A model generated the notes under the pieces. That model was not told the origin of the DNA. It did no database searches and saw nothing but the letters and a program-made list of their open reading frames with translations. The position numbers were made by a program, and so were the translations under genes. Shown in pieces: positions 1 through 64,000 of a stretch of 64,000 nt of DNA; position 1 is the first letter of the stretch, and the number at the start of each line of letters is the position of its first letter. This DNA comes from an uncultured Gammaproteobacteria bacterium (GTDB lineage: Bacteria > Patescibacteriota > Microgenomatia > Woykebacterales > RBG-16-39-9b), in contig OZ246414.1 in the NCBI GenBank assembly GCA_965231125.1, positions 81,739 to 145,738 of the forward strand. The letters are read 5' to 3'.

Positions 1-239
1 TTTATCACGACCAAAATCAAAAAGAGGCGGCTGAAAAAATAATCCAGAAAATGAACAAGGATGTTTATGAGGGCAAAATCGTCACTGAGCTTTCCCATTT
101 TGAAAAATTTTACCCGGCGGAAAATTATCACCAAGATTATTATGCGAAGAACTCTTCGGCCCCATATTGTCGTATTATAATCGACCCAAAAATCACAAAA
201 CTTTATAAGGAATTCAAAGAAATAACCAAGGAAAATTGA
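1..239 (+). CDS. msrA: peptide methionine sulfoxide reductase MsrA, C-terminal fragment (5' end outside window)
   Basis: The frame is open from position 3. The C-terminal motif FYPAENYHQDYYAKN matches the MsrA C-terminus (FYPAEDYHQ). Confidence 0.6.
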   Translation, partial: YHDQNQKEAAEKIIQKMNKDVYEGKIVTELSHFEKFYPAENYHQDYYAKNSSAPYCRIIIDPKITKLYKEFKEITKEN

Positions 240-862
240 ACATCTTGTCTATCTTTGATTCGTGGATTGATTGGCTTGGGCCTTTTCTAACCCACCACGG
301 CGCTTACGCGCCAATATTACTGCTGGTTCTCGAGGAAGCTGGCCTTCCTCTTCCAGTCCCCAGTGATGTTATCTTAGCTTACACAGGCTATCAGATTTCC
401 CAAGGCGTTCTTTCCTACTCGATCGCGTTCGGAGCACTTCTTGCGTCAGTACTGACAGGCTCATCAATATTGTACTACCTATCTTCAAAGTACGGAAAGA
501 TTCTTGTCCTTAAACTTGGGCATTATCTTCATCTAAACGAGCAGAAGTTGCTGGTTGTTGAGGAGCATTTTAAAAAATACGGGCCTTGGGCGATAATTTT
601 TGGCCGTCATATCCCCGGTTTTCGGATACCCATAACCGTTTTTGCCGGCATATCTGGGGTCAGCTATAAAACTTTCATCATCAGCACTTTTATTTCCGTT
701 GTCTTTTGGATTGCAGCGTACCTCTCCCTCGGTGAGCGGCTCGGGCCAAAAACCGTCAGCTTACTCCACACTAACCCATTATATCTTTTAGTTGCCTTTA
801 TTCCCTTTATCTTTTTCATCTGTTCCATTGCCTTTATCTATTTCAAAAATAGAAATAATTAA
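236..862 (+). CDS. DedA/SNARE-associated family membrane protein
   Basis: Polytopic membrane protein with a VPSDVILAYTGY-type DedA core motif. It overlaps the msrA stop by 4 nt. Confidence 0.55.
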   Translation: MNILSIFDSWIDWLGPFLTHHGAYAPILLLVLEEAGLPLPVPSDVILAYTGYQISQGVLSYSIAFGALLASVLTGSSILYYLSSKYGKILVLKLGHYLHLNEQKLLVVEEHFKKYGPWAIIFGRHIPGFRIPITVFAGISGVSYKTFIISTFISVVFWIAAYLSLGERLGPKTVSLLHTNPLYLLVAFIPFIFFICSIAFIYFKNRNN

Positions 863-918
863 ACTAACGTTGGGATTGGACACGTATGTTAATTAATGTA
901 TAATATGGAACCGTACGT

Positions 919-993
919 TCCGGCGTAGCTCAACGGTAGAGCAGGCGACTGTTAATCGTCTGGTTGTAGGTTCGAATCCTACCGCCGGAGCCA
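919..993 (+). tRNA. tRNA-Asn (anticodon GTT)
   Basis: Cloverleaf: acceptor TCCGGCG/CGCCGGA, anticodon loop CTGTTAA, T-loop GGTTCGAATCC, encoded CCA. Confidence 0.8.
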
Positions 994-1026
994 AACTTTT
1001 TAGCCTCATTTTTTTATTTCCTGAAA

Positions 1027-1072
1027 TACTCTCTTTTATTTAAATAGGAAAAGTGAAATGATTGACGGGTAA
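1027..1072 (+). repeat. 45-nt conserved intergenic element, copy 1 (a related copy lies at 2446..2490)
   Basis: TACTCTCTTTTATTTAAATAGGAAAAGTGAAATGATTGACGGGTAA is about 80% identical to TACTCTTTTATTTCCTTAGACAAAGTGAGATGATTTGTAAGTGG. Confidence 0.5.
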
Positions 1073-1094
1073 AACTGTAAGGGGGTGATTATTT

Positions 1095-1367
1095 ATGCCA
1101 ATAGGAACGTTCTTAGATTCAATGCCATCCGTCTTATTTATCTCAACCCATATAGTACTTCTTTTGATTGGTTTGTGGGCTGTCAAAAAAGCAATGGATA
1201 TGAAACTACCTTATGCCTCAGCTTTTTGGCTTTATCCGGTTGTGCACGTTGGATTCCTTGCCTACTTTGGAGGACTCTTTACGTTTAAGATGGCTGTCTT
1301 GCTCGAGCAAATGCTCATAGTGGTTATGGTACTTTGGATAGTTAGTAAAGCTCAGAAAGCAAGTTAG
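1095..1367 (+). CDS. small 3-TM membrane protein (paralog A)
   Basis: 90 aa, hydrophobic. A strong SD (AAGGGGGTGA) precedes the ATG. About 86% identical to the ORF at 2038..2310. Confidence 0.6.
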   Translation: MPIGTFLDSMPSVLFISTHIVLLLIGLWAVKKAMDMKLPYASAFWLYPVVHVGFLAYFGGLFTFKMAVLLEQMLIVVMVLWIVSKAQKAS

Positions 1368-1393
1368 GAATAAATTTTAACGATTTTTTTAAG

Positions 1394-1425
1394 AAAAACG
1401 ATTCGTGAGGGTCGTTTTTCTTTTC
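1394..1425 (+). terminator. rho-independent terminator
   Basis: Hairpin AAAACGA..TCGTTTT followed by a T-run, directly after the small ORF. Confidence 0.6.
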
Positions 1426-1520
1426 GTAAAAATTCCAATCAAATGTTCTAAGTGCGTCAAGTAGCGGGAGCCATGAACCAGTCACTTAGTTCCGGTTCAC
1501 GGCTTTACTAAAAACCCAGG

Positions 1521-1847
1521 TCACATCCCAGGTATTGGCAGCATTTCAAAGACATCAATAGAGGTTCCTGGTCTTTTTAAATGAGGATGCGTTTTCAGAA
1601 GTTCCAAGAGAGCTTCTTTCGATTCGCCTTCAACAATAGAGTATCCAGAAACTGGATTATCACCTTCTGTTATTCCTTCTGCGGTAACTCGTTTCACTAC
1701 CTGGAGTGGTAAGCCAAAATCCACTTTGAAGTTTTTACTAACCTCGTCTCTCCATTTCAGCCATTCATCCATACTGGCCTTTACCTGCTCGGGGCCAGCA
1801 TTAGACATTACTTCGCTTGCTGACTCCTCTGAATTGTAGAAAATCAT
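1521..1847 (-). CDS. hypothetical small cytoplasmic protein
   Basis: 108-aa ORF lying between the two paralog cassettes. No motif recognised. Confidence 0.4.
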   Translation of the reverse strand: MIFYNSEESASEVMSNAGPEQVKASMDEWLKWRDEVSKNFKVDFGLPLQVVKRVTAEGITEGDNPVSGYSIVEGESKEALLELLKTHPHLKRPGTSIDVFEMLPIPGM

Positions 1848-2037
1848 AAATTTCGCCGTAATACACCTCCAGTTAGTTTAACTACTTCCATGGTAGTGCT
1901 ACCATGCTAAAATCTCAAGCTTAAGTTACAACATAGGGATTTTAGCTTTGGCTTCTACCTTTAAAAATAACCACTACTCTTTTTTAAATATTCATATAAA
2001 ATGTTTGTTAGGCGAATAATAAAGGAGGTGATATTTT

Positions 2038-2310
2038 ATGCCGATAGGAACATTTCTAGATTCAATGCCTACAATCTTATTTATCTCGACCCATGTGGTT
2101 TTTCTATTGATTGGTCTGTGGGCTGTCAAAAAAGCTTTGGATATGAACCTACCATTTGCGAAGGCTTTTTGGCTCTATCCGTTGGTGCACATTGGATTTC
2201 TTTCCTACTTTGGGGGTATCTTTACGTTTAAGATGGCGGTTCTGCTCGAGCAAATACTTATAGTTATTATGGTTGTTTGGATAGTTAGTAAAGCCCAGAA
2301 AGCAAGTTAA
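2038..2310 (+). CDS. small 3-TM membrane protein (paralog B)
   Basis: 90 aa. SD AAGGAGGTGA. Near-identical to 1095..1367. Followed by a matching terminator at 2336..2368. Confidence 0.6.
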   Translation: MPIGTFLDSMPTILFISTHVVFLLIGLWAVKKALDMNLPFAKAFWLYPLVHIGFLSYFGGIFTFKMAVLLEQILIVIMVVWIVSKAQKAS

Positions 2311-2335
2311 AAATAGATTTTAATGACTTTTTGAA

Positions 2336-2368
2336 GAAAAACGATCCAAGACGGGTCGTTTTTCTTTT
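2336..2368 (+). terminator. rho-independent terminator (copy of 1394..1425)
   Basis: AAAACGATCC..GGGTCGTTTTTCTTTT. Confidence 0.55.
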
Positions 2369-2486
2369 GTTATGAAAAAGTATAAAAGATTCTAACGTCA
2401 TCTATTAAGCGGCGGCAGTGGTTTTTAACCTCCAATTTTCCCAGATTACTCTTTTATTTCCTTAGACAAAGTGAGATGATTTGTAA

Positions 2487-3368
2487 GTGGATGAAAAAAC
2501 GAATTCACCAAGCGGCTCTAAACGAAACTTAGTCTTGATTGGTTTAGGGGTGGCAATTCTTGCTCTTGCTTCGACTACTTGGGTTGCTTCGCAATATAAA
2601 ACTACAGCTTTAGAAAAAACTCCTACAACTTCAAAACAAACGAGGGCTACCAAATCTCCAAGCAAGGGGACAACCAAAACTACTGTTCCGAGTAAAGCAA
2701 AAACCAAAACTACAGTTATTGGCCCTGGGGAATCAGCCGAGGTCGACTGCGGCGTTGGTACTGGTGGTACCGAACCTCGATTAGATAGCAGTTCTAACCT
2801 CAAATTTACAACAATCGGTGGGGAGAAGAGAACTCTGAATGTCTACTTAGTGGATAAAGATTATAAACGTGCCGCTGGAGCTCGTCTGAAATGGACATTT
2901 GGGGATTGGGGCTTTGAGGGAAGTCTAGAAATTGATGGGTGTAGCGCGACTTTCACGCCACCCACTTCTATAGGTACAGCTTACAATGCTGGTGCCCATT
3001 TTTATATCAAGGCTGTCTTGCCTACCCCGCCTCCTTCTAAACCAGTTAGTCCAGGTGAGGCAGGACCAATTTTTGCTGGATATACACTTGAACAATCTAT
3101 ACTTGTTTATGACAGCAACAATGGCGGTTCGACTGGCTGTTATGATCCGGCCGGAGTTGCTATTTCTATTAATTCAGTCTCCACGTTCAGCAACGTGCAA
3201 ATAGTAGTAAATACTCCAAGGTACACTGGCCGTAGCTACAGCAGTCGAGTTGCAACAGTCCGTGATGGTCCAGGAACGTACGAGATATACTTCTATGTCA
3301 ACGGTTCTTTGTATGACTCTACCACCTCGCAAGTTGGGGAATGCCAGTTAGCAACGGTAAAACGGTGA
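2487..3368 (+). CDS. secreted/membrane-anchored hypothetical protein (GTG start)
   Basis: N-terminal TM helix (LVLIGLGVAILALA), then a Thr/Lys/Pro-rich linker and a Gly/Thr-rich domain. Confidence 0.45.
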   Translation: MDEKTNSPSGSKRNLVLIGLGVAILALASTTWVASQYKTTALEKTPTTSKQTRATKSPSKGTTKTTVPSKAKTKTTVIGPGESAEVDCGVGTGGTEPRLDSSSNLKFTTIGGEKRTLNVYLVDKDYKRAAGARLKWTFGDWGFEGSLEIDGCSATFTPPTSIGTAYNAGAHFYIKAVLPTPPPSKPVSPGEAGPIFAGYTLEQSILVYDSNNGGSTGCYDPAGVAISINSVSTFSNVQIVVNTPRYTGRSYSSRVATVRDGPGTYEIYFYVNGSLYDSTTSQVGECQLATVKR

Positions 3369-3380
3369 AATTGATAAAGG

Positions 3381-3986
3381 TTGCCCATGAAGAATAACAC
3401 AGGATTTTCAGTCATCATTCTATTGATCATTTTGGGACTAGTAGCGGGCGCTACGGTGTATGTTGCTAGGGAAAACCCCTCGATATTTAGAACCGTAGAA
3501 CAGAAACTCAAGACAATGATAACCCCAAAGCCACCGATTGGTAATCTAACACCCTCTCGCGACCTTAAGGGAACCTGGACTTCGGCCATTAGAGGCAAGG
3601 GAATCCAATTATACGGCCAATTCGCCACCGGACCTAGTACTACGAAAGTTTACGAAGATGGCGATGTTAAATTAGTAATAAATACGGTGAAGAACAATAT
3701 TGCTTATGGAAATATACGTTACACCAATCTGTGCTCTTCTGGCCAAACGTCTGTTCCCGGCTATGGCTATATTTCTGTACCAAAACAGTGCACCAGCGAT
3801 TCAGGGGCTAGGCCAATTCAAATAAGAGTTAGTGGTAGCCGGCTGGATTTTGGGACAATTGCCACTGGCAGTGCCACTTTTTCTATGCAGGGCAGTTATA
3901 CAACCCACATTATCTCTGGAACAATGACGATGACCACCTCTTATGGTGTTATTAAGGGGGAGTTCCATCTTAATCGTGTGCGATAG
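3381..3986 (+). CDS. secreted hypothetical protein
   Basis: N-terminal TM/signal anchor (FSVIILLIILGLVAGA). No known motif. Confidence 0.45.
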   Translation: MPMKNNTGFSVIILLIILGLVAGATVYVARENPSIFRTVEQKLKTMITPKPPIGNLTPSRDLKGTWTSAIRGKGIQLYGQFATGPSTTKVYEDGDVKLVINTVKNNIAYGNIRYTNLCSSGQTSVPGYGYISVPKQCTSDSGARPIQIRVSGSRLDFGTIATGSATFSMQGSYTTHIISGTMTMTTSYGVIKGEFHLNRVR

Positions 3987-4083
3987 CTAGATCAATTGTT
4001 GGATAAAAATTTCTAACATCGTTCACGACTCGGAGCCACGATTTTTAGCCTCAAATTTTAATACCTGGGAAGTCTGTTGCCGG

Positions 4084-4812
4084 CTAGCGGATTTGGAAGT
4101 TGACGGTTACGGTATAGGTAACTTCTTGCTCACCAGTTAATAAAACTGGAGGAGTAGAAGTTGAGGAGTCGCTACTAGGTACTGACTTTCCCTCTAGGGT
4201 TATAGGCCCACCAAACTGTGGTTCGGAAACTGAAATGACCTTCCCTACCTTAACTCCCAGCTCTTTCGCAGTTTGATCAGCTTTCGATCTTGCGTCAGAC
4301 AAGGCTTTACCACGAACCTCGCTTTCTAACTGTTTGCGGGTTTCATTGGCGAACGTACTTTGAGGGGAAACGCTATAAAGCGGACCTGTAATTGTTAAAT
4401 AATCAAGAATTTTTTGGGCTAAAACTTTATCGTTGATGGTAACTGTCAATGAGAACTGGGCAGTGATCTCATCAGTTTCTCGACCAGTTAACGGTTCGTA
4501 CCTTTTCTGGGTTGTAACATTAGTCTGAATAGATTTATCAGCAACTCCAAGTTTCTTTAACTTTGCCACCACACTATTACCTAGTTTTGAAACCTCGGAA
4601 ATAGCGGTGGTAGAATCTTTAGCCTTTTTCTCATAAACCGGTGAAAAAATAAATTCGTCTGGAGCTGCTTTGAGCGTTGCTTCCCCTTGGATTGAAATAG
4701 TTCGCTTTTCTGTACTTCCCCAAGGTCGCCAAACAAAAGCCATGGAAACAATAACAACTAGCAGTACCGCGCTTAAAATCCTAAAATCGAGTCGAAGGTT
4801 AATTGAACCCAT
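4084..4812 (-). CDS. SIMPL/DUF541 (BP26/YggE-like) periplasmic protein
   Basis: Signal anchor plus a pattern typical of SIMPL-domain proteins (ISIQGEATLKAAPDEFIFSPVYEKKAKDSTTAISE). Confidence 0.55.
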   Translation of the reverse strand: MGSINLRLDFRILSAVLLVVIVSMAFVWRPWGSTEKRTISIQGEATLKAAPDEFIFSPVYEKKAKDSTTAISEVSKLGNSVVAKLKKLGVADKSIQTNVTTQKRYEPLTGRETDEITAQFSLTVTINDKVLAQKILDYLTITGPLYSVSPQSTFANETRKQLESEVRGKALSDARSKADQTAKELGVKVGKVISVSEPQFGGPITLEGKSVPSSDSSTSTPPVLLTGEQEVTYTVTVNFQIR

Positions 4813-4915
4813 TTCCTTAATGCTAGCATATTTTTAGGAAAAAGTATAAAAATTTCTAACTTCCTTTACCAAACGGGGCCAATCATAGGCATTACAGACT
4901 TGATATAATTTCAGT

Positions 4916-5416
4916 ATGAAGAGTCAAGAGAAGAGGTACCGAGTAGACTCGTTTGTCGGAATAAAGAAAATACTTGACGAGGCCGGTGCGAAAAAAGGAA
5001 AAGAGATTGTCACGACACACTATTACGCCCAGCAAGATGGTAATGATGTCGTCAAGTTGGTGGATTATGACAATCGAAACGAGATTCATATTCTTAAAGA
5101 ATCAGATGGAAATTTTTCTCTCACTGAAAAAATACCAGTAGAAAGTGTCGATGTGGGTTTAAAATGGCTTGAAGACAAAGGGTACGAAACAGTTGACGTT
5201 GTTAAGATGATTTATACAGACTACGAATACAAAGGTGGTTTGGTCGGTCTGTACATAATTGACGATTTTCTCCATTCTGTAATTCTAGATTTTCCGCCCG
5301 GACAACATAAAGCGATAGGAAAAGGGTTTGGGTTGAGTAACGCCGAAATCATTAGCGTTCCGTATAATAAATATCTTAAAGAAATTGGTCGTCTCCGCTC
5401 AATGAAACTTAGTTAA
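4916..5416 (+). CDS. hypothetical protein, possibly CYTH-like
   Basis: 166 aa, soluble, acidic. Only weak resemblance to CYTH/class IV cyclase proteins. Confidence 0.25.
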   Translation: MKSQEKRYRVDSFVGIKKILDEAGAKKGKEIVTTHYYAQQDGNDVVKLVDYDNRNEIHILKESDGNFSLTEKIPVESVDVGLKWLEDKGYETVDVVKMIYTDYEYKGGLVGLYIIDDFLHSVILDFPPGQHKAIGKGFGLSNAEIISVPYNKYLKEIGRLRSMKLS

Positions 5417-5427
5417 TAGGAGATTTT

Positions 5428-5901
5428 CTAAGTATGGCGGTCGGCAATTTTAGTGGCCCCGAAGGATTCCGGCTTAATTTTAAATTCAAAACCGCTACCT
5501 AAAACCATTCCGGTCACCCAACGAATCATGTCTCGTGTGGCACCATCTTCCCCAACGTCAAGATGAACCTCTGGCTCGTAGCCAGAAAGTCCGTTGTGTT
5601 GAAAAGTATCGCGAAGTTTCCAGGCAAGTTCAATTGAAAGTTGAGTTTCTTTTGCAATTCTTTCTTGAATGGAAAAAGTTTTTTGGGAAGTATTTCTTTG
5701 CCAAAAGTACACTCCACCTTTGCCAAGTCGGTGCACCACTACGGCCGTGGCAAACTCGACGTGAGAATTTCTCGCTTCAGAATCTGTCCCGACAATAATT
5801 TTATATTTAAAATTAGCGTCTTCTTTTATATAACCGGCCACTTTTTTTATCATTTCCTCGTAGCTTAAAGACCCAAGAGTCGGCGAGATAAAATTATCCA
5901 T
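5428..5901 (-). CDS. DUF458/YkuK-like RNase H-fold protein
   Basis: KIIVGTDS..HVEFATAVVVH motif pattern of the YkuK family. Confidence 0.4.
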   Translation of the reverse strand: MDNFISPTLGSLSYEEMIKKVAGYIKEDANFKYKIIVGTDSEARNSHVEFATAVVVHRLGKGGVYFWQRNTSQKTFSIQERIAKETQLSIELAWKLRDTFQHNGLSGYEPEVHLDVGEDGATRDMIRWVTGMVLGSGFEFKIKPESFGATKIADRHT

Positions 5902-5945
5902 AAAGGGCTATTTTACAATTTTTTGGCCGCTTTGCCAAGTTTGAC

Positions 5946-6404
5946 TTAAAGAAAACTTTTGAGAATGGTTATACCGCTTCCCCAAACTAACCCCGTCCAA
6001 AGTATCGAATTGGCGTATGTGCCGGCGACAAGCAAAGCTTTGGCTCTGGCTCCTCTAAAATTTAGAAGTCGAAAAGCCAGCGCCAATGGAAAGGGCCCCG
6101 CCGAAAAAACTAGCGGCAAGAGACTTGCTTCTGTACCTACTTTGAGAGATTTTTGATATGAGGGCGGTAATCTTTCAATCCAGTGGTTCACTTTGTCCAA
6201 TGCTCCTTCCGCAAAAAGGCTCTCGTAAAAAAACAAAACCAAAACACTTGCCAGAGTCCCCATAACTATAGTGGCCGGCACCACCCCAAAAAGGGCAATT
6301 AAACTTATGGTAAGAAATTTAAACAGGGTTACCGGTAGTGGTCCGTTAATTGGTCCGGGCCAGATACTTGCGGCGATTGCGAGGCGAAGTGTTCTCGACA
6401 TCAT
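5946..6404 (-). CDS. small polytopic membrane protein (COG2426-like)
   Basis: Four predicted TM segments. No catalytic motif. Confidence 0.35.
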   Translation of the reverse strand: MMSRTLRLAIAASIWPGPINGPLPVTLFKFLTISLIALFGVVPATIVMGTLASVLVLFFYESLFAEGALDKVNHWIERLPPSYQKSLKVGTEASLLPLVFSAGPFPLALAFRLLNFRGARAKALLVAGTYANSILWTGLVWGSGITILKSFL

Positions 6405-6501
6405 AGAAAGTTAGTTACCTACTCAAGATAATCTTTTAGTTTCTTTAGCCCGCGACCTGTCCGCCGGCAGGCGGGAGTGGTCGCAAGAAGCTGACACCTT
6501 T

Positions 6502-7563
6502 TTACTCTAAGTAGTCCTTAAGCTTCTTTGATCTTGTCGGGTGACGCAACTTTCGCAGTGCCTTGGCTTCTATTTGGCGGATTCGCTCCCGAGTTACTCC
6601 AAACTCCCGTCCTACTTCTTCCAAAGTGCGCTGGCGGCCGTCTTCTAAACCAAAGCGCAACTTTAAAACTTTTTTTTCTCGGTCATTAAGAGTGTCTAAA
6701 ACCTCGGAAAGGTGCGATTTAAGTAACTCAACGCTGGCTTGGTCTTCAGGACGGATTTCTTCATCCGGAATAAAATCTCCTAAAGTGGAGTCTTTTTCCT
6801 CACCAACTGGCGCTTCCAAACTTGTTGGCTGCTGGGAAACTTTTATAATTTCTCGAACCTTTTCCGGCTCAATTTCCATTTCCGCTGCAATTTCCTCTGG
6901 AGTCGGCTCGCGGCCCAGTTCTTGCATCAGCATCCGGCTAACCCGGATAAAACGGTTGATTGTCTCAACCATGTGCACCGGAATCCGGATAGTTCTTGCT
7001 TGGTCGGCAATTGCCCGAGTAATCGCTTGACGAATCCACCAAGTGGCGTAAGTCGAAAATTTATACCCTTTACGCCAGTCAAACTTTTCCACCGCCCTCA
7101 TTAAACCGATGTTGCCTTCTTCGATAAGATCCAGCAGTGAGAGCCCCCGACCAACGTATTTCTTGGCAATTGAAACAACAAGTCTTAAGTTAGAATTTAT
7201 CAGGCGCTCTTTGGCTTTCGCATCGCCACGTTCGGATCTTTTTGCTAGATCGGTTTCTTCCAAAGCTGTCAGAAGAGGCACGCGGCCTATCTCTTTCAAG
7301 TACATTCTAACTGGATCGGTAATTTGAACTTTACCAAGAGTCTCAATAACCTCTATCTCTTTTTCCAGTTCTCCCGCCTTTTTTTCCTCCCCAATTTCAA
7401 AAACGTCGACCCCTTCCTCAGCAAGTCTTGTGTAAAGCTCGTCCAGTGCTATTACATCCACCTCTGCCTCTGGGAAAATTTCCAAAATATCATCCTGAGT
7501 AACAAAACCCTGGTCTTTCCCTTTTTTAATTAAATCTTGAACTGTTTTAAGTGCTTTAGCCAT
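6502..7563 (-). CDS. rpoD: RNA polymerase primary sigma factor (sigma-70 family, short form)
   Basis: Region 2-4 motifs ([47 protein letters not shown], region 4 helix-turn-helix). Lies immediately downstream of dnaG. Confidence 0.9.
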
Positions 7564-7565
7564 AA

Positions 7566-9350
7566 TTAGCGAGATTCGCTTTTAAGTTGGGTGAGTTGGA
7601 GTGAAAGATCACGAAATTGTTTAGTTAAATTTTGTATCTTAGTTTCTTGTGAAACAGCTTCCGCTTGCTTGATTTCTAGTCCCAGCTTGCGCAGTTTCGT
7701 TCGTAAGTTTAACTCTTTGATTCGGCTCATGCAAGAGGAGATTTCTTTTTCTGAGCTTTCCGGGGAACCCTCTATCTCTTCACCAAGGTCATACAATATC
7801 GACTCGTCGTACAAAGGAAGAAGGCTTTCTGGAACTTGATTAGAAAAAGTTTTTAATTTTAGCCGACCTTCACTTTTAACTTGGTTTTTAATAAGCTTGA
7901 ATAAAGATTTTGTTTCTTCTTTATAGAAAAATTCTTCGGACAATTCTGCAGGTAAAACTCCGGTCTGTAAAACTAGCACCAGCAAATATTTTTCTAAGAT
8001 ATCTATCCTACTGCTTTTGGCGGCAGGGGTCTGTTCCACGACAGCCTGTTCAGTGTAACCGGCCGTGGTAACCGCTGTCCTTGGCAAGTATTTTTTCAAA
8101 TCGGCTCTTACTGCCTCTTCACTAACATCCAAAAGAGCGGCTATTTTTTGAATGTAATGGTCGCGACTAATTTCGTCGGCGATTTTCGCAATAAAAGGCA
8201 GAACTTCTTTTGAGATTTGCCGTTTACCTTCCGCTTCAGTTAGGTTAGATTGTCGAGCGGCCACGCTAATAACGAAATCGTAAACTGGTACAGCCTTTTT
8301 TATTCTCTCCTTCCAGACAGTTGGGTTTTTCCGAATTAAAAGATCTGGGTCTTTATCTTCGCCGAGTTCAATAACTTTGACAGAAAATCCTGCCTCTTCA
8401 GCAAGTTCAATTCCTCTTTTGGCGGCGGAACCGCCGGCAATATCCACGTCAAACCCAAATAACAGTTTATCGGCGGTTCTTCTTAAAATAGTAAGCTGCT
8501 TTTCTGTCAAAGCAGTTCCCAAGGGCGCAACCGTGTTGGTAACTCCAACTTGGTGGGAAGAAATAACGTCCAGGTTTCCTTCAACCAAAATCGCCGTCTT
8601 TTGCCGGCTTATTTCCCCTTTGGCTAGATCGATACCATAAAGGGAATTACTTTTGTTAAACACGATGCTATCGGGGGAATTTAAATATTTTGGCTCGCGC
8701 GAACCAAGAGCTCTACCAGAAAAAGCAACTACCCGTCCTTGGGAATCTTTAATCGGGAACATCACCCGACCTTTAAACCTGTCAAAATTTTTATTGCCGT
8801 CACCGGAAACGCTCACCCCAGCTGCTCCCAGATCTTCTTTCGAAAAACCTTTTTTAAAGAAAAAACGCGTCGCCAAATCTTGCCTTTCCGGGGCAAAACC
8901 GAGTTGAAATTTTTTTATTGAGGGGTCCGAGATTTTTCTCGCGTGCAGGTATCCAAGGGCCGCTTTTCCCACCTCATGCTTTGTTAGAAGGAAATTGTAA
9001 AGCTCGGCCGCGAGTTTGTTTATCGAAAATATCAGTTCTCTTCTCTTCTCAATTCCGCTCGGTTTATACTCCTTCAGTTGCACACCGGCTCGGGCGGCAA
9101 GTTTCCTAATCGCCTCCCCGAACTCTACACCATCTGCTCTTTTTACAAAAGCAAAAACATCTCCGCCCTCCCCGCAACCAAAACATTTAAAAATTTGCCT
9201 GTCGGCCGAAACCATAAAGGAGGGGGTCTTTTCAGCATGAAAAGGGCACAGTGCCTTGTAGTTGCGCCCGGCTTTTTTCAAAGATACATACTCGCCAATT
9301 AAAGCAACAATATCTACCTTACGTTTTATCTCTTCTATCTGATTATCCAT
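7566..9350 (-). CDS. dnaG: DNA primase
   Basis: CHC2 zinc finger ([20 protein letters not shown]) and Toprim (VEGNLDV) motifs. The start is set at [11 protein letters not shown], because the 34-aa upstream extension in the ORF track overlaps tRNA-Ser. Confidence 0.9.
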
Positions 9351-9360
9351 CAAATTTGAA

Positions 9361-9450
9361 TGGCGGAGGGGGTGGGATTTGAACCCACGATACCCTTGCG
9401 GGCATGCACGCTTTCCAAGCGTGTGCACTAGGCCACTATGCGACCCCTCC
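9361..9450 (-). tRNA. tRNA-Ser (anticodon GGA), type II with long variable arm
   Basis: The reverse complement gives GGAGGGGTCGCATAGTGG...CTTGGAAAG (anticodon GGA)...GGGTTCAAATCCCACCCCCTCCGCCA. Confidence 0.8.
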
Positions 9451-9568
9451 AAGTTCAGCCATTATACCAGAAAAATAAATTAACTTGACTAGACAAGCAA
9501 GCAGTAGTATTATTTGTTCCACAAGGACAGAGGTTTGTTTGGTCGGGCAAAAAGGAAGGAAGGTGCAC

Positions 9569-10051
9569 ATGAAACTCCGAGGAATCTTGACGATGCTATT
9601 CGCGATGTTCGCTTTCGCGCTCACCATCGTCGCGGCTCTCGCCGGTACGAGTGCTTCGTACGCGGTGCCGGCAACACAAGGCATCAAGACGACAAGCCAC
9701 CGACGCAGCTTGCTGGCAACGCTGCTGTTACCTGTAGCGTTCCTCGCAGGTCTACTGCTGACAATCACCAACATCAACGTGACGACGTCAACCGACACAC
9801 CGACGGACACACCGACCGCAAAACACCGCAGATGGGGCCTGTTCGCTCTGATCACTGGAGCAATCGGCGCTCTCATGCTGCTGTTACGACTGTCGACAAC
9901 CGGCACCGACGATCGAGTTCCGATCGAACGTCTGCAAACGCACCTTGACCAGAGCAGGTCGGGCGCGGGGACGAAGGGCGACGGCGACGTTCATCACAAA
10001 GAGGTCAACTACACGACTCCTGTTCCGGTAGCGGCTCCCGCCGGCACGTGA
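9569..10051 (+). CDS. hypothetical 3-TM membrane protein encoded in a high-GC (about 62%) mini-island
   Basis: ORF from MKLRGILTMLF. Codon usage is GC3-rich, unlike neighbouring genes. Confidence 0.4.
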   Translation: MKLRGILTMLFAMFAFALTIVAALAGTSASYAVPATQGIKTTSHRRSLLATLLLPVAFLAGLLLTITNINVTTSTDTPTDTPTAKHRRWGLFALITGAIGALMLLLRLSTTGTDDRVPIERLQTHLDQSRSGAGTKGDGDVHHKEVNYTTPVPVAAPAGT

Positions 10052-10216
10052 ACATCGACGATCGGTACGTAAGCGCTCCTTTCCTTCCTTTCCGGTCGGA
10101 ACTGAGGCGCTCTAGCTAACTACTTAACCCGCTGGTTATTAAGTAGTTCAGTAACCAAGAACCAGCAAGTTTTCATCAGGACGTCCTGGCCCGACCACCA
10201 ACCTCGTCCTGTCTCA

Positions 10217-10256
10217 GCCCACCTTGTGTTTTCACCAGGTGGGCTTTACTTTTTTA
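10217..10256. terminator. bidirectional terminator hairpin
   Basis: AGCCCACC-14nt-GGTGGGCT flanked by A/T runs, between convergent genes. Confidence 0.5.
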
Positions 10257-10716
10257 ATAACTCTCTTGCTTTTCGGAAAATTTCTTTATCACTTTTGAAG
10301 GAGAGGGTTCCTTCAACCTCATCGCTTGGTATCCACTGCGCGTCTTCCATTTCCCAATCGTGATCCGCTGGATCACCGGACAAATATTCCATCAGAAAAT
10401 ACGTAACTTTTTTCTTAACTAGCTGGCCTTCGAGTTTGTAGAAATATTCTATTGGTGAGAATTCTTGGACTATCTTTGCTTCCACTCCGCCTTCTTCTTT
10501 TACTTCGCGGACGGCAGTTGTTTGTCTGTCTTCGCCCGGATCAATAAGACCTTTGGGAAAAACCCAACCGTGGTGTTGGGAATGCTTTGTAAGGAGAATA
10601 TGAATTTGACTGTCCTCTTTTTTTAGTCCGGCTGGACGCAAGCTCCGCTTTAGTCGAGGACGTAAGCTCCGCTTATAGACAATGCCGCCAGCGCTTTTTT
10701 CAAATTTAAGAGCCAT
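10246..10716 (-). CDS. NUDIX hydrolase
   Basis: Nudix box GPGEDRQTTAVREVKEEGGV. The N-terminus contains a short tandem peptide repeat (SLRPRLKRSLRP). Confidence 0.8.
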   Translation of the reverse strand: MALKFEKSAGGIVYKRSLRPRLKRSLRPAGLKKEDSQIHILLTKHSQHHGWVFPKGLIDPGEDRQTTAVREVKEEGGVEAKIVQEFSPIEYFYKLEGQLVKKKVTYFLMEYLSGDPADHDWEMEDAQWIPSDEVEGTLSFKSDKEIFRKARELLKK

Positions 10717-10783
10717 GTTTTTGCCTTTCAGCTTACTCTCTGGTAAAATTATACGCGTTTTTGAGGTAAAAAAGTAAATTCTT

Positions 10784-10859
10784 GCCCCCGTAGCTCAGTG
10801 GATAGAGCGCAACGTTGCGGACGTTGAGGCCGGAGGTTCGAATCCTCTCGGGGGCACCA
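10784..10859 (+). tRNA. tRNA-Arg (anticodon read as GCG)
   Basis: 76-nt cloverleaf with anticodon stem CAACG/CGTTG and loop TTGCGGA. A GCG anticodon is unusual for bacteria, so the reading should be confirmed. Confidence 0.65.
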
Positions 10860-10860
10860 T

Positions 10861-10950
10861 GGAGGGATGCCGGAGTGGTTTAACGGCCAGGTCTCGAAAA
10901 CCTTGGGTCCCGTAAGGGGCACGGAGGTTCAAATCCTCCTCCCTCCGCCA
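10861..10950 (+). tRNA. tRNA-Ser (anticodon CGA), type II
   Basis: GGAGGGATGCCGGAGTGG..CTCGAAA loop..long variable arm..GGTTCAAATCCTCCTCCCTCCGCCA. Confidence 0.75.
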
Positions 10951-11019
10951 CTAATATTGTCCCAGTAGCTCAGTGGAAAGATCGCTACGCGCTCTGCGAC
11001 CACTTCGTAGTCTAAAAGC

Positions 11020-11095
11020 GCAAAAACATGTCCCTGTGGCTCAATGGATAGAGCACCAGTTTCCGGAACTGGGGATTGAGAGTTCGAATCTCTCC
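11020..11095 (+). tRNA. tRNA-Arg (anticodon CCG)
   Basis: GTCCCTGTGGCTCAATGGATAGAGC..CCAGT TTCCGGA ACTGG..GAGAGTTCGAATCTCTCCAGGGACACCA. Confidence 0.8.
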
Positions 11096-11123
11096 AGGGA
11101 CACCACTACCTTCTTAATATCAT

Positions 11124-11762
11124 TTAGCTGGCCATTTTGTGGAATAATTTTGAAAGGGTTTCGCCCAGACTGTCCATCCAAGAAGTTTTTGGAACTTCGC
11201 GGTAGGGCAAATATCTAAGCAGCGCGGATTTAACTTTTTCTTTTTCTTTGGGGTCAATAATCATTATTAACCTAGCTGGAAAATTTACTAAAGTGTCTAT
11301 GTTAAGGACGGTTGACCCGTGTTTTTCGGTAAACCAAAAATCATAAAGTTCTTCCCAAAGATAGTTGTGAGTGCCCGTGATAATACCTTGATTGGTAATT
11401 TTATGATTAAGGTTATCTGGTGGAACGGAAGCCAAAACGTAAGCTAAAAAGGCTATCGCCAAAACGGGCGCAATTATGAAAAACTCCCTAACAAAAACCA
11501 GAATTAGAATAATTAAAATTGTCAGCAAGACAACGTACATAAGCCATTTTTTCCCTCGCGGAATAAAAACGTGGGCGGGGGAGGCCCACTCATACAAGGT
11601 TTTTACCTCAAACTCGCCCTCTCCCTCCTGACCTTCAAGTTCAGCTATTTTTGAGTGAAGACTATCAAGTTGTTCTTTTAACCCTGCGATTTGGTTTTCT
11701 TTGCCAGCTTGAGGGTTTGGAGAAGGGTTTCTCTTAAAAAACCGTTTTTGAGCAGACGCCAT
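11124..11762 (-). CDS. hypothetical membrane protein with N-terminal coiled coil
   Basis: N-terminal coiled coil (KEQLDSLHSKIAELEGQEGE), then two TM segments. Confidence 0.4.
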   Translation of the reverse strand: MASAQKRFFKRNPSPNPQAGKENQIAGLKEQLDSLHSKIAELEGQEGEGEFEVKTLYEWASPAHVFIPRGKKWLMYVVLLTILIILILVFVREFFIIAPVLAIAFLAYVLASVPPDNLNHKITNQGIITGTHNYLWEELYDFWFTEKHGSTVLNIDTLVNFPARLIMIIDPKEKEKVKSALLRYLPYREVPKTSWMDSLGETLSKLFHKMAS

Positions 11763-11845
11763 ATATTTTTATGATACTACTAAATTTGCGCTTTTCCAAG
11801 AGCCGTTGAATTTAACCAGCCTTTTTGTTAGAATTTGCACACTCT

Positions 11846-11935
11846 GGAGGGGTCGCATAGCTGGTCCATTGCACGGGTTTGCTAAACCCGCGAGCCTTTT
11901 GGCTCACGTGGGTTCGAATCCCACCCCCTCCGCCA
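11846..11935 (+). tRNA. tRNA-Ser (anticodon GCT), type II
   Basis: GGAGGGGTCGCATAGCTGG..CGGGT TTGCTAA ACCCG..GGGTTCGAATCCCACCCCCTCCGCCA. Confidence 0.8.
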
Positions 11936-12025
11936 GGAGAGGTGGCCGAGTGGTTTAAGGCGACGGTCTTGAAAACCGTTTCCCGAGTAATCGGGACGGG
12001 GGTTCGAATCCCTCCCTCTCCGCCA
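11936..12025 (+). tRNA. tRNA-Ser (anticodon TGA), type II
   Basis: GGAGAGGTGGCCGAGTGG..ACGGT CTTGAAA ACCGT..GGGGGTTCGAATCCCTCCCTCTCCGCCA. Directly abuts the previous tRNA. Confidence 0.8.
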
Positions 12026-12035
12026 GCTTTATCCT

Positions 12036-12704
12036 TTATCTAGATCTAGCCAGAGTTAATCCCCAAACTTTTTCGGCGCCGGCCCTCTTCAAAACTGTCG
12101 CGCAGTTTTTTAAAGTGGCCCCAGAAGTCCAAACGTCATCAAAAAGTAAAAAACCTTCTCCCCGAACAGAGTCTTTATCGATGCACTCGAAAGCCTCTTT
12201 CACATTTTCTTTTCTTTTTTCGCGAGACAAATTAACCTGCGCCCTTGTGGCTTTTTCTCTTTTTAAAATTCCTGTTTTTAACTTCAGTTTTAATTTTTCG
12301 GCCAAAAAACTTGCTAGAAGTTCTGACTGATTAAAATCTCGCCATCTTTGTCTTCCTCCATGTAAAGGTATCGGCGTTAGATAAAATTTTTCAAGAAAGC
12401 TTGGCAATTTAGGGTTTACGTACTCAACCAAACTTTCGGCTAAATCTTTAACAAACTTATATTTTAATTTATACAAGGCTTGGGGGATTGGGTCCGAGTA
12501 ATAAACCAAGCAGTAGAGGCCGTTCAAAGCCAGTCTCGTTTGACATTTTGGGTGGGTTGTACCAAGAATTGAGGCTCTTCCGCAAACGGGGCACGTATGG
12601 TTTGTAACGAACTGAATATTTTTCCGACACTGCCGGCAAATATAAAAACCAAGCTTGCCGCAACCCACACATGTTTTCGGAAAAACTAAATCCAATAGCC
12701 CCAT
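12036..12704 (-). CDS. comFC: ComF family protein (phosphoribosyltransferase domain)
   Basis: N-terminal Cys4 zinc finger (CVGCG..CRQC..CPVCG..HPKC) and a C-terminal PRTase motif (LLFDDVWTSGATL). The start is probably at the internal Met (MGLLDLVF), because the annotated first codons overlap the tmRNA terminator hairpin. Confidence 0.7.
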   Translation of the reverse strand: MGLLDLVFPKTCVGCGKLGFYICRQCRKNIQFVTNHTCPVCGRASILGTTHPKCQTRLALNGLYCLVYYSDPIPQALYKLKYKFVKDLAESLVEYVNPKLPSFLEKFYLTPIPLHGGRQRWRDFNQSELLASFLAEKLKLKLKTGILKREKATRAQVNLSREKRKENVKEAFECIDKDSVRGEGFLLFDDVWTSGATLKNCATVLKRAGAEKVWGLTLARSR

Positions 12705-12746
12705 AAATATAGGTACACAAAAACCCACCTTTTAAGTGGGTTTTTG

Positions 12747-13112
12747 TGGTGGTGGAGATGATGGGTATTGCACCCATGTCCGTGAAAGAATGATAACCAG
12801 ATACTACAAGCTTAGCTAACCTTAATCTCCTTTGGCTCCTACCGGTTAGCAGGATCAGTACCAAAGCAGGTTGTTGATAAGTTCTGAGTAGATTTAGGTT
12901 ACCAACCTAAAAATAATCGTCTTGGCTCCTGTTGCACTCTTAGGGCTTCACCAAGATAAAGCTTAAAAGAGCGCTCGATTACGCGAAAGCGAGTCGAGAT
13001 GAAAATGCCTTGTTGGCATTTACGAATTTGCCTGCAGATTTAACGGCTTCTAACAAGCTTATGCCGGCTTGCATCTAACTCACCAGTCTCACCGTCGAAA
13101 TTAGACATCCCC
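12747..13112 (-). ncRNA. ssrA: tmRNA (ssrA)
   Basis: Minus-strand sequence begins GGGGATGTCTAATTTCGACGG (compare the canonical GGGGcUGAUUCUGGAUUCGACGGG). It ends ...CGGACATGGGTGCAATACCCATCATCTCCACCA(CCA), a tRNA-like 3' end. An internal tag reading frame, ANKAFSSRLAFA followed by a stop, is present. It lies directly adjacent to smpB. Confidence 0.75.
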
Positions 13113-13145
13113 ATGCTAGCCACTAGACTCTAGCGACTAGGATTC

Positions 13146-13610
13146 TTAATTAGATTGTTTTTGTGCTTTTAATTTTGTCTCGCGAAGAATAGACTCGGCT
13201 TCTCTGTCCAAAGCCCTCTTCTTTAGGGCCTCTCGTTTATCTACTTTCTTTTTGGCCCGAGCCAGAGCAACCTCTACCTTCACCAGATTATGCTTAGTAT
13301 ACACCTTTATAGGCACAATTGTCAAGGAGGAGGTGGTTAGCTTGCCAGCTAGGTGATCTATCTCGTCCCGACGCAAAAGGAGCTTGCGCTTCCTTCTCGG
13401 GTCATAAGAAGGGTCAATTGCAAGTTTGTACGGTGATATATAGGCATTAATTAAAAACGCTTCGGCTCCATCAATTCTCACGTAAGAATCTGCAAGAGTC
13501 GCACTACCTTCTTTTAGAGACTTTACTTCGGCTCCAGAAAGCGCCATTCCCGCCTCAAATTTTTCGTAAAGAAGATAGTTGTAACGCGCCTTTTTATTTA
13601 CTACGCTCAT
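13146..13610 (-). CDS. smpB: SsrA-binding protein
   Basis: N-terminal NKKARYNY..KFEAG(I/M)AL.G.EVKSL motif characteristic of SmpB. Confidence 0.85.
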   Translation of the reverse strand: MSVVNKKARYNYLLYEKFEAGMALSGAEVKSLKEGSATLADSYVRIDGAEAFLINAYISPYKLAIDPSYDPRRKRKLLLRRDEIDHLAGKLTTSSLTIVPIKVYTKHNLVKVEVALARAKKKVDKREALKKRALDREAESILRETKLKAQKQSN

Positions 13611-15517
13611 TTATAGTTAAAAACTTTTATGTTGCTGCCGATAGCAGCGTAAATCTTTTTATGTGTTTCGTCCACCGTGAAACTAGACGCGTTACCTAGA
13701 TCATCAGATTTATATTGCGAAACGTAATTTCCACTTTTGGCTAAAATTACAATCCGTTTTCCACCTTTATCCAGAACAAAAATATTGTTACTACTTGCGC
13801 TTGTGTATAGACCGGCGATTTCTCCAAAAGGAGTGTCCAACCCGTTTATTTCAAAATTTTGTTTTTTCCCGGTCAAGAAGTTAAGCAGCGCTCCATTTTT
13901 ACTTCCAATCCAAACTGAACCGTCAATCGCTATCGCCGAAGAAGTGCCTAAATCTGGATTTCCCCGAAAATAGTTCTGGGGCGCTGAAAGACTTGTACCA
14001 TTTCCTAGGTATTTCCAAACCTGTTTCTTTTCTTGATCAAGTAAATAAAGGTTACTTTGATAAGTAGCGGCGCCCACAATTTTCCCCCAACCTGAACTGG
14101 CTCCGGCAAGATTGGTTGTGGTTCCAGAACCTAGGTCCAACTTTTCAATACTGAGGGCTGTCTGAAGATAAAGTACGTTTTCGAAAGAAGCGACTGTATT
14201 TAAACCGACTTTCCTACCCACTTCTTTTTCTTCTTTGGTAGAAAGGTCAACTGCAAATAGTCTCGATTGATTTCTGTCCAAGGCCACCAATGTATTTCCC
14301 ACCACAAGCAAGGTAGATAAATTTGTATCTGAACTAAAGGAGTAAAAACTCCCAAGAGTTGTCTGATAAGCTTTGTTGACGGCTTTTTCCAAAGATTCAA
14401 AACGGGCTTGGAGAGAGTTCAACTTGTTGCTTTTAATTTCCGTTTCTTGCGCCTTTCCCAAATCCTCCCGAATTTGGGCGAGTGTCTTTTTTGCCCCCGT
14501 CGGATCTATAGAATTGAGACTCTCGGCATCAGAGATCTCCGCTTCTATAGAAGCGAGTTTTTTATTAAATTCGGCTACTTTCGCCGAGTTTGTCCGGTGA
14601 ACAAGCGCTCCCGCAATACTTAGTACCAAGAGAATAATTAAAACGCCGGCTATTTGAATCGATCTCGCTCTACGCCTTTTTGCTGGGTCTTCAATATGGC
14701 CAAGTTCACGGGCTTTCCAAGGCTCGGCTATTTTGTTCCACACCCAATTTAAAATTTTTAGTGCTTCATTTCGCAAAGACCCAACTGCGGGTTTTAACTG
14801 GCTTGTTATCAAAGATGCCGCTTGTGCCGAGCCGGATCTTAGATTTTCTATTAATGAGCCTATCTCAAATTTACTAGTGTCCCTAGCCTCAATTACCTCA
14901 CTGCTTTTATCTTGGTGTTCTTCAAGGTAAATTTTAAACGCCAAGGCAGCTGCTCCCTCTGCACTACTTACTTGCTCCTCAACTTCGTTAAGATATTCTC
15001 GAAACTCAGTTTTGTCTTGGGAAAACTTTTCGATCTCAACTGATTCTAAAAATTTCTTGTTAGTTAAAAATACTATGTCGCCTTCTTTTACTGACCCTGA
15101 AGCAGTTTTTTCAAATTTAAGAACTTTAAAGGCGTCACCCCTTTGAAAAACTACTTCCGTTCCAGCGGTCTTGACTAAGTACAAAACTTCACCCCACAAA
15201 ACGGCGGCGACAACGTTTATTAGCGAAGGGGCGGATGAATCCTGCTCGACAGACTTTAAGGAGTGCGCGAGAGCCCCCTCAAGCGTCGCTAGATTACTTC
15301 CGACGGAGCTGGCGTAATAAGCTTCCTGAAAGCTTTGGCAAAAGCTCTGGGCGAGTCTCTGTGCCATATCTGCTTGAACAGTAACTAATATGAAAAGGGT
15401 GCCCTTTGTGCTCCTCAACTCTTCCGTCTCAGGAGAAAATTGATGCGTAGTTGAAAAGCCTCCTTTTATTTCCTTACCTTTTATTCCCGCTGCTTGGGTG
15501 GAAAGTATCCTCGTCAT
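13607..15517 (-). CDS. large membrane-anchored hypothetical protein with C-terminal beta-propeller-like repeats
   Basis: 636 aa with a central TM (IAGVLIILLVLSIAGALV), a coiled-coil segment and repeated hydrophobic-LD motifs at the C-terminus. Overlaps smpB by 4 nt. Confidence 0.4.
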   Translation of the reverse strand: MTRILSTQAAGIKGKEIKGGFSTTHQFSPETEELRSTKGTLFILVTVQADMAQRLAQSFCQSFQEAYYASSVGSNLATLEGALAHSLKSVEQDSSAPSLINVVAAVLWGEVLYLVKTAGTEVVFQRGDAFKVLKFEKTASGSVKEGDIVFLTNKKFLESVEIEKFSQDKTEFREYLNEVEEQVSSAEGAAALAFKIYLEEHQDKSSEVIEARDTSKFEIGSLIENLRSGSAQAASLITSQLKPAVGSLRNEALKILNWVWNKIAEPWKARELGHIEDPAKRRRARSIQIAGVLIILLVLSIAGALVHRTNSAKVAEFNKKLASIEAEISDAESLNSIDPTGAKKTLAQIREDLGKAQETEIKSNKLNSLQARFESLEKAVNKAYQTTLGSFYSFSSDTNLSTLLVVGNTLVALDRNQSRLFAVDLSTKEEKEVGRKVGLNTVASFENVLYLQTALSIEKLDLGSGTTTNLAGASSGWGKIVGAATYQSNLYLLDQEKKQVWKYLGNGTSLSAPQNYFRGNPDLGTSSAIAIDGSVWIGSKNGALLNFLTGKKQNFEINGLDTPFGEIAGLYTSASSNNIFVLDKGGKRIVILAKSGNYVSQYKSDDLGNASSFTVDETHKKIYAAIGSNIKVFNYK

Positions 15518-15750
15518 ACTTTGAAAATTTTCAATAAAGAGACTACTAAAACTGCAGTCCCGGCCACAAATTGGGCTAAGGCTAGAATTTTAAGAAGGTG
15601 GTTAGCATTGCGATCAACCACCGAGCACATTACGTTTACTTGTTTTATTACCAAAGCGGAGAAAAAAACATACCCAACTAAAAAGACGATCGTAACCAAA
15701 CTAACTATAAGGTCGATCGAGGCCGGAATAGTAAGATTTCCTACTTGCAT
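15514..15750 (-). CDS. small 2-TM membrane protein
   Basis: 78 aa, hydrophobic. 4-nt overlap with the downstream gene. Confidence 0.35.
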   Translation of the reverse strand: MQVGNLTIPASIDLIVSLVTIVFLVGYVFFSALVIKQVNVMCSVVDRNANHLLKILALAQFVAGTAVLVVSLLKIFKV

Positions 15751-15751
15751 A

Positions 15752-16321
15752 TCAGTTTAACCCTCCGCGTTTTCTCTTTTGACTCAGCAAATTTATTATT
15801 GTTTTCTGAACCAAGTTTGGGTTTGGAATAGCCGTAAACTCAAAACTAGGATTTTCACCGGCGGTCTCAATCACCAAATCCCCATAATTAAATAGAAGCT
15901 GGGCTACCCCGCCCCTTTTTTGAGTTACATCTTGAATGTTATCGATCGTTGTAGACGATATTTGCTTATAAAAAAGGTTAAAAAAATCAACGTCGACTAT
16001 TCTTTTATTAGTCACGATATAAACATTAAAAAACCAAACAAGAAACCTTTGGAATGCAAAGGCAAAAACAAATAAATACCAAGATACAATAAGTATAAGT
16101 TGGGTGCTGGCTGTCAAATTGAAACCTTTAAAGGTGTTGTCTCCCGTAAACACCAGTTTTAACGCTGGTGGAATTAAAATAAGGATGGCCGTTAAAACAA
16201 TCCACCAAAAGTTTGTAAAAAAATGCGCCCGGGAAAAAACAACCACCTCTTCATCATCCGCTTGGGTTTCAAAATGAGGCAGTTTCTTGGCTTCTGTATC
16301 TTCGCTGGCGGCCGCGCTCAT
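15752..16321 (-). CDS. bacterial PH-domain (YdbS/YdbT-like, DUF304) membrane protein
   Basis: Two TM segments followed by a bPH_2-like C-terminal domain. Confidence 0.45.
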   Translation of the reverse strand: MSAAASEDTEAKKLPHFETQADDEEVVVFSRAHFFTNFWWIVLTAILILIPPALKLVFTGDNTFKGFNLTASTQLILIVSWYLFVFAFAFQRFLVWFFNVYIVTNKRIVDVDFFNLFYKQISSTTIDNIQDVTQKRGGVAQLLFNYGDLVIETAGENPSFEFTAIPNPNLVQKTIINLLSQKRKRGGLN

Positions 16322-16367
16322 TGCTTTATTCTAGCGATCGGCGCTGAATCGGTCAACAACTACAGTG

Positions 16368-18122
16368 CTATTTTATTACCACGTCAAAAAGGTTAGTTGT
16401 TAAAGAAAGGGTCCCGGGCGATCGCACGTGATAAATGGAACTGAAGAAAGAAGCGCCAAAAGTTTTTCCGGAAGGGTATTTAGAGCTGACAAAGGTCACC
16501 GATGAGGTGTGCCCTCTATTATCATAGCCGATAAATATACCACTATCATCAAGATTCCCAACGTCTTTTACACCCCGTGTATTTAGTTCGCTGATAACTT
16601 TACTACTACCCCAGCCAGCCGGGCCCAAACACCCATCGGTCGGTGAAAGGTGTTGATTGTAGCTACTGGATACTTGGGAAAGTAACGCCGCGTTGAAAAT
16701 ATCGGTAACCTGCGCCTTCGCTAGCCAAGGGAAATAGCTTCCACCGCAGCGGGAATTGCCCCACGCTTTATGAAACCATGGGGAAGATTTGTCATAAGCC
16801 CCCTTTGGCCAGCTACCGGAATAATCCTTAATACCGATAGCATAAGGTACGTTTGACCCCCAAACTTCTTGCGCCGACAACGTGTAGCCGCCAGCGGTTG
16901 AGGCGTACCAAGCCGTTATTGGTGAACCGCCGTAAGTAATAACAACTCCTTTAGTTGCTTTAACTGCACTGCACCAACGTGCGTTATAGGTACCGCTACA
17001 ATTGGCGTTGCTGGCATTATAAACTTGACAAGCCTGCGTTGTGCAAATTGCCGATCCTGGATTATTATTTAGCCAATTTAGGGCGTACGTGCGGGCGGCC
17101 ACTGCTTGGGCTTTTAAAGCCCCGCTCGGCCAGCTTCTTGGCATTTCGGAAATTCCCAGCAAATATTTATCTTCAAAGGAAATGGACCCGTAACCGGCAA
17201 CATTAATTTTAGACGGCACGGAATATTTTCCAACTGAAACTCCGGAATAGTACGCTTTCAAAATGGCTAAGTAGCTTTGTCCAGCAGCCGCGCGACCGTA
17301 AGCGCCGTATTGATTCATCCCAACTCGGTGCGGATAACCGTAGGAGGCAAATGCATAGGCTGGAGAAAACCCTGCGTTCGGCAGCGGTGTAGATGGTGGT
17401 GCTTGGTCCCCAATAGTTTGGTTTTCTTTGGCAGCGGCCAATTTCTTCGCAATTAGCTCTTTTTGTTTTTCTGTTAAGTTTTTCAAGTTGGAATTTATCT
17501 GGGCGAGTTTGCCTTGCAGGGCATTTTGTTGGTTGTTGACATAGTAATATTGAGAGGTAGTAGCGGCTAGTTGACTTGCAATTCTGGCGGCCGCCGTCTC
17601 TAAATCCTTTTTATCCAAGGCAATTTGGGCACGGGTTTCTTCGGCTAGTGCGATTTCTTTGTTCACATCTTTGATCAAATCCTCACTTTCACCTACAACC
17701 TTTTCCTGATAAACGGAAAGGGCAGTAAAATTCTGGAAATCGGCGCTTGCTAAGAAAAGCTCGAGCCCGGCGTTCGGCGGGTTCATGTAAAGGGCTCTTA
17801 TTTGTTCGTCTCTAATTTTAGTAAGGAAAGCTAAAGTCTCCTTTTTCTGGGAAAGATCCTTTTCGATCCTTTCCAAACTTTTCCGCACAGAAGCTACTTT
17901 CTTATTAGCTGCGGCCAACTGCGCTTGGGTTCCATAAATTGTGTTGGAAAGATAGGTTATATCTTTCCTTATTTGAGAGAGATCTGCCTGAGTTTGAGAA
18001 TAATCAGATTTGTTTTTATCAATGCCCTTCTGAACATCAAGCAGATCATCCGCTTTTACACGGGAAATGAAGGCACTGAATATCAGTAAACCGAAGAAAG
18101 AAATTAGGACAGCCTTTTTCAT
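16368..18122 (-). CDS. SpoIID/LytB-domain protein with N-terminal coiled coil
   Basis: Signal peptide, long coiled coil, then a SpoIID/LytB core (GISEMPRSWPSGALKAQAVAARTYAL). Confidence 0.6.
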   Translation of the reverse strand: MKKAVLISFFGLLIFSAFISRVKADDLLDVQKGIDKNKSDYSQTQADLSQIRKDITYLSNTIYGTQAQLAAANKKVASVRKSLERIEKDLSQKKETLAFLTKIRDEQIRALYMNPPNAGLELFLASADFQNFTALSVYQEKVVGESEDLIKDVNKEIALAEETRAQIALDKKDLETAAARIASQLAATTSQYYYVNNQQNALQGKLAQINSNLKNLTEKQKELIAKKLAAAKENQTIGDQAPPSTPLPNAGFSPAYAFASYGYPHRVGMNQYGAYGRAAAGQSYLAILKAYYSGVSVGKYSVPSKINVAGYGSISFEDKYLLGISEMPRSWPSGALKAQAVAARTYALNWLNNNPGSAICTTQACQVYNASNANCSGTYNARWCSAVKATKGVVITYGGSPITAWYASTAGGYTLSAQEVWGSNVPYAIGIKDYSGSWPKGAYDKSSPWFHKAWGNSRCGGSYFPWLAKAQVTDIFNAALLSQVSSSYNQHLSPTDGCLGPAGWGSSKVISELNTRGVKDVGNLDDSGIFIGYDNRGHTSSVTFVSSKYPSGKTFGASFFSSIYHVRSPGTLSLTTNLFDVVIK

Positions 18123-18193
18123 GGACTAATTATACTTCAACCCAAAGAGAACTCAAAATTTCCAGGGCTAATTTCTATTTCCCAACTTGTCTC

Positions 18194-19333
18194 TTGTCAC
18201 TTGTTACTTACTGGCTGATAAGTTTGACAACCCCTACCAAACCAGCTACGATTAAGCTAATGTCCTTGCCCAAAACCAAGATACTGTTTTTACCCGTATC
18301 GCTCCTATTAATAGCTTTTTACCTTACTTTTTTCATTTCCCCCGCATACGCTGGGTGCAATATAACCACCCCAGAGGGCGATTATTTCACTCCAGGTACT
18401 GCTATTAACTTTAAAATAACAGGTGTATTACCAAACCACAGTATAAAACTTGATCTTATTCAAGTCCACGGCGGTAATACTATCGATACAAAAACGCTCA
18501 CATCAGATCAAAACGGGGAAGCGAGTTTCACCTATAACGCTCCACCGGCGTTGGGAGATTATGTATGGATAGCTGACAACGATCCGAGAGATTGTACACC
18601 TGGCATCGGCAGTTCCCCTGGATTTACTGTTTCTAATCAAAGCTCTGGGGGTATTAATTTTGTAACTTTCCCGGCGCAAGTCGATAATGGGCGAACAACC
18701 ATAAGTATTAAAGTCACCGGCCTAGACCCAAATAGCTGTTATATAGTAAAAAAGGTTGACGGTTTTACCGGCAATATAGTAACCCAACATAACAGCCCCA
18801 TCGACAACGTCTGTCAGGATTTTACACAACTAGGTATGACGATAATTAAAAGCGACGATCAAGGTGCCCTCCAAATTGAAAATATCTGCGAAAATATGGA
18901 AGGCGCAAGAACCGATTGCACTAATCCTTTTGACGCCAATAAAACTTACTCTTTCCAAGTATATAAGTTCAAGTCTGGTTGTCATGTTATTGATCTACTA
19001 GATTGTTTTACAAAGGTCGGTGATCCCCTAAGTTTTACTGTCTCCAAAAGTATCAAATTTCCTCCAACAGAAGATCGAGGGAAAGAACTGTCAGGAGATA
19101 CTCGCAAATTTGTAAATACACTTGTTAGTTTCGGCATCGGGATTGCTGGAGGAGTCGCGTTTTTACTACTCATATACGGTGGGTTTAAATTTATCTTTAG
19201 CCTAGGCAATCCTGAAGCAGTGCAGCAGGGAAGGGAAATTATAACCGCTGCTCTAATTGGTCTAATTGTGGTTGTTTTTTCAGTTTTTCTTTTACGATTA
19301 GTCGGGATAAGTATTTTAGGTCTACCCTTATGA
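18194..19333 (+). CDS. T4SS pilin-domain protein with large N-terminal extracellular domain
   Basis: The C-terminal 70 aa carry the two-helix pilin module (GGFKFIFSLGNPEAVQQGREIITAALIGLIVVVFSVFLL). The start may instead be the internal Met at 18260. Confidence 0.55.
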   Translation: MSLVTYWLISLTTPTKPATIKLMSLPKTKILFLPVSLLLIAFYLTFFISPAYAGCNITTPEGDYFTPGTAINFKITGVLPNHSIKLDLIQVHGGNTIDTKTLTSDQNGEASFTYNAPPALGDYVWIADNDPRDCTPGIGSSPGFTVSNQSSGGINFVTFPAQVDNGRTTISIKVTGLDPNSCYIVKKVDGFTGNIVTQHNSPIDNVCQDFTQLGMTIIKSDDQGALQIENICENMEGARTDCTNPFDANKTYSFQVYKFKSGCHVIDLLDCFTKVGDPLSFTVSKSIKFPPTEDRGKELSGDTRKFVNTLVSFGIGIAGGVAFLLLIYGGFKFIFSLGNPEAVQQGREIITAALIGLIVVVFSVFLLRLVGISILGLPL

Positions 19334-20772
19334 GAACACCAACCTCAAGGAGAATTTTATCTTTTCTAGCCTTAGTCCTTGCCCTGCTTATTTTGAATCT
19401 AAATCAAACGTCTGGTCACAGAGTTTATGCGGCTGATCCTTGTCCCGTAGCGTTTCCCGCTTTTGACGGTACTGAGGGAACTACTACTACCGCCGATGGA
19501 GGGATAATAAAATCTTCCAACCCAATTCCAGAGGGTGCAAGTATTAAGGTTTTTTATAAAGCGTCAAGCGCTGTTCAATCCCAATCCCAACCAAATGATT
19601 GGATAGTAAGGGTAGATAGCGATATTGGTACAAGTGAGGCCCTAAGTGATGTGACCGTAGGGCCTCCTAATCCAGAACATTTGTGGTCCGCTTCGCTTGG
19701 TGCTACTATCCCATCTGGTGATCATTCCGTTTCGCTTATTTACCGCCCTACTGGAACTGTATGCGACACCCAAGGTTTCCACGTTTCGCTAACAGCTGAT
19801 TCTTCGAAGGGAATTTTTTCTGGTATTCTAGATCCTCTTCACGGGCGTTTTTCTAGCTTTGGGGAAATTGCCTCAAAACTTGCACCTTTTATACTGGCTC
19901 TTGGTGGAATGGTTGCTTTTCTCTTCCTTATCTGGGGTGGTATTAAATACATGCTGTCTCAAGGAGACCCAAAAGCAGTAACATCCGCCCGCAGCACAAT
20001 TGTTTCCGCCATAATTGGTTTAATAATACTGGCCTCCGTTTTTGTAATTCTCCAGCTCATAAACCTCATATTCAAAATTCCGGTGTTAGGCGCAACTTCG
20101 AACCAAGTGTTTGCCGCTAACTGTTCTTACCAACTATCAACTAATCAGATCGCCTACAACGGATCATTCAATGTAACAACCACTGTCCAAGGTAGTAATT
20201 ATTACACAATATCTTTCAATCCTGGTAACAATAACAAGATATTTATGGCCAACATTGCTGAAACATCCCACACCGAAACTATAAACATAGGTACCTTTTA
20301 CACCAACCCTCCTACTCAGATTACAGTGACAGTAGGACATGGGATTCCCTCCCAACATCCCGCGCCGTGTGATTTGCAAGGGAGTAATGAAGTAACCATA
20401 ACCCCTGCTCCCAACCCAACCGGGGGAAACAATAACGACGGTAACGACAACAGTACAACTGCGAAAGGTGGAATAAACATCGGAGATGCCTTCAAATTCG
20501 GAACTAAAGGTGTCAAAGACGTGTTTCCAAACTTTGGGGTGTTATTAACTAGTGTGGTTAATTTCGCTATAGCCGCAGCCGGTTTAATTTTCTTCTTCAT
20601 GCTAGTTTGGGGCGGCATGCGCTATATGCTTGCTAGAGGTGACGACAAACTAATCGTGGACGCAAGACAAACAGTCACCAATGCGGTGATAGGTCTCTTG
20701 ATAGTTGTTGCTTCTTTCGCGATAATTAAGTTAATAGCTTTAGCAACCGGGGCTCATATTTCTATTTTTTAA
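19330..20772 (+). CDS. tandem-duplicated T4SS pilin-domain protein (two pilin modules)
   Basis: Pilin modules at about aa 185-240 (GGIKYMLSQGDPKAVTSARSTIVSAIIGLIIL) and aa 425-480 (GGMRYMLARGDDKLIVDARQTVTNAVIGLLIVV). 4-nt overlap with the upstream gene. Confidence 0.55.
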   Translation: MRTPTSRRILSFLALVLALLILNLNQTSGHRVYAADPCPVAFPAFDGTEGTTTTADGGIIKSSNPIPEGASIKVFYKASSAVQSQSQPNDWIVRVDSDIGTSEALSDVTVGPPNPEHLWSASLGATIPSGDHSVSLIYRPTGTVCDTQGFHVSLTADSSKGIFSGILDPLHGRFSSFGEIASKLAPFILALGGMVAFLFLIWGGIKYMLSQGDPKAVTSARSTIVSAIIGLIILASVFVILQLINLIFKIPVLGATSNQVFAANCSYQLSTNQIAYNGSFNVTTTVQGSNYYTISFNPGNNNKIFMANIAETSHTETINIGTFYTNPPTQITVTVGHGIPSQHPAPCDLQGSNEVTITPAPNPTGGNNNDGNDNSTTAKGGINIGDAFKFGTKGVKDVFPNFGVLLTSVVNFAIAAAGLIFFFMLVWGGMRYMLARGDDKLIVDARQTVTNAVIGLLIVVASFAIIKLIALATGAHISIF

Positions 20773-20774
20773 TT

Positions 20775-21104
20775 ATGCCAGCTTCTAGTGCATCTTCAAG
20801 TAGTTCAAGTCTGCCGGTAATCGGTCATATAAAGCCGCCTTCTGGTTTCCCCATCGATCCTAACACTATTATCTCCGGCCTAATAAGCTTGATAATAGGG
20901 TTTGCTGGGTTAGTTTTCTTTGCAATGCTCGTTATTGGTGGGTTTCGGTATTTAACTGCCGGTGGGGACGAAAAAGCCGCCCAGGAAGCCCGTAAAACTC
21001 TAACCAACGCCGGGGTTGGGTTGATTATAATTGTGGCCGCGTTTTTAATCGCCCAACTACTCTTTCAAGTGTTTGGGCTGGAATCTTTAGTTAAGATAGG
21101 CTAA
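20775..21104 (+). CDS. TrbC/VirB2-like T4SS pilin
   Basis: 109 aa with a TM1-GGFRYLTAGGDEKAAQEARKTLTNAGVGLIIIVAAF-TM2 topology. Confidence 0.6.
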   Translation: MPASSASSSSSSLPVIGHIKPPSGFPIDPNTIISGLISLIIGFAGLVFFAMLVIGGFRYLTAGGDEKAAQEARKTLTNAGVGLIIIVAAFLIAQLLFQVFGLESLVKIG

Positions 21105-21108
21105 GCTG

Positions 21109-21591
21109 ATGTTTAAAAAATTTCTGCTGGGCAACGGATTAAACAAAATATCAACTTTCCTGATGACCGGGGGCATTTTGTTTCCGATAATTAACAGCTT
21201 GGCTGTAAAAACAATTTACGCAGCGCCAACAACTCCTACATCCGCTACCGCCAGCTCTACCGTCAGCGCAAGTTCGTCGGCAACCTTCCATATTCCAAAC
21301 CTAATCCCTTTTAAAAATCTTGGTGATCTTTTCCAAGTCCTTTTGAGTCTGGCTTTTTTTGCAGCGGGGCTCGCTTTTTTTCTCAATTTAATTGTCGGCG
21401 GCTTTCAGTGGATTTCCTCTGGTGGAGACCCCAAAGCCTTGCAAACCGCCAGAGGCCGAATAATGAACGCTTTTGTAGGATTGATTATAGTGGTTGCCGC
21501 CTACGCAATTGCCTTAATAGTCCAAACTGTGTTGGGAATAAGAATAGTCAGTGGTTTTTGTATTCGTTTGCCGGGCGGAACATGTCCTTGA
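21109..21591 (+). CDS. TrbC/VirB2-like T4SS pilin with Cys-x2-LPGGT-x-Cys tail
   Basis: GGFQWISSGGDPKALQTARGRIMNAFVGLIIVVAAY and a C-terminal FCIRLPGGTCP. Confidence 0.6.
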   Translation: MFKKFLLGNGLNKISTFLMTGGILFPIINSLAVKTIYAAPTTPTSATASSTVSASSSATFHIPNLIPFKNLGDLFQVLLSLAFFAAGLAFFLNLIVGGFQWISSGGDPKALQTARGRIMNAFVGLIIVVAAYAIALIVQTVLGIRIVSGFCIRLPGGTCP

Positions 21592-21664
21592 CAGATTGGC
21601 ACTTGCCAAAGTATTTTTTATCTGTATATAATTATGTTAGAGGAAAGGTGGGGGTAGACAGTCT

Positions 21665-22063
21665 ATGAAAAAACTCGTCTCTGCCACAATAGTAAGTGTT
21701 GCTACATTCTTTAGTTTTGCGGGAGCTGCATTCGCGGTGGATTCCCCAAATATACGGGGTTTTGATTCAAACAGCATTCCTTTCCCAAACTTAGGTAAGT
21801 TGATAAGTAATATTCTCTCGTTATTATTTTTCTTCGCCGCCCTACTTGCATTTCTTTTTATTATCTTAGGTGGTATCCAATGGATTACTGCCGGTGGTGA
21901 CAAAGTCGCTGCTCAATCGGCCCGAGATAGAATTACAGCGGCGGTCATTGGTTTGGTAATAGTAGTCGCCGCTTTCGCCATAACCGTTATTCTCTCGAAG
22001 GTCTTGGGAATTAATCTCTTCGAATACAACTTCCCCGGCACATCCACTACCGCCGGCGCCTAA
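21665..22063 (+). CDS. TrbC/VirB2-like T4SS pilin
   Basis: Signal peptide plus GGIQWITAGGDKVAAQSARDRITAAVIGLVIVVAAF. Confidence 0.6.
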   Translation: MKKLVSATIVSVATFFSFAGAAFAVDSPNIRGFDSNSIPFPNLGKLISNILSLLFFFAALLAFLFIILGGIQWITAGGDKVAAQSARDRITAAVIGLVIVVAAFAITVILSKVLGINLFEYNFPGTSTTAGA

Positions 22064-22076
22064 AACTCTAAAAACG

Positions 22077-23255
22077 CTAATTTGAGAATCCGGTAGTTCC
22101 AGTAAGAATAGTAAAGTAGATTTTTGAGACAGGTAGACCAGTAAGTAATGGGTAGTAAAAAGCAAACAGCCCAAAGCACGAAATTATAAACCCCGCAAGT
22201 AAAAACTTTTTCCCCTCAAAATTCTCTTCTATCATTTTACTAAGTAAAATTACCCCAAACGGCAGCGCTGGGAGCAGATAATACTGTAGAGTGTTGTGGT
22301 AAGCGAAAAACCAAGGGAGCCAAAAGCAGGCAAAGGCTCCCAGCAAAAAGAGCTTTTCAGACGTAAAGTCTCTTTTTTTTATCACCAAAATAATTGCCCC
22401 CAGAATTCCCCAAAAAATGGCGGGGTTAAAGAGAAAAATAACGCTGCGGACTGTGTTTCCGACAGTTTGACCCAAATAAGGAAGCGGTGGATCCAAAAAC
22501 CAAAGCCAGGGAGGATAACCCAAGTTGTCTTTGGATTTTAGAAAAAGATGGTAATTAGCCATTTGCCACTGCAGGTGAAAAAGGCTGTCAAGAGTGTGGT
22601 TTTTTAAATAAAAACTATACGAGGCGAAGTAGACTAACAAAACAACTGTTATTAACTGAGCAATTTTCAACAGGGAACGGGGTTTCTTCTTAAGAAGATA
22701 AAATCCCAAAGCAAAAATTAGTAAAAATAGACCGCTCCATTTTGACGATATTGCCAGCCCAAAGAAAAACCCGCTTAATAATAAATCTTTGGAACTTTCG
22801 CTTTTAAGAAATTTCCAAAAGAAATAGCCAGCTGCCAGGCTAAAAGCAGCCACGTAAATTTCGATAGTACCGAGCCGTGAACTTACAAACCAACCAAACT
22901 CGGCTGTTAAAAAGAGGCTTGCCAAAACTGGAATAAACTTTCCGCCAAACATTTTTTCCGCCAGCAGGTAAATAAATACGACCCCCAAACTCCCGACTAA
23001 AACTTCTGGTATTCGCCAACCCCAAACGTTGTCACCAAAAACATGGATACTTGCCGCCATAAAAAGTTTTGCGACTGGCGGGTGTTGGAAATTAGCTAAA
23101 AAATCCCCGTGCAGGTAGGCACGGGCCGCCGGTATGTAAAAAGCGCCCTCGTCAAAATAAGCGCTTTGGGGAGAATTTAGTAGAAAAAGTTTCGTCAGAA
23201 AGTTAAAGAGAAAAATCAGCGTAAGGAATACAAAGTCAAAACGAGCAAATCTCAT
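22077..23255 (-). CDS. GT-C fold glycosyltransferase (GT39/ArnT/PMT-like), polytopic membrane protein
   Basis: 392 aa with at least 10 TM helices and the N-terminal loop pattern typical of dolichyl/undecaprenyl-phosphate-sugar dependent glycosyltransferases. Interrupts the pilin array on the opposite strand. Confidence 0.5.
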   Translation of the reverse strand: MRFARFDFVFLTLIFLFNFLTKLFLLNSPQSAYFDEGAFYIPAARAYLHGDFLANFQHPPVAKLFMAASIHVFGDNVWGWRIPEVLVGSLGVVFIYLLAEKMFGGKFIPVLASLFLTAEFGWFVSSRLGTIEIYVAAFSLAAGYFFWKFLKSESSKDLLLSGFFFGLAISSKWSGLFLLIFALGFYLLKKKPRSLLKIAQLITVVLLVYFASYSFYLKNHTLDSLFHLQWQMANYHLFLKSKDNLGYPPWLWFLDPPLPYLGQTVGNTVRSVIFLFNPAIFWGILGAIILVIKKRDFTSEKLFLLGAFACFWLPWFFAYHNTLQYYLLPALPFGVILLSKMIEENFEGKKFLLAGFIISCFGLFAFYYPLLTGLPVSKIYFTILTGTTGFSN

Positions 23256-23341
23256 TAACCAAATTCTAGCATAATTTAGAGGTTTCTAGACTCAGGTGTC
23301 TTTAATTGACAGACTTCTCATTATTACTTAAAATCTAGTTA

Positions 23342-23746
23342 ATGCCGCCACCAAAGAAATTCGGGCCGTTATTATCTGCGATGCTATTTCTTTCAACCGC
23401 AGCCCCAATCTACGCTCAAGCCAAACTAGTTGACACTTCGCCCGGCTACGCTCCTCTAACAGAGCTGGAAACAATCTTCGGCAACGTTTTAAATGTCGTG
23501 ACGCTTTTAGCTGGATTTGCAGTTCTGCTTATGCTCATTATTGGGGCTTTTCGCTACATGGCGGCTCAAGGCGATCCAAAAGCAATAGGTTCCGCAAGAA
23601 GTCATATTACTTGGGCCTTTATTGGTCTTTTCTTCATTGTCGCGGCTTGGCTTGTATTACTCTTCGTCGCTCAATTTACCGGGGTTAATCTAACGCACTT
23701 TTGCGTTCAGCTTCCTGGTGGGACTACTTGTAAGCTTCAACGTTAG
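23342..23746 (+). CDS. TrbC/VirB2-like T4SS pilin with Cys-x2-LPGGT-x-Cys tail
   Basis: Signal peptide, GAFRYMAAQGDPKAIGSARSHITWAFIGLFFIVAAW and a C-terminal FCVQLPGGTTCK. Confidence 0.6.
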   Translation: MPPPKKFGPLLSAMLFLSTAAPIYAQAKLVDTSPGYAPLTELETIFGNVLNVVTLLAGFAVLLMLIIGAFRYMAAQGDPKAIGSARSHITWAFIGLFFIVAAWLVLLFVAQFTGVNLTHFCVQLPGGTTCKLQR

Positions 23747-24390
23747 TGAAGAAGCGATCCTTGTGGTACGTAGTTTATATTCAACGCGCCAATATCTTTT
23801 ATCCCCTCATCAGTAAACCAAGAAATCGCTTTCTGTTTGTAAAATTCAATCGGAGCTTTGTTAATAAAAACAAAAAACTGATCAGGAGCATCAAAACTTA
23901 TACCAAACCCATTCTTATTAATCGGCAGTTTTTTTCTTATCTTGTTGATTATTTCTGCTAAATTTTCTTGAGAAGTAGTTCCCTTTCCGGTTTTAAAATT
24001 CCAAGCAAAAAGTGGTTGGTTTGCTACCAAAACTTGTAAACTATATTTTGTATTTGGTTTAAGATTTACGCTCGGGCTAAAAGTAGCTGTCTGCCCATCC
24101 TTACTAAGATTCGTGCTAAATTTTACGCTGGGTGTACTTTTTAAATACACTGTGTAGTTTGCTACCGAGTCTGAAAAAGTAACCACCATTTGAGGCGTCG
24201 TGCTGACACCTTTTTGCCCTTGCAAAGGGTTTACACTAACTACTCTTGCGGATATTACTGGCGCGGTTTGGTTGTTATTGTTGTTTTGACTAGTTCGACT
24301 CTTAGGCGTAAACAAAATACCAACAACAATTAAACTAATTGCAAGAGCGGCTCCGCCTCCAAGTAAAATTTTATCTTTTGTAGTGATCAT
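23743..24390 (-). CDS. membrane-anchored hypothetical protein
   Basis: N-terminal TM, then an Asn/Gln-rich linker and a beta-rich domain. Confidence 0.4.
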   Translation of the reverse strand: MITTKDKILLGGGAALAISLIVVGILFTPKSRTSQNNNNNQTAPVISARVVSVNPLQGQKGVSTTPQMVVTFSDSVANYTVYLKSTPSVKFSTNLSKDGQTATFSPSVNLKPNTKYSLQVLVANQPLFAWNFKTGKGTTSQENLAEIINKIRKKLPINKNGFGISFDAPDQFFVFINKAPIEFYKQKAISWFTDEGIKDIGALNINYVPQGSLLH

Positions 24391-24392
24391 AA

Positions 24393-24956
24393 TTAAAAAA
24401 TGTCTGGTTTTTTATCTTGCAAGCGATCAATCTGCGCCAACCTAGACTCAATATTTATTAAAGTATCGGGTGCAAAATACCATTGTTCGCTCACGCTCTG
24501 ACTTATCTCATCAACAACCTGACCCCTACCTTTGTTCGACAAAAGTAAAATTTTAAATCCCACATAATCAGGACTATAAACTAGGTCCGCGCCATCATCA
24601 AGCACTTTAATCCCAGCCGCTAAAGACGGTTTTACTTTTACTAAAATAACTATACTGTCTTTTACGTAAACCTTCGCTTCGTCACTACCAATTTTATATT
24701 TAAATAGTAGCATCCTGGTTTTTGCAAGAGTATAAGTTTGGTTTGGCTTTCCCAGGATCTTATTTAAACTCTCAACCGAAGTTTTTCCCGGCACAACGCC
24801 TCGCCAACCGTAACCAACTCCCCTAAAAAATATTAGATAAGTCAAAATTAGTAGGGCCAGGAGACCCAAAATTATTGGTGCTAAGACTTTTAGATTTTCG
24901 GACAGTTTAGTGAGGGTAAACATAACCAGCAAAAATATTATCTCTAACCCAAGCAT
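24393..24956 (-). CDS. hypothetical membrane protein
   Basis: Two N-terminal TM helices. Sits between the lytic transglycosylase and the gene at 23743. Confidence 0.35.
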   Translation of the reverse strand: MLGLEIIFLLVMFTLTKLSENLKVLAPIILGLLALLILTYLIFFRGVGYGWRGVVPGKTSVESLNKILGKPNQTYTLAKTRMLLFKYKIGSDEAKVYVKDSIVILVKVKPSLAAGIKVLDDGADLVYSPDYVGFKILLLSNKGRGQVVDEISQSVSEQWYFAPDTLINIESRLAQIDRLQDKKPDIF

Positions 24957-26364
24957 ACTGGTGCGGGTACTCGCCCTGCAGATTTACTTGAATGCCAGAA
25001 CCAGAGGTATACGTACCATCCGCAACGTACCAAGCGTCGGATTCCGCTACTGATTCATTGTAACAGGTGATTGGTATATCCCCATCTACAGTGCAATCCG
25101 CTCCTCCTAAAGCCGCAGACGGGTAACTTTTTATTAAACCGCCATCATCTTCGTAAACATGCGCATTTTCAAAGCTCTGAAGAAGGCCACTATTGCGACC
25201 CATAATCACATGGGTAGATTCGTGAGCCAAAACAAAGATCCGTGTAGACTGGGATGTCGCTGCCGATTGTGCCAAGTATATTCCTGGATCAAAGCCGGAT
25301 GGGTTCACTTCGCTGTATCTTGCTGTCCATTTATGCAAAACTACGGCCCCGCCTTGACTACAAAGCAATTGAACAAATTTTGCCGATTGGGTAATGAAGC
25401 CGATTGCCTGCAGCTCCGAAGCCTGATCATCTGACGTCCAACTTCTGTCAAACTGGTAACACGCCTGCCCCCCCGGACCAGGCGAAACTCCCAAATCTTG
25501 TTTCCTTTGGTAAAACTGCCAAACGCTGTCACAATAATGGACATCAGGGTACCTTGGGTCCACACACGCCCCTAAATACGATCCCGCAACTGAATCCACT
25601 AAACTTTTATCCCAAGCGGAACTACTTCCTGAATAATTGTATTTTGTAAAATGTCCCGAGGTGCATTCTTCGACGGCGGCTGCGTCGCTTGAAGAAATAC
25701 TGTCACATTTAATTTTCCAGGCGGCCGCGTAAATAGAGTCCTCAATATTACAAATGTTCGGGGTCCGGCTTTGTCCAGTAGCAATATTCACAGCGTTTTT
25801 ATACCTATCCCATGTACTTGGTAAAAACTGCATCGGTCCTTGGGCGTTATCAACTGATACAGCACACCCTGGCATCACCGCCCCAGGCGCGCTATACTGC
25901 GTTATTTGAGACTCACTTAATATCATTGCTCCTCCCAAATTTTCACTAAGACCAATGCCGTTTAAAACTCCAGCCGGCACCTTCGCCCAACTCGCTGCTT
26001 GAAGAATAATCCCTTCCAATACTATAGAACAATCGTTGCGAGTGCCATCCCCATTTAAATCGTCAGGGCTCAAGTTTGTCTGACAGTAATTTTGGTTAAC
26101 TCCTAATCCGCCTCCCGGCGATGCATGGGCGGCCCCACCACCTGAACCAAGAATCCCAACTCCAACTAAAATTACTACTATTAGAATTACGGTAAATATA
26201 ACAACACCCATCACCGCCAAAAATCCAGGTAGCCATGGGGCCACCGCACCAATAGCGGCTGATATACCCGACCAAGCCGCTTGTCCGAAACGAGCGGCTT
26301 GATAAGCATCGCTAAGTGTACTAAGGGGGCTTTTTTTGTTTTGTTGGTCTTCTTGTTGGGCCAT
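24907..26364 (-). CDS. secreted bifunctional cell-wall hydrolase: SLT-domain lytic transglycosylase plus HExxH domain (VirB1-like role inferred)
   Basis: N-terminal TM. SLT motifs LSENLGG ... AQGPMQFLPSTWDRY ... NIEDSIYAAAWKIK. C-terminal Cys-rich region with HESTH (HExxH). Confidence 0.55.
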   Translation of the reverse strand: MAQQEDQQNKKSPLSTLSDAYQAARFGQAAWSGISAAIGAVAPWLPGFLAVMGVVIFTVILIVVILVGVGILGSGGGAAHASPGGGLGVNQNYCQTNLSPDDLNGDGTRNDCSIVLEGIILQAASWAKVPAGVLNGIGLSENLGGAMILSESQITQYSAPGAVMPGCAVSVDNAQGPMQFLPSTWDRYKNAVNIATGQSRTPNICNIEDSIYAAAWKIKCDSISSSDAAAVEECTSGHFTKYNYSGSSSAWDKSLVDSVAGSYLGACVDPRYPDVHYCDSVWQFYQRKQDLGVSPGPGGQACYQFDRSWTSDDQASELQAIGFITQSAKFVQLLCSQGGAVVLHKWTARYSEVNPSGFDPGIYLAQSAATSQSTRIFVLAHESTHVIMGRNSGLLQSFENAHVYEDDGGLIKSYPSAALGGADCTVDGDIPITCYNESVAESDAWYVADGTYTSGSGIQVNLQGEYPHQYAWVRDNIFAGYVYPH

Positions 26365-26610
26365 GGCAGGTGTATTTAAATTCTATCCTTTGATAGCTTT
26401 AAAAACAATCCTTATCAAGAAGGTGTCCTTAGCTAGCCATTAAGATGGCTAGCACAGGATTCGGGAGTACCCGAATCACTTGGATTTGGTTACGGAGAAT
26501 CCTTAGTCCAAAGGACGCGGGACACTTTAAGTGTCCCATAGCCAATGTATGCTATAATATGGTGCAAAACTAGCTCTCAAACAAAACCATACTTCAGAAG
26601 GAGGAGAGAC

Positions 26611-27501
26611 ATGAAAAGGCTGCTGCCACTGGCAGCGATAACGCTTTTGGTTGTTCTGGCTTACGCTTGCGGAGCTAAGGCCAGTACGCTAAAGAGCAAC
26701 ACTAACGCAGCTTCTGGCCTAGAAGCACAAATAACGCCTTGGGAAAAAGCTCAAGACGTGGCGAATGTTTCGCCAGAGATCACCAAAGCAGAGCTTGGTG
26801 ATGGAGCAGAGCTTGCAAACGAAATTTCGTTTGCAACTCTACGTCCGTTTTACCTAGCTCAATTCACGGGACTATCCTACGACTCCAATTACCAGTGGTC
26901 CGATTGGAGTTCCGATCCGCAAGGACAGCAGTTGGCCAGTGAAATCGAGCAAGAAGGGGTGGCGAGTAAACAAGAAACGCTGGACGGTTTGTACGCATCT
27001 AGTTTCATCCGCTACCATACCGGTACACTGAGCTGGGATGGGACTTCGCTTGGTGCTTGCCCACCAGGACCGCAGCATTTGGTGATTATCACCACAATCG
27101 TGTTCGGGCAAGCCGAAGGGGCCGCTTCCTTCTTCAACAATATTGTTCTACCGGAAGACGACGGTCTGAAGGGCCAGGTGGAGGCTCACCCTACTAACGG
27201 TACCACCGGGTTCGCTTGGTTCGACGAGCAAGAGAAGCAAAACACTTGTCTCTTGCCGGTCCAAAACGATGGGATGGTGGAGACTCACTACATAACCTAC
27301 CCAAGAAAGCAGAGTATTGCCTGGGTAGTCACTGGTACTTTTGTGATCAGAGTGGTAGAGACACTCGGCACATCAACAACAGCCAATCTAACTACCAACA
27401 CTGGTGAGTCCTTTAATCCAGACCCGAACCACTCTGCTGGCAATTACGCTAGCGATCAGGAAACGGCACTGAGATCGGCTTTACCGGAATATTTCCAGTA
27501 A
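26611..27501 (+). CDS. secreted (lipo)protein, hypothetical; moderately GC-rich
   Basis: Strong SD (AGGAGGAGAGAC) before MKRLLPLAAITLLVVLAYACG (a lipobox-like AYAC). No catalytic motif. Confidence 0.5.
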   Translation: MKRLLPLAAITLLVVLAYACGAKASTLKSNTNAASGLEAQITPWEKAQDVANVSPEITKAELGDGAELANEISFATLRPFYLAQFTGLSYDSNYQWSDWSSDPQGQQLASEIEQEGVASKQETLDGLYASSFIRYHTGTLSWDGTSLGACPPGPQHLVIITTIVFGQAEGAASFFNNIVLPEDDGLKGQVEAHPTNGTTGFAWFDEQEKQNTCLLPVQNDGMVETHYITYPRKQSIAWVVTGTFVIRVVETLGTSTTANLTTNTGESFNPDPNHSAGNYASDQETALRSALPEYFQ

Positions 27502-27575
27502 CCCAAAGCGGTTCGAAATCACATCGAACCGCTTTTTCATTGACAAATAAACTCGGCATCTATAAAATTGAATTA

Positions 27576-29270
27576 ATGTCTCTGCCCAAAAGATTAATTT
27601 TAATCTTTACTGTAATTTTAATTGCGATTTCCTTTTTTAGCTTAATTCCCCTAACGCAAGCCGCCTCTTCGGCTAGCAAACCTCAGAATAATCAACCGGT
27701 AAGTTCTAATAAAATCCAACCGATACCGGCTTCTTCAAACACAAATTTTCAGTACATTCCGACACCAAATGGAAATTACCAAAACCAAGAAGTAGCCCTT
27801 GGACCTGTTGGCGATTGGTTTGCTAATCGATTTCACGACGCAATCACCTTTTTCAGTGACCCTCTAGCTCCAATAGTAAAAGCGGCTCTCTTCTGGACTC
27901 AAGACGCTGCCTACCAACAGGCGGAAGGTTGTCCTTTTGAGGATGCCCAGTGCCATAATGATCAACGCCAACAATACCTTGCCGGAACTGATATTGCCCA
28001 CCTTTCTCACCCTGGAGCGCTGGATTACGCTTCCACCCTTTTGAGTAGTAGTTTAGATCTTCCGGTCCCCCTCGACTCAAGTCAATACTTCGCCTCGATT
28101 AATCCTTTTAGCCAGGCCCATGCATCCGGGGTTGGGGACCTCGCTCAAGACCCCATCCTTCACGTCTGGCAAAGAGTCCGAAATGTTGCCTACGCTGCCA
28201 GTGCGGTGATAATGATAATTTTGGGCTTTATGATAATGCTGCGTTGGAAACTAGACCCCCGAACCTCTGTGACAATTGCAAATTCCCTGCCCCGAATAAT
28301 TGTTGCTTTACTTTTAATTACCTTTAGCCTGGCTATTGCCGGTTTAATGATTGACCTCGCCAGAATAGTCACCAACCTTGCCACTGATTTGATTCCAATT
28401 ACGCTGCGCGGGGCGATGGGGTTAGCAGTTCTCGGTTTTTTTGCAGTGGGATCTTTGGTCCTGCTTTTTACTGCTGGCAGTACTATTGCTGCGGGCCCGG
28501 CTGGCCTCAGTATCGCCTTCATTACAGTTCTTCTGCTGTCGTTGATTTTGGTGATAATAATACTAGTTGTCTTCATTGTCCTTATTTATAAAATCTTAAT
28601 GCGCTATATAACCTTCATCGTTTTGACAATTTTTGCGCCTTTCTTTTTCTTAATTGGGGCCATTCCGGGGCTGGAAGGCGTAACCGCCAGCTGGTTTAAA
28701 CGCCAAATTGCCGCCCTTCTGGCAATACCGGCCATTGCCCTGATGGTTAATCTTTCCTTTTGGATTGGTTTTTCTGGTGCTGGCAATCTACCCAATCCCT
28801 GGCAGACAGGACCGTTACCAGTTGGTATCGTTGGAAATATTTTAAACTGGACAATTCTTTCCCCGATTGTCGGGCTTGGACTTTTCTTCTTCGCCACAAA
28901 AATGCCGGATATTATTGATGAGATGTTGCAAGTTAAACCTCTCGGTGCCAGAGCCGGAATCGGCCCCGGTGCTATACTCGGCGCCCCGATCGCTGCCTTT
29001 GGAACGCTCGGAACTGTTAACAGAGGTTTTCGAACCTTCCAACAAGGAGGTATGCTTTACGGCGCTTTACAAAATGATTCCCTTCTTGGCCGCTTATACC
29101 GACCTGTGGCACGTTTTGGTAGTTCTTTCCGTAAAAACCCAAAACCAGCCTTTCCACCTGCAGCTGGTGACGCGTGGGGTCAGGGTCTAAGAGATTTTGA
29201 ACGAAGCCGACAGGCTCAAGGACAACCTAGACAGGAAGGTGAACCACCCGACAGACCCCCAGGGACATAG
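27576..29270 (+). CDS. polytopic membrane protein, VirB6/TrbL-like (inferred)
   Basis: Signal sequence, a periplasmic domain, at least six TM helices and a Gly/Pro/Gln-rich C-terminal tail. Topology and locus context match VirB6. No sequence motif confirms it. Confidence 0.4.
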   Translation: MSLPKRLILIFTVILIAISFFSLIPLTQAASSASKPQNNQPVSSNKIQPIPASSNTNFQYIPTPNGNYQNQEVALGPVGDWFANRFHDAITFFSDPLAPIVKAALFWTQDAAYQQAEGCPFEDAQCHNDQRQQYLAGTDIAHLSHPGALDYASTLLSSSLDLPVPLDSSQYFASINPFSQAHASGVGDLAQDPILHVWQRVRNVAYAASAVIMIILGFMIMLRWKLDPRTSVTIANSLPRIIVALLLITFSLAIAGLMIDLARIVTNLATDLIPITLRGAMGLAVLGFFAVGSLVLLFTAGSTIAAGPAGLSIAFITVLLLSLILVIIILVVFIVLIYKILMRYITFIVLTIFAPFFFLIGAIPGLEGVTASWFKRQIAALLAIPAIALMVNLSFWIGFSGAGNLPNPWQTGPLPVGIVGNILNWTILSPIVGLGLFFFATKMPDIIDEMLQVKPLGARAGIGPGAILGAPIAAFGTLGTVNRGFRTFQQGGMLYGALQNDSLLGRLYRPVARFGSSFRKNPKPAFPPAAGDAWGQGLRDFERSRQAQGQPRQEGEPPDRPPGT

Positions 29271-29540
29271 CTTCGCCAGCAATACCACTAGTTGCACCAT
29301 CCTGATATAATTCAAGTCACGGGAAATACTGACCTGACGCTAAAGGAGAGGTTATGGTAAAAATAATATCCTTCCTATTAGGTCTCCAACGAGGTGGTTT
29401 ACTTTGGTCCCTGCTGGCTCAGCCTGATGGAGTTCTTCGCAGGTTAGCCAAATCGCTTCTGCGAATTGGTAGTTTTCGAAGAAAACGACAGATACCAGCA
29501 ATACCGCCAGACCCTTCACAGACACGCAGGATCCGAAACT

Positions 29541-29603
29541 AGGCAAAAGAAAAGGGCCGGTTCGTACATTAAGCATTTCTGCTTATTGCACTTACCGGCC
29601 CTT
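29541..29603 (-). terminator. putative terminator hairpin downstream of giant ORF
   Basis: AAGGGCCGG ... CCGGCCCTT, a 9-bp stem with a long loop, followed on the minus strand by a T-rich run. Confidence 0.35.
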
Positions 29604-29609
29604 CGCAAC

Positions 29610-32600
29610 CTAAGCGGCTACAATCACAAATCCGCTATTGGGTTCTGGCACTGCGCTCGTAACTAGGTTGTTGTGGCCCATATAGACCATCTTGATGTAC
29701 CTGATGTAACGCTGCTTCTCCTCCTCTCCTATGTTCCTAATCGCTTCCCGTAGAACGTTATTGATTTGGTCCCAGCGATATTTGTCGACGATCATTTCCG
29801 CAAGCTTCATAGAGTATCGGGAGTCAATTTTTGCCCAGCGGGCAATAGTGACAGTCAGGCGATCAACGTCCATCTCCCTCATCGCCTTGCCTCTCTGGAC
29901 TCCATCTTGCTCTTTGAACCTAGAGAGCCACCAACTATTACCCTTTAGGCTCTTGGCGCTTTCCTTAACGAACTCGAGTTCGTCTGTCTCACTCCAGTGA
30001 CCAAGCTCCCGCGCCCTGGCTTTACCGAGACTGTTGTCGAACACTCGGTTCCACCAAACCCATTCCCCATCTCGAACAAATTTGGACTCTGACTCAGCAT
30101 CGTCCCCGATTCGGAAGGGGTAACCCTCGCTGATCCAGGAACCGTAGGTGCCTCCGGAGAAAGCGTGGGCCCGACCCAAAAGGGTGAGCTCCATCTCCCT
30201 CTCTTCCTGGTAAGCGATCGCTGGTCTGCGCAGATCCCAAATCATTCGCTCCATACCGATCCGGCGACCACCAGGAAGCCCGAGATCGAATCTGCCCTTC
30301 GGAATTACGATGGTGGGTAGGCCTTCGGTGTTCCGCCGGACTACGGGGACCACCTGCTGCACCCGGTTAGTCATCGCTTCTTGCAAAGCGTACTGAACCC
30401 TAGCCCGCTTTGGCTCCTCGGGCTGGTGAGCCCACATTGCGTACATGAAGTTACGCGCTGCAGTGGCGTTGTCGTAGTTCACCCGAATGAAGCTATCATA
30501 GCCGTACGTATTTGGGTTGGACAAGCGCACGTTAAGCACCGCCAACGCATTCATCTGACCTAGAATCGCCTCGTTCTGCAGCCAAACGGTGATAGGGTCT
30601 CGGACGGCAAACTCGATGGTACGGGTCCAATCGTCCTCGTCTCGGTAGTTGCGTACCCTGCTGGTGAACTCCTTAACTAGCGTGTCAAAGTCGGGCATCG
30701 CCCCATCACCAGCCGCCGAGTTTAGCCCTCGCTCGCGCTTGAGCTGATCCAAGGCGACTGCCATTGCCTCGGCGTACAAAGTTGCCTGAGCACCGTCGTG
30801 AGGCATCTTCTGCCAGGGTTCCTTGAAGAACCAGGCCCAGTCAAGTAGCGAGCGACGAAGCTCAACCCTTTCCTGGGACACCTCCACGAAACGCTCAAAT
30901 ATCTCGTTTCCGAGAACGTACGCTTCCCTTTCGTCCCGAGTCGGTTCTTTGATCTCCGAGAAGACAGCCTGCCATTCCTCATGAACAAGCTTGTCCGGTA
31001 TCTCTTCTGGACTAGGGATCGGCGCAAAAGCCTCCCCCCGATGCAGTTTGCCCAGAAGGTGGGCCTGGAACCGAGCGCACCGATGCAGAATCATGTACCG
31101 CCGGTCGCAGGTATAATCGATGCTCTCCCACTCACCACCGAAGTTGTTCTGGACATACCGAGCTACGTCCGCATCTTCCATATTCCAACCCTCACGTTTG
31201 GTCCGCATAGAGCGGGCCATCTGCCAGAATTGAATACGGTGCAGACGCTTTCTGCGTCGCTCGATATTTTCCGCCCTGTAGCGGAAGGTGGAGTGATCCA
31301 CCACTGGTTCCCAGCTACCGTAGGAAGGCTGGTAAACTAGCTTCCCTGTCTCCTTATCAACCTTGGATTTACCAGGACGGTATACCCAAGTCACGGTGGA
31401 TGGTTGCTCCACGTACACCGCGAGCTGCACGAGCTCCTTGAGAGCCTGTGCCTGGCTGACTGGATCCGAGGTTTGCGCCCCAAAAATATCCGCCAGAAGC
31501 CAAGGCTCGTTCATCTGCTCGCTTGGATACGAACGGTCCATGTTTTGGTCCACGAAGCTATCCTGATCGCGGAGCCAACGTGCCCACCATTTCTTTAGGG
31601 CTTTGCGACCCTTTGTCTTTTCGAGCTCTATCATCTCTTCTTCGGTGGGTATGCGGAATCCGCTAACTACCTCACCAGTTTTAGGATCGCGTTTCTGCTT
31701 CCGACGGACCGTTTCTTCGAAGTATTTCCACGTCGCCCCGTAACCGAAGTACTCGGTTCCATCCTCATCCGTATAGTAGAGGATTTTCTCCGAACACACT
31801 TTGTGAGCGAGCATGGTGCGGCCTTTTATGTTCAGGTCGCCCACGTCGATTTCGTACTTCTCAGTGTGCGGATTGTAGTGCAGGCCTTCGGGAAATTCCT
31901 GAAAGACCCCTTCACGAACGTTTGCACCATTGCGGTAATACTCCGCTTCCACGCGGCTGCGGAGTGCCTCTTTTTCAGCTTCAGACAGCTCTTCGAGCTC
32001 CCCGGTTTCGGGGTTCTCCACGAAGTAATACCACTGATCTGGTTCCTTCGGGCGAAGCTTCAGCCGAAGCGCGCGGCGGTAGACGTTGTCTTTCTCCCGC
32101 CATTCATCCATTGGTGCGTTGGGTTTGTGCGGTGGAGGGACTTTATTCAACCCTTCGTTGTTCACTGGAAGGTCTCCAGCTCCAACAGCAGGGTAGAACA
32201 CTCGATAGCGAGTAAAGTCCTCTCTCTTCGCGATATCCTCCGCGTGCAACTTGCGCATAACTTCCAGCCGGGAAGAGCCAGGGTTCTTTTTGAGAGCCCG
32301 ACGCATCCGGTGGTAGCTACGCGACACACGCCGAATTTCCCGGTGGTACATCCAGTTAGGATAGCGTCCACCGGGACCAATGTCTTGACGAACTCTAGCG
32401 TGGTTCAGCTCGGGCGAAAGAACGAACATGTTCGTGTCGATACGAACCTGCCCAAGAGAAACCTCAGAGTTCTCTATTTCTTGTTGAAGTTTCTGTACTT
32501 CTTCCCACATGTGCTTTTGTTTTACGGTGTCCGAGATTCCAAACGAGAGAGTGCTGATGAGAAACGGGTTTTTTCCCTTACGCTCAATAGCGTAGCATAG

Positions 32601-32945
32601 AATCGGTTCCCGCTCTCCCATTGGGAATTCGGGCTTTCCGTCTCTGCCAACCCGCCATACCCCGTCCCTTGGTACAACGACTCGCTCCTTAGGCTTGGCT
32701 GTAACCACTTCCATGAAGAAGCGGCGGCCACCCCTCTGCCCGTTGATCTGGAAACCTTGTTCCGAATACTGCGTCTCAGCCAGAGCTTTGAGCTCCTGCT
32801 CTAGCGATGGGAGACCAGCGTATGCCCCCGATCCATATTCGGCTGGGGTTATTACCAGATCCGGTATTCTACCGAACCTAGTTCCGGGAAGAGCTTCCTC
32901 GAACTCTTCGCCATAACCGTCACCGTCCCCATTACCATTTGTCAT
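29610..32945 (-). CDS. giant orphan protein (about 1113 aa), soluble, Arg/Glu/Trp-rich, in a compositionally distinct (about 55-60% GC) segment
   Basis: Continuous ORF. The start is assigned to MTNGNGDGDG, preceded by an AGGAGG SD; the ORF track's upstream extension lacks an SD. No TM, no Walker A and no recognisable catalytic motif. Confidence 0.6.
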   Translation of the reverse strand: MTNGNGDGDGYGEEFEEALPGTRFGRIPDLVITPAEYGSGAYAGLPSLEQELKALAETQYSEQGFQINGQRGGRRFFMEVVTAKPKERVVVPRDGVWRVGRDGKPEFPMGEREPILCYAIERKGKNPFLISTLSFGISDTVKQKHMWEEVQKLQQEIENSEVSLGQVRIDTNMFVLSPELNHARVRQDIGPGGRYPNWMYHREIRRVSRSYHRMRRALKKNPGSSRLEVMRKLHAEDIAKREDFTRYRVFYPAVGAGDLPVNNEGLNKVPPPHKPNAPMDEWREKDNVYRRALRLKLRPKEPDQWYYFVENPETGELEELSEAEKEALRSRVEAEYYRNGANVREGVFQEFPEGLHYNPHTEKYEIDVGDLNIKGRTMLAHKVCSEKILYYTDEDGTEYFGYGATWKYFEETVRRKQKRDPKTGEVVSGFRIPTEEEMIELEKTKGRKALKKWWARWLRDQDSFVDQNMDRSYPSEQMNEPWLLADIFGAQTSDPVSQAQALKELVQLAVYVEQPSTVTWVYRPGKSKVDKETGKLVYQPSYGSWEPVVDHSTFRYRAENIERRRKRLHRIQFWQMARSMRTKREGWNMEDADVARYVQNNFGGEWESIDYTCDRRYMILHRCARFQAHLLGKLHRGEAFAPIPSPEEIPDKLVHEEWQAVFSEIKEPTRDEREAYVLGNEIFERFVEVSQERVELRRSLLDWAWFFKEPWQKMPHDGAQATLYAEAMAVALDQLKRERGLNSAAGDGAMPDFDTLVKEFTSRVRNYRDEDDWTRTIEFAVRDPITVWLQNEAILGQMNALAVLNVRLSNPNTYGYDSFIRVNYDNATAARNFMYAMWAHQPEEPKRARVQYALQEAMTNRVQQVVPVVRRNTEGLPTIVIPKGRFDLGLPGGRRIGMERMIWDLRRPAIAYQEEREMELTLLGRAHAFSGGTYGSWISEGYPFRIGDDAESESKFVRDGEWVWWNRVFDNSLGKARARELGHWSETDELEFVKESAKSLKGNSWWLSRFKEQDGVQRGKAMREMDVDRLTVTIARWAKIDSRYSMKLAEMIVDKYRWDQINNVLREAIRNIGEEEKQRYIRYIKMVYMGHNNLVTSAVPEPNSGFVIVAA

Positions 32946-33817
32946 TTGTGTTTCCTCCTCGCTGTTGAACCACCTCGACTTAGTCGAGGGTGCTGACCGG
33001 CAAACTTTCTTTGTGAGAACTGTTTCCCACTTTGGTGTTTGCTGGATCAGCAGCAACACCAAGGGGCGGCCGAAGGCCAGTTTTAAATTATAAGACGCGG
33101 GACATATGTCCAAAACACTAGAATCTTACATCCTAAATCTGACATCCATCCGTCCCTCGGTGTTACCTATACTAAGGAGGGGTCCTGGTTTTCACCGGGA
33201 CTTCGACTTGTCTAACGACAAGTCTTGTTTTTTGCTTGTTACCTCAATTTTTCGGCGTACTACAGGTTTAATCCTGTAGTTCTTTTGATCTTTATTCGTT
33301 TTTTAAGGTGCACATTAGCTTTTCGAAAATAGATCGCTCCGTAACCAAATCCAAGTGATTTGGGTACTCTCGCGTTCTGTGCTTTAAAAAAGCTAAGGGC
33401 TCTGGGTGACAAATTTCTTATCAACCAGAGCCCACCTTCGGGGTCCTATGAAGGGACACCTCAACTCGGAGGTGGCTCTGGATTATTTAGTTTAATTTTA
33501 AGTTCGCCCTTACTCATTTTTTCTAGCCTCTACTGACTGGCCGAATTTTAGCATAACTTAGCTTAAATGTCAACTATAAGTCATTTTGTAACTTCGAAAC
33601 CTGCGAGCTCTTGGTTTCTCAGGTACTCTCACGTCTCGCGCTAGGCGTCTTAACGCCTAGCTAAGAGCGCATCGGTTTTTATTCGCGCAGTACGATACAG
33701 TTTGACTCGGTTGCTTTTAGCCTCCCCATGAGCCATAATAATCCCTACAATAGTCGTAAAAAGCTATTTTTCGGCGAAGGATCAGCGAAGCGAGCCGAAG
33801 TATTGTAACCAAAAGTT

Positions 33818-34342
33818 ATGCAACAGCATCCTGTCCCACAGAACATAACAAGTTTTGAATTTAAGCTAGTTGGGTTTCTGACGATTAAGCAATTCGGCTA
33901 TCTTGCCGCTGCCGGAATTTTTTCCTTTGTCTTTTTCATTTCTCCAATACCGACCCTTTTAAAAACTATCGTTATTACTCCTTTTGCCGCAGCCGGACTT
34001 GCCTTTGCTTTTGCTAACATAAACGGTCTCTCGTTTGACAAGTGGATCGTTGCCTTTATTCACTCGGTCTATTCCCCGTCAAGAAGGGTTTGGCACAAAG
34101 TGCCGAAGGAGATAAGTTTTCTCGCGCCAAATTTTTCCTACTATCTCAAGCGGCCGCCTACCCAACAAAAAATTGCCAGTGGCGATCGGACTCGTTTAGA
34201 AAAATATCTTGCGCAGTTGCGAAACCAGCGTTTTAATTCTAATCTCGATGTTTTTGAGGAAATGCGCCTTTCAAAAATTGACTTTAGGGCGACTGTTCCT
34301 CACTTTACAACCGTAGACTCCCAAAGGGATGAAGGCGACTGA
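33818..34342 (+). CDS. PrgI/VirB3-like small membrane protein (inferred)
   Basis: 174 aa with two adjacent TM helices near the N-terminus. Sits two genes upstream of VirB4 and overlaps the next gene. Confidence 0.4.
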   Translation: MQQHPVPQNITSFEFKLVGFLTIKQFGYLAAAGIFSFVFFISPIPTLLKTIVITPFAAAGLAFAFANINGLSFDKWIVAFIHSVYSPSRRVWHKVPKEISFLAPNFSYYLKRPPTQQKIASGDRTRLEKYLAQLRNQRFNSNLDVFEEMRLSKIDFRATVPHFTTVDSQRDEGD

Positions 34343-35825
34343 GATGGCAGAACCCAACCAAGAAAAGACAGCGGCATATTTTCCTGAGATACCGACAGAT
34401 TTGCCGGAGAACGTCCCGTCTTATCCTGGCAAAAATCTACCCCGCGCCTATAAACCGGCGGCACCCTCCCGCGACGTTACTCACGGGCTGTTGGAGGGGA
34501 CGCGGAGTTTTGCCTCGGAAGTAAATTTTGATCCAGTTACAACTTTAAACCTGCCGGATAAAAACGTCTACGTGCGGCCGGTTAAAAACCTAAAATCCCG
34601 GGATATCACTCCATTACCTCTCAACGGCCCATTAAGTTTGCCTTCCAAAGGGGAGAAGATTTTTGATCTCTCGGCCGACTTTCAACGTCAGATTGAAGCG
34701 CGACTTTCTTATATTATGAATCAGTATGAAACCAAATCTAACCCTAACTTACCTGATTTAGCTCCACCACCTAACCTTAGTCCGGAGACTCCCAGTCCGG
34801 CGGAAACTGCTCCTGCCGCTGCCCAACCTGGGCAAGCTGTCCAGCGCCCGGTTATCAGCCCAGAAATTAGCGCGGCGGCCCAAGTCCCTCAAAGAGCACT
34901 GGAGACGCCACCTGCTCAACCCCAGAGTCCGGTTCCATATCAATCAGCCAATCGGTTACCTTCTGACCAAGAAGCTCTGCTTGATATTCTAACTAGACTA
35001 GAGAGGCAAATCCGAGAGTTGGAGATTCAAAAAAACGCCGCCCAAGCAAGGGTTGTTGAGCTAACCAACAAATATCAATCGCAAATTTTGGCGCTGGCAA
35101 AAAACCAAGAAGGTTTTAGCTCTGTTATTGAGCAGCTGAAAAATCAACTTGTCGAGGAGCAAAAAAAGAAACTGGCCGGGGACGCCATGGTCAACACTAT
35201 TAAAACAGAATCCCAAGTCGAAATTCAAAGACTAAAGATTGAAAGAGACTCTCTTCTTTCCCAGCTAAAAGAGGCCCAGACCAAAATTTCTGATCTACAA
35301 CAGACCGCGTCTAAATTCCCAGTTTCAGAAATACAAGTATCCGAACTTAAGGCCCGCCTGGCCCAGGTGGAGAGGGAAAGATCTGATTCCGAGGAAAAGA
35401 TAATGAAGTTGCAAAGTTTGGTGGACGATTTAAGGACGGGTTCCCGTGTGGCTGAGGAAGAAAGACACGTTATCACTGCTCAGGCGGTACCAGTAGAGTC
35501 TCTGACCACGGCAAAAATCGTGTCCCCGGCCCCAGCGTTTGGAAAAATGGCGCCTCCACTTACCACCATTCCTAACGTTGTTAACGGTATCATCAAAGAT
35601 CGCGCTGGCCTGCTCTTAACTGATGTCATAATTGTCGTAAAAGATGAGGCGAGTAACCCTGTAAGGGCCTTAAAATCGAATAAAATTGGTCAATTTGCTA
35701 TCTCAACACCACTACCAACCGGCACTTACACTATGGAACTTGAAAAAGAGGGTCAAGAATTTGATCTTGTCCAAATAAAATTGGAAGGAAAAGTAATGCC
35801 ACCCGTGGAAATAAAATCTCGGTAA
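34329..35825 (+). CDS. Pro-rich coiled-coil protein with C-terminal beta domain, T4SS-associated (inferred)
   Basis: PxxP-rich N-terminal half, a long coiled coil (ERQIRELEIQKNAAQARVVELTNKYQ...) and a C-terminal beta-sandwich-like domain. Overlaps the prgI-like gene by 14 nt. Confidence 0.4.
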   Translation: MKATEMAEPNQEKTAAYFPEIPTDLPENVPSYPGKNLPRAYKPAAPSRDVTHGLLEGTRSFASEVNFDPVTTLNLPDKNVYVRPVKNLKSRDITPLPLNGPLSLPSKGEKIFDLSADFQRQIEARLSYIMNQYETKSNPNLPDLAPPPNLSPETPSPAETAPAAAQPGQAVQRPVISPEISAAAQVPQRALETPPAQPQSPVPYQSANRLPSDQEALLDILTRLERQIRELEIQKNAAQARVVELTNKYQSQILALAKNQEGFSSVIEQLKNQLVEEQKKKLAGDAMVNTIKTESQVEIQRLKIERDSLLSQLKEAQTKISDLQQTASKFPVSEIQVSELKARLAQVERERSDSEEKIMKLQSLVDDLRTGSRVAEEERHVITAQAVPVESLTTAKIVSPAPAFGKMAPPLTTIPNVVNGIIKDRAGLLLTDVIIVVKDEASNPVRALKSNKIGQFAISTPLPTGTYTMELEKEGQEFDLVQIKLEGKVMPPVEIKSR

Positions 35826-35847
35826 GGGCAGCTGGTTTCAAAACCTT

Positions 35848-36564
35848 ATGGCCAACAAAAAAATTTACACAACTCAAGAACATTTAGATATCGATGACGT
35901 TAGAGACAATTTGGCCGTTCTAAAAAACGGGGAGGCGGTCGCGATTATTCAGACAAACGCGATCAACTTTGACCTTTTAAGTGAAAGGGAGCAGGACGCA
36001 ATGATCTTTGCCTACGCTGGCTTGCTAAACTCCCTCACGTTTCCGATACAAGTTTTGGTGAGATCAAAACGTTTAGATCTTTCCAATTATTTACAGTATC
36101 TTGCTCTTTACCGGCGGCAAGCCAAAAACCCACTTTTGGTTGCCCAAATGGATAAGTACGCCTCTTTTATTAAGGATTTAGTTGCAAGGAATGAGGTTTT
36201 GGATAAGAGATTTTATATAGTTGTGCCTTATCTAGCTATTAGCCTTACTCAATTAAAAAGTCTAGGCGGCGGCCTTTTAGGTAAAAAACCGCGAGGCACA
36301 AATCGCTGGAGCACCATTGAGAAAGCTAAAGTTAATCTTGAGCCAAAAATCGAACACATCGTTAAACAGCTTGCTCGGATTGGAATTAAAGCCAAACAGC
36401 TTACCACTGAAGAATTAGTCGAGCTTTTTTACGACTACTACAACCCCGAGGTAGCCAGGGAACAGAAAGCAGCTCTTTCCACCTCGGAGTACACAACTCC
36501 AATTGTGGAACCGGCGGTAAGCCCAATTTTAGAGCAGTCACAAGGAGACACGAATGCAACTTAA
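35848..36564 (+). CDS. putative N-terminal domain of a split VirB4/TraC-family protein
   Basis: 238 aa. Overlaps the VirB4 ATPase ORF by 11 nt. The combined length of 862 aa matches a full-length VirB4. Confidence 0.35.
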   Translation: MANKKIYTTQEHLDIDDVRDNLAVLKNGEAVAIIQTNAINFDLLSEREQDAMIFAYAGLLNSLTFPIQVLVRSKRLDLSNYLQYLALYRRQAKNPLLVAQMDKYASFIKDLVARNEVLDKRFYIVVPYLAISLTQLKSLGGGLLGKKPRGTNRWSTIEKAKVNLEPKIEHIVKQLARIGIKAKQLTTEELVELFYDYYNPEVAREQKAALSTSEYTTPIVEPAVSPILEQSQGDTNAT

Positions 36565-38428
36565 TCCTTTTAAAAAAAGGGAAAAGGTTGACCCGGTAGA
36601 AGCAGAACTGGCTCAAACCCGAGCAAAAGTGGCCAATGTTCTCGGTAGGGGAATGACAGATGTAAAGGACGTGATTGCTCCACCGGCCATTGAAATCGAC
36701 TTTGATTACTTAAGAATTGGTGAGTTGTACTTCCGCACATTATTTATCACTGGCTACCCTCGCTTTGTCGGTGCTAATTGGCTGGCTCAAATTATAAATT
36801 TTGACCATACCCTTGATATTTCCTTCTACTACTACCCCGTTGAATCGAAGGGAATACTTGACGATCTGCGGCGAAAAATCGCCGAGATGGAGGCTACGAT
36901 TGAAAGCGACCTAGAGGCAGGTAGAGTCTTAGATCCTGGGGTCCGAATTGCTTTAGAGGATGCTCAAGCCCTCCAGGAACAGCTAACCGCTGGTATCGAA
37001 CGCTTCTTCCAGTTTTCTTTCTACATAACCATACCCGCTTACTCCTTAGAAGAACTCAACTCTGTTACCAAACAAGTAGAAGCGGCCCTTGGGTCTCTTT
37101 TGGTCGTCTCCAAGCACGCGACGCTACAACAAGAACAGGCTTTTCAATCTGTCTTACCTACCTTCACCGATAAACTTTTGGTGACTCGGAACATGGACAC
37201 GACTTCTTTGGCTACAACTTTTCCTTTTGTTTCTAGCGAGCTAACTGCTAATGAAGGGGTTATGTACGGCATTAACGAACACAATGGATCTTTGGTCATT
37301 TTTGACCGCTTTAGCCTGGAAAATGCAAACTGCGTCGTCTTTGCAAAATCCGGAGCCGGAAAAAGCTACTTAGTTAAACTGGAGACTTTGCGTCAATTAA
37401 TGTTTGGCACTGAAGTTTTAGTTATCGATCCAGAAAACGAGTATCAAGCCTTAGCCGAGGCGATTGGAGGAGAATATATGGAATTTAAGGCCGAGTCCGG
37501 AATAAAAATAAACCCCTTCGATCTTTCCGGTATCTACCAGCAAGGAGAAAACGAACTAGGTTTAAAAATTTTGGCTCTTCACTCCCTTTTCCGAATTATG
37601 ATGGGTCAGCTAACGCCAATGGAAGATGCTGTTTTAGACAGAGCCTTGGTTGCTACCTATAAATTAAAGGGTATAACTCCAGACCCGGCCACCCAAACAA
37701 GACAGCCGCCGATTATGGAGGACCTTTACAATATCTTACTTAACATGGCGGAGCCGGAAGCTAAGGGAATGGCAACTCGTCTGGAAAAATTCATTCGGGG
37801 TTCTTTATCCGGTGTATTTAATGAGCAAAGCAATATTAACCTTAGAAATACCTTTACTGTTTTTTCTATCCGTGATATGGAGGACGAACTGCGCCCAATT
37901 GCAATGTTCATCGTCTTAGACTTTATCTGGACGAGGATCAAAAGAAATCTTAAAAAGCGGGTTCTTGTGGTAGACGAGGCTTGGTATTTAATGAAGTACC
38001 CTGACTCAGCTGCTTTCATGTACTCCATCGCAAAAAGAGCCCGTAAATACTTTTTAGGGGTGACAACAATAACTCAAGACGTCGAAGACTTTCTTTCTGG
38101 AGATTACGGTAAGGCAATTGTTACTAACTCATCTATGCAATTTCTATTAAAGCAGTCACCGGCGGCGATAGATGCAGTTACTGATATTTTTTATTTGTCC
38201 GAGGGGGAGAGAAATTTACTGCTTTCTGCCGAGATCGGCGAGGGCCTTTTCTTTGCTGGCCCTAACCACGTGGCTATTAGGGTTCAGGCTGCACCACACG
38301 AACACGGGTTAATTACTTCAAACCCAGCTGAGCTTGTTGAGAGTAACCAGCCCTCAAATATTTCCGCGCCAAACAGCCCCCCGACAGAAGAAACTACTTA
38401 TCCGGGGTCTACCCCAAACCAACTCTAA
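36554..38428 (+). CDS. virB4: VirB4/TraC/CagE-family type IV secretion ATPase
   Basis: Walker A (VVFAKSGAGKSYLV) and Walker B (RVLVVDEAWYLM), with the overall TraC-like layout. Confidence 0.8.
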   Translation: MQLNPFKKREKVDPVEAELAQTRAKVANVLGRGMTDVKDVIAPPAIEIDFDYLRIGELYFRTLFITGYPRFVGANWLAQIINFDHTLDISFYYYPVESKGILDDLRRKIAEMEATIESDLEAGRVLDPGVRIALEDAQALQEQLTAGIERFFQFSFYITIPAYSLEELNSVTKQVEAALGSLLVVSKHATLQQEQAFQSVLPTFTDKLLVTRNMDTTSLATTFPFVSSELTANEGVMYGINEHNGSLVIFDRFSLENANCVVFAKSGAGKSYLVKLETLRQLMFGTEVLVIDPENEYQALAEAIGGEYMEFKAESGIKINPFDLSGIYQQGENELGLKILALHSLFRIMMGQLTPMEDAVLDRALVATYKLKGITPDPATQTRQPPIMEDLYNILLNMAEPEAKGMATRLEKFIRGSLSGVFNEQSNINLRNTFTVFSIRDMEDELRPIAMFIVLDFIWTRIKRNLKKRVLVVDEAWYLMKYPDSAAFMYSIAKRARKYFLGVTTITQDVEDFLSGDYGKAIVTNSSMQFLLKQSPAAIDAVTDIFYLSEGERNLLLSAEIGEGLFFAGPNHVAIRVQAAPHEHGLITSNPAELVESNQPSNISAPNSPPTEETTYPGSTPNQL

Positions 38429-39528
38429 ACTTTAACTTCGACAGTTCCTTCATTAACTTTAAAAATTTTACTCTCCTTTAAAATCCACTCAGGGAAGATA
38501 GTCTCCGAAGTGGCGGTGATAATACTTTGCTGCTTTGGCAAAGCCTTAAGTATATGTTCTTGGTTAATTTTATCAAACTCACTTAAAACATCGTCCAAAA
38601 GAAGGGTAGGGTCGGTGCCGAAACTCTCTTTAATAAAGGCTAGCTCGACCAATTTTAAGGCTAAGGTGGCAAGTCTTTTCTCACCCCGAGATCCAAAGAT
38701 ATTAATATCTTTTTCCAGAAGCACGTCCGACTTTAAAGTTTCAAACACTATTTTGAAATCGTCTCGGTGGGGACCAAAAGACGTTACCATTTTTTCGATA
38801 TCGGTTTCTTTGTTTTTTACTAGTTGCAGGCTAATTAGCCTTTTTATTTCACTGGCGTCTTTAACTTTTTCTTTGAACGGCGCGTAATCTATGCGTATAG
38901 TCGCGTTTGCAATTTTTTCACTGGTTTTTTTCAGAAGCTTGTTTATCTCTCCAACAAACGCGAGCCGCCTCTCCCAAATGAAGCTTCCTAGGCTGGCAAT
39001 CTGTTTGTCCCAAGGCAAAAGGTCTTGGGGTTTACCTGCCTTTATAAGCCAGAGGAGTTTATTGCGGTTTTTCATGGCTCTAAAGTACCGGCTCAAAGAG
39101 TAGAGATAGTTTTTATCCGTCACCGAAAGGGTCTGGTCTAAAAACCGTCGTCTTTTTTCCGGACCGCCGGAAACAATATCCAAGCTTTCTGGTGAGAACA
39201 GGACTACCGGAAAGACTCCAATTACGGAGGCTCTGTTTTTGGGTTGATTGTTAACAGAAACTTTTTTCATCGTTTTGTTGATAAGAATTTTAATTTCGTT
39301 ATGCGCGGCGTTACCCCTAACTTGGGCTTCTTCCGCAGCCCAATTAATTAGATCCGCGTCGATATTCGTCCGAAACGATTTCGTGGTGGCTAAAAGATAA
39401 ATGGCTTCAATTATATTTGTCTTACCTTGAGCGTTATTACCGACAAGCAGATTAATTTTCTGAGAAAGAGGTAGTTTCAAATTTGAAATGTTTCTAAAAT
39501 TTTTTAAATAGAGGTTTTCTAACCACAT
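38425..39528 (-). CDS. recF: DNA replication and repair protein RecF
   Basis: N-terminal Walker A (LLVGNNAQGKTNIIEAI), an SMC-like signature near the C-terminus, and a position after dnaN. Confidence 0.85.
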   Translation of the reverse strand: MWLENLYLKNFRNISNLKLPLSQKINLLVGNNAQGKTNIIEAIYLLATTKSFRTNIDADLINWAAEEAQVRGNAAHNEIKILINKTMKKVSVNNQPKNRASVIGVFPVVLFSPESLDIVSGGPEKRRRFLDQTLSVTDKNYLYSLSRYFRAMKNRNKLLWLIKAGKPQDLLPWDKQIASLGSFIWERRLAFVGEINKLLKKTSEKIANATIRIDYAPFKEKVKDASEIKRLISLQLVKNKETDIEKMVTSFGPHRDDFKIVFETLKSDVLLEKDINIFGSRGEKRLATLALKLVELAFIKESFGTDPTLLLDDVLSEFDKINQEHILKALPKQQSIITATSETIFPEWILKESKIFKVNEGTVEVKV

Positions 39529-40631
39529 TAGTTCTGGGTTCGAACCGGCATAACAAGATACATAAATGAGGGGTCTTCGGCAGACTTTATCAGTGCTGGT
39601 TTATCGGGGCCGGCGAATTGAACCTCAAACTTTTCGCCGGTTAGTACTCCTACGCCCTCGGCGAGAAAACGACTGTTAAAAGATATTTTGATATCCTGTC
39701 CCTTAACTTTAGCCTGTAGACTTACCCTTCCTTCCCCAATTTGCGCTGAAGAAGCGCTTATAGATTGCTCTTTCTCGCTAAAGAGTAGGTGAACAACATT
39801 TCCGATATCTTTTGCAAAGGTGGTCGCCGTTTTTAGATTACTAAGAAAATCCTCTTTTTCTAAGAGAGCACTCGCGATAAATTGATCTGGAATTATTTGT
39901 TCAAACTTAGGGAATTCTCCCGCAAGTAGTTTTGTAAATACTTCTGTATGGGCTACTTCAAAGTAGGCTTGATTATCGCCCCGCGATATACCTATATTTA
40001 TAAACTCATCTTCTGATTCATCAAGAATTTTGCTTGACTCCATAAGTACACGCGCCGGAACAATTACTTCTTCCTCGTCCAGAAGGACTCCCATATCTTT
40101 TTTGGCGAGCCGATAACCGTCGGTTGCAACTAGCTGAGTGTTTTCTTTATTGGTCCTAAACAAGACTCCTGTTAGGATTGGTCGCCCTTCGTCTAAACTT
40201 GCAGCTACCCCTACTTGTTTTACCGAAGACAAGAGAGATTTTTTTTTAATTTTTTTGCTTTTTGATTTCTCTGCTTCCGGTGGGGTGGGGAACTCGCTGG
40301 CGGAAATTGTCGGCACGCTCGCGTGCGTTTTGGCGGTGTTGATCACTAAGCTTTCTTTTTCTAATTCTAATGATATCTTCTCGTCCGCTACACTAGCCAA
40401 AAACTCAATTAAAGTTCTTGCTGGAGCGGTTACTGCCCCTTCATTTAAAATCTTCGCTGGGACCCAGGTTTTGATTGTTGTTTCTAAATCCGTACCAATT
40501 AATCTCAACCCCCCAGATTCTGTTTCCATGAGGATATTACCTAAGACCGGAGTTGTCGGTTTAACCGTCACTGCTTTACCAACAAAACTGACCGCTTTGT
40601 AAATATCATCTTTGTTGATCTGTAATTTCAT
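39528..40631 (-). CDS. dnaN: DNA polymerase III beta sliding clamp
   Basis: Three-domain beta-clamp pattern. The start is set at MKLQINKDD, because the upstream 14 codons are the AT-rich intergenic sequence. Confidence 0.8.
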   Translation of the reverse strand: MKLQINKDDIYKAVSFVGKAVTVKPTTPVLGNILMETESGGLRLIGTDLETTIKTWVPAKILNEGAVTAPARTLIEFLASVADEKISLELEKESLVINTAKTHASVPTISASEFPTPPEAEKSKSKKIKKKSLLSSVKQVGVAASLDEGRPILTGVLFRTNKENTQLVATDGYRLAKKDMGVLLDEEEVIVPARVLMESSKILDESEDEFINIGISRGDNQAYFEVAHTEVFTKLLAGEFPKFEQIIPDQFIASALLEKEDFLSNLKTATTFAKDIGNVVHLLFSEKEQSISASSAQIGEGRVSLQAKVKGQDIKISFNSRFLAEGVGVLTGEKFEVQFAGPDKPALIKSAEDPSFMYLVMPVRTQN

Positions 40632-40765
40632 ATATAGTATATATAATATAATAGTAGTATTAGGCGGTGTCAAAATGTCAGTAACTAGATGCAGGTTACA
40701 ATGACGTTAGAGGGCAGCAAAGGACACACTTCTCTGTGCAAAACATGTGAGCAGAAGGTGAGTAA
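40632..40765. promoter_or_regulatory. dnaA-dnaN intergenic region with an AT-rich tract (candidate DNA-unwinding element)
   Basis: TATATAGTATATATAATATAATAGTAGTATT lies immediately upstream of dnaN. No perfect TTATCCACA boxes were found. Confidence 0.35.
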
Positions 40766-42160
40766 CTACACCCCGTTTATGGAGTTTGTGAAAACACGCG
40801 CCCTTATCTGAGTGATTAATCCACGAGTTTTTGACGAGCCGTCAAGCAGGCGTTTGATTTTTTCCACAGAGTAAATCACACTGGTGTGGTCGGACTTGTT
40901 TAACAAGGAGGCGATTTTTTGCAGCGGTAGAGTTAGATCCATTCTCAGAATGTACATAGCTATCTGGCGAGGGAACACAATGTCAGACCGGCGGCTCGCG
41001 CTTTTCAAATCCTTTATCGAAAGCGAGAAGTATTTAGCCACCTGTAAAATAACAAAATCTGAGTTTGTCTGCGCGGTCTTCTCAAGACGGGTCAACTGAA
41101 GAACTTGCTGGACTAAATCTTCTGAGACAGGCTGGTTAGAAAATTTAGAATAAGTTAGCAGTCTAATGAAACCACCTTCAAGATCACGGATATTATTAAC
41201 GTAGACCTGCGCCAAAAGGCGGATTATTTTAGTCGGAAGCTGGACGCTTCGATCTTTACATTTTTGATAAAGTACAGCTTCGCGAAGTTCGAACTCTGGA
41301 GCGGCGATGTCGGCTATCATCCCGGCCTCAAAACGACTTTTTAATCTTTCGGCAAGACGGCCAATTAAAGCCGGCTGTCGATCGGCGGCCAAAACTACCT
41401 GTTTTCTCGCCGCGAATAGAGCATTGAAAGTGTGGAAGACCTCCTCTTGGGTAGATTCCCGTCCTGATAAAAACTGGACATCGTCGATCACGAGTAGATC
41501 AGCACTGCGGTATTTAGCTCTAAAATTAGTAGTCGTCTTGGTTTGAATGGCAGCAACTAAATCATTAGTAAATTCTTCACAGGTAGAATAGAAGACTTTA
41601 AGTTTGGGATTTTTCGCTAAAGCCTCCTGGGCAATAGCCTGGATGAGATGAGTCTTACCAACCCCAACCCCGCCGTAAATGAAAAGGGGGTTGTAAGGCT
41701 TGTCACCAAGTTCGGAGACCGCTTTAGCGGCAGCATAAGCGAGTTGGTTACTTTTGCCGGAGACGAAAGCGTTGAAGGAAAAGGCCGGGTTAAGCCGTGC
41801 CTTTGTTAAAGCTTCCTGTAATTCATCAACGTCGGTATTAGTGAAAAGCGCTGGCAATGAGTAAGCTTCCCGTACCCTTCTGAGTTTAGATTTGTTGGTA
41901 ACCTCTTTTTCCAAAGGGCGAACGCTAAAAACGATGCTAATATTTTTGGCAGTAGCTTTGTCTAAAATAGATTTAATTTGGCCATGGTAGCGAGATTCCA
42001 GCCAGTTTTTTACGTAGGAAGAGCTGCAGCCAATTTCTACCAAATTTTCGTCCAAAGAAACTAAGGTGGTCTTTCCTTTAAACCAAGTCTGAAAATTTGC
42101 AGCCGATAAATCCATCTGCAATTGAGCTAAGGTTGATTCCCAAAGATTATTTTTATCCAT
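40766..42160 (-). CDS. dnaA: chromosomal replication initiator DnaA
   Basis: AAA+ Walker A (GGVGVGKTHL), Walker B (LLVIDDVQFL) and a C-terminal DnaA-box binding domain. The start is set at MDKNNLWES, because the 96-codon upstream extension overlaps rpmH on the other strand. Confidence 0.9.
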   Translation of the reverse strand: MDKNNLWESTLAQLQMDLSAANFQTWFKGKTTLVSLDENLVEIGCSSSYVKNWLESRYHGQIKSILDKATAKNISIVFSVRPLEKEVTNKSKLRRVREAYSLPALFTNTDVDELQEALTKARLNPAFSFNAFVSGKSNQLAYAAAKAVSELGDKPYNPLFIYGGVGVGKTHLIQAIAQEALAKNPKLKVFYSTCEEFTNDLVAAIQTKTTTNFRAKYRSADLLVIDDVQFLSGRESTQEEVFHTFNALFAARKQVVLAADRQPALIGRLAERLKSRFEAGMIADIAAPEFELREAVLYQKCKDRSVQLPTKIIRLLAQVYVNNIRDLEGGFIRLLTYSKFSNQPVSEDLVQQVLQLTRLEKTAQTNSDFVILQVAKYFSLSIKDLKSASRRSDIVFPRQIAMYILRMDLTLPLQKIASLLNKSDHTSVIYSVEKIKRLLDGSSKTRGLITQIRARVFTNSINGV

Positions 42161-42392
42161 AAGATGGCAATTAATGACGTCCTCCCCGAGCCAAGTCGGG
42201 GTTGCCGACGTTTTCTCGCCCCGATAAATCGGGCCTCGAAAATAAATCACGCGAGCGTGATGGGCCGAGTTAAGGACTCGGTAGGCAGGGGGTAGATCTT
42301 TCAAAAGAGGTAAAACTATATTAGGTAAAAGTACCGAGACGGTCAAGAAGGACATACTACTACCTTTCTGTATCAGTAGATTCTGGGCGCAT

Positions 42393-42421
42393 TTGACATT
42401 GGTAGAGTCCTTATCTATACT
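42393..42421 (+). promoter_or_regulatory. sigma-70-like promoter for rpmH (TTGACA-17-TATACT); the transcript would be near-leaderless
   Basis: TTGACATTGGTAGAGTCCTTATCTATACT ends 6 nt before the GTG start of rpmH. Confidence 0.45.
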
Positions 42422-42427
42422 ACTCTC

Positions 42428-42565
42428 GTGCCAAAAAGAACGTACCAACCAAAAAAATTAAAAAGAGCCAAAAAACACGGCTTTCGGGCTAGGGCCAAAA
42501 CAAAAGGCGGACAACAAGTCCTTAAAAGAAGAATATTAAAGGGAAGAAAACGACTTTCGGTTTAA
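42428..42565 (+). CDS. rpmH: 50S ribosomal protein L34 (GTG start)
   Basis: Translation gives [45 protein letters not shown]. It is missing from the ORF track (below 60 aa). Its stop overlaps the rnpA ATG (TAATG). Confidence 0.85.
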
Positions 42566-42909
42566 TGCTCCCGAAAAGAAATAGATTAAATTTAAAAAAA
42601 GACAGGTTTTTAAAAGGGAGTACTCAATTTGCGAGCCCCTTTTTTAAGTTGCTTTTAAAGAAAAGCGCAGGAGACGGACCAAAGATCGGGTTTATTGTCA
42701 GTGGTAAAGTAGGCAAGGCGGCTTCTCGAAACCGGGTTAAAAGACTACTGTCCGAGGCAGCGGCAAGTAAATTAGAAATGATTTCCGAAGACGCTCTCCT
42801 CATTTTTATCGCTTTTCCTGCTTCTGGCAAAGCCGGTCTGGAGGAAATAAAAACTAGTGTTGATGATACCCTCTCTAAAGCAAAAATACTCAAAGGAGGA
42901 AGTCTATAA
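42565..42909 (+). CDS. rnpA: ribonuclease P protein component
   Basis: Basic 114-aa protein immediately after rpmH and before yidC. Has the RNR-like KRNRLN motif region. Confidence 0.75.
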   Translation: MLPKRNRLNLKKDRFLKGSTQFASPFFKLLLKKSAGDGPKIGFIVSGKVGKAASRNRVKRLLSEAAASKLEMISEDALLIFIAFPASGKAGLEEIKTSVDDTLSKAKILKGGSL

Positions 42910-43632
42910 ATGGTAAATTTTTTTGTAGACCTCTTGATTAAACTTAATAACATAACGGGAAACTTAGGCGTAACGCTAATTGTTGTTGGAATTGTCAGCA
43001 GAGCAATCTTCTACCCGTTCTTAAAATCAGCCTACAAACAAAGTCAGCTCCAAAGAGAATTAAAGTCGAAAATGGATGAGCTCAAGAAAAAGCACAAAGA
43101 TAAATCCAGGCTTGCTAAAGAGCAAATGAGGCTTTATCGCGAAATGGGGATTAACCCTGTCGCTGGTTGCCTTTCTCTACCAATTCAGCTCGTCGTGCTC
43201 TACCTGATATTTGCTGGGTTGCGGCGGATTCTGGGCTCTGGGGTGGAAACCCATTTTTTAATTTGGGATTTAGCAAAGCCAGATACATATAAATTTGCGA
43301 GTATACCGTTTGCTATACCGGGCATTCTTATCGTTCTTACGGCGGTAGCGACTTTTTTCCAGACGAAAATGGCGACCCCGACTGCCCCAACACCGCCTCC
43401 CAAAAACCAGAAAGATGGTAGTGGGAATGTAGATTTTACCGAAGCATTAGCCGCCTCGCAAGGCCAAATGGTATTCTTATTACCAATTGTAATCTTATTC
43501 AGCGGTATTAGCTTTCCCGCTGGACTCGCGCTCTATTGGTTTGCGGGAAGTTTCTTTGGTATAATCCAACAATATTATATCGCTGGCTGGGGAGGTTTAA
43601 CTCCATGGGTAAAGATGTTGAAAAAAGCCTAG
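42910..43632 (+). CDS. yidC: membrane protein insertase YidC (short form)
   Basis: A 240-aa Oxa1-type core of five TM helices. Lies in the rnpA-yidC-jag synteny. Confidence 0.8.
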   Translation: MVNFFVDLLIKLNNITGNLGVTLIVVGIVSRAIFYPFLKSAYKQSQLQRELKSKMDELKKKHKDKSRLAKEQMRLYREMGINPVAGCLSLPIQLVVLYLIFAGLRRILGSGVETHFLIWDLAKPDTYKFASIPFAIPGILIVLTAVATFFQTKMATPTAPTPPPKNQKDGSGNVDFTEALAASQGQMVFLLPIVILFSGISFPAGLALYWFAGSFFGIIQQYYIAGWGGLTPWVKMLKKA

Positions 43633-44078
43633 CTGTCGCCGAGGAGCTAACTAAAAAGTTGCTTAAGGACCTAGGGTTTTCCACCAAGGTAGAGGCTCGT
43701 CAGGAAAAAGATTTTGTCCAGGTCAATGTAAGTGGAGCGGATTTAGGCCTTTTGATAGGGTATCACGGCGAAAATCTAGGAGCGCTCCAGCTTATCCTAG
43801 GGCTGATGATAAATAAAAAATTAGAAGCCGAGGATTGGACACCAATTAATCTTGATGTTGGTGGTTGGCGCGATGAAAGATTAGACGCTTTAAAAAGTTT
43901 GGTAGAGAAAGCGGCCACCGAAGTAGGAGCCTCCAAGAAAGAGATTGCGTTGCCACCGATGCCGGCTTCACAAAGACGCAGTGTTCACATGATTCTGGCG
44001 GAAGAATTTCCGCACTTAACTTCGGAATCCGAAGGTGAAGAACCAAACCGCCGGATTGTAATCAAAAAAGCTTCGTAA
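43605..44078 (+). CDS. jag: KhpB/Jag (KH plus R3H RNA-binding protein)
   Basis: GYHGENLGALQ KH-like motif and a C-terminal R3H domain. Overlaps the yidC 3' end. Confidence 0.7.
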   Translation: MGKDVEKSLAVAEELTKKLLKDLGFSTKVEARQEKDFVQVNVSGADLGLLIGYHGENLGALQLILGLMINKKLEAEDWTPINLDVGGWRDERLDALKSLVEKAATEVGASKKEIALPPMPASQRRSVHMILAEEFPHLTSESEGEEPNRRIVIKKAS

Positions 44079-44080
44079 GA

Positions 44081-44548
44081 GTGGTCGAGAGGAACGAACT
44101 TTTGGAAATTTCTAAAAATAGTAAACCCCAACATTTAACTATCTATACTGATGGTGGAGCGAGAGGCAACCCAGGGCCAGGAGCGTGCGCCTGCGTAATT
44201 GAGGATTCTGCGGGAAAATTGCGGTTATTAAGCGGGAAATACTTGGGAATAACTACGAATAACGCTGCTGAATATCAAGGTGTGATTTTGGCCTTTGAGG
44301 AGCTGGTGAAAATTAAAGAAAACTTGGCGTCTGACATAAAATTAGAGTTTAGACTAGATTCGTCTTTGGTGGTGAACCAACTCAACGGAATCTATAAAGT
44401 TAAGGATAAGAACATAAGAGCGCAAGTGCTCCGGATTCGGCAGTTGGAAGCTGTCTTCCCGAACTTGTCTTATCGTTACATACCTCGAGAGCAGAATAAA
44501 ACTGCGGATGCTTTGGTAAACGAGACTCTCGATAAGGCAGTGGAGTAG
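44081..44548 (+). CDS. rnhA: ribonuclease HI
   Basis: IYTDGGARGNPGPGA...TNN.AE...E...D motif series. Confidence 0.8.
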   Translation: MVERNELLEISKNSKPQHLTIYTDGGARGNPGPGACACVIEDSAGKLRLLSGKYLGITTNNAAEYQGVILAFEELVKIKENLASDIKLEFRLDSSLVVNQLNGIYKVKDKNIRAQVLRIRQLEAVFPNLSYRYIPREQNKTADALVNETLDKAVE

Positions 44549-44604
44549 CGGCAGGTATTTATTCTCTTGTAAATTCTTTCAACATTACTTAAAATCGAGG
44601 ATCT

Positions 44605-46263
44605 ATGAGTGAGTCTGCCAAAGAAAAAATTTTCCCCTTCGCCTTAAAAAACAAAGAAACTGCTTTGGTTGTGGGCGGTGCTGGTTTTATTGGAGCCTCC
44701 GTCTGCGAAAAACTACTTTCGGAAGGGCTCTCAGTAATTTGTATTGATAACCTAACTTCTGGGGTCAAGGAGAATGTTGAGCATCTTTTAAACGCACCAA
44801 ACTTTTCGTTTATAAACGCTGATATAAATACTCCCGGGTTTAGATTACCGGCAGCTGTAAAAGTCGATTTAATTTTTCACATCGCCGGAGTCGAGGAATT
44901 TCCTGCCAACACGAACCTTTCACTAGAAACACTTTTAGTAAATTCTTTAGGAACAAGAGTTTTACTGGAGATTGCGAAAGATCAGGCAGCGAAATTCATT
45001 CTTGTTTCGTCCGCGACTTTTTATCCAGAAGTTTTTTCTGCAAGTTCGCTTAAATATTATTTTGGCAAAGATCCTAAGGATGAATCTGTATTTACTTATG
45101 GAGAGGCCAAGCGGTTCGCCGAAGCGCTTGTTGTTGAGTACTTTAAAAACTACGGACTTTTCGCTGTCGTTACCCGAGTTAAAGATGTTTACGGTCCAAG
45201 AATGAATTTAGAGGCCCAGGGGGATTTGAATAGACTAGTCTCCGAGACATTAATTGGTAAAAAACTGACGGTTGCGGGGGACGGCCTGAAAATACTTAAC
45301 CCGACGTTTATTACGGATGTTAGTGAGGGGATTGTTAAGGCGGCCGTGGCGGGGCGCAAAGGCGAAATTTACAATTTGATTAACCCCGAAAAAATTACAG
45401 TGGCCTCCCTGGTCCAAACTATTAGACAGGTAGTTGGCAGCGTTGAAATAGTGCGTAAAAACGTTGATGAAGACCTCGAGCCTGCCTTTCACCAACCAGA
45501 TTTAACGACAAGTTTTGAGACTCTTTCCTGGCGCCCTAAAGTGGCTTTGGCGGACGGAGTCTCGGAGACGGTGGCGTATTTCCGAAAAAAAGGGGGTGGA
45601 AGAGCTCCCCAACCGACGTACCTTTTGCTGGAAAACAAAAACCAACCAGTAATCAAAACTAAAGAAAACAAGAAGAAACCGCATTTTAACTACCTAAGGC
45701 TGGTTATTTTCTTAGCTTCCCTGCTACTGATACTAATTACGGTTGTCTATCCGGCAGTTGCGCTAGTTTTTAATACTTATCAGGCCAATAGAAGTTTTAA
45801 GGCTGCCGCCGACAATTTACAAGGAGACAGAACGAGAGAGACGGAGAAGTCTGCGCAAAGCGCCCAAGACCATTACCAAAAGGCTTCTCAAGATCTACAA
45901 AACCTTTCTTGGCTATTGAGTATTTTTGTCAAGAGAGAAAAACTCTCCGCTCTTGACGATTTTTATTTCAGTGGCGAAAATGTGGCGCAGGCAACCTACT
46001 CAACCGCAAACGGGCTAGATATTCTTATCCAAGATACAACTGGCACCAAACTTAGCGCTGCCCAGTCTCAACAAGCACTAGAGGCAATTAAAAACGATGC
46101 TGCGGAGTCAAAGGGAAAATTGGATTTGGTTTCGCCAACTTTGGAGTCACTTGATGATAGGAGCATCCCCCAATCTTTAAGAGACGATTTAAACCGGATT
46201 AAGCAAACGCAGAGTGTTTTAGACGAAATTAATGCGCAGCTTCTGGGCTCGACAGGTACTTGA
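44605..46263 (+). CDS. NAD-dependent epimerase/dehydratase (SDR, UDP-sugar type) fused to a C-terminal TM plus coiled-coil domain
   Basis: Rossmann motif VVGGAGFIGASVCEKL and YGEAK catalytic motif in the first roughly 330 aa. These are followed by a TM helix (LVIFLASLLLILITVVYPAVALV) and about 180 aa of coiled coil. Confidence 0.65.
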   Translation: MSESAKEKIFPFALKNKETALVVGGAGFIGASVCEKLLSEGLSVICIDNLTSGVKENVEHLLNAPNFSFINADINTPGFRLPAAVKVDLIFHIAGVEEFPANTNLSLETLLVNSLGTRVLLEIAKDQAAKFILVSSATFYPEVFSASSLKYYFGKDPKDESVFTYGEAKRFAEALVVEYFKNYGLFAVVTRVKDVYGPRMNLEAQGDLNRLVSETLIGKKLTVAGDGLKILNPTFITDVSEGIVKAAVAGRKGEIYNLINPEKITVASLVQTIRQVVGSVEIVRKNVDEDLEPAFHQPDLTTSFETLSWRPKVALADGVSETVAYFRKKGGGRAPQPTYLLLENKNQPVIKTKENKKKPHFNYLRLVIFLASLLLILITVVYPAVALVFNTYQANRSFKAAADNLQGDRTRETEKSAQSAQDHYQKASQDLQNLSWLLSIFVKREKLSALDDFYFSGENVAQATYSTANGLDILIQDTTGTKLSAAQSQQALEAIKNDAAESKGKLDLVSPTLESLDDRSIPQSLRDDLNRIKQTQSVLDEINAQLLGSTGT

Positions 46264-46286
46264 GTCGCGTGCTATACTTAAGTTGA

Positions 46287-46661
46287 ATGTTAGGTAAGGG
46301 TGTGAATCGAGAGTTTCAAGAACAGTTTGGGAGGCAGTGGCGGTGCACGTGTAAAGCGCAGTTTAGACCGGAGAGTTTAGAGATTTTGTCAGAATCGGAG
46401 AATTCCCTGCTCGCCCATTATCAATGCCCTAAATGTGGGAGGGAACAGATGTTAGCAGCAGCAATTTCTGAAGAAGAAACAAACGAACAAACCTCAGAAA
46501 AATTGATCAAGTTACCGAAAACTACAGTTACAACTGACGATGTGCTGGATATAAAAGCTATGGTTTCGAAAATGAAATTAGCCTCTATAAAAGCACTTGG
46601 CCGAGAGCGCCAAAAACGTTCCAGCATCACTATCTCCCGGATAACTTCTCCGAAAAGCTAA
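46287..46661 (+). CDS. hypothetical zinc-ribbon protein
   Basis: CTCK..17aa..CPKCG cysteine pairs. Confidence 0.35.
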   Translation: MLGKGVNREFQEQFGRQWRCTCKAQFRPESLEILSESENSLLAHYQCPKCGREQMLAAAISEEETNEQTSEKLIKLPKTTVTTDDVLDIKAMVSKMKLASIKALGRERQKRSSITISRITSPKS

Positions 46662-46705
46662 TCTGACAGCTGTCGGATTGACAGCCCCAATATAATAGAG
46701 GACGT

Positions 46706-47425
46706 ATGGAAAAAATTGCACTGAACGCCTCGGCGCGAAAGATTTTAGGGAAAAAAGTTAAAAACCTGCGCAAAGAAGGGTCTATCCCCGCGAATCTTTT
46801 TGGAAAAGATATAAAATCGCAAGCTTTGCAAGTGGATGACAAAGATTTTCGTAAAGTGTTTAGGCAGGCCGGTGAAACCGGAATAGTGGAAATAAAAGAA
46901 GATAAAGAGACTCATCCAGTGTTAATTCATAATGTGCAGCTGGACCCAAAGACAGACCTAATTCTTCACGTTGATTTTCATAAAGTAAACTTAAAAGAAA
47001 AGATTACTACCCACGTGCCCGTTGTTTTGGAAGGCGAGTCTCCAGCCGCGAAAAGCGGTGTAGGATTAGTTTTGCAAACTCTGAACGAACTTGAAGTAGA
47101 ATCTTTGCCGGCAGATATTCCCCACGAAATAAAAGTGGACGCTTCTAAGTTGACAGAAGTAGGGCAGTCGATCCACGTTAAAGATTTAAAAATCGATAGA
47201 GAAAAAGTGGAAGTTAAGAATGATCCAGAAGCAACGGTTGTAAATGTGCAAACCGCGGAAATGAAAGAAGAAGTTGAAGAGACGCCAGTTTCGCCAGAAG
47301 AGGTCGAAGCCATTGCCGAAAAGGGTGAAAAAGAAGAGGCCGCAGAAGGCGAAGAGGGTAAAGAAGCTCCAACAGACGAGGGGGCTAAGGAAGAGCCTCA
47401 AACTAGCGAAGAAATCCCAGCATAA
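46706..47425 (+). CDS. rplY: 50S ribosomal protein L25 / general stress protein Ctc form, with acidic C-terminal tail
   Basis: N-terminus LNASARKILGKKVKNLRKEGSIPANLFGK and the central beta-barrel pattern. Confidence 0.75.
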   Translation: MEKIALNASARKILGKKVKNLRKEGSIPANLFGKDIKSQALQVDDKDFRKVFRQAGETGIVEIKEDKETHPVLIHNVQLDPKTDLILHVDFHKVNLKEKITTHVPVVLEGESPAAKSGVGLVLQTLNELEVESLPADIPHEIKVDASKLTEVGQSIHVKDLKIDREKVEVKNDPEATVVNVQTAEMKEEVEETPVSPEEVEAIAEKGEKEEAAEGEEGKEAPTDEGAKEEPQTSEEIPA

Positions 47426-47825
47426 TAACCTAGAGTTGGTTAGTGAAAAAGTCCCTAGTTCGAGAAAATAGTTGTAAACTATTCTCGAACGCAGGATTCA
47501 CAGTAGCTGGCTCGCCAAGCGAGGTATAAGCTACGAGAATCCTATAGTTGACAAATCCTTTAAGTTGTGTTAAAATACACCCATTAACAATTGAAAATAG
47601 ATCGCTAACGCGCTCTGCGTCGCTAGCGCTCCTAATGGTTACAAGGTAAAAACTTTTAAAGGCACTTTGTAACTGGAGTTGAAGTTATAGCTAACTGTCA
47701 TTACGGAAACGTCCTGAAGTCTAGAACAATTCGAGTCCAGTTACCAGGTGCCTTTGTGTATCTAGGCGGTACGTCTTGCTGACCCGGCAAGCTATCGTTA
47801 AACAAATTATGGGTATGGAGGAACG

Positions 47826-48152
47826 ATGTCAGTCAGACACCCCCTGTCAGACGTCGAAAGTTTCGAAAAGAAAGGTGTTAGGTATGTTCGGGTTTGCCAC
47901 GTAGGAAAGGGATCATTCCACTTCGAAGTCTACAGACGAATCAAACGAAGTGGGAGGCTCCATATGATTATCAGACCAGAGGCATACTCTCCTATCAGTG
48001 GGGAACTTCGCCCTTCTTCATCAGCGGTGTTCGTGGCTGAAGCGCAAGAGGATCTGTTCTGGCGTATGGTGCTCCCTTTCACAGACGCTGTAAACAGGTT
48101 GCCCGACGACGTGTCAATACAATTCATAGGCTGGACAAAGTATGGTGTGTAG
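47826..48152 (+). CDS. hypothetical protein (moderately GC-rich)
   Basis: 108-aa ORF following a 400-nt structured non-coding region. Confidence 0.3.
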   Translation: MSVRHPLSDVESFEKKGVRYVRVCHVGKGSFHFEVYRRIKRSGRLHMIIRPEAYSPISGELRPSSSAVFVAEAQEDLFWRMVLPFTDAVNRLPDDVSIQFIGWTKYGV

Positions 48153-48264
48153 TGGTAATAATCCACAATCAAGCTTTGCTTGATCCCCAAATCCTAAGCA
48201 AATCTCACATACGGTGTCGTCGCTGTCGTTAGCGGCTGACAAAATAGTCAGCTAGAAAGGACGA

Positions 48265-48480
48265 ATGGTGATGGATCAGTTCACGCGGTTAGTTCTCGGG
48301 TGTATTGGCACGGTGATAGTTGCCATTGCTACACTTTGGCTGATCGATGGCATCTTCTGGACGCAAGTCTCGCCAAGGGCACTCATAATCGCGCCGGCGG
48401 TGATCGTTCTAGCGGTTGGAGGAGTCATGGTTCTAACCGCTGTGCTAACAGGAGACAGGGCACCGAGGGTACGACTGTAG
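48265..48480 (+). CDS. small 2-TM membrane protein
   Basis: 71 aa, hydrophobic. Confidence 0.3.
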   Translation: MVMDQFTRLVLGCIGTVIVAIATLWLIDGIFWTQVSPRALIIAPAVIVLAVGGVMVLTAVLTGDRAPRVRL

Positions 48481-48539
48481 AAGGAGTAAAATCGGTGCCA
48501 CAGAAAGACCACAAAGCGAGTAATCGCAGCGTGGTCTTT

Positions 48540-50753
48540 TTATTTTGGCCACGCGGAAACCATGATGGAATCATCCTTTTTTAGTCCGTTAGGACGCAGA
48601 GCGCGAAGCGATCTATTTGGTAACTTCTGCCAAAGATCTTCGGTTATGTACGGCATGAAGGGGTGGAGTAGTCGCAAAGATTCTTCAAGGACTTTTTCCA
48701 AAACCGGCTGAGCTTCGTCTCGTCGGGATTTTGAACTTTCAATATATTTATCGGCAAAGCGGTGCCAGACGAAATCGTAAAGCTCTCCGACCGCCTGACC
48801 AAAACGATAATTCTCGATTGCTTTGGTTACAATTTCTCTTGTTTTCTCCAATTCCTCCAAAATCCATTTGTCATCCAGGTGAGTGGGTGTAGGGTGTAGG
48901 GTATAGGGTTTAGGGTTTTTTGATTCGGGTTCATTCGAGTTATTATTCGCGTCCATTAGAATATACCGGCCGATGTTCCAGAGTTTATTAGTGAAATTGC
49001 GCATTCCTTTTATTTTATGTTCGCCAAGGTTAGCATCATTGCCTGGACCAGTTCCGAAGACGAGGGCCATCCGGACTGCGTCCGCACCGTATTTTTCCGC
49101 AACATCCAGCGGATCAATGACATTATTTTTACTCTTGCTCATTTTTTGACCCTTTTCGTCGCGAACCAGGCCATGTAAGTAAACCGTTTCAAAAGGGACT
49201 TTACCGGTCACATAAAGACCAAGCATGATCATGCGCGCGACCCAGAAGAAAAGGATATCGTAGCCAGTTTCCATTACAGAGGTTGGGTAAAATTTCTTAA
49301 AATCGGCTTCATCTTTTTGTCCGTAACCCAAAGTGGTAAACGGCCATTGCCCCGAGGAAAACCAAGTATCGAGGGTGTCCGGATCCTGTTCAAACTTGGT
49401 TGAGTCGCAATTTGCGCACCTAGTCGGGGGTTCAACTGAGACAAACTCCCCATTTTTCATTTTGCATTCTTCATTCTTCATTTCCTGACAGTAATAAACT
49501 GGCAGGCGGTGGCTCCACCACAGTTGCCGGGATATACACCAATCGTGAATATTCTCCATCCAATTAAAATAAATTTTTTCGAAACGGGGTGGAATGATTT
49601 TGATTTTGTTACTCTTAACCGCTGCCAGGGCGTCTTTAGCCAAATTCTTGCCGCTCTTACCGGTTTTGTTGACAGCAACAAACCATTGTTTGGAAACTAG
49701 AGGCTCGACGACAGTATCAGAGCGTTCGCAGACACCGACACTAGTCTTGTGATGCTGCGTTTTTTCCAACAGGTCCAGTTTTTCCAGATCGGTAACGATT
49801 TGTTTGCGGGCGGCGTATTTATCCAAACCAGAGTACTTACCTGCCTCTTTGGTCATTTTGTCGTCAAAACCGATGACTTGAATTTGGGCTAGTGAGTGAC
49901 GCTGTCCGACTTCATAATCGTTCGGATCGTGTGCTGGTGTTATCTTCACCGCTCCACTACCGAACTTTGGGTCAACGTAGGAATCTTTAATAATAGGAAT
50001 CTCCCGGTTCATCAACGGTAGGATGGCTGCCTTTCCAACTAAAGTCTTGTAACGTTTATCGCCCGGGTTAACCGCGACCGCTGTGTCGCCCAGCATTGTT
50101 TCCGGTCGGCTCGTGGCTACAGTTACAGTTTCTTTAGAATTCTTAACTGGATAACGGATAAACCAAAGGTTCGATTCTTTTTCTTTGTGAAGCACTTCGA
50201 GATCGGAAAGTACAGTCGCGCAGCGCGGACACCAATTAACCATTCGGCTGCCGCGGTAAATTAACCCGTCGTCATAAAGGTCTTTGAAGGTTTGGTAAAC
50301 TACTTTGGAGATTTCTGGATCAAGAGTAAATTTTTCGCGAGACCAATCTAAGCTAAATCCCATTGCCCGTAGTTGGTCGTACATTTGCTTTTTATTTTCT
50401 TGGGTGAATGCGTAAGTTTGCTTGAAGAATTCTTCCCGGCCAAGGTGGTGGCGAGTCTTACCTTGCCTTTCCAAAACCTCCCGTTCGTAAACGACTTGGG
50501 TTTGGATGCCGGCGTGATCTGCTCCTGGCAGCCACAAAGTCGAATCCCCAAGCATCCGGTGGTAGCGGATTAAAATATCCTCGATGACGTACATGGCGTG
50601 GCCGATGTGGAGCCGACCGTTGGCGTTTGGCGGAGGTAAAATAATTGAATAAGGTTTGCCTTTAGGATTGGTCTCTGGCTTGAAAAACTCCCCCTTTTCC
50701 CAAAGGGAATACCATTTGCTTTCAACTTGTTTATGCTCGTAAACTTTTTCCAT
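48540..50753 (-). CDS. valS: valine--tRNA ligase (short form, 737 aa)
   Basis: HIGH motif (PNANGRLHIGHA), KMSKS (KMSKSKNNV), and editing-domain and anticodon-binding patterns. Confidence 0.85.
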   Translation of the reverse strand: MEKVYEHKQVESKWYSLWEKGEFFKPETNPKGKPYSIILPPPNANGRLHIGHAMYVIEDILIRYHRMLGDSTLWLPGADHAGIQTQVVYEREVLERQGKTRHHLGREEFFKQTYAFTQENKKQMYDQLRAMGFSLDWSREKFTLDPEISKVVYQTFKDLYDDGLIYRGSRMVNWCPRCATVLSDLEVLHKEKESNLWFIRYPVKNSKETVTVATSRPETMLGDTAVAVNPGDKRYKTLVGKAAILPLMNREIPIIKDSYVDPKFGSGAVKITPAHDPNDYEVGQRHSLAQIQVIGFDDKMTKEAGKYSGLDKYAARKQIVTDLEKLDLLEKTQHHKTSVGVCERSDTVVEPLVSKQWFVAVNKTGKSGKNLAKDALAAVKSNKIKIIPPRFEKIYFNWMENIHDWCISRQLWWSHRLPVYYCQEMKNEECKMKNGEFVSVEPPTRCANCDSTKFEQDPDTLDTWFSSGQWPFTTLGYGQKDEADFKKFYPTSVMETGYDILFFWVARMIMLGLYVTGKVPFETVYLHGLVRDEKGQKMSKSKNNVIDPLDVAEKYGADAVRMALVFGTGPGNDANLGEHKIKGMRNFTNKLWNIGRYILMDANNNSNEPESKNPKPYTLHPTPTHLDDKWILEELEKTREIVTKAIENYRFGQAVGELYDFVWHRFADKYIESSKSRRDEAQPVLEKVLEESLRLLHPFMPYITEDLWQKLPNRSLRALRPNGLKKDDSIMVSAWPK

Positions 50754-50794
50754 GCCGGCTGATTATAACAAAAACCTGCTAAAATGAGTGTAAC

Positions 50795-52000
50795 ATGGAT
50801 TTTACGGATTTTTCCTTAGGAATAAATTACTGGCCCCAAAAAGAGGCCTTCTCCCTTTGGAAAAAATTTGATGCAGGAATCTTGAAAAGAGACTTTGAAC
50901 TGATCAAAAGTTTTGGTATGGACTGTGTAAGGATCTTTTTAGTCTGGGAAGATTTTCAGCCTTCCCCAAACAAAGTTTCCGCAGAGAAACTTAACTATCT
51001 TGTAACGAGCGCAAATATTGCTGCCGAAGCCGGTCTTCAAATTATCCCGACATTTTTCTGTGGGCATATGTCGGGAGCAAATTTTTTACCTTCTTGGATT
51101 TTGGGTAAAAGGGTCGGAGGCGGTAGATTTCCCATAGTCTCCCACGGTCATGTCGGTCTCTATGAAATTAAGAATTTTTATGAAGATAAAGAGTTGCAGC
51201 AGAGCCAAAAACTGCTTTTAAAAGAAGTAGCGGCAGTCTTAAAAAACCACCCGGCGATAAAAGCTTGGGATTTGGGCAATGAGCCTTCAGTGTATATCAC
51301 TCCGAGGACCGGCGAAGGCGCGGAACGTTGGCTGGCGGAAATGACCGGAACTTTGCGAGGGGTTGATGCGGATGTTCCAATTACAATTGGTACCCACATG
51401 GAGGATTTAATAAAGGACAACAAAATAGCGTTTGAAGCGATCGGTAAGTATTGCGACTTCTTAGTAATGCACGGTTACACTGTCTATAGCCCCGTCGCAA
51501 TTGATATTTACGACAGACGGTTCATATTGTTTTTGGTTGAATTAACAAAATGGTTAGGCGGCAAGAGAGTGCTACTAGAAGAGTTTGGTTTCCCGACGAG
51601 TGTCGACAGTGCCCAAATAAAACTTGCCAAAGAAAAGGGCCTAGTACTACTTTCCGACAGTGAGGGAGAAAAAACTGTCCAGTTTACCCAAGATTTGTTC
51701 GAGGATCTTTATGAAGAGGGTTGCCTAGGGGCCTATTGGTGGTGCTTTGCCGATTATGATAAATCGGCTTGGTCAAAGCCACCCTTGGACCAAAGAATCC
51801 ACGAGAGGTTCTTTGGCATTAAAAGAGTCGATGGAACCATAAAGCCAGTAGCCAGTGTTTTTAAAAAATTTGGGAAAAGACTATATAAGGATCGGCAACT
51901 AGAAAGTTTCTGGCGCACGCAAGACCGCGAAGACTACTTTAGTAATCCTGAAAAAAGTTTCAAAGACCTTTGGGAGAAATTTAAAAATCGGAAAGATTAG
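50795..52000 (+). CDS. clan GH-A glycoside hydrolase (GH5/GH113-like TIM barrel)
   Basis: A GNEPS motif provides the acid/base Glu. The overall (beta/alpha)8 pattern is present and there is no signal peptide. Confidence 0.5.
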   Translation: MDFTDFSLGINYWPQKEAFSLWKKFDAGILKRDFELIKSFGMDCVRIFLVWEDFQPSPNKVSAEKLNYLVTSANIAAEAGLQIIPTFFCGHMSGANFLPSWILGKRVGGGRFPIVSHGHVGLYEIKNFYEDKELQQSQKLLLKEVAAVLKNHPAIKAWDLGNEPSVYITPRTGEGAERWLAEMTGTLRGVDADVPITIGTHMEDLIKDNKIAFEAIGKYCDFLVMHGYTVYSPVAIDIYDRRFILFLVELTKWLGGKRVLLEEFGFPTSVDSAQIKLAKEKGLVLLSDSEGEKTVQFTQDLFEDLYEEGCLGAYWWCFADYDKSAWSKPPLDQRIHERFFGIKRVDGTIKPVASVFKKFGKRLYKDRQLESFWRTQDREDYFSNPEKSFKDLWEKFKNRKD

Positions 52001-53028
52001 AAAAGTAATCCAGGGTCAGTTTTCACCTTTTCCCAAGGTATGGGTATGAAGTTGAAAAAGGCGGCGGAAGCAACCATCGCCCCATTATCCACAGAAAGTT
52101 TTGGGTTCGAAGAAATTACTCGACCAGAAAAAGATTGAGTCATCTTTTCTCTTAGCCTTTGGTTGGCGGCTACTCCACCAGCCAAAAGAATTTCTTTAAC
52201 ACCAGTAATTTCAGCAGCTTTAAGAGTTTTATTTACAAGAGAGTCCACAATAGCTTCTTGAATACTTGCGGCTAGATCGGCAGTCTGTTTTTGGGTTAGT
52301 TCCTGATCAGAATTTTTCCCTTTAACAGTGTTAACCAAATTAACAACGGCGGTTTTCAAACCAGAAAAAGAAAAATCTAGATCGCTAGAATCTGCAAGAG
52401 GTCTCGGCAAACGGAAAGCGTTTGGATCGCCGTTCCCACCCGCTTCCTGAATAGCCGGACCGCCGGGATAGGAAAGACCGAGCGTTCGGGCGGTTTTATC
52501 AAACGCTTCGCCAGCGGCATCGTCTCGGGTGCCTCCCAACCATTTAAATTTACCGTGACCTTTCATTAAAACTAATTCAGTGTGCCCGCCGCTGACAATT
52601 AAGGAAAGGTTTGGAAAAGTCGGGGGCTTGGGATTATCTAACCAGTTTGCATAAATATGCCCGATAAGGTGGTTAACCGGAACCAGCGGCTTATTCCAAG
52701 AATACGCGAGACTTTTAGCAGTTTCCACCCCTACTAGTAAGGAGCCAACTAGGCCAGGACCATAAGTGACGGCAACTGCGTCCACACTGGATTTATAGTT
52801 ATCAATACCTTTTTTATCTGTCCCAATCTTTAAATATTCAAAAACGGCATCCAAAACCGCTGTCATCGATTTGACCTGTTCTCGGGCGGCAACTTCGGGA
52901 ATAATACCACCAGTTTTAGCATGAATGGGTAAGGAAGAATAGGCAATATTGGATAGTATTTTTACTCCGTCTTCAACAACAGCGGCGGCCGTCTCATCGC
53001 AGCTAGTTTCGATTCCTAAAATCTTCAT
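51997..53028 (-). CDS. tsaD: tRNA N6-adenosine threonylcarbamoyltransferase TsaD (Kae1/Gcp)
   Basis: MKILGIETSCDETAAAVV and HxxGH metal-binding motifs. Confidence 0.85.
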   Translation of the reverse strand: MKILGIETSCDETAAAVVEDGVKILSNIAYSSLPIHAKTGGIIPEVAAREQVKSMTAVLDAVFEYLKIGTDKKGIDNYKSSVDAVAVTYGPGLVGSLLVGVETAKSLAYSWNKPLVPVNHLIGHIYANWLDNPKPPTFPNLSLIVSGGHTELVLMKGHGKFKWLGGTRDDAAGEAFDKTARTLGLSYPGGPAIQEAGGNGDPNAFRLPRPLADSSDLDFSFSGLKTAVVNLVNTVKGKNSDQELTQKQTADLAASIQEAIVDSLVNKTLKAAEITGVKEILLAGGVAANQRLREKMTQSFSGRVISSNPKLSVDNGAMVASAAFFNFIPIPWEKVKTDPGLLF

Positions 53029-53155
53029 AAATCCTACTGAGCATTATACAAAATTAATAGAAATCTAAAAAGGTCAAGAAAATTGCTCGCGTGGGTTATA
53101 ATAGCTAAAACCGCATCGTAAGACTGAGAGATCAGAGAAAGGAGAGCGTAGGTAC

Positions 53156-53746
53156 GTGGGATATTCGCAGAGAGTGGCGGTATGGGTTTTGGTCTCGGTT
53201 TTTCTGACGGCGTGTTTTTCAGGGACGCAAGTAAGATCCAGCCAGCTGGGCGGGACACTCCAACCCACACTATTGCCAGAACAAACTCCTAAACAAGAGT
53301 TGGGTGTGGCAGTGTCGGTTCCACCTCAAAGCTCTTCACTCACAATTCCACCCGAGACCAAAGTAGTGAGAGGAAGTTGTAGCTCGGATGGAGAATGTCA
53401 TTGGTACAATTTTTACTGGGCGCCAACCCACGAAGCAGTGGTTCAGGAGGGAGAATCGCAAATCAAGGTGGAGCACGAGCTTTGCCATGCCCACCAGCAT
53501 TGGTCGATAAACGGTGGCGCACTGCTACCGCCAGACGACTACGACTTGCATACCTGGTACGACACGGCCGAAGGCAAGAGTTTTTTCGGGGCCGCCTCCG
53601 GTCTTTCTTGGCTCTGGAGTCACAGTGCGGTCAATGATCTCGAAGATTTTGCCTGGACGTGTGCTTACTGGTACCTAGGTCCAGTGTATCTGAACAAGAT
53701 TAGTCCGCAGCGTTACGATTGGGCAGCAGCCAATCTAACTAAGTAA
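53156..53746 (+). CDS. lipoprotein, hypothetical (moderately GC-rich)
   Basis: Lipobox LTAC. Contains HELCHAHQH. Confidence 0.4.
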   Translation: MGYSQRVAVWVLVSVFLTACFSGTQVRSSQLGGTLQPTLLPEQTPKQELGVAVSVPPQSSSLTIPPETKVVRGSCSSDGECHWYNFYWAPTHEAVVQEGESQIKVEHELCHAHQHWSINGGALLPPDDYDLHTWYDTAEGKSFFGAASGLSWLWSHSAVNDLEDFAWTCAYWYLGPVYLNKISPQRYDWAAANLTK

Positions 53747-53807
53747 ATCCAACCGCCCTCTCAATTTTGAAAGGGCGGTTACTTTTTTAATTCGCTAGAC
53801 CTTTCTT

Positions 53808-54371
53808 TTAGAGTTGCTCTGGTCCAAAATGCAGCGGTTTTTTTGTAGAAGCCTTTTCTCTACCAGGAAGTAGAAATTTATCGTAAACTTCATCCATATC
53901 GACAAACTCATCCACCTCACCGATTAGCTTAGCAGAAGTACTTTTTCCGAAAGCGACTACCTCTACCCGATGACCTTGGTTTCTTAAATATTCAACTAAG
54001 GGAACGTAGTCGCCGTCTCCAGAGACAAGAATTAAAACATCAAGCCGGGGAGCAAGCCGAATCATATCAAGAGCAATTCCAACATCCCAGTCCCCCTTTT
54101 TTACCCCGCCAGGAAAAACTTGTATTTCTTTAGATTTTACTTCAAAACCAGCTTTTTCTAAGGCATCAAAAAAAGATTGTTCCTCGGGCATGGATGCTTT
54201 GACAACGTAAGCAATTGCCCGTATTAGTTGTCGGTTTGATGTAGCAACTTCTAAAATACTACTAAAATTTACGCGTTTACCGTACAAATTTTTGGCAGAA
54301 TAATACATATTTTGGACGTCAACAAAAACGCCAACTCTTTGGTTTGGATTCTTTTTTAGCATAAAATTCAC
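53808..54371 (-). CDS. NYN-domain (LabA-like) protein
   Basis: VGVFVDVQN...LILVSGDGDYVPL pattern of the NYN/PIN-like fold. Confidence 0.6.
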   Translation of the reverse strand: MNFMLKKNPNQRVGVFVDVQNMYYSAKNLYGKRVNFSSILEVATSNRQLIRAIAYVVKASMPEEQSFFDALEKAGFEVKSKEIQVFPGGVKKGDWDVGIALDMIRLAPRLDVLILVSGDGDYVPLVEYLRNQGHRVEVVAFGKSTSAKLIGEVDEFVDMDEVYDKFLLPGREKASTKKPLHFGPEQL

Positions 54372-54484
54372 CTCCTTCGTTTTCTCACCCCGATGAATCC
54401 GGGGATCGGTCGAGCAGCTTTACTCGATTACGTTCCTATGATAACATTAATTCACAAATTTAGCTGAAAAAGTCAAGAGAAATA

Positions 54485-55369
54485 ATGAAAAAAATCACCA
54501 AAGCAGTTATCCCGGCAGCTGGTTACGGAACGCGATTTTTACCAGTTACTAAAGCCATGCCTAAAGAGATGCTGCCGATACTGGCCAAGCCTATTATTCA
54601 GTATGTAGTTGAAGAAGCAGTTTCATCCGGAATTGAAGATATAATCTTGGTTACAGGTGGGAACAAAAGAGCGATCGAAGATCATTTTGACCGCTCCCCG
54701 GAACTTGAAGATTGGTTAAAAGAGTCCGGCAAAGAAGGGCAGCTCGCAGAAATCATCCGCGTCGCCCACCTAGCGAACTTTATTTATATTAGGCAAAAAG
54801 GCCCCTATGGCAATGCTACTCCGGTGCTATCCGCTAAAAAGCTTGTTGAAAACGATCCCTTTGCTGTGCTTTGGGGAGACGAGATAATCTATGCAGAACC
54901 ACCCCGCCTTAAGCAACTTATAGATACCTTTGAAAAATACCAAGCGAGTATTATTAGTGGAGTTAAAATCGAAAAAAAGGAAGATTTAGCAAAGTACGGA
55001 ATTGCTGAAGTTGAACATGTAGAAGGCCCGGTCTATAAAATAAAAAAAATTGTTGAAAAGCCGGTACCAGGAGAGGCACCTTCTGATATCGCTACTCACG
55101 GGGCGTACGTTTTCACACCGACTATTTTTGAACATCTAGAAGCGCTTAAACCAGGTAAAGGTGGAGAACTTTGGCTACCAGAGGCGATTGATTCTCTGAT
55201 AAAAAAAGAGCCAGTCTACACAGTGATTGTTGAAAATGGAAGCTATTACGATCTCGGCAATAAATTGGGCTTTATCAGGGCTAACATTGAATTTGCTCTG
55301 AAAGATGAAGATCTGAGGAAAGAACTTATACCTTACCTGACAAAACTTGCCGAAAAGCCCCCATCCTAA
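54485..55369 (+). CDS. galU: UTP--glucose-1-phosphate uridylyltransferase
   Basis: KAVIPAAGYGTRFLPVTKAMPKEMLPI N-terminal motif. Confidence 0.85.
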   Translation: MKKITKAVIPAAGYGTRFLPVTKAMPKEMLPILAKPIIQYVVEEAVSSGIEDIILVTGGNKRAIEDHFDRSPELEDWLKESGKEGQLAEIIRVAHLANFIYIRQKGPYGNATPVLSAKKLVENDPFAVLWGDEIIYAEPPRLKQLIDTFEKYQASIISGVKIEKKEDLAKYGIAEVEHVEGPVYKIKKIVEKPVPGEAPSDIATHGAYVFTPTIFEHLEALKPGKGGELWLPEAIDSLIKKEPVYTVIVENGSYYDLGNKLGFIRANIEFALKDEDLRKELIPYLTKLAEKPPS

Positions 55370-55387
55370 TACAATTGATTTACTGCC

Positions 55388-56758
55388 ATGACTTCCACAA
55401 ACAAGAAATTAATCTGGATTGCTCTTGCCCTTCTCTCTCTTGAGGCAGTTGTGGGTTTAGTAATTGTCAGCGTAAAAAAAGAATTTTTTAAGAAAAAGGA
55501 AAAGCCCGTTTTTATTAGTTACGTTGGGCTTTGGGACTCATCAATAATTAACCCATTGAAAGTAGAATTTCAAAGAGAAAATCCAAATGTTACTATCGAA
55601 TACGAACAAAAGGACCAGACCTTGTATTTTAAAACCCTAAAAAATTTAATTTCGGCGGAAAAAGCTCCCGATATATTTTGGTGGCACTCCGGTTGGGGAC
55701 CAATGCTGCAAAACGATTTAGCACCGCTAGCTAGCCAGGTTTTGTCCGATTCCACTTACAAAAAAACCTATTATCCTATCACTACGCAAGACGCTAAGAT
55801 TGCAGGAACGTATAGAGGAATACCGCTTGAGTTTGACGGTCTTGCACTAATTTACAATAAGGCCCGTTTGCAAAGTAAGCACCTAAAACGACCACCCAAA
55901 ACTTGGAGTGAGCTACAACGAAGTTATGTCCCCTCCCTAACACGCAGAGACTCTTCCAATAACATAATTACGTCAGCAGTTGCCTTAGGCACGAGCAATA
56001 ATATTTCTAATTTTTCTGAAATTCTCGGTCTACTCTTCTTCCAGAATGGGGTTAACTTTGTTAAAAATGGACAAGTGACAGCGGCGAATAGTACTGCTGA
56101 AAACGGCGATAATTTGGGAGAACAAACGCTCGAGTTTTACACAAGCTTTGCTAAAAACCCAAAAGTTTGGGACACGAATATGCCCAACTCGATTCGGGCC
56201 TTTGCCCAAGGAAAAGTGGCGATGATAATTTTACCGGTCTATAAAATACCGGTTCTTGTAGGTCAAATAAAAGCTTTTGGCGATCGTGTGAAGTTTGGTG
56301 TTGCGCCGGTGCCCCAGCCCCCAGATAGTCCGAACGTAACGTGGGGAAGTTATTGGCTTTCCGGGGTCTCGGCAAAAAGTAAAAATCAAAACGAGGCTTG
56401 GAGTTTTATTAATTTTCTCTCGCAACCTGAAAATTTAAGAAAAATTTTCACCGCCGAGGCAAAAATTAGAGGTATTGGTCGGGTGTATCCAAGACTTGAT
56501 ATGGGAAGCGGATTAAGAAAAGACTCAGTACTATCCCCCTATGTTGCTCAAGCTCCCTACGCCACTAGCTGGTATTTAGATTCGGATACCCACGACGGAG
56601 CCTTAAACGACAAGATGATTGACAGTTTAGACGAACTTGTAACAAACGAAGTTTTGGAAAAGGGATCCACCACATCTAATTTAAAAACTTTTGCGCAGGA
56701 AGCCACCGGAATTTTGTCCTCCTACGGGGTGTTGAGCCCTGCGATAATAGAACGCTAG
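55388..56758 (+). CDS. ABC transporter substrate-binding protein (family 1, sugar type), membrane-anchored
   Basis: N-terminal TM anchor, then an SBP_bac_1-like fold. Confidence 0.55.
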   Translation: MTSTNKKLIWIALALLSLEAVVGLVIVSVKKEFFKKKEKPVFISYVGLWDSSIINPLKVEFQRENPNVTIEYEQKDQTLYFKTLKNLISAEKAPDIFWWHSGWGPMLQNDLAPLASQVLSDSTYKKTYYPITTQDAKIAGTYRGIPLEFDGLALIYNKARLQSKHLKRPPKTWSELQRSYVPSLTRRDSSNNIITSAVALGTSNNISNFSEILGLLFFQNGVNFVKNGQVTAANSTAENGDNLGEQTLEFYTSFAKNPKVWDTNMPNSIRAFAQGKVAMIILPVYKIPVLVGQIKAFGDRVKFGVAPVPQPPDSPNVTWGSYWLSGVSAKSKNQNEAWSFINFLSQPENLRKIFTAEAKIRGIGRVYPRLDMGSGLRKDSVLSPYVAQAPYATSWYLDSDTHDGALNDKMIDSLDELVTNEVLEKGSTTSNLKTFAQEATGILSSYGVLSPAIIER

Positions 56759-56782
56759 GAGAGTGGTTGCCTAAGCGATCAC

Positions 56783-56810
56783 TTGACAAACTCTAGGACT
56801 TTTGTATAAT
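56783..56810 (+). promoter_or_regulatory. sigma-70 promoter (TTGACA-16-TATAAT) upstream of groES, followed by an imperfect inverted repeat
   Basis: A consensus -35/-10 pair lies 84 nt upstream of the groES ATG. The downstream GAGTGCGAATTTTGCGCTCTC is an imperfect inverted repeat and only weakly CIRCE-like. Confidence 0.55.
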
Positions 56811-56893
56811 TAGCGGATTAAGCTCATGAGTGCGAATTTTGCGCTCTCCCCGACAATTTCTGCCTAGAAGAAAAATTATTTTTTGGAGGTAAA

Positions 56894-58838
<1,945 letters not shown>

Positions 58839-58902
58839 GTTAGTTAATTAGCCGACGGGCCACTTTTTTGACAAATCCTCTCCGCAAAATTACAATCGAC
58901 GC

Positions 58903-59535
58903 ATGATAAAGGCAGTTATTTTTGATTTGGACGGAGTCTTAGTCGATACCGAGCCTTTGTGGTACGAAACGTTTGCCAAAGTTAGTAGAGAATTTGGGTT
59001 TGAATACTCAGACGAACTTCATAGTTTGACTACGGGGCGTTACGACGGCGCTAAACAAATAGCAAAGGCTTTGGGCTTTGCTGAAAAACATTTAGAGTTT
59101 AGGGACAAGAGCCGGGAAATTTACAAGGATCTTTTTAAAAAAAGAGCAAAGCTTATCCCGGGTGTGGTAAATGTTCTAAACAATTTAAAAGGGAAATATA
59201 AGTTGGCCATAGCTACTTCAGCTTACAAACCCAGACTCGAATACAATTTAGATAAGTTTCCAGAGCTTAAAGAATTTTTTGATATAACTACCCATGGTGA
59301 GGAAGTCGAAAAAAGTAAGCCAGCGCCGGATATTTTTCTTTTTACAGCGAAAAAGTTGAAAGTTAAGCCAAAGGAATGTGTTGTTGTAGAAGATGCAAAA
59401 TACGGGATAGAAGCGGCTAAAGCTGCTGGTATGAAAGCAATTGGGTTAAAACTACCCCACGTTTTTCCCCAAGATTTGTCGCAGGCAGATAAAGTGGTAA
59501 CCTCCTTTTCAGAAATTGATCTAACCTCCCTATAA
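58903..59535 (+). CDS. HAD-superfamily hydrolase (beta-phosphoglucomutase-like)
   Basis: DxD motif (VIFDLDGVLVDTE) and a C-terminal VEDAKYGIEAAKAAGM motif. Confidence 0.7.
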   Translation: MIKAVIFDLDGVLVDTEPLWYETFAKVSREFGFEYSDELHSLTTGRYDGAKQIAKALGFAEKHLEFRDKSREIYKDLFKKRAKLIPGVVNVLNNLKGKYKLAIATSAYKPRLEYNLDKFPELKEFFDITTHGEEVEKSKPAPDIFLFTAKKLKVKPKECVVVEDAKYGIEAAKAAGMKAIGLKLPHVFPQDLSQADKVVTSFSEIDLTSL

Positions 59536-59619
59536 ACCCCAAATTTGACTATAAGATTTATAATTTAGCTAGTTCCTAAGCGAATTGCTGACGCCCAATA
59601 AACCAAGGAGGTTGAGAGA

Positions 59620-59886
59620 ATGGTAGGAGGAAGGGTTCGTCGGCCCAGCGTAATTGTTAAGGCCGATTGGGATAAACTTAGTGAAAAGCAGCAGCGGATC
59701 GTAGCTTTCATGGCTAAACACATACTTGAGCGTTTTTCGACCCGTTCTATCGCAGAAGGCGCGGGTCTAAAATCGGTGGAGGGTGTGGATCTGACTAAAT
59801 TGAACATTAAGTTTCAGAAGTTGGGAGTGGTAGTCAGAGTATCTTGGGAAGACGTTGGACAACAGACCTTTTGGTTTATGAGTTAA
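59620..59886 (+). CDS. hypothetical small protein
   Basis: 88-aa ORF. Followed by an 11-bp perfect hairpin at 59913..59943. Confidence 0.3.
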   Translation: MVGGRVRRPSVIVKADWDKLSEKQQRIVAFMAKHILERFSTRSIAEGAGLKSVEGVDLTKLNIKFQKLGVVVRVSWEDVGQQTFWFMS

Positions 59887-59984
59887 TTGAGTCGTAACAC
59901 TAATCTTTGGCGGATCTTCAAGCCAAAAGAAGATCCGCCGTTACTTTGACAAATACACCGACAAGCCGTAAACTTTTTTCAAAT

Positions 59985-60590
59985 ATGGTTAAAAAATCTG
60001 TAAAAGTATCCAAAGGAAAATCTAAAAAAGAAGAGAGGAAAAGGTTAATTGTGGTTCATGGGTGGGAAGGGTCCCCGGAACATGGTTGGTTCCCCTGGTT
60101 AAAAAGTGAAATGGAAAAAAGGGGCTGGCAAGTTCAAATCCCCGCAATGCCCAGTGCCGCGGCCCCAAAAGTTTACGAATGGGTCCCTTACCTCTTAGAA
60201 GTTGCCGGAAGAGTTGATGAAAACACTTTTATGATTGGCCATTCTCTTGGCTGTGTTACAATTTTGAAATTTTTAGAGAGCCTGCCAAAAGGAAAAATGC
60301 TTGGTGGAGCAATTCTTGTGGCTGGGTTTGATAATTCGTTGACTTTCAAAGAGCTGGAAAATTTTTTTGATACGCCGATTGATTGGGAAAAAGCTAAGAA
60401 GAAGTGCAAGAAATTTGTTTCTATTCATTCCGAAAATGATCCTTCGGTACCCGTGGAAAATAGTATAAAATTCGAAAAAGGTTTGGGCGCCAAGAAAATT
60501 ATTGTCGATGGTTACAAACATTTTAGTGGTGATGATGGCTTCACTTCATTGCCACTTATTCTTGAAGAACTACTTGAGATTTCACAATAA
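59985..60590 (+). CDS. alpha/beta serine hydrolase (YdeN/RBBP9-like)
   Basis: GHSLGC nucleophile elbow. The start is moved to MVKKSVKV, because the upstream 26 codons contain the terminator hairpin of the preceding gene. Confidence 0.55.
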   Translation: MVKKSVKVSKGKSKKEERKRLIVVHGWEGSPEHGWFPWLKSEMEKRGWQVQIPAMPSAAAPKVYEWVPYLLEVAGRVDENTFMIGHSLGCVTILKFLESLPKGKMLGGAILVAGFDNSLTFKELENFFDTPIDWEKAKKKCKKFVSIHSENDPSVPVENSIKFEKGLGAKKIIVDGYKHFSGDDGFTSLPLILEELLEISQ

Positions 60591-60626
60591 TGTCTCGTCT
60601 ACTGATCAGTCGAGCCCTGACACAAA

Positions 60627-61133
60627 TTAGTAATATCTTTTTTCGCCAGCTGTCACTGCGACATTCAAAGTGTTTTCGTCTGGTGTTATCGGACAACGGA
60701 AATGGTTATTGTAGGCACAATAAGGGTTGTAGGCGTAGTTAAAATCTAAGTCCACTTTACCTTGATCTTCCTCCACCTCAATGTAACGGCCATCGTGATA
60801 AGTCTCGCTGGAATTAGTTTTATCTCGGAAAGATAAAAATAAGTGACTTCTATCCAGACTTTGGAAAACGGCCAGGTTATAATTGTTCCCATCTATTTGG
60901 AATTTAATCTCTCCGTACCGTTTGTAGGTCTCCGTGTCGCCAGCGCTGGTTTTAATGTCGACAATTTCTTGGCTTTCACTTTTTTCTAAGAAAGCTTTAA
61001 CATGAAATTTAGGGTTTTCGGGATAATACTGCAGGCCTTTAAATTTTTCTCTTTGCTCAGAAGTTATCGGTGGATCTTCACTTGAGCCGAAAAACTCGTC
61101 TTTTTCTTTGCGAAATTTTACGAGCTGGTCCAC
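60627..61133 (-). CDS. DUF1684-like protein
   Basis: N-terminal FRKEKDEFFGSSEDPP pattern. Confidence 0.35.
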   Translation of the reverse strand: MDQLVKFRKEKDEFFGSSEDPPITSEQREKFKGLQYYPENPKFHVKAFLEKSESQEIVDIKTSAGDTETYKRYGEIKFQIDGNNYNLAVFQSLDRSHLFLSFRDKTNSSETYHDGRYIEVEEDQGKVDLDFNYAYNPYCAYNNHFRCPITPDENTLNVAVTAGEKRYY

Positions 61134-61219
61134 AGACTAATTTTAACAAAAGGTAAAAACCCCAGTCCAGAAGTTTTGTTTTGACAAAATCTTGTAAAAG
61201 CGCTAAGCTGTATTTAATA

Positions 61220-62896
61220 ATGGATCCGCAGCCTGCTCAGACTAACACGTCTAATATTGAAGCTTTAAGTAAGGAATCAAAATCCAAAACTCCGGTAGCT
61301 GCCTTGTTAATAATTTTAATTATATTGGCTTTGGGCGTCGGTTGGTTTTTATATACTAAGAACCAGACATCTAAATCTCCCGAAGAAAAAATAGTCACCG
61401 GGTTGCCGCGGGACTCGATTACCATCGGCCAAACAGTTGCTCCTTCGGGAGTTTTCCCAAATTCTGTTGCCGAGGATGCCGATGTAGCCTTCAACGCCAA
61501 TATTTTTGACGGGTTAGGAAAGATAACGGATGGTAAGGTTGAACCTGCTCTAGCAGTCAGTTGGAGTAATCCAGATAAAAACACTTGGAGATTCAATCTG
61601 CGTAAGGGGGTTACATTTCAAAACGGAGATCCGTTCACCGCTGCCGATGTAAAGTTTAGCATCGAGGAAGCGCTGAATAGTATAAAGGATGATGTTAATG
61701 GGGTTGATGTTTTAAAGAACGATTGGCCGGACGTAGCCAACTTAGGATCTGTAAAAGCGGTGAAAGTTACCGACGACTATACGGTGGATGTCGAGACAGT
61801 CTCACCGGATCCAGTCCTTTTTAACCGGCTTGTTTTTGTACCGATTGTTTCCAAAAAACAATTCGGCGAAAATACCGGTAAATTTACTGCGGTGGGTACA
61901 GGAGCATATAAGTTGGTTAGTATAACTGGGACTAGCGCGGTGTTGGAAGCGAATGCGGATTATTATTTAGGAGCGCCGCGAGTTAAAAAGGTAGTTTATA
62001 AATTTTTCCCTGAAAATACCCCGGATTCGAAGCTGATTGCTGCTCTTAACAAAGGAGAAACCGATTTACTAAGAGTTAGCGACGAGAAGTTACTCGCCAA
62101 GCTCGACAGCGGTTTTCAAGTAAAGACTTTAGTAGACCCATCCATCGCCTTTATCTGGATGGATACGGCTCGTGATAAAAGTCCTTTTGTGAATAAAACT
62201 CCCAACCCCCTTAAGAACAAGCTTGTTAGACGAGCTATTTACGATGCAATCGATATAAATAAAGCCACTAAGGAAGCGAGTATCTCCGCCGAGCCTGCAT
62301 CTCAACTTGTTCCAAATTCCATCTTTGGATTTAACCCAGAGATAAAAAGACCGCAGCCTAATATAGAAGAAGCAAAAAATTTATTAATGCAGGCGGGAGA
62401 TAAAAGCTTTAGCCTAACTTTAGATGTCCCGGCTTTACAGACAGACGTAGCTAAAAAAATTGCAGTACAGCTTGACCGAATTGGTATTAAGATTAAAGTA
62501 AACCCATTAGTAAAGCAGGGTGGTCTCAACAAGTTGTTTACAGGCGATACCTCTGCGTTCATACTTAATTATAGTGCCGGGACTTATGATGCCGGAGAAA
62601 TTTTTACCGATGTGTTACACACTAGAACGGGCTCGTTTGGGGGTAGTAATATAACCAATTTTAGTGACCCAGAAATTGATAAGATCACCGATGAAATCGC
62701 CGTCACGTTTGACCCTAAATCTAGAGCTGAAAAACTGCAAGAGGCAATGACAAAAGCAATGGACTCTCTTCCGTTGGTACCTCTTTACAGCTATAAATTT
62801 TCCTACATTATCCGCAATAATTTTGATTGGACACCAACTGCATTTGGTGTGGTGTACCCCGACGAAATTTCTGGGCGCGATGTTATTGGGCAGTAA
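61220..62896 (+). CDS. ABC transporter substrate-binding protein, family 5 (oligopeptide/nickel type)
   Basis: TM anchor, then an SBP_bac_5-like domain layout. Confidence 0.55.
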   Translation: MDPQPAQTNTSNIEALSKESKSKTPVAALLIILIILALGVGWFLYTKNQTSKSPEEKIVTGLPRDSITIGQTVAPSGVFPNSVAEDADVAFNANIFDGLGKITDGKVEPALAVSWSNPDKNTWRFNLRKGVTFQNGDPFTAADVKFSIEEALNSIKDDVNGVDVLKNDWPDVANLGSVKAVKVTDDYTVDVETVSPDPVLFNRLVFVPIVSKKQFGENTGKFTAVGTGAYKLVSITGTSAVLEANADYYLGAPRVKKVVYKFFPENTPDSKLIAALNKGETDLLRVSDEKLLAKLDSGFQVKTLVDPSIAFIWMDTARDKSPFVNKTPNPLKNKLVRRAIYDAIDINKATKEASISAEPASQLVPNSIFGFNPEIKRPQPNIEEAKNLLMQAGDKSFSLTLDVPALQTDVAKKIAVQLDRIGIKIKVNPLVKQGGLNKLFTGDTSAFILNYSAGTYDAGEIFTDVLHTRTGSFGGSNITNFSDPEIDKITDEIAVTFDPKSRAEKLQEAMTKAMDSLPLVPLYSYKFSYIIRNNFDWTPTAFGVVYPDEISGRDVIGQ

Positions 62897-62940
62897 TCTT
62901 TTAAACCCCCTTGTGCTAAACTGAAGATGTTTGGAGATAA

Positions 62941-64000
62941 ATGCTGCTACCCGGAATAATTCGCAAATCCATAAGAGTTAAGTTTAGCTTGTTAATATTT
63001 GCGTTACTTTTGTTGGTCTTTTCCATCTCTTCTGGAATTCTAATTTACCAAAATATAGGTACACAGAGAAAAAATCTTATCAATCAAGCCCGTGCCTTTG
63101 CGAAACTATCAGCTAGGCCAATTGGCGATACTTATTCATTGTATTACGACTCCGGATATTTGAAATTTCAGGAACTCACCGGTGATGTTTTATCCTTAAA
63201 CTCTGATATCGAAAAAGTACAGATAATCTCAGTAAACGGCGACATTTTATTCGATTCAGACAGCCTGAACAACCCTAAACCCAGCACGACCCTTGCTATT
63301 GCAGACAAGGACACTCTTTCTAAGATTAACTCTAACTCAGAGACTGAAATCCCGGCAAAGGCCGGCAACTCACGTCCGGAACAGATAATCGAGCCTTATG
63401 TAGAAGATTTTGGGGCTCATCCTTTTTCCATCCGCTATTTTATTTCTTACGATGCTATTTCAAAAAATCTTCTGTACACGGTACTGACGACATTGGTCTT
63501 AAGTTCAATCTTTTTTCTGGGCTCCATCGCATTGATAGTTGTGGTGATTAACAGGACGATTCTTTCTCCAATCGAGGCAGTTATTCAAGGAACCAAAAAA
63601 ATTAGCGGCGGAAACTTATCGCACATAATTGAAGTTAAAACAAACGATGAAGTAGCTGATTTGGCCGCCGCCGTAAACCAAATGGCGCAGACTCTTAGAA
63701 AAAATATTGAAGATCTTAAAGAGCTGGACAAGCTTAAAGACGAATTTATTTTCCTCGCTTCTCATAATTTGCGCACGCCTCTGACAGTTATTAAAGGGTA
63801 TTTGGGCCTTCTTGAGGTGGACAAATCGTTGAGTACCCAAGTGCGAGGTAGCATCAGAAAAATTGTCGAGAGCACTAGCGATCTTGAAGAAATAACCGAA
63901 AATCTTCTCAGCCTAGTTTCATTGGAAAAAGGTAAAGAGAAGGCCATAACAAAGCGGGTGGACTTAGTAGAATTGCTAGAAAAAGTAACAAGTAAGCTTT
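62941..64000 (+). CDS. sensor histidine kinase (two TM helices, HAMP, HisKA; 3' end truncated by the window)
   Basis: The frame is open from ATG 62941 to the window end. It contains two TM helices, a HAMP linker and an H-box (FIFLASHNLRTPLTVIKGY). Confidence 0.75.
   Translation, partial: MLLPGIIRKSIRVKFSLLIFALLLLVFSISSGILIYQNIGTQRKNLINQARAFAKLSARPIGDTYSLYYDSGYLKFQELTGDVLSLNSDIEKVQIISVNGDILFDSDSLNNPKPSTTLAIADKDTLSKINSNSETEIPAKAGNSRPEQIIEPYVEDFGAHPFSIRYFISYDAISKNLLYTVLTTLVLSSIFFLGSIALIVVVINRTILSPIEAVIQGTKKISGGNLSHIIEVKTNDEVADLAAAVNQMAQTLRKNIEDLKELDKLKDEFIFLASHNLRTPLTVIKGYLGLLEVDKSLSTQVRGSIRKIVESTSDLEEITENLLSLVSLEKGKEKAITKRVDLVELLEKVTSKL

Follow-up and report, generated by a model that had tools for sequence, protein, structure and literature searches.

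Arrays of VirB2-like pilin genes have already been published from Patescibacteria. The saccharibacterium Southlakia epibionticum ML1 requires a series of T4SS pilins for its epibiotic growth (Wang et al. 2023, PMC10633639; reviewed in PMC12857230). This series comprises about six sequence-divergent, structurally similar VirB2-like pilins, which are encoded on the chromosome together with a monoderm-type T4SS (VirB3/PrgI, TrsD and VirB4) without a recognisable relaxase. Across 383 assemblies of Patescibacteria, a survey with the models PF18895 and PF04956 detected 441 arrays, each with 2-11 pilins, most abundantly in Microgenomatia and Saccharimonadia, with T4SS genes near dnaA and no relaxase (Quinonero-Coronel et al. 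2025, PMC12102498). A pilus has never been observed in Patescibacteria and is called 'potential' (PMC12857230). Outside this group, Agrobacterium VirB2 of the T-pilus and IncP TrbC (PF04956) are likewise of small size, and each has a signal peptide and a short basic loop in addition to two hydrophobic helices; they are encoded alongside VirB3 and VirB4. Tandem amplification of VirB2-like genes is also found in Bartonella and Anaplasma, host-associated diderm animal pathogens with reduced genomes, whose paralogs are thought to give antigenic variation (cited in PMC12102498). The archaeal Ced/Ted DNA-import pili (PMC9905601; PDB 8dfu) combine VirB2-like hairpin pilins with a VirB4-like ATPase for non-conjugative import in cells with a single membrane.

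Here, we describe a related locus in a 64-kb stretch of DNA (the window), whose features are listed in Table 1. We assign a probability of roughly 0.8 to the reading that 18260-23746 on the plus strand contains six VirB2-like pilin genes (p1 to p6; PF18895) of a chromosomal, oriC-proximal T4SS from the Microgenomates group of Patescibacteria. Compared to Southlakia ML1, the window derives from a Microgenomatia/Woykebacteria-like organism, and its array and VirB4 are 13 kb apart, with genes between them that look unrelated, whereas the Southlakia pilins lie inside the T4SS cluster. The window array also includes an Ig-domain pilin of 357 aa, a pilin of 480 aa with two modules and, embedded among the pilin genes, a GT-C glycosyltransferase; the published array accounts cited here mention none of these features. 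It differs from Agrobacterium VirB2 and IncP TrbC by its monoderm host, several paralogs, large ectodomains and concatenated modules, and from the Bartonella and Anaplasma paralogs in that its paralogs form orthogroups that are ancient and ordered and belong to an epibiont lineage of monoderms.

Table 1. Coordinates and properties of the pilin array and associated features in the window.
Feature	Position	Strand	Properties
Promoter-like site upstream of p1	18224..18252	+	TTGACA-17-TACGAT; consensus scan only
p1	18260..19333	+	357 aa; predicted signal peptide ends SPAYA/G (aa 31); PF18895 33.8 bits
p1 module	nt 19100-19330 (aa ~281-357)	+	PF18895
p2	19330..20772	+	480 aa; signal peptide ends HRVYA/A (aa 34); PF18895 55.4 bits, two stretches
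p2 ectodomain A			Cys38/Cys145
p2 module 2a	nt 19858-20091 (aa ~177-254)	+
p2 junction motif	nt 20101-20115 (aa 258-262)	+	NQVFA/A
p2 ectodomain B	aa 263-~400		Cys265/Cys347
p2 module 2b	nt 20533-20769 (aa ~402-480)	+
p3	20775..21104	+	109 aa; Ser-rich N-tail; PF18895 47.1 bits
p4	21109..21591	+	160 aa; weak signal peptide KTIYA/A; Ser/Thr-rich linker, module, Cys tail; PF18895 27.2 bits
p4 C-terminal tail	nt 21556-21585	+	F-C-IR-LPGGT-C-P
Promoter-like site in p4-p5 gap	21603..21632	+	TTGCCA-18-TATAAT; 11/12 matches, consensus matches only
p5	21665..22063	+	132 aa; signal peptide GAAFA/V; PF18895 30.5 bits
GT-C glycosyltransferase (PMT_2/PMT)	22077..23255	-	Pfam 82.9 bits; between p5 and p6
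Promoter-like site upstream of p6	23306..23334	+	TTGACA-17-TAAAAT; 11/12 matches, consensus scan
p6	23342..23746	+	134 aa; signal peptide APIYA/Q, then module, Cys tail; PF18895 45.3 bits
p6 C-terminal tail	nt 23699-23731	+	F-C-VQ-LPGGT-T-C
Polytopic membrane protein	27540..29270	+	~8 hydrophobic segments (hydropathy)
PrgI family (VirB3-like)	33818..34342	+	PF12666 46.4 bits (GA 27)
TrsD/TraD-like	35848..36564	+	NCBIfam NF041427 E = 2.4e-9, below curated cutoff; upstream of and overlapping VirB4
VirB4-like T4SS ATPase	36554..38428	+	NCBIfam NF045971 (CD1110 family) 390.5 bits (cutoff 325); Pfam TraG P-loop/AAA_10
dnaA	40766-42448

The Two-Helix Module and Its Family

Seven two-helix modules of about 75 aa are spread over six plus-strand genes, all of which were present as claimed in the first-pass annotation and were called independently by metagenome gene callers. 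When the window was translated in six frames, an HMM built from the seven modules matched it exactly seven times (E 1e-27 to 1e-33); no eighth module was found there, the next best match having E > 1. The pilin-family search proposed earlier placed all six proteins above the gathering score of Pfam family PF18895 (T4SS_pilin, 26.6 bits), with independent E-values of 6e-15 to 4e-6. Pairwise identity between modules is 29-55%, compared to a mean of 25% and a maximum of 54% among the paralogs of the published arrays (PMC12102498), and six columns (G, G, R, A, G, L) are invariant. Hydropathy analysis showed two hydrophobic helices in every module, and AlphaFold2 predicted helical hairpins (pLDDT ~85-94) in p1 (one) and p2 (two). 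Together with the T4SS machinery in the region and the published arrays, these results support the original interpretation as T4SS pilins of TM1-loop-TM2 topology. The proposed consensus GG...GDxKA is altered to GNPEA in p1 and has GA instead of GG in p6, and the six genes do form a tandem array, although not a strictly contiguous one because of the minus-strand glycosyltransferase gene between p5 and p6.

The window pilins are linked to VirB2 indirectly. None of them matches the classical TrbC/VirB2 model PF04956 even at E <= 10, and none has a sequence match to any solved pilin; the relative P0048 reaches 27.1 bits against the PF04956 gathering score of 27.9. Alignment to Agrobacterium VirB2 by hhalign was weak and no more than suggestive: a shallow profile gave E = 0.12, and a deep one gave E = 0.005 at only 7% probability. 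The Mycoplasma ICE pilin-like family NF045849 (Mbov_0395) was matched by p6 (E = 3.6e-9) and p3 (E = 5.5e-8), and the ICE ATPase family NF045975 (Mbov_0397 VirB4) by the window VirB4 and TrsD-like proteins, in all cases below the equivalog cutoffs. Therefore, a two-TM pilin-like protein also accompanies a monoderm (MPF-FATA-type) T4SS in Mollicutes, where it differs from the window array by being encoded in a single copy on a mobile conjugative element. The window VirB4 matches archaeal CedB weakly (E = 1.6e-14) but is far nearer to the bacterial CD1110 family, and no CedA-like protein was identified.

Architecture of the Individual Pilins

The first gene had been assigned a TTG start at 18194, but most likely begins at ATG 18260, which the gene callers choose and which is favoured because the promoter-like site upstream of p1 falls inside the longer ORF. 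The ectodomain of p1 consists of two Ig-like beta domains with 8 Cys. Its AlphaFold2 model has an overall pLDDT of 74 and exceeds 90 in the hairpin (helices 279-312 and 318-352), and Foldseek returned Ig-like and adhesin-extender folds with a probability of 1.0. Orthologs of p1, 344-566 aa long, occupy the first position in related arrays. The predicted hairpins and Ig-like beta-sandwich ectodomains bear out the earlier claim that two genes are fused to large extracellular domains.

The start of p2 overlaps the stop of p1 (ATGA). A fold search with p2, whose model contains two hairpins, gave nothing significant; 8dfu was the sole pilin among the matches (E = 2.5). That p2 carries two modules was correctly recognised, whereas a local internal duplication does not apply, since this old architecture is kept in dozens of related genomes. 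A signal-peptidase-like P-A-Y-A motif occurs at the junction in the linkers of 21 of 22 relatives, compared to 0.8 expected from shuffles, and at both junctions in most three-module p1-p2 fusions. In addition, domain B can be aligned, from its very first residue on, with the N-terminus that P0008 has after its signal peptide (E = 1e-10). Because the junction motif is so widely kept, p2 may be a pilin polyprotein which signal peptidase cuts into two pilins. There is a precedent for processing at this position, as TrbC is reportedly cut additionally after TM2 by the signal-peptidase-like TraF (Eisenbrandt et al. 1999/2000). In other lineages, 4-11 modules are concatenated via linkers of 5-30 aa without an AxA motif; it is therefore probable that the modules can work without being cut, and the data do not demand that p2 be cleaved.

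Signal peptides and their cleavage sites were assessed by visual inspection of the sequence, and no signal peptide was seen at the N-terminus of p3. The p3 module is nearest to module 2b (45%), and its ortholog in locus L084 is 68-72% identical. The tail that p4 and p6 were said to share is present in both as F-C...LPGGT, but only p6 has a residue between T and C. Orthologs of p4 bear SGFC...C tails and some of p6 F-C-x4-C tails, so that the Cys pair recurs as F-C-x(3-9)-C, while LPGGT is confined to the window genome. The two LPGGT tails use different codons and are therefore not products of gene conversion. All Cys residues are paired and extracellular.

The genes p1 to p4 are translationally coupled or 2-4 nt apart. 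One strong Shine-Dalgarno sequence (GAGGAAAGGTGGGGG), the only one in the array, follows the promoter-like site in the p4-p5 gap and precedes p5. The p5 module is the most conserved of the array (82% to the L084 ortholog), and p5 orthologs in 10 arrays are 55-72% identical over nearly their full length. Because only p5 combines its own promoter-like site with a strong Shine-Dalgarno sequence and has the most conserved module, it may represent the major pilin, a role proposed from consensus matches and conservation only. The GT-C insertion is specific to the lineage of the window, being found in only 5 related pilin loci, and the gene is frameshifted in the near-identical contig L001.

Type IV Secretion Genes near the Array

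The genes for PrgI/VirB3, a TrsD-like protein and the VirB4 ATPase are located 10-15 kb downstream of the array beside dnaA, which places pilins and machinery within the same 20-kb region adjoining dnaA. In 8 further loci, pilin arrays were likewise found upstream of VirB4, at a distance of 8-10 kb, and the TrsD/TraD-like gene was present in 73 of 80 VirB4 loci. By the window VirB4, which shares 85% identity with its counterpart in a Ca. Woykebacteria MAG, the closest relatives are Ca. Woykebacteria. The polytopic membrane protein between array and machinery had no family match in Pfam and NCBIfam profile scans, but tblastn matched it in 28 loci centred on VirB4 and 9 centred on pilins; we infer that it is a candidate VirB6-like channel subunit. 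A VirB5-like or TraF-like gene was not seen in the window. Because no relaxase or coupling-protein family was matched among the ~47 window ORFs scanned against Pfam, the T4SS is likely, in line with proposals in the literature, to act in export or uptake during host interaction and not in conjugation.

Conservation of the Array and Alternative Interpretations

Related genomes share a conserved order of a big-ectodomain pilin, a double-module pilin and three small pilins, with matching gene order in L084, L086, L094, L101, L103, L107 and L113. Each window paralog has its positional ortholog as best match, with 68-82% identity in the modules, well above that among the paralogs. This speaks for different subunits that form a fixed set, and less for recent diversification. 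The exposed N-terminal regions before the modules are only 23-30% identical to those of orthologs and thus diverge much faster. Ig-like domains are shuffled between pilin types: homology links the p1 domain with the N-domain found in a p2-type pilin (E = 7e-14). By its positional orthologs, the array is old, syntenic and retained as a whole set. The first-pass annotation had left the choice between diversifying selection and a mixed repertoire; of these, a mixed repertoire that is fixed agrees better with the data than continuing expansion does, and fast evolution is limited to the exposed parts. PMC12102498, in contrast, views such arrays as variable repertoires. Alternative major pilins would then be swapped or differentially expressed to suit different hosts or to escape recognition by host or phage, as has been proposed for the VirB2 paralogs of Bartonella and Anaplasma, and the separate promoter-like sites for p1-p4, p5 and p6 as well as the divergence and shuffling of exposed domains agree with this. 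We consider it very unlikely for the window, as the ancient positional orthologs are kept whole across many genomes, p1 to p4 are spaced in a way that implies co-expression, a single SNP, a synonymous one, separates near-identical strains over the whole array, no repeats or recombination signals were seen, and the LPGGT tails show no gene conversion.

A fairly unlikely alternative takes the modules as mere membrane anchors, with p1 and p2 as surface Ig-like adhesins and the small paralogs as accessory channel subunits of the T4SS (stalk or inner-membrane ring-like), without any filament. It is consistent with the lack of an observed patescibacterial pilus and the usual absence of pili from monoderm T4SSs (PMC12102498; PMC10633639). 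Moreover, the 4-11 modules concatenated via very short linkers resemble polytopic membrane proteins more than filament subunits, and the ectodomains of p1 and p2, at 150-280 aa, would be hard to accommodate on each subunit of a tight helical filament. However, bona fide pilins share the topology, size and basic loop, P0048 bridges the family to the TrbC/VirB2 model, five or six distinct conserved orthogroups exceed what anchoring needs, and N-out/C-out hairpins permit concatenated or decorated subunits on a filament surface. As to unrelated small membrane proteins (holin-like, or transporter fragments) resembling pilins by chance, hydrophobic hairpins are easily aligned, and weak sub-threshold matches to the two-TM families DctQ, Htr2 and Cyt_bd_oxida_II were obtained. 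This reading is effectively refuted by the family matches, including the significant ones to the Mycoplasma ICE family, and the conserved linkage to VirB4; 72,795 family representatives were found, and the literature supports the pilin assignment.

Proposed Function

If the genes encode T4SS pilins, five of the six products (all but p3) would reach the membrane via a cleavable signal peptide with [A/V/I]-[Y/F]-A at its end, and p3 would enter by N-tail insertion. Every module would adopt an N-out/C-out topology, as a helical hairpin whose cytoplasmic loop is basic (GGxxY..GDxKA...AR). A VirB4-powered machine would pull the modules from the membrane and polymerise them into a pilus-like filament or envelope-spanning conduit contacting a host bacterium. 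Within it, p5 would probably be the major subunit, while p1 and p2 would probably be minor subunits whose displayed Ig-like domains, stapled by disulfides and evolving fast, determine adhesion or specificity. The conserved junction suggests that signal peptidase splits p2 into two pilins. Beyond the arrays already published, the locus adds a conserved order with positional orthologs, fusion and shuffling of ectodomains, multi-module pilins and a signal-peptidase-like junction.

Genes and modules of the pilin array

ORF calling yielded six plus-strand genes (p1 to p6) between 18.2 and 23.8 kb, and metagenome gene callers predicted the same six genes on three other contigs carrying the locus. 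The products contain seven modules of about 75 residues, one each in p1, p3, p4, p5 and p6 and two (2a and 2b) in p2. An alignment of the seven modules showed a mean column identity of 50% with six invariant positions and the core GG(F/I/M)x(Y/W/F)...G(D/N)xKA...AR...A.IGL. When all six translated frames of the 64-kb window were searched with an HMM built from these modules, exactly these seven were recovered with E-values of 1e-27 to 1e-33, and no further match below E = 1 was obtained. All six proteins scored above the gathering score (26.6 bits) of Pfam family PF18895 ("Type IV secretion system pilin"), reaching 27.2–55.4 bits and E-values down to 6e-15; p2 matched in two stretches, and the isolated modules obtained 27.8–48.5 bits. 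Because the ORFs, the seven modules and the family matches of all six proteins agree, the observation of six pilin genes with seven modules made in the first-pass annotation is real and far beyond chance.

Some details of that annotation needed to be corrected. The first gene exists, but most likely starts at the ATG at 18260 chosen by the gene callers, which yields a protein of 357 aa, rather than at 18194 as assumed; a promoter-like site falls inside the longer p1 ORF, which is consistent with the later start. The genes are indeed arranged in tandem, with p1 to p4 overlapping or spaced by 2–4 nt, but p5 and p6 are separated by a minus-strand gene for a GT-C/PMT_2 glycosyltransferase (PMT). 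The cysteine-containing LPGGT tail attributed to p4 and p6 is also present, but reads FCIRLPGGTCP in p4 and FCVQLPGGTTC in p6.

Coordinates of the pilin genes and of further features in the window
Feature	Position	Strand	Remarks
90-aa hydrophobic ORF, copy 1	1095-1367	+	
90-aa hydrophobic ORF, copy 2	2038-2310	+	
dnaG, longest ORF	7566-9452		
tRNA cluster	9361-12025		four tRNA-Ser, two tRNA-Arg
tRNA-Ser within dnaG ORF	9361-9450		same strand as dnaG
two abutting tRNA-Ser	11846-12025		
bPH_2-domain membrane protein	15752-16321	-	upstream of SpoIID
promoter-like site	18224-18252		
p1	18260-19333	+	
p2	19330-20772	+	
p3	20775-21104	+	
p4	21109-21591	+	
p5	21665-22063	+	
PMT	22077-23255	-	
p6	23342-23746	+	
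485-aa ORF	24907-26364	-	
ORF following the 485-aa ORF	26545-27501		
polytopic ORF	27540-29270		about 8 hydrophobic segments
1167-aa ORF	29610-33113	-	
PrgI (VirB3-like)	33818-34342		PF12666, 46.4 bits vs. gathering score 27
coiled-coil protein			listed between PrgI and the TrsD-like gene
TrsD-like	35848-36564		NF041427, E = 2.4e-9, significant but below curated cutoff 200
VirB4 ATPase	36554-38428		NF045971 (monoderm CD1110 family), 390.5 bits vs. cutoff 325
recF-dnaN-dnaA	38425-42448		
dnaA	40766-42448		2.3 kb beyond virB4

Topology and extracellular domains

Kyte-Doolittle hydropathy indicated two hydrophobic helices per module, and AlphaFold2 predicted hairpins with pLDDT values of 85–94 for residues 279–312/318–352 of p1 and for residues 177–209/214–248 and 402–434/439–473 of p2. 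Two hydrophobic helices with a short loop also characterise PF18895, and the previously proposed order of TM1, short loop and TM2 is thus borne out by hydropathy in the modules and by the models of p1 and p2. Putative signal peptides with n-, h- and c-regions were recognised by eye in p1, p2, p4, p5 and p6, ending with AYA↓G, VYA↓A, IYA↓A, AFA↓V and IYA↓Q, respectively, and therefore with a uniform [A/V/I]-[Y/F]-A motif in all five proteins; the h-region of p4 is weak according to hydropathy. No N-terminal signal peptide was recognised in p3 by sequence inspection and hydropathy, so this protein would need N-tail insertion. In VirB2-type pilins, the termini are located outside and the basic loop in the cytoplasm. 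If the window pilins likewise have their N-terminus outside, their basic GDxKA...AR loop would lie in the cytoplasm and their C-terminus outside.

The modelled ectodomain of p1 consists of two beta-sandwich domains, whose best fold matches are Ig-like repeats (adhesin extender 6xi3 and KIR/LILR receptors; Foldseek probability 1.0), and p2 contains two more beta-rich ectodomains, which were poorly modelled with pLDDT values below 50. All cysteines of the six proteins are paired in number and confined to predicted extracellular parts (eight in p1, two in each p2 domain and two each in the tails of p4 and p6), and the modules of all six proteins contained none upon inspection. This distribution fits with disulfide-stapled surface domains and supports the disulfide-closed loop suggested before for the tails of p4 and p6.

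Tails of the type F-C-x(3-9)-C recur in p4-type and p6-type orthologs (SGFCIPTPGPEGAC, SGFCIQRPC, KFCVGSNC, TFCIGDFC), and among the orthologs compared, LPGGT within the tail is found in the window genome alone. We rejected gene conversion as the source of the two LPGGT tails because their codons differ at almost every position, so they have not been homogenised. A function as sortase signal was rejected as well: in sortase substrates, a hydrophobic segment and then a positively charged tail come after an LPxTG-type motif, whereas the motif here is LPGGT and is followed by just 2–7 residues before the stop codon. The scanned ORFs of the window did not contain any match to a sortase family.

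Type IV secretion genes and genomic context

The window is chromosomal, containing seven tRNAs, tmRNA and smpB, dnaG, dnaA-dnaN-recF, rnpA-yidC and groES/EL. The pilin genes are linked with VirB3- and VirB4-type genes, represented by the genes for PrgI, a TrsD-like protein and VirB4 at 33.8–38.4 kb, and pilin arrays are likewise located 8–10 kb upstream of VirB4 in eight other loci. The flanking genes are shared as well. The TrsD-like protein did not show significant similarity to the VirB4 N-terminus by BLASTP. A monoderm-type VirB4, PrgI/VirB3 and TrsD genes adjacent to virB4, the proximity to dnaA and the lack of a nearby relaxase or coupling protein (no relaxase or T4CP family among about 47 window ORFs scanned) correspond to the MPF-FATA-related T4SS of the Patescibacteria clade. 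The best 80 genomic relatives of VirB4 mostly carry Patescibacteria labels, together with some other or unspecific MAG labels, and the nearest of these 80 are affiliated with Candidatus Woykebacteria and other Microgenomates-group Patescibacteria (85–70% identity).

Loci of this kind have been published. The pilin-series T4SS of Southlakia lacks recognisable coupling and relaxase proteins (Wang et al. 2023, PMC10633639), and a search of 3,035 Patescibacteria genomes with PF18895/PF04956 identified 441 arrays of 2–11 pilin genes, which are most abundant in Microgenomatia and Saccharimonadia and show low paralog identity, while the T4SS genes of Patescibacteria are located near dnaA and almost never accompanied by relaxases (Quinonero-Coronel et al. 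2025, PMC12102498). Family membership and linkage place the locus among these published systems, and the interpretation as T4SS pilins is correct. The array as such is a member of a class described in 2023–2025 and no discovery, and its novelty is modest.

The 485-aa, polytopic and 1167-aa ORFs and the one at 26545-27501 did not match any Pfam or NCBIfam family, and the 485-aa protein had no match in the PDB either. The polytopic protein co-occurs with VirB4 and pilin arrays and is a candidate VirB6 analogue from its hydrophobic segments. The 485-aa protein is membrane-anchored and kept beside the arrays; it contains a MQFLPSTW stretch that recalls lytic transglycosylases and a HESTH zincin-like motif, and a Peptidase_M23 protein is annotated at about the same position in L084, the contig with the closest related array. 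It may be a VirB1-like cell-wall hydrolase of the T4SS. The 1167-aa protein is highly charged and soluble. Its gene has the pilin/VirB6-like genes on one side and the PrgI-VirB4 block on the other, and lies where the GC content of the window is highest (0.556 vs. about 0.43). Its homologs occur in just two of the best 80 VirB4 loci, and it could represent a lineage-specific insertion or an effector.

The cumulative GC skew is lowest at 38–40 kb beside recF-dnaN-dnaA, consistent with a replication origin directly beside virB4, and a T4SS near the origin has been reported for many Patescibacteria (PMC12102498). Elsewhere in the window, the two 90-aa hydrophobic ORFs are paralogs (75 of 90 residues identical) about 940 bp apart, which belong to no Pfam family and are unrelated to the pilin module. 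The first tRNA-Ser gene of the tRNA cluster is contained in the 5'-terminal part of the longest ORF for dnaG, indicating that the true dnaG start is further downstream.

Relation to classical and Mycoplasma pilins

While all six proteins matched PF18895, none of the window pilins and modules matched the family of classical TrbC/VirB2 pilins (PF04956, gathering score 27.9 bits), even when hits up to E = 10 were considered. A related pilin, P0048, scored just under the cutoff (27.1 bits, E = 4.8e-6). Using hhalign, the shallow seven-module profile aligned with verified Agrobacterium VirB2 (checked against the T-pilus subunit in PDB entries 8cue/8exh) with E = 0.12 and 0.5% probability, and a 757-sequence module profile aligned with a three-sequence VirB2/TrbC profile with E = 0.005 and 7% probability, with 61 columns in register across both helices. 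A tblastn search of plasmids intended to deepen the VirB2 profile yielded little besides sequences of more than 90% identity. Searching the PDB sequences with the seven-module profile produced no pilin, only chance matches (a designed repeat protein and HtrII), and Foldseek with the p2 model, whose beta domains have pLDDT values below 50, retrieved nothing from the PDB at E < 0.1, with the archaeal conjugation pilus 8dfu at E = 2.5. The link of the window pilins to classical pilins is indirect.

Similarity was also observed to integrative elements (ICEs) of Mycoplasma: p6 (E = 3.6e-9) and p3 (E = 5.5e-8) significantly matched the family of the pilin-like conjugal transfer protein Mbov_0395 below the cutoff, and the TrsD-like and VirB4 proteins gave significant, but equally sub-cutoff NCBIfam matches to the ICE ATPase family Mbov_0397. 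This hints that a pilin-like component was already part of monoderm MPF-FATA-type systems. It is also relevant to a question raised by the 2025 survey, namely whether the pilins arrived together with the monoderm-type T4SS or were recruited from diderm systems instead.

Conserved order of the array and exchange of ectodomains

The related contigs share a common gene order. On the minus strand, the array is preceded by a 636-aa gene without known function and SpoIID; then follow a pilin with a big ectodomain (344–566 aa), a double-module pilin (187–289 aa), three small pilins (about 100, 135 and 130 aa), a Big_5 protein, a 485-aa protein and a polytopic protein. The best match of each window paralog lies at the equivalent position in other arrays. 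The modules are 68–82% identical to those of L084 and 29–55% identical between window paralogs, and because ortholog identity is far above paralog identity, the paralogs must be ancient and have been kept as a set. This speaks for a heteromeric repertoire made up of different subunits and against an expansion that is still under way. Of the two explanations offered initially, the mixed pilin repertoire fits the positional orthologs better than continuing expansion under diversification. Strain-level dN/dS values were ruled out because the three other contigs with the locus show only 0–12 substitutions over 20 kb, one of which, a synonymous change, falls inside the array, and the orthologs in other genomes (62–82% amino acid identity) are too diverged for reliable dS values.

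An exception to the common order is p3, an extra small pilin of the window's lineage. In arrays outside the L084 lineage its best matches are mostly the double-module gene, and its closest modules in the window are 2b (45%), p4 (46%) and p5 (45%).

From consensus scans and conservation, p5 is likely the major pilin. Its gene follows after a 73-nt gap with an 11/12 promoter match and is the only one in the array with a strong Shine-Dalgarno sequence, which lies in this gap; its module is the most conserved one (82% vs. L084), and full-length orthologs are present everywhere. An 11/12 promoter match of its own was also found for p6.

The regions preceding the modules are only 23–30% identical between the window and L084, and the ectodomains appear to be fast-evolving. 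The p2-type pilin P0007 has an N-terminal domain homologous to the first Ig-like domain of p1 (38% identity, E = 7e-14), and the single-module pilin P0008 has one homologous to ectodomain B of p2, which precedes module 2b (E = 1e-10). Thus, the same domain families occur on different pilin types in different genomes. The module itself is widespread, with 72,795 cluster representatives matching its profile at E ≤ 1e-3.

The junction of p2 and tandem pilins

Double-module proteins are the rule at the second position of the related arrays. The motif P-x(0-2)-[AVTS]-[YFHN]-A, typically PAYA, is present in 21 of the linkers that follow TM2 of the first module in 22 distinct relatives; with shuffled linkers, the number was 0.8 on average and 6 at most. 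Its final alanine is more than 80% conserved within a variable stretch. The motif is the same as the cleavage motifs predicted at the N-termini of these proteins, and TM2 of the first p2 module, running from in to out and preceded by a basic loop, has the geometry of a signal peptide. P0008 terminates two residues past the motif, while in the window p2 ectodomain B starts exactly at its +1 position, with a first residue that aligns with the residue after the signal peptide of P0008 itself. Most three-module fusions of the p1-p2 type (P0056–P0060) contain such a motif at both junctions. A precedent for processing at this position is TrbC of IncP plasmids, which is cut after TM2 by the signal peptidase homologue TraF. 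Based on the geometry, the motif, the end of P0008, the fusions and the TrbC precedent, we regard a putative cleavage of p2 into two pilins as plausible, with a probability of about 0.4–0.5.

In such a polyprotein, TM2 of the upstream module would double as an internal signal sequence, and signal peptidase I or a TraF-like relative would cut at P-[A/V/T]-[Y/H/F]-A. A single cut would generate the C-terminal end of one mature pilin together with the N-terminal end of the following one, fixing the two at 1:1 stoichiometry, and the +1 positions of N-terminal and internal sites would be hotspots where disulfide-stapled Ig-like domains are inserted and swapped between pilin types. Family-wide cleavage cannot be assumed: proteins of other lineages with 4–11 modules and linkers of 5–30 residues are devoid of the junction motif, indicating that concatenated modules can exist uncleaved.

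Among the related pilins P0053–P0198, up to 11 PF18895 modules per polypeptide were observed by database count and up to nine by a stricter recount, e.g. in P0160 (1147 aa), P0190 (1382 aa), P0123 (966 aa) and P0053 (820 aa). At least three tandem styles can be distinguished, namely short plain linkers of 5–30 aa, linkers each containing a cysteine pair combined with a large Cys-rich C-terminal domain, and the AxA-junction type related to the window p2. Neither Wang et al. (2023), Quinonero-Coronel et al. (2025) nor the 2025 review (PMC12857230) mention domain-fused or multi-module/tandem pilins, internal processing sites or glycosyltransferases. That p2, its orthologs and the three-module fusions are pilin polyproteins with a domain-exchange hotspot at +1 and, jointly with tandem pilins of up to 11 modules, make up an undescribed class is a tentative proposal, to which we give somewhat less than an even chance.

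Embedded glycosyltransferase and strain differences

The PMT gene occurs in just five related pilin loci, all of the window's close lineage. In contig L001, which is otherwise 99.94% identical, a 1-nt deletion at 22600 splits the gene. Ser/Thr-rich stretches are present only in p3 and p4 of the window and not in the L084 orthologs, despite the same PMT gene. Because these stretches do not track a gene that is rare and frameshifted in L001, we keep O-glycosylation of Ser/Thr-rich pilin linkers by PMT only as a weak possibility. L001 differs from the window at 13 positions, two of them inactivating, namely the PMT frameshift and a G-to-stop change at 16144 that truncates the bPH_2-domain membrane protein; these could equally be assembly errors.

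Proposed function and significance

We propose that the pilins are inserted via Sec/YidC and their signal peptides removed, and that the VirB4 machine would then extract them for polymerisation into a pilus-like filament or conduit. The main subunit would be p5, while p1 and the possibly cleaved p2 would act as minor subunits showing variable Ig-like domains to the host surface. The system would function in interaction with the host instead of conjugation, as suggested by the lack of a nearby relaxase or coupling protein and by the analogy to Southlakia. The 2025 review (PMC12857230) regards the six-pilin array of Southlakia as evidence for a possible pilus of a monoderm T4SS and describes pilus formation in Patescibacteria as a possibility. 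The chief rival explanation is that no filament is formed and the modules are anchors or channel parts, which we consider improbable. Even less probable is that the array serves as a repertoire for variation. The divergent ectodomains would suit this model, but it fits the data less well than the proposed filament or conduit of distinct subunits, given the positional orthologs and the single synonymous change in the array.

Patescibacteria account for a considerable part of bacterial diversity and have a host-attached lifestyle. The T4SS with its pilin series is one of the few systems for which a requirement in this lifestyle has been demonstrated, namely in Southlakia, and the locus provides a testable anatomy for the Microgenomates branch, consisting of a fixed, ordered set of five to six pilin orthogroups. 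The fast-evolving, shuffled Ig-like domains of p1 and p2 are obvious candidates for host recognition. What is added to the published class are the conserved architecture, the shuffling of ectodomains and the putative polyprotein junction, all of which are useful and testable. Cleavage of the junction would make it the first case in which T4SS pilins are produced via a polyprotein; if it stays uncleaved, the concatenated pilins would constrain the packing of any filament.

Follow-up and report, generated by a model that had tools for sequence, protein, structure and literature searches.

The locus lies at positions 18,194 to 38,428 of the window, the 64-kb stretch of DNA that was analysed, and opens with six forward-strand ORFs, all of which exceed the gathering score of the Pfam T4SS_pilin family (PF18895), in keeping with the six pilin genes counted in an earlier note on this DNA. 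Together they hold seven VirB2-type pilin domains, 29–57% identical to one another, each with the pair of hydrophobic helices that characterises VirB2. The first ORF (18194–19333, 379 aa, E=3.7e-8), whose true start is probably ATG 18260 rather than TTG 18194, combines a signal peptide, an extracellular domain of ~270 aa and a C-terminal VirB2-type pilin domain, with hydrophobic segments at residues 22–40, 306–339 and 345–379. It is followed by a 480-aa protein with two pilin domains (19330–20772, E=6.4e-15 over two stretches) and by VirB2-type pilins of 109 aa (20775–21104, E=2.5e-12), 160 aa (21109–21591, E=4.1e-6; 27.2 bits against a cut-off of 26.6), 132 aa (21665–22063, E=4e-7) and 134 aa (23342–23746, E=9.2e-12). 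A PMT_2-family membrane glycosyltransferase (PF13231, E=3.8e-23), which may glycosylate the pilins or the envelope, is encoded inside the array on the reverse strand (22077–23255).

Three further reverse-strand genes encode predicted membrane-anchored proteins: a bacterial Ig-like (Big_5) protein with one N-terminal hydrophobic segment (23743–24390; PF13205, E=4.9e-10), a 187-aa protein with N-terminal hydrophobic segments for which family searches gave no match (24393–24956), and a candidate VirB1-like cell-wall hydrolase that has an SLT-like N-module followed by a C-module with HExxH (24907–26364). The last had been read as an SLT lytic transglycosylase/HExxH hydrolase. Behind that reading stand profile matches that are all sub-threshold (SLT, E=0.045; Peptidase_M78, E=0.13) and the likeness of the N-module to a protein from a relative (L003 856–2199; 54% identity), which itself ends in Peptidase_M23; support for a wall hydrolase is weak. 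On the forward strand follows a 318-aa protein (26545–27501), secreted or lipoprotein-like and with a single N-terminal hydrophobic segment, which has no family match and no homologue among 80 related loci.

The 564-aa polytopic membrane protein encoded next (27576–29270, forward strand), kept in 29 related loci, fails to match any sequence profile, family profiles included. Its AlphaFold model (pLDDT 70.3, with 85–95 in the membrane core) was compared with the PDB using Foldseek, and the top five matches are all R388 TrwI/VirB6 chains, with probabilities of 0.99–1.0, target TM-scores of 0.42–0.48 and marginal E-values (0.013–0.07). The model thus supports a VirB6 fold, as the VirB6/TrbL-like label given previously would suggest. 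The PrgI/VirB3-like membrane protein (33818–34342, forward strand) is confirmed by an above cut-off match to PF12666 (E=5.8e-12), and PrgI is present in 57 of 81 related loci. Between it and the motor genes lies a forward-strand gene for a 498-aa proline-rich protein (34329–35825), a conserved partner that 34 related loci also carry between prgI and trsD. The coiled-coil character already ascribed to this protein agrees with its matches, which are only of coiled-coil type (SMC/Rad50 segments), together with a weak match of the C-terminal, β-sandwich-like domain to CarboxypepD_reg (E=1.9e-4, below cut-off).

The VirB4 motor is divided between two forward-strand ORFs. The first (35848–36564, 238 aa) matches NCBIfam TrsD/TraD (E=2.4e-9), positions 99–233 of the 894-position VirB4_plasma profile and positions 125–171 of the 752-position CD1110 VirB4 profile, and has a precomputed Pfam assignment to PF26593 (‘TraC-like’); the relation to VirB4 N-terminal domains on which the earlier note had made its split-VirB4 idea depend is therefore found, and by these matches the ORF is a free-standing VirB4 N-terminal domain, carried as a separate gene. 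The second (36554–38428, 624 aa) lacks the first ~180 profile positions and covers the complementary part of the CD1110-family profile (positions 179–734; 390.5 bits, cut-off 325). It also matches TraG P-loop/AAA_10 and the solved VirB4 C-terminal domain 4ag5 (E=1.3e-53), and carries a Walker A motif, AKSGAGKS, at residue 264. Both are collinear with a fused 787-aa relative (P0184), residues 9–215 of which correspond to the 238-aa ORF and residues 213–768 to the 624-aa ORF.

The 11-nt overlap of the two ORFs, first noticed in the earlier note, which asked whether the split is a real or a programmed frameshift, is genuine, and the ORFs lie in different frames. Taken with the existence of the fused relative, such an overlap could be the mark of a frameshift introduced by sequencing or assembly, or of a mutation that recently made the gene a pseudogene, in which case the system would be defective or the gene truly single. 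However, a Shine-Dalgarno sequence, AAGGAG, is correctly spaced 6 nt upstream of ATG 36554, and the same two-ORF structure is found in the NCBI genome, a JGI record and two independent Logan assemblies. Fusion is seen in just one of 267 retrieved proteins and in none of 75 species-level loci, where the junction lies between −20 and +25 nt in 69 cases and each of the three possible relative frames is represented. The 238-aa ORF has more than 1,000 homologues, the 120 listed spanning 231–325 aa, and its family (3,337 representative clusters) retains 54 invariant columns. The arrangement of TrsD plus VirB4 has moreover been published, with the first gene of the split VirB4 already called TrsD (PMC12102498). 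The ribosome-binding site, the concordant assemblies and the 75 unfused relatives with varying junctions and frames effectively refute a frameshift or assembly error, to which we attach a negligible probability. Error and programmed frameshifting can both be set aside: the motor is encoded in the ordinary way by two adjacent, translationally coupled genes, an arrangement that is widely conserved. One gene is TrsD-like and provides the first half of the VirB4 N-domain, the other provides the remainder with the ATPase.

With pilins, PrgI/VirB3, VirB4 and a VirB6-like fold all recovered, as the T4SS-like reading of the earlier note implied, this is a real type IV secretion locus, of a class previously described for Patescibacteria. 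The suggestion that it represents the minimal T4SS of episymbiotic Patescibacteria likewise agrees with published work (PMC10633639, PMC12102498), and nothing is new at the level of class: all of it is already in Wang 2023 and Quiñonero-Coronel 2025. TrsD is the commonest T4SS component near virB4 in Patescibacteria, in which pilin arrays comprise 2–11 genes and the T4SS lies close to dnaA (PMC12102498). The genome here is Woykebacteria-like (Microgenomates group), and the locus is followed immediately downstream by recF, dnaN, dnaA, rnpA and yidC, and 60 of the 81 related loci contain dnaN.

Practically every ORF of at least 100 aa in the 64-kb window was scanned against Pfam and NCBIfam, which revealed no VirD4, VirB11 or relaxase, and Walker A motifs in the window are limited to VirB4, RecF, DnaA and a tRNA synthetase; the earlier statement that all three components are missing holds for this stretch, which likewise has neither the virD4 nor the relaxase that would have told against a non-conjugative apparatus. 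No VirB8-like component was recognised at the locus. The lack of genes for a coupling protein and a relaxase in the vicinity makes it most likely that the system is not one for DNA conjugation, as had been favoured. The machinery does have its ancestry in conjugation systems, the scanned region is 64 kb of a ~915-kb contig, and VirD4-like genes occur in 2,918 Patescibacteria genomes, mostly distant from virB4 (PMC12102498), so that the locus might supply mating-pair formation to a working conjugative system whose coupling protein and relaxase act in trans from elsewhere on the chromosome. We regard this as very improbable: relaxases are found in just 103 Patescibacteria genomes, and S. epibionticum has a distant T4CP homologue that is dispensable, while its other T4SS genes are essential (PMC12102498). 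In addition, core genes flank the locus on its origin side with synteny conserved across many lineages, no integrase family was matched in the Pfam/NCBIfam scans of the window, and composition is uniform across the region save for a large opposite-strand ORF. It is likely that the locus is a chromosomal, origin-proximal T4SS typical of Patescibacteria, with its motor in two genes and a non-conjugative role in host contact.

The closest likeness is to the T4SS of Candidatus Southlakia epibionticum ML1 (SEML1_0006–0019) and the ‘Patescibacteria clade’ T4SS (Quiñonero-Coronel et al. 2025), in which VirB4 also stands beside a TrsD homologue. These share with our locus PrgI/VirB3, VirB6, a divergent array of VirB2-like pilins and nearby wall hydrolases, and are likewise chromosomal and near dnaA; their loci, too, encode neither a relaxase nor a coupling protein. 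The present lineage, however, is not Saccharimonadia, its VirB6 is invisible to sequence searches, as Quiñonero-Coronel et al. 2025 state for Microgenomatia, and the locus additionally has the PMT_2 glycosyltransferase in the pilin array, the SLT-like/HExxH hydrolase candidate and a 1,111-aa GC3-rich orphan. In the Trs systems of staphylococcal plasmids pGO1/pSK41 (TrsC, TrsD, TrsE, TrsG; MPF-FATA subclass) the VirB4 function is similarly shared by a small TrsD and a shorter VirB4-type ATPase (TrsE), and a VirB3-like protein and a wall hydrolase are again present, although Trs is plasmid-borne and conjugative, has a coupling protein and relaxase, and lacks VirB2 pilins; the TrsD match of the 238-aa ORF (37 bits, where the family cut-off is 200) denotes domain homology, not subfamily membership. 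Homologues or structural analogues of VirB2, VirB3, VirB4 and VirB6 are shared with Gram-negative MPF-T systems (Agrobacterium VirB, R388 Trw), in contrast to which the locus has no VirB5, VirB7, VirB9, VirB10, VirB11 or VirD4, a monoderm envelope and a split VirB4. Bordetella Ptl, Brucella VirB and Helicobacter ComB also lack VirD4 and relaxase and are non-conjugative (PMC12857230), but they are diderm, have outer-membrane core complexes and are unrelated to the locus in gene order and phylogeny. The locus probably descends from monoderm conjugation machinery of class MPF-FATA that gained an array of VirB2-like pilins.

In our proposed mechanism TrsD, VirB4, PrgI/VirB3 and the VirB6-like protein would form a membrane platform, the candidate hydrolase would open the wall locally, and the ATPase would pull pilins from the membrane into a pilus or conduit touching the host cell. 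In S. epibionticum the T4SS and its pilins are reported to be essential, although neither a coupling protein nor a relaxase could be recognised (PMC10633639), and tubular structures, possibly T4SS pili, have been reported between a cultivated parasite and its host (2026 preprint, 10.64898/2026.06.21.733656). By analogy, host contact with transfer of proteins or other macromolecules seems the likelier role. The apparatus might instead act inwards, importing macromolecules of the host, DNA and RNA among them, in the manner of Helicobacter ComB or archaeal Ced rather than exporting effectors: Patescibacteria lack nucleotide synthesis, import through the T4SS has been proposed (PMC11665869; the same 2026 preprint, which deals with feeding on host RNA), and a coupling protein is absent. 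The 624-aa ORF also weakly matches CedB, an ATPase of DNA import (E=1.6e-14, well under the cut-off), though this reflects simply the common VirB4/HerA-type ATPase ancestry, and ComB- or Ced-specific components were not detected. Transport direction cannot be read from sequence, and we consider uptake unlikely, if well short of implausible.

Only two features of the locus fall outside this explanation, a large opposite-strand gene and the structured intergenic element beside it. The gene (29610–32945, reverse strand) encodes a fast-evolving orphan protein of 1,111 aa, predicted to be cytoplasmic, with a GC3 of 0.62 against about 0.42 in neighbouring genes and one homologue only among 5.8 billion proteins; relatives carry similar ORFs in the same slot. 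It was absent from the gene list of the earlier note, as were the PMT_2 glycosyltransferase, the Big_5 protein and the 187-aa and 318-aa proteins. The intergenic region of 872 bp (32946–33817) separates divergent genes and has conserved blocks in common with a related locus (L004). Its conserved structured element, at about 33390–33500, matched no Rfam family and gives fold z-scores of −4.3 to −7.0.

The 624-aa ORF at 36554–38428 is a VirB4 ATPase. It matches the TraG P-loop/AAA_10 families, scores 390.5 bits against the NCBIfam CD1110-family VirB4 profile (cut-off 325), aligns to the C-terminal domain of Thermoanaerobacter VirB4 (PDB: 4ag5) with E=1.3e-53, and carries a Walker A motif at residue 264. 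The 238-aa ORF ahead of it (35848–36564) matches positions 14–141 of 201 in the NCBIfam TrsD/TraD profile NF041427 (E=2.4e-9), its 37.3 bits lying below the 200-bit curated cut-off of this staphylococcal/enterococcal plasmid TrsD/TraD subfamily; its domain is homologous to TrsD/TraD, yet the protein is no member of the NF041427 subfamily. The same ORF matches positions 99–233 of a mycoplasma VirB4 profile in NCBIfam (894 positions), and both ORFs fall in order on the CD1110 VirB4 profile (752 positions), the small one at 125–171 and the large one at 179–734. P0184, a 787-aa homologue and the sole fused TrsD-VirB4 among 267 retrieved proteins, aligns to the 238-aa ORF over residues 9–215 and to the 624-aa ORF over residues 213–768, and the public precomputed Pfam label on the small protein is PF26593 'TraC-like'. 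From these NCBIfam profiles, the fused relative and the PF26593 label it follows that the 238-aa ORF is the opening portion of VirB4's N-terminal domain. The earlier note had proposed just such a divided VirB4, an idea that hung on a relation between the small ORF and VirB4 N-terminal domains, and the profiles bear that relation out. Searches of solved structures with the 238-aa protein alone, or with a 20-sequence profile, returned chance matches only, so the VirB4 link of the TrsD-like ORF rests on the NCBIfam profiles and the fused relative.

The two genes do overlap by 11 nt, as the earlier note had it, but the frameshift that it had considered as the cause is excluded. An AAGGAG motif stands 6 nt before the ATG at 36554, and the same two-gene structure is present in two independent assemblies. 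Both genes can be seen in 75 loci from different species-level genomes, and in no case are they fused; 69 of the TrsD/VirB4 junctions range from -20 to +25 nt, as overlaps of 1, 4, 8, 11 or 14 nt or as short gaps, and all three relative frames occur. The split is therefore a genuine gene boundary, and the showing of its fixation across the 75 species-level loci is one of the modest additions of the present analysis. The existence of the fused P0184 shows that split and fused forms are interconvertible. The small protein is itself widespread, with more than 1,000 homologues (231–325 aa long among the 120 matches listed) and a TrsD family of 3,337 clusters at 50% identity. Many TrsD-like proteins of other lineages (e.g. 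P0142, P0158, P0205, P0208 and P0227) carry long, low-complexity C-terminal tails of 200–470 aa rich in Q, N, P, S and T, while the window's copy has a tail of 16 residues only.

The membrane partners of this ATPase differ in how readily they are recognised. The PrgI/VirB3-like protein of the earlier note, at 33818–34342, scores above the Pfam cut-off. For the proposed VirB6/TrbL-like protein at 27576–29270 Pfam and NCBIfam gave no support from sequence, even when family profiles were used, and nothing meaningful came from profile and per-member searches of PDB sequences and Pfam; weak TrbC matches for four family members were read as an effect of transmembrane composition. The protein begins with a membrane anchor, after which come about six membrane segments, and an AlphaFold model built with 44 homologues reaches a pLDDT of 70 overall and 85–95 in the membrane core. 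In Foldseek, TrwI/VirB6 chains from the R388 T4SS take all five top places among the PDB matches to this model (probability 0.99–1.0, target TM-score 0.42–0.48), over nearly the full VirB6 length. On the strength of this prediction we accept the protein as VirB6-like at the fold level; in 29 related loci its gene is kept beside the rest of the T4SS genes. PrgI/VirB3 and VirB6 have both been described in Patescibacteria; in Microgenomatia few VirB6 were recognised, a scarcity read as 'suggesting extreme sequence divergence' (Quiñonero-Coronel 2025, PMC12102498). A further modest addition of the analysis is the evidence, at the level of the fold, that loci of the Microgenomates group do have their 'missing' VirB6, in a form too diverged for sequence profiles.

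At 24907–26364 (minus strand), where the earlier note placed an SLT lytic transglycosylase/HExxH hydrolase, the SLT and HExxH peptidase families do match, both below threshold, and PDB sequences and PHROGs gave nothing. The wall-hydrolase reading is helped by the protein at the same position in L003, a locus from a Woykebacteria relative (856–2199, minus strand). Between the two, the SLT-like N-module is 54% identical and the C-module is exchanged, being an HExxH domain in the window and a clear Peptidase_M23 in L003. As the shared N-module is joined to Peptidase_M23 in L003, the gene likely encodes a wall hydrolase of modular build whose C-terminal modules can be exchanged. Other relatives have hydrolases of 650–1,240 aa ending in M23 or CHAP.

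All six ORFs noted earlier as pilin genes score above the gathering threshold of T4SS_pilin (PF18895) in Pfam. They hold seven domains, two of them in a 480-aa ORF, each with two hydrophobic helices as in VirB2/TrbC pilins and with pairwise identities of 29–57% (mean 39%). Two of the proteins, of 379 aa (18194–19333, plus strand) and 480 aa (19330–20772, plus strand), are unusually large. The first has an extracellular region of about 270 aa ahead of its pilin domain, the second an extracellular region ahead of each of its two, and both could be tip or adhesin-bearing pilins. Inside the array, on the opposite strand, lies a gene for a PMT_2-family membrane glycosyltransferase (22077–23255, minus strand), which suggests that pilins or the envelope are glycosylated; no counterpart turned up in the stretches fetched from related loci, whose flanks are short.

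The locus at 18194–38428 holds a component set with a two-gene ATPase, whose working can be sketched from what is established for VirB-type systems and from the structure of R388. At the membrane, VirB4 and its N-domain (TrsD in this locus) would dock on VirB3/PrgI and VirB6 to drive pilin extraction and pilus growth, and the hydrolase would open the wall. Two options for what such an apparatus does are live: it may contact the host and export effectors, or it may take in macromolecules from the host; the function of Patescibacteria T4SS has been described as completely unknown (PMC11665869).

Conjugation would call for further components. We searched essentially every non-trivial ORF of at least 100 aa in the 64-kb window against Pfam, and the unknowns also against NCBIfam, and matched no VirD4/TcpA, VirB11 or relaxase family; Walker A motifs in the window belong only to VirB4, RecF, DnaA and a tRNA synthetase. 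The lack of VirD4, relaxase and VirB11 first noted from the sequence is thereby borne out over the whole window. An MPF-FATA integrative element or plasmid would bring a relaxase (MOB), a VirD4/TcpA-type coupling ATPase, and an integrase, attachment sites or foreign composition. No ORF of the window matches a relaxase family, no coupling-protein family matches, and Pfam and NCBIfam gave no integrase family; the flanks are core genes, and composition within the locus is atypical only in a 1,111-aa ORF. Since neither coupling protein nor relaxase was found in the 64-kb window, conjugation by this T4SS is unlikely, which supports the earlier note in its preference for a secretion, adhesion or DNA-uptake apparatus. 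As for DNA-uptake systems of the ComB or Ced type, no ComB7-10 and no CedA, CedA1 or CedA2 were found in the window, and CedB gave a weak generic ATPase match (53.5 bits against a cut-off of 700).

The window is the chromosomal origin region. Directly right of the T4SS locus lie recF (38425–39528), dnaN (39528–40673) and dnaA (40766–42448), all on the minus strand, and beyond dnaA are rnpA, yidC and then a KH/R3H (jag-like) gene; rpoD, dnaG, a tRNA cluster, tmRNA and smpB lie to the left, and Rfam matches across the window are confined to tRNAs and tmRNA. This synteny with the T4SS is kept for dnaN in 60 of 81 related loci and for dnaA in 43. Directly upstream of the pilin array and divergent from it, four envelope-related genes occupy 13607–18122 (minus strand), encoding a 584-aa SpoIID-domain protein, proteins with a bacterial PH domain and with DUF5657, and an uncharacterised 636-aa protein with membrane segments.

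The closest named relatives of the 238-aa protein are Candidatus Woykebacteria (78% identity), placed by NCBI in the Microgenomates group of Patescibacteria, and nearly all close TrsD and VirB6-like homologues with a source name are labelled Patescibacteria, the few others looking mis-assigned. This Patescibacteria locus also occurs in several public genomes whose records bear the names 'Candidatus Nanoarchaeia archaeon', 'uncultured Gammaproteobacteria' or 'Pseudomonadales' (L007, L008, L010, L017, L018, L020 and others among the related loci, and the cluster representative P0270); such names are probably taxonomic mislabels.

The earlier note gave minimal T4SS as reported to be important in episymbiotic Patescibacteria, and the literature agrees. 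In Southlakia epibionticum the T4SS, SEML1_0006-0019, including its pilin array, is essential and has no recognisable coupling protein or relaxase (Wang 2023, PMC10633639). Across the phylum, VirB4 forms a monophyletic clade related to MPF-FATA, TrsD is the commonest T4SS component close to virB4, VirB2 arrays comprise 2–11 genes, relaxases occur in 103 genomes only, coupling-protein genes are mostly far from virB4, and the T4SS lies near dnaA/dnaN (PMC12102498), points repeated in a 2025 review (PMC12857230). The locus resembles the Patescibacteria-clade T4SS in the following respects: the 624-aa ORF is a monoderm (FATA)-type VirB4, the 238-aa ORF a TrsD homologue beside it, VirB3/PrgI and VirB6 (the latter by fold only) are nearby, the divergent VirB2-like (PF18895) array has seven domains, and the system is chromosomal, close to dnaA and, within 64 kb, free of relaxase and coupling protein. 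Given these two reports, all features in the earlier note are already described for the phylum and the locus is an additional instance. Patescibacteria T4SS are biologically important, since the only species tested cannot grow as an epibiont without its system, and the window offers another example, not a new principle.

The only items worth a further look are an orphan GC3-rich gene and a structured element next to it. The orphan (29610–32945, minus strand), between the VirB6-like gene and prgI, evolves very fast and encodes a cytoplasmic protein of 1,111 aa from the ATG at 32945 or 1,167 aa from a TTG at 33113, with no membrane segment. It has no match in Pfam, NCBIfam, PHROG or PDB-sequence searches and one homologue only (46% identity) in a collection of 5.8 billion proteins; its GC3 is 0.62 against about 0.42 in neighbouring genes. 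An AlphaFold model from the two-sequence alignment was unusable (mean pLDDT 31.5). Six Woykebacteria-like relatives have ORFs of 922–1,066 aa in the same slot and orientation (L004 4177–6945, L008 2561–5392, L010 2763–5693, L013 2061–4940, L017 2735–5629 and L020 5119–8319, all minus strand), with GC3 of 0.49–0.72 against 0.35–0.47 locally; the slot ORF of L003, the only one checked for composition, has comparably high contents of Trp, Arg and Glu. Even between close relatives these slot ORFs diverge extremely; they fall into two or more families by sequence, and all that connects families A and B is a weak match of their profiles (hhalign probability 72%, E=3e-5). A single family comprising the large ORFs of the relatives' loci was rejected, some being M23/CHAP hydrolases and one an epimerase fusion.

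We consider it improbable that this protein of about 900–1,170 aa is a lineage-specific functional partner of the T4SS, either a translocated effector or an unrecognised substrate-processing or recruiting factor replacing the missing coupling protein or relaxase. If it were, the structured element beside it would serve as its regulatory leader or act as a small RNA. As a candidate lineage-specific gene at the heart of the T4SS locus, the orphan is the third modest addition of the analysis and could help to direct the search for substrates.

The element (33390–33500, conserved with 7345–7455 of L004) lies in the intergenic region 32946–33817, which is long both here (872 bp) and in relatives (795–2,262 bp). 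Known from two distinct sequences only, it folds much better than shuffled sequence on either strand (z-scores -4.3 to -7.0), and its repeated GCUCUGG/CCAGAGC motif (GGGCUCUGG / CCAGAGCCCACC / GGUGGCUCUGG) appears able to pair in alternative ways that exclude one another. Rfam gave nothing credible at 32900–33850, and a metagenome scan for the 19-nt hairpin core returned eight unrelated GC-rich contigs devoid of T4SS context, which we read as chance matches. Promoter and terminator scans gave counts near the shuffled expectation and were used only toward two start-codon choices; a sigma-70-like promoter lies on the minus strand at 33573–33545, just beside the element.

Follow-up and report, generated by a model that had tools for sequence, protein, structure and literature searches.

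What occupies the 872 nucleotides between the ATG of a 1111-aa ORF (position 32945, minus strand) and a PrgI-family gene (position 33818, plus strand; Pfam PF12666, E 5.8e-12)? An initial annotation of the window, the whole stretch of 64,000 nt that was analysed, had described this gap as ORF-free and hairpin-dense, and as a candidate site of non-coding RNA, an attenuator or an operator. Every feature it listed was recovered within 0-2 nt of the position given. The density of hairpins was confirmed, as the gap folded beyond its shuffles on both strands: the minimum free energy (MFE) was -282 kcal/mol for the plus strand (z -6.7, 20 shuffles) and -307 kcal/mol for the minus strand (z -12.7, 20 shuffles). 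That no known RNA family could be recognised also held. At gathering thresholds an Rfam scan of the whole window returned tRNAs and tmRNA elsewhere and zero matches in the gap, and at E<=10 the gap region gave no credible match, only spurious ones to MIR868 and Enterococcus-1. The lowest E-value in the region (0.32) belonged to a plant miRNA model and was spurious, and the region fell into no riboswitch class or curated family.

A gap of ~720-830 nt with identical flanking genes recurs in related Woykebacteria-like (Microgenomates/CPR) genomes (PrgI identity 60-72%), and alignment of these gaps resolved into discrete conserved blocks. The minus strand folded better than the plus strand by 11-32 kcal/mol in 6 of 6 genomes; this strand comparison is a plus-versus-minus MFE difference, the shuffle z-scores applying to the window only. 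Comparison of the related sequences (L numbers below denote homologous loci) places the function on the minus strand and establishes the promoters, the upstream ORF (uORF), the three pairing segments, the covariation of the terminator and the linkage to the giant gene. Covariation was based on 6-11 related sequences, and alignment A6, made with the covariance model, was left out of the counts as it mixed in reverse-strand partial matches. For long ORFs the gap was indeed free of coding sequence: ORFs of 54-58 aa were rejected since their frames differ among relatives, as was the conserved block GCACCUUAACAAGCGAAUAUAAGG, which is read in differing frames, and for this reason the call of a 55-aa gene in L061 is probably spurious. 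The description missed a conserved uORF of 18 codons.

Our best explanation, which we consider likely, is that the gap is a shared control region of two divergent transcription units with predicted promoters, and that the first 150 nt of the giant-gene leader hold a predicted ribosome-dependent transcription attenuator. Of the options raised initially, the attenuator is the best-supported one, on the minus strand, of the leader-peptide type, and with the giant ORF as its predicted target. Its parts are as follows.

33573..33545, minus strand: promoter D, sigma-70-type TTGACA-17 nt-TAAAAT with an extended -10 TG (TTGACA-17-TGnTAAAAT)
33517..33461, minus strand: uORF MSKGELKIKLNNPEPPPS and stop, 18 codons, ATG at 33517-33515 and UGA at 33463-33461
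33471..33481, minus strand: segment 1, CCAGAGCCACC, encoding P-E-P-P of the uORF; 5' arm of the antiterminator
33425..33436, minus strand: segment 2, GGUGGGCUCUGG, common to the antiterminator (with segment 1) and the terminator (with segment 3)
33433..33385, minus strand: intrinsic terminator, a hairpin of segments 2 and 3 (33433..33397) followed by UUAGCUUUUUUA (33396..33385)

Promoter D is a strong promoter by sequence and scored 11/12 in the promoter scan, plus the TG. Transcription is predicted to start near 33538 and to run through the leader into the giant ORF. The promoter occupies the corresponding position in each of the 11 homologous loci (relatives L059, L061, L062, L063 and L028, and also L065, L031, L067, L030 and L071), and the scan recovered it independently in L062, L061, L028 and L067.

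The uORF is a short conserved ORF just downstream of this promoter, as expected of a leader ORF. In the window AGAGG lies 9 nt upstream of its ATG, and several of the homologous uORFs carry no recognisable Shine-Dalgarno (SD) sequence. The ATG is invariant among homologues, 10 of 11 uORFs span 17-19 codons, and the stop falls 1-12 nt past segment 1 in the 10 in-frame homologues (22 nt in the frameshifted L059). Clade 1 has three indels, two of them multiples of 3, and a 1-nt deletion shifts the frame in L059/L060. The proline codons vary synonymously at their third positions. Upstream of segment 1 the third-position excess is weak (74/83/97 changes by codon position), with 30 synonymous versus 111 non-synonymous codon differences, and the peptide is poorly conserved except at its end. 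Five homologues end in PEPPP(S/EW/W/E/K) before the stop and three in SPPG; PEPQRKR, SPEQISP and GSTPT each end one homologue. Consequently PPP or PPG falls within the last 1-5 codons of 8 of 11 uORFs, one more has a proline directly before the stop, and PP is missing in three. Segment 1 is C-rich to pair with the G-rich terminator arm, so proline codons are partly expected by chance (in about one frame in three). The uORF is presumably translated, and its prolines may have a role of their own.

The long stems that had been noted at 33425..33482 (CCAGAGCC/GGCTCTGG, 33420-33486) proved to be the antiterminator and terminator segments of the minus strand. Segment 1 is complementary to segment 2 (duplex -20.3 kcal/mol), and segment 3, CCAGAGCCC, is a copy of segment 1 that pairs with segment 2. 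Within segment 1, CCAGAGCC is invariant, synonymous sites included. The terminator hairpin of the window has 15 bp, a 5-nt loop and -23.4 kcal/mol; across homologues it has 15-17 bp, -22 to -28 kcal/mol and a U-rich tail, the U-tract being weak in L062 and L063. In L061 and L028 the scan classed the corresponding hairpin as a terminator. A covariation check on homologous intergenic regions, which had been proposed at the outset, bore the stem out: 90 of 90 pair cells were standard in 6 sequences, with compensatory double changes in 3 pairs, and when partner columns were slid as a control the paired cells fell to 31-52%. G-U pairs in the stem are tolerated on the minus strand only; the plus strand would have A-C mismatches. 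A predicted intrinsic terminator thus lies between the leader ORF and the gene, and an alternative helix that excludes it overlaps the leader ORF.

When the nascent transcript was cut after segment 2, the segment 1:segment 2 duplex was the closing helix of the MFE fold in 10 of 10 homologues, and when a ribosome footprint was masked at the last uORF codon the terminator persisted in every one of the 10. Even without a ribosome, all homologues have the terminator as their MFE structure at equilibrium, so antitermination must be kinetic. In a distant clade (L031, L067, L030), CAAAGCCC / GGGCUUUG / CAAAGCCC replaces CCAGAGCC / GGCUCUGG / CCAGAGCC, a change from G-C to A-U in all three segments in concert, and the two clades that carry the switch are otherwise unalignable in sequence. 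Covariance model R1 gave a single full-length match in the window (134.7 bits, minus strand), its only other match there being the same hairpin reverse-complemented (33397-33440, plus strand, 24.4 bits). R1 places the element beside the giant ORF in L067, L031, L030 and L070/L071, where 1-2 kb of other genes lie between it and PrgI; in the distant clade the element is linked to the giant gene and not to PrgI.

Ribosome traffic on the uORF probably decides whether the giant gene is transcribed. If segment 1 were uncovered when segment 2 emerges, with translation absent, late or held earlier, the two would pair and RNA polymerase would read through. A ribosome at the end of the uORF would mask segment 1, the hairpin of segments 2 and 3 would form, and transcription would stop before the gene; the switch would presumably run in this direction. 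PPP and PPG motifs pause ribosomes, which need EF-P to proceed, so such a motif at the end of the uORF would lengthen the stay of the ribosome; a C-terminal proline before the stop might do so too. The attenuator is possibly tuned by this C-terminal PPP/PPG pause.

A first alternative is that promoter D, the uORF and the terminator make up a stand-alone gene of ~150 nt (a small-protein mRNA or a dual-function sRNA) whose transcript always ends at 33385-33396, that the giant ORF has its own promoter farther downstream, and that the likeness of segments 1 and 3 only stabilises the transcript. The equilibrium preference for the terminator in all homologues would suit this, as would a conserved UUAACAA/GCGAAUAUAAGG block just downstream of the terminator, and an account of peTrpL describes terminated attenuator RNAs and leader peptides that can act in trans elsewhere (PMC7298713). 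However, in the window, L062, L028 and L067 the scan found zero minus-strand promoter-like sites past the terminator and before the giant ORF; in L061 the further minus-strand matches were weak 9/12 sites upstream of the terminator, with none between it and the giant ORF. A second minus-strand promoter, UUAACA/UAUAAG, was considered and rejected, its hexamer spacing being wrong or inconsistent and the scan finding none there. The complementarity of segments 1 and 2 is also kept through the concerted three-way change, which a simple terminator does not need, and conservation of the peptide is poor outside its end. We regard a stand-alone gene as unlikely.

A little less likely again is a real three-segment switch that responds to a ligand, to a protein or to an RNA acting in trans, in the manner of a riboswitch or of an antiterminator that depends on a protein, with the ORF as a by-product. 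The weak constraint on the codons upstream of segment 1, the uORFs that lack an SD and the three without a PP motif would all be consistent with it. Against it stand the zero matches to Rfam and the interval between segments 1 and 2 (35-45 nt), which is variable in length and has almost zero invariant positions, so that no conserved binding core is present. The invariant ATG, the mostly in-frame indels and a stop fixed relative to segment 1 in two unalignable clades likewise speak against it.

Beyond the terminator the leader continues for ~440 nt, ~590 nt in total, through mutually exclusive helices to the SD of the giant gene.

33324..33374, minus strand: optional module, GCGAGAGUACC, a hairpin, then GUUACGGAGCGAUCUAUUUUCG; contains the first of the GGTACTCTCGCG copies noted initially
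33205..33287, strand unassigned: two hairpins (33205-33224 and 33259-33280) inside the minus-strand leader, terminator-like on the plus strand
33154..33167, minus strand: segment X, GGUAACACCGAGGG, 5' arm of a long hairpin; resembles the SD region
33100..33111, minus strand: palindrome GGACATATGTCC, apical tip of the X:Y hairpin
33054..33066, minus strand: segment Y, CCCCUUGGUGUUG, most conserved part of the distal leader; can pair with X, Z or the SD region
33026..33039, minus strand: segment Z, AACACCAAAGUGGG, alternative 3' partner of Y
32989..32973, minus strand: hairpin CCUCGACUAAGUCGAGG, with compensatory changes (pairs 506-539 of the alignment)
32967..32954, minus strand: SD region CAACAGCGAGGAGG, before the giant-ORF ATG (32945..32943)

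The optional module occurs only in L063 and, diverged, in L030: its 22-mer is identical in L063, and L030 has a shorter copy, GUUACGGAGCGAUCUAU. In relatives without the module GAGUACC is joined straight to UUAACAA. The direct repeat GGTACTCTC(G/A)CG that had been reported was present at 33363 and 33622; it is not exceptional, as two copies of this 12-mer were reached in 5 of 100 shuffles.

X:Y duplexes of -20 to -30 kcal/mol form in 9 genomes, and changes in Y are compensated in X in L059 (UU to AA), L028 (G to A) and L002/L003 (GGUG to GAUG). Y:Z duplexes (-15 to -23 kcal/mol) covary with Y in L059, L028, L002 and L003. The long 127-nt hairpin reaches -57.9 kcal/mol on the minus strand (z -6.0) versus -38.9 on the plus strand (z -3.1); its base is conserved and covarying. 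RNAalifold pairs Y with the SD region, a pairing that was downgraded as changes in Y are compensated in the SD only in L002, and not in L059, L028 or L003. The X:Y and Y:Z helices, and possibly Y:SD, may further gate translation of the giant gene, with the SD perhaps sequestered.

The palindrome is present where it had been reported, and the operator role proposed for it was not supported: it is the apex of an RNA hairpin, that apex is replaced or deleted in all relatives (5 of 5), and it lies ~430 nt downstream of promoter D rather than being conserved at a fixed distance from a promoter. Perfect 12-bp palindromes number 20 in the 64-kb window versus ~15.6 expected. The two plus-strand terminator-like hairpins do exist with their T-runs (33205-33224/33234 and 33259-33280/33287), though a simple terminator scan gave an unexceptional count, 3 sites versus 2.3 +/- 1.5 expected. 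Their region holds the motif ATTTTTCGGCG and a conserved tract, TTTTTTGYTTGTT on the plus strand, which is A/C-rich on the minus-strand RNA; this T-rich tract is among the best-conserved blocks of the gap. A hairpin with a T-run stands at the equivalent place on the plus strand in L061, L028 and L067, and from this positional conservation the hairpins may act as insulators. On our reading of the alignment the G-U evidence for strand is mixed at these hairpins, and in L028 the first of them requires a U-G pair that is possible on the minus strand only. The small plus-strand RNA that had been suggested was not supported: no plus-strand promoter was found upstream of the hairpins in the window, L062, L061 or L028, in a scan that covered the gap and the first ~100-450 nt of the giant ORF; promoter E (below) lies downstream of them. 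The initial reading as a whole, with plus-strand sRNA(s) ending at the 33205 and 33259 hairpins and/or insulators, and GGACATATGTCC as a repressor operator, is in our judgement the least probable: the hairpins fit a plus-strand terminator pattern that recurs in relatives, but they lack an upstream plus-strand promoter in the window and in relatives, the leader around them has its better fold on the minus strand, to which one pair of the first hairpin in L028 is confined, and the palindrome is neither conserved nor rarer than chance.

The divergent unit on the plus strand has the following features.

33640..33661, strand unassigned: hairpin GCTAGGCGT/ACGCCTAGC, between both promoters; lineage-specific insertion
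33691-33710, plus strand: conserved block TACGATACAGTTTGACTCGG (TACGATACAGTATGACTCGG), directly before promoter E
33711..33739, plus strand: promoter E, TTGCTT (33711-33716), 17 nt, CATAAT (33734-33739)
33746..33817, plus strand: 5' UTR of the PrgI gene, with the conserved sequence AAAGCTTTTTTTCGGCGAA..TCGAA.C.A.CTGAAG

Promoter E is predicted to start transcription near 33746 and to drive the PrgI/TraC-like/VirB4 secretion-system operon. Its hexamers are kept and its spacer is variable in the alignment of relatives, and the scan found TTGATT-17-CATAAT at the corresponding position in L062, L061 and L028. The PrgI 5' UTR has no SD and no conserved fold (RNAalifold consensus -0.7 kcal/mol, zero covariation). 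The stem between the promoters, which had been placed at 33638, is missing in L059, L061, L063 and L028, and L062 carries a different insert; the GCTAGGCG hairpin is an insertion specific to the window.

Several known systems resemble the proposed device in part. The passages of PMC5021804 that deal with Salmonella mgtL and mgtP describe leader ORFs with proline codons that control transcription elongation and are sensitive to Pro-tRNA and EF-P, and in the same work a polyproline pause placed before the pyrL attenuator gave more termination in efp mutants. As described there, mgtP (mgtCBR leader) and mgtL (mgtA leader) are short ORFs with consecutive proline codons in long 5' leaders, like the uORF here, and ribosome progress selects between alternative stem-loops, and hence transcription into the gene or not, as is proposed here. 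The resemblance is functional only, with zero sequence relationship (Rfam gave zero matches to curated leader families). Stalling in Salmonella favours read-through, and mgtA uses Rho, whereas the geometry here predicts that a proline-held ribosome would favour an intrinsic terminator; the host here is a CPR bacterium and the target an orphan protein of 1111 aa.

The classical amino-acid attenuators (trpL, hisL, pheL, leuL, thrL, ilvL) share a promoter-proximal leader peptide, mutually exclusive antiterminator and terminator hairpins and a U-tract, and in them a ribosome at the stop codon masks an antiterminator arm, as it would here. They have four segments, whereas the present locus has three, none of which pairs with the 5' arm of the antiterminator; it also lacks an upstream run of codons for a single amino acid, and it does not regulate a biosynthetic gene. 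If translation were absent, read-through would be predicted here, in contrast to super-attenuation. In pyrBI of E. coli (pyrL) the closeness of the ribosome to RNA polymerase sets the outcome, as proposed here, but the pyrL ribosome prevents the terminator hairpin whereas here it would prevent the antiterminator.

The prgQ leader and IRS1 terminator of Enterococcus pCF10 also belong to a monoderm-type conjugation/T4SS set with a PrgI-family gene. As in the present locus, the promoters diverge, a long leader opens with a small ORF, and a terminator gates expression farther along. Control in pCF10 is by the antisense RNA Anti-Q and PrgX, and its small ORF gives a secreted hydrophobic peptide. 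Here no antisense promoter turned up, the leader peptide is hydrophilic, and what would be gated is the divergent orphan gene and not the T4SS operon. In the leaders of ermC and of vmlR/msr-type ABCF genes, hairpins downstream are remodelled when a ribosome arrests on a short leader ORF, as proposed here. Arrests in antibiotic-responsive leaders need the drug, and expose an SD or form an antiterminator; here there is no sign of a drug, and arrest would come from an intrinsic motif.

To our knowledge almost nothing has been published on gene regulation in CPR/Patescibacteria, which are uncultured or hard to culture. Full-text literature searches found no report of a leader peptide or attenuator in these bacteria, and the family is apparently undescribed. 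We suggest tentatively that the element represents a family of attenuators confined to Microgenomates-group CPR, whose intrinsic pause (PPP, PPG or Pro-stop) would fall exactly on the arm of the antiterminator. Covariance model R1 can be used to find further copies.

The 1111-aa protein itself had zero matches in Pfam, NCBIfam and PDB, either as a single sequence or as a 7-member profile, and large protein searches returned only itself and one relative of 46% identity. The syntenic giant proteins are connected by BLASTP transitively only, at 21-46% identity. An EF-P feed-forward idea was rejected: the giant proteins are not enriched in PP motifs, which leaves its rationale unsupported. PrgI and VirB6 homologues have been reported essential for epibiotic growth of a Saccharibacteria strain, and the T4SS lies near the replication origin in many lineages (PMC12102498).

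The locus offers a concrete, testable cis-regulatory device that is kept in two sequence-unalignable clades and lies beside T4SS genes, and it marks the 1111-aa orphan family as one under tight control, hence probably expensive to make or required only under some conditions. Even if the mechanism is ordinary, a promoter pair, a uORF, a terminator and a long leader are now annotated where 870 nt had seemed "empty". Should the proline pause be functional, the locus would be a natural case, beyond Salmonella and of opposite polarity, of termination timed by polyproline. If the proposed mechanism is true, ribosome availability, EF-P activity or transcription-translation coupling would decide the making of a fast-evolving giant protein beside an origin-proximal T4SS; the ~590-nt leader would contribute a second RNA switch (X/Y/Z/SD), and cross-talk between this leader and the divergent PrgI mRNA might run through the two copies of the shared TTTTTCGGCGAA element.

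The gap at 32946-33817 separates two divergent transcription units. Its left flank is a minus-strand ORF of 1111 aa, and its right flank is a plus-strand operon encoding PrgI/VirB3 (PF12666), a 498-aa protein, a TraC/TrsD-like protein and a VirB4-type ATPase. Beyond this T4SS operon lie the minus-strand genes recF and dnaN, and the locus is therefore probably close to the origin of replication. Such an origin-proximal T4SS context has already been described in Patescibacteria (PMC12102498); the words "intergenic" and "promoter" are absent from the text of that paper. Two sets of RNA genes were located about 20 kb from the gap:

12750-13112, minus strand: tmRNA gene (92 bits)
9364-12022: cluster of six tRNA genes

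The initial annotation described the gap as hairpin-dense and proposed ncRNAs, an attenuator or an operator. Its hairpins, palindrome and direct repeat were all recovered, with positions shifted by 0-2 nt. Taken singly, terminator-like sites (3 vs. 2.3 +/- 1.5 expected) and 12-bp palindromes (20 in the window vs. about 15.6 expected) were unremarkable, and the 12-mer direct repeat in the gap was borderline against chance. The gap as a whole folded far better than dinucleotide shuffles, the minus strand (872 nt, -307 kcal/mol, z -12.7) more so than the plus strand (-282 kcal/mol, z -6.7), and in all six genomes compared the minus strand was favored by 11-32 kcal/mol. An Rfam scan gave no match in the gap.

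In the genome collection, PrgI relatives reached 50% identity at most, and similarity of the gap DNA was undetectable except around one short block. A large protein collection provided PrgI relatives at 60-73% identity (homologous loci are designated here by L numbers; L028 was located separately). The contigs of these relatives share one order: large minus-strand ORF, gap of 720-830 nt, PrgI, TraC-like, VirB4 and recF. Conservation therefore extends to the size of the "empty" gap. A six-way alignment of the gap resolved separate conserved blocks between variable or lineage-specific inserts. The following features make up the proximal leader and the gene downstream of it:

33573..33545, minus strand: predicted promoter TTGACA-17-T(G)nTAAAAT (promoter scan 11/12, extended -10)
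33481..33471, minus strand: seg1, CCAGAGCCACC, the P-E-P-P codons of an upstream ORF (uORF)
33436..33425, minus strand: seg2, complement of seg1
33405..33397, minus strand: seg3, repeat of seg1
29610-32945, minus strand: giant ORF, 1111 aa, ATG at 32945 with GAGGAGG just before it

The minus-strand promoter occupies a homologous place in every relative examined, distant ones included. The uORF start codon, 13-40 nt after the -10 hexamer, is invariant across homologues, and the frame spans 17-19 codons. The predicted peptides are:

Window, 33517..33461: MSKGELKIKLNNPEPPPS, stop
L061: MIVKKLRIKKILPEPPPEW, stop
L062: MNEAELRIKKLIIPEPPPW, stop
L063: MIGLVRIENLIPEPPPE, stop
L028: MTEDKLLIKLIYPEPPPK, stop
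L065: MSEIRLKIIKIKPEPQRKR, stop
L031: MNMFKIMLDNFAQSPPG, stop
L067: MKNMIIDLNIAAQSPPG, stop
L030: MSTEDNISLVFAQSPPG, stop
L071 (same as L070): MKFSFKLIIEKSPEQISP, stop
L003: MFSKRILKLKGRGSTPT, stop

Within the close clade, two of three uORF indels are 3 nt long. Proline codons of the uORF vary at third positions only, and CCAGAGCC shows no change at all, synonymous sites included; this indicates constraint on coding as well as on the RNA. The upstream codons are poorly conserved, as is usual in leader peptides, and their pairwise differences by codon position (74/83/97) lend the coding reading weak support. In L059 (about 4700-4745; identical in L060) the uORF is frameshifted by loss of 1 nt from an A-run; this is an error of the assembly or else a natural variant, which would be expected to alter the switch.

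The seg2:seg3 pairing extends to 15 bp around a loop of 5 nt, and UUAGCUUUUUU follows the hairpin. Across six close sequences all 90 of 90 pair cells of this predicted terminator hold standard pairs, with compensatory double changes at three pairs; a control in which the 3' partners were displaced by 1-3 columns left 31-52% paired. At several positions the minus strand has a G-U pair where the plus strand would give A-C. A covariance model of the element gave a single full-length match in the window and also detected diverged copies in L031, L067, L030 and L071. In the diverged copies the segments read CAAAGCCC / GGGCUUUG / CAAAGCCC, the same G-C to A-U change in all three places, and in L071 the three segments remain complementary in yet another register.

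Folding of 10 homologues gave concordant results. In transcripts ending after seg2, seg1:seg2 was the closing helix in 10/10 (whole-fold energy -21 to -37 kcal/mol). The terminator hairpins reached -22 to -25 kcal/mol, and 10/10 folds kept them when the last sense codon was placed under a ribosome footprint; at equilibrium the terminator fold prevails in any case. In the 10 in-frame homologues the uORF stop comes 1-12 nt past seg1, with 20-36 nt still to go to seg2 (22 and 11 nt, respectively, in the frameshifted L059), so that a terminating or paused ribosome would cover seg1 and leave seg2 free.

Other genes separate the promoter of the element from PrgI in several relatives, among them a gene of the bAvd type, an accessory protein of diversity-generating retroelements:

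L070 2536-2913 and L071 527-904: bAvd-type gene
L067 2188-2724: ParE-like toxin and small partner

L031 and L030 likewise carry insertions. In all of these loci the large minus-strand ORF still follows the element directly, and by this retained position the element is assigned to the giant gene. The encoded protein is a member of an orphan family that diverges fast; all members are highly charged and rich in Trp (K+R about 15%, D+E about 15%, Trp about 3%) and have an acidic N-terminus. Syntenic counterparts show 21-46% pairwise BLASTP identity, and searches of Pfam, NCBIfam and PDB returned no relative. The family always adjoins T4SS genes.

Downstream of the terminator the leader contains an optional module, a conserved UUAACAA...GGCGAAU hairpin block, an A/C-rich tract and segments capable of alternative pairing:

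33324-33374: optional module of about 80 nt right after the terminator, GCGRGAGUACC, hairpin, then GUUACGGAGCGAUCUAU
33167..33154, minus strand: segment X
33066..33054, minus strand: segment Y
33039..33026, minus strand: segment Z
32967..32954, minus strand: Shine-Dalgarno region of the giant ORF

The optional module occurs in three genomes only (window, L063 and L030). The window and L063 share its 22-mer core at 100% identity, and a related GGTACTCTCACG copy is found at 33622. X:Y forms a 127-nt hairpin in the window (minus strand -57.9 kcal/mol, z -6.0; plus strand -38.9), and the GGACATATGTCC palindrome, initially taken as a possible operator, is the tip of this hairpin, a tip that relatives lack or replace by another sequence. 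In L059, L028, L002 and L003, X and Z each carry changes that match those in Y, so comparative evidence supports both X:Y and Y:Z as putative, mutually exclusive helices. RNAalifold also predicted pairing of Y with the Shine-Dalgarno region, with compensation in L002 only, and sequestration by Y is possible.

The plus-strand hairpins with T-runs at 33205 and 33259 are terminator-like, and both clades have a plus-strand hairpin with a T-run at the corresponding site; the promoter scan found no plus-strand promoter upstream of it. These hairpins may shield the two promoters from antisense transcription, or may be mere minus-strand leader hairpins after an A-rich tract. Some leaders contain another terminator-like hairpin, which ends in a U-rich tail (minus strand; L061 4479-4503, L028 620-644, L067 468-485), formed by Y':X in clade 1 and CCCCC/GGGGG in clade 2. 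The leaders concerned may contain a further point of attenuation; the window has no clear counterpart.

On the PrgI side the conserved features are:

33711-33739, plus strand: predicted promoter TTGCTT-17-CATAAT, hexamers conserved, spacer variable
33691-33710: nearly invariant block TACGATACAGT(A/T)TGACTCGG, immediately upstream of the -35 hexamer
33247-33258 (leader) and 33766-33777 (PrgI 5' UTR), plus strand: direct repeat (A)TTTTTCGGCG(A/T)A

The promoter counterpart in L062, L061 and L028 is TTGATT-17-CATAAT. The block has ATACnGTAT dyad symmetry in relatives and is the best candidate in the gap for a regulator-binding site. Both repeat copies are kept in most relatives (the UTR copy is missing from L063), and they could constitute a two-site protein operator or provide 11-15 nt of trans complementarity between the divergent transcripts. 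The PrgI 5' UTR (33746-33817) is conserved in sequence and has no conserved fold. No Shine-Dalgarno is recognisable before PrgI (start 33818), whereas a perfect GGAGG precedes the divergent giant ORF.

In anatomy the element corresponds to a leader-peptide attenuator without the first segment of the classical kind, and we consider it likely that it works as a ribosome-dependent attenuator. It resembles classical leader-peptide attenuators in its proposed mode of working, with three segments and no sequence relation. It shares the use of proline codons with Salmonella mgtP/mgtL, to which it is unrelated in sequence and opposite in predicted polarity. No description of such elements in Patescibacteria was found by full-text literature search. 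A ribosome at the uORF end would mask the antiterminator arm and the terminator would form; with no ribosome there, seg1:seg2 would form first and polymerase would read through. PP(P/G) occurs in the last five codons of 8 of 11 uORFs and one further uORF ends in Pro-stop; PP is absent from three, a C-rich seg1 yields proline codons in about one frame in three, and PP motifs are not abundant in the giant proteins. Ribosomes pause strongly, in an EF-P-dependent manner, at PPP and PPG, and a C-terminal proline slows release (PMC5021804, PMC8129111), hence the proposal that a proline pause would keep the ribosome at seg1 during transcription of seg2 and seg3. That this pause is the functional timer is a tentative idea, to which we give rather less than even credence. 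The output of the switch would be set by uORF initiation, by transcription-translation coupling, or by EF-P/Pro-tRNA supply.
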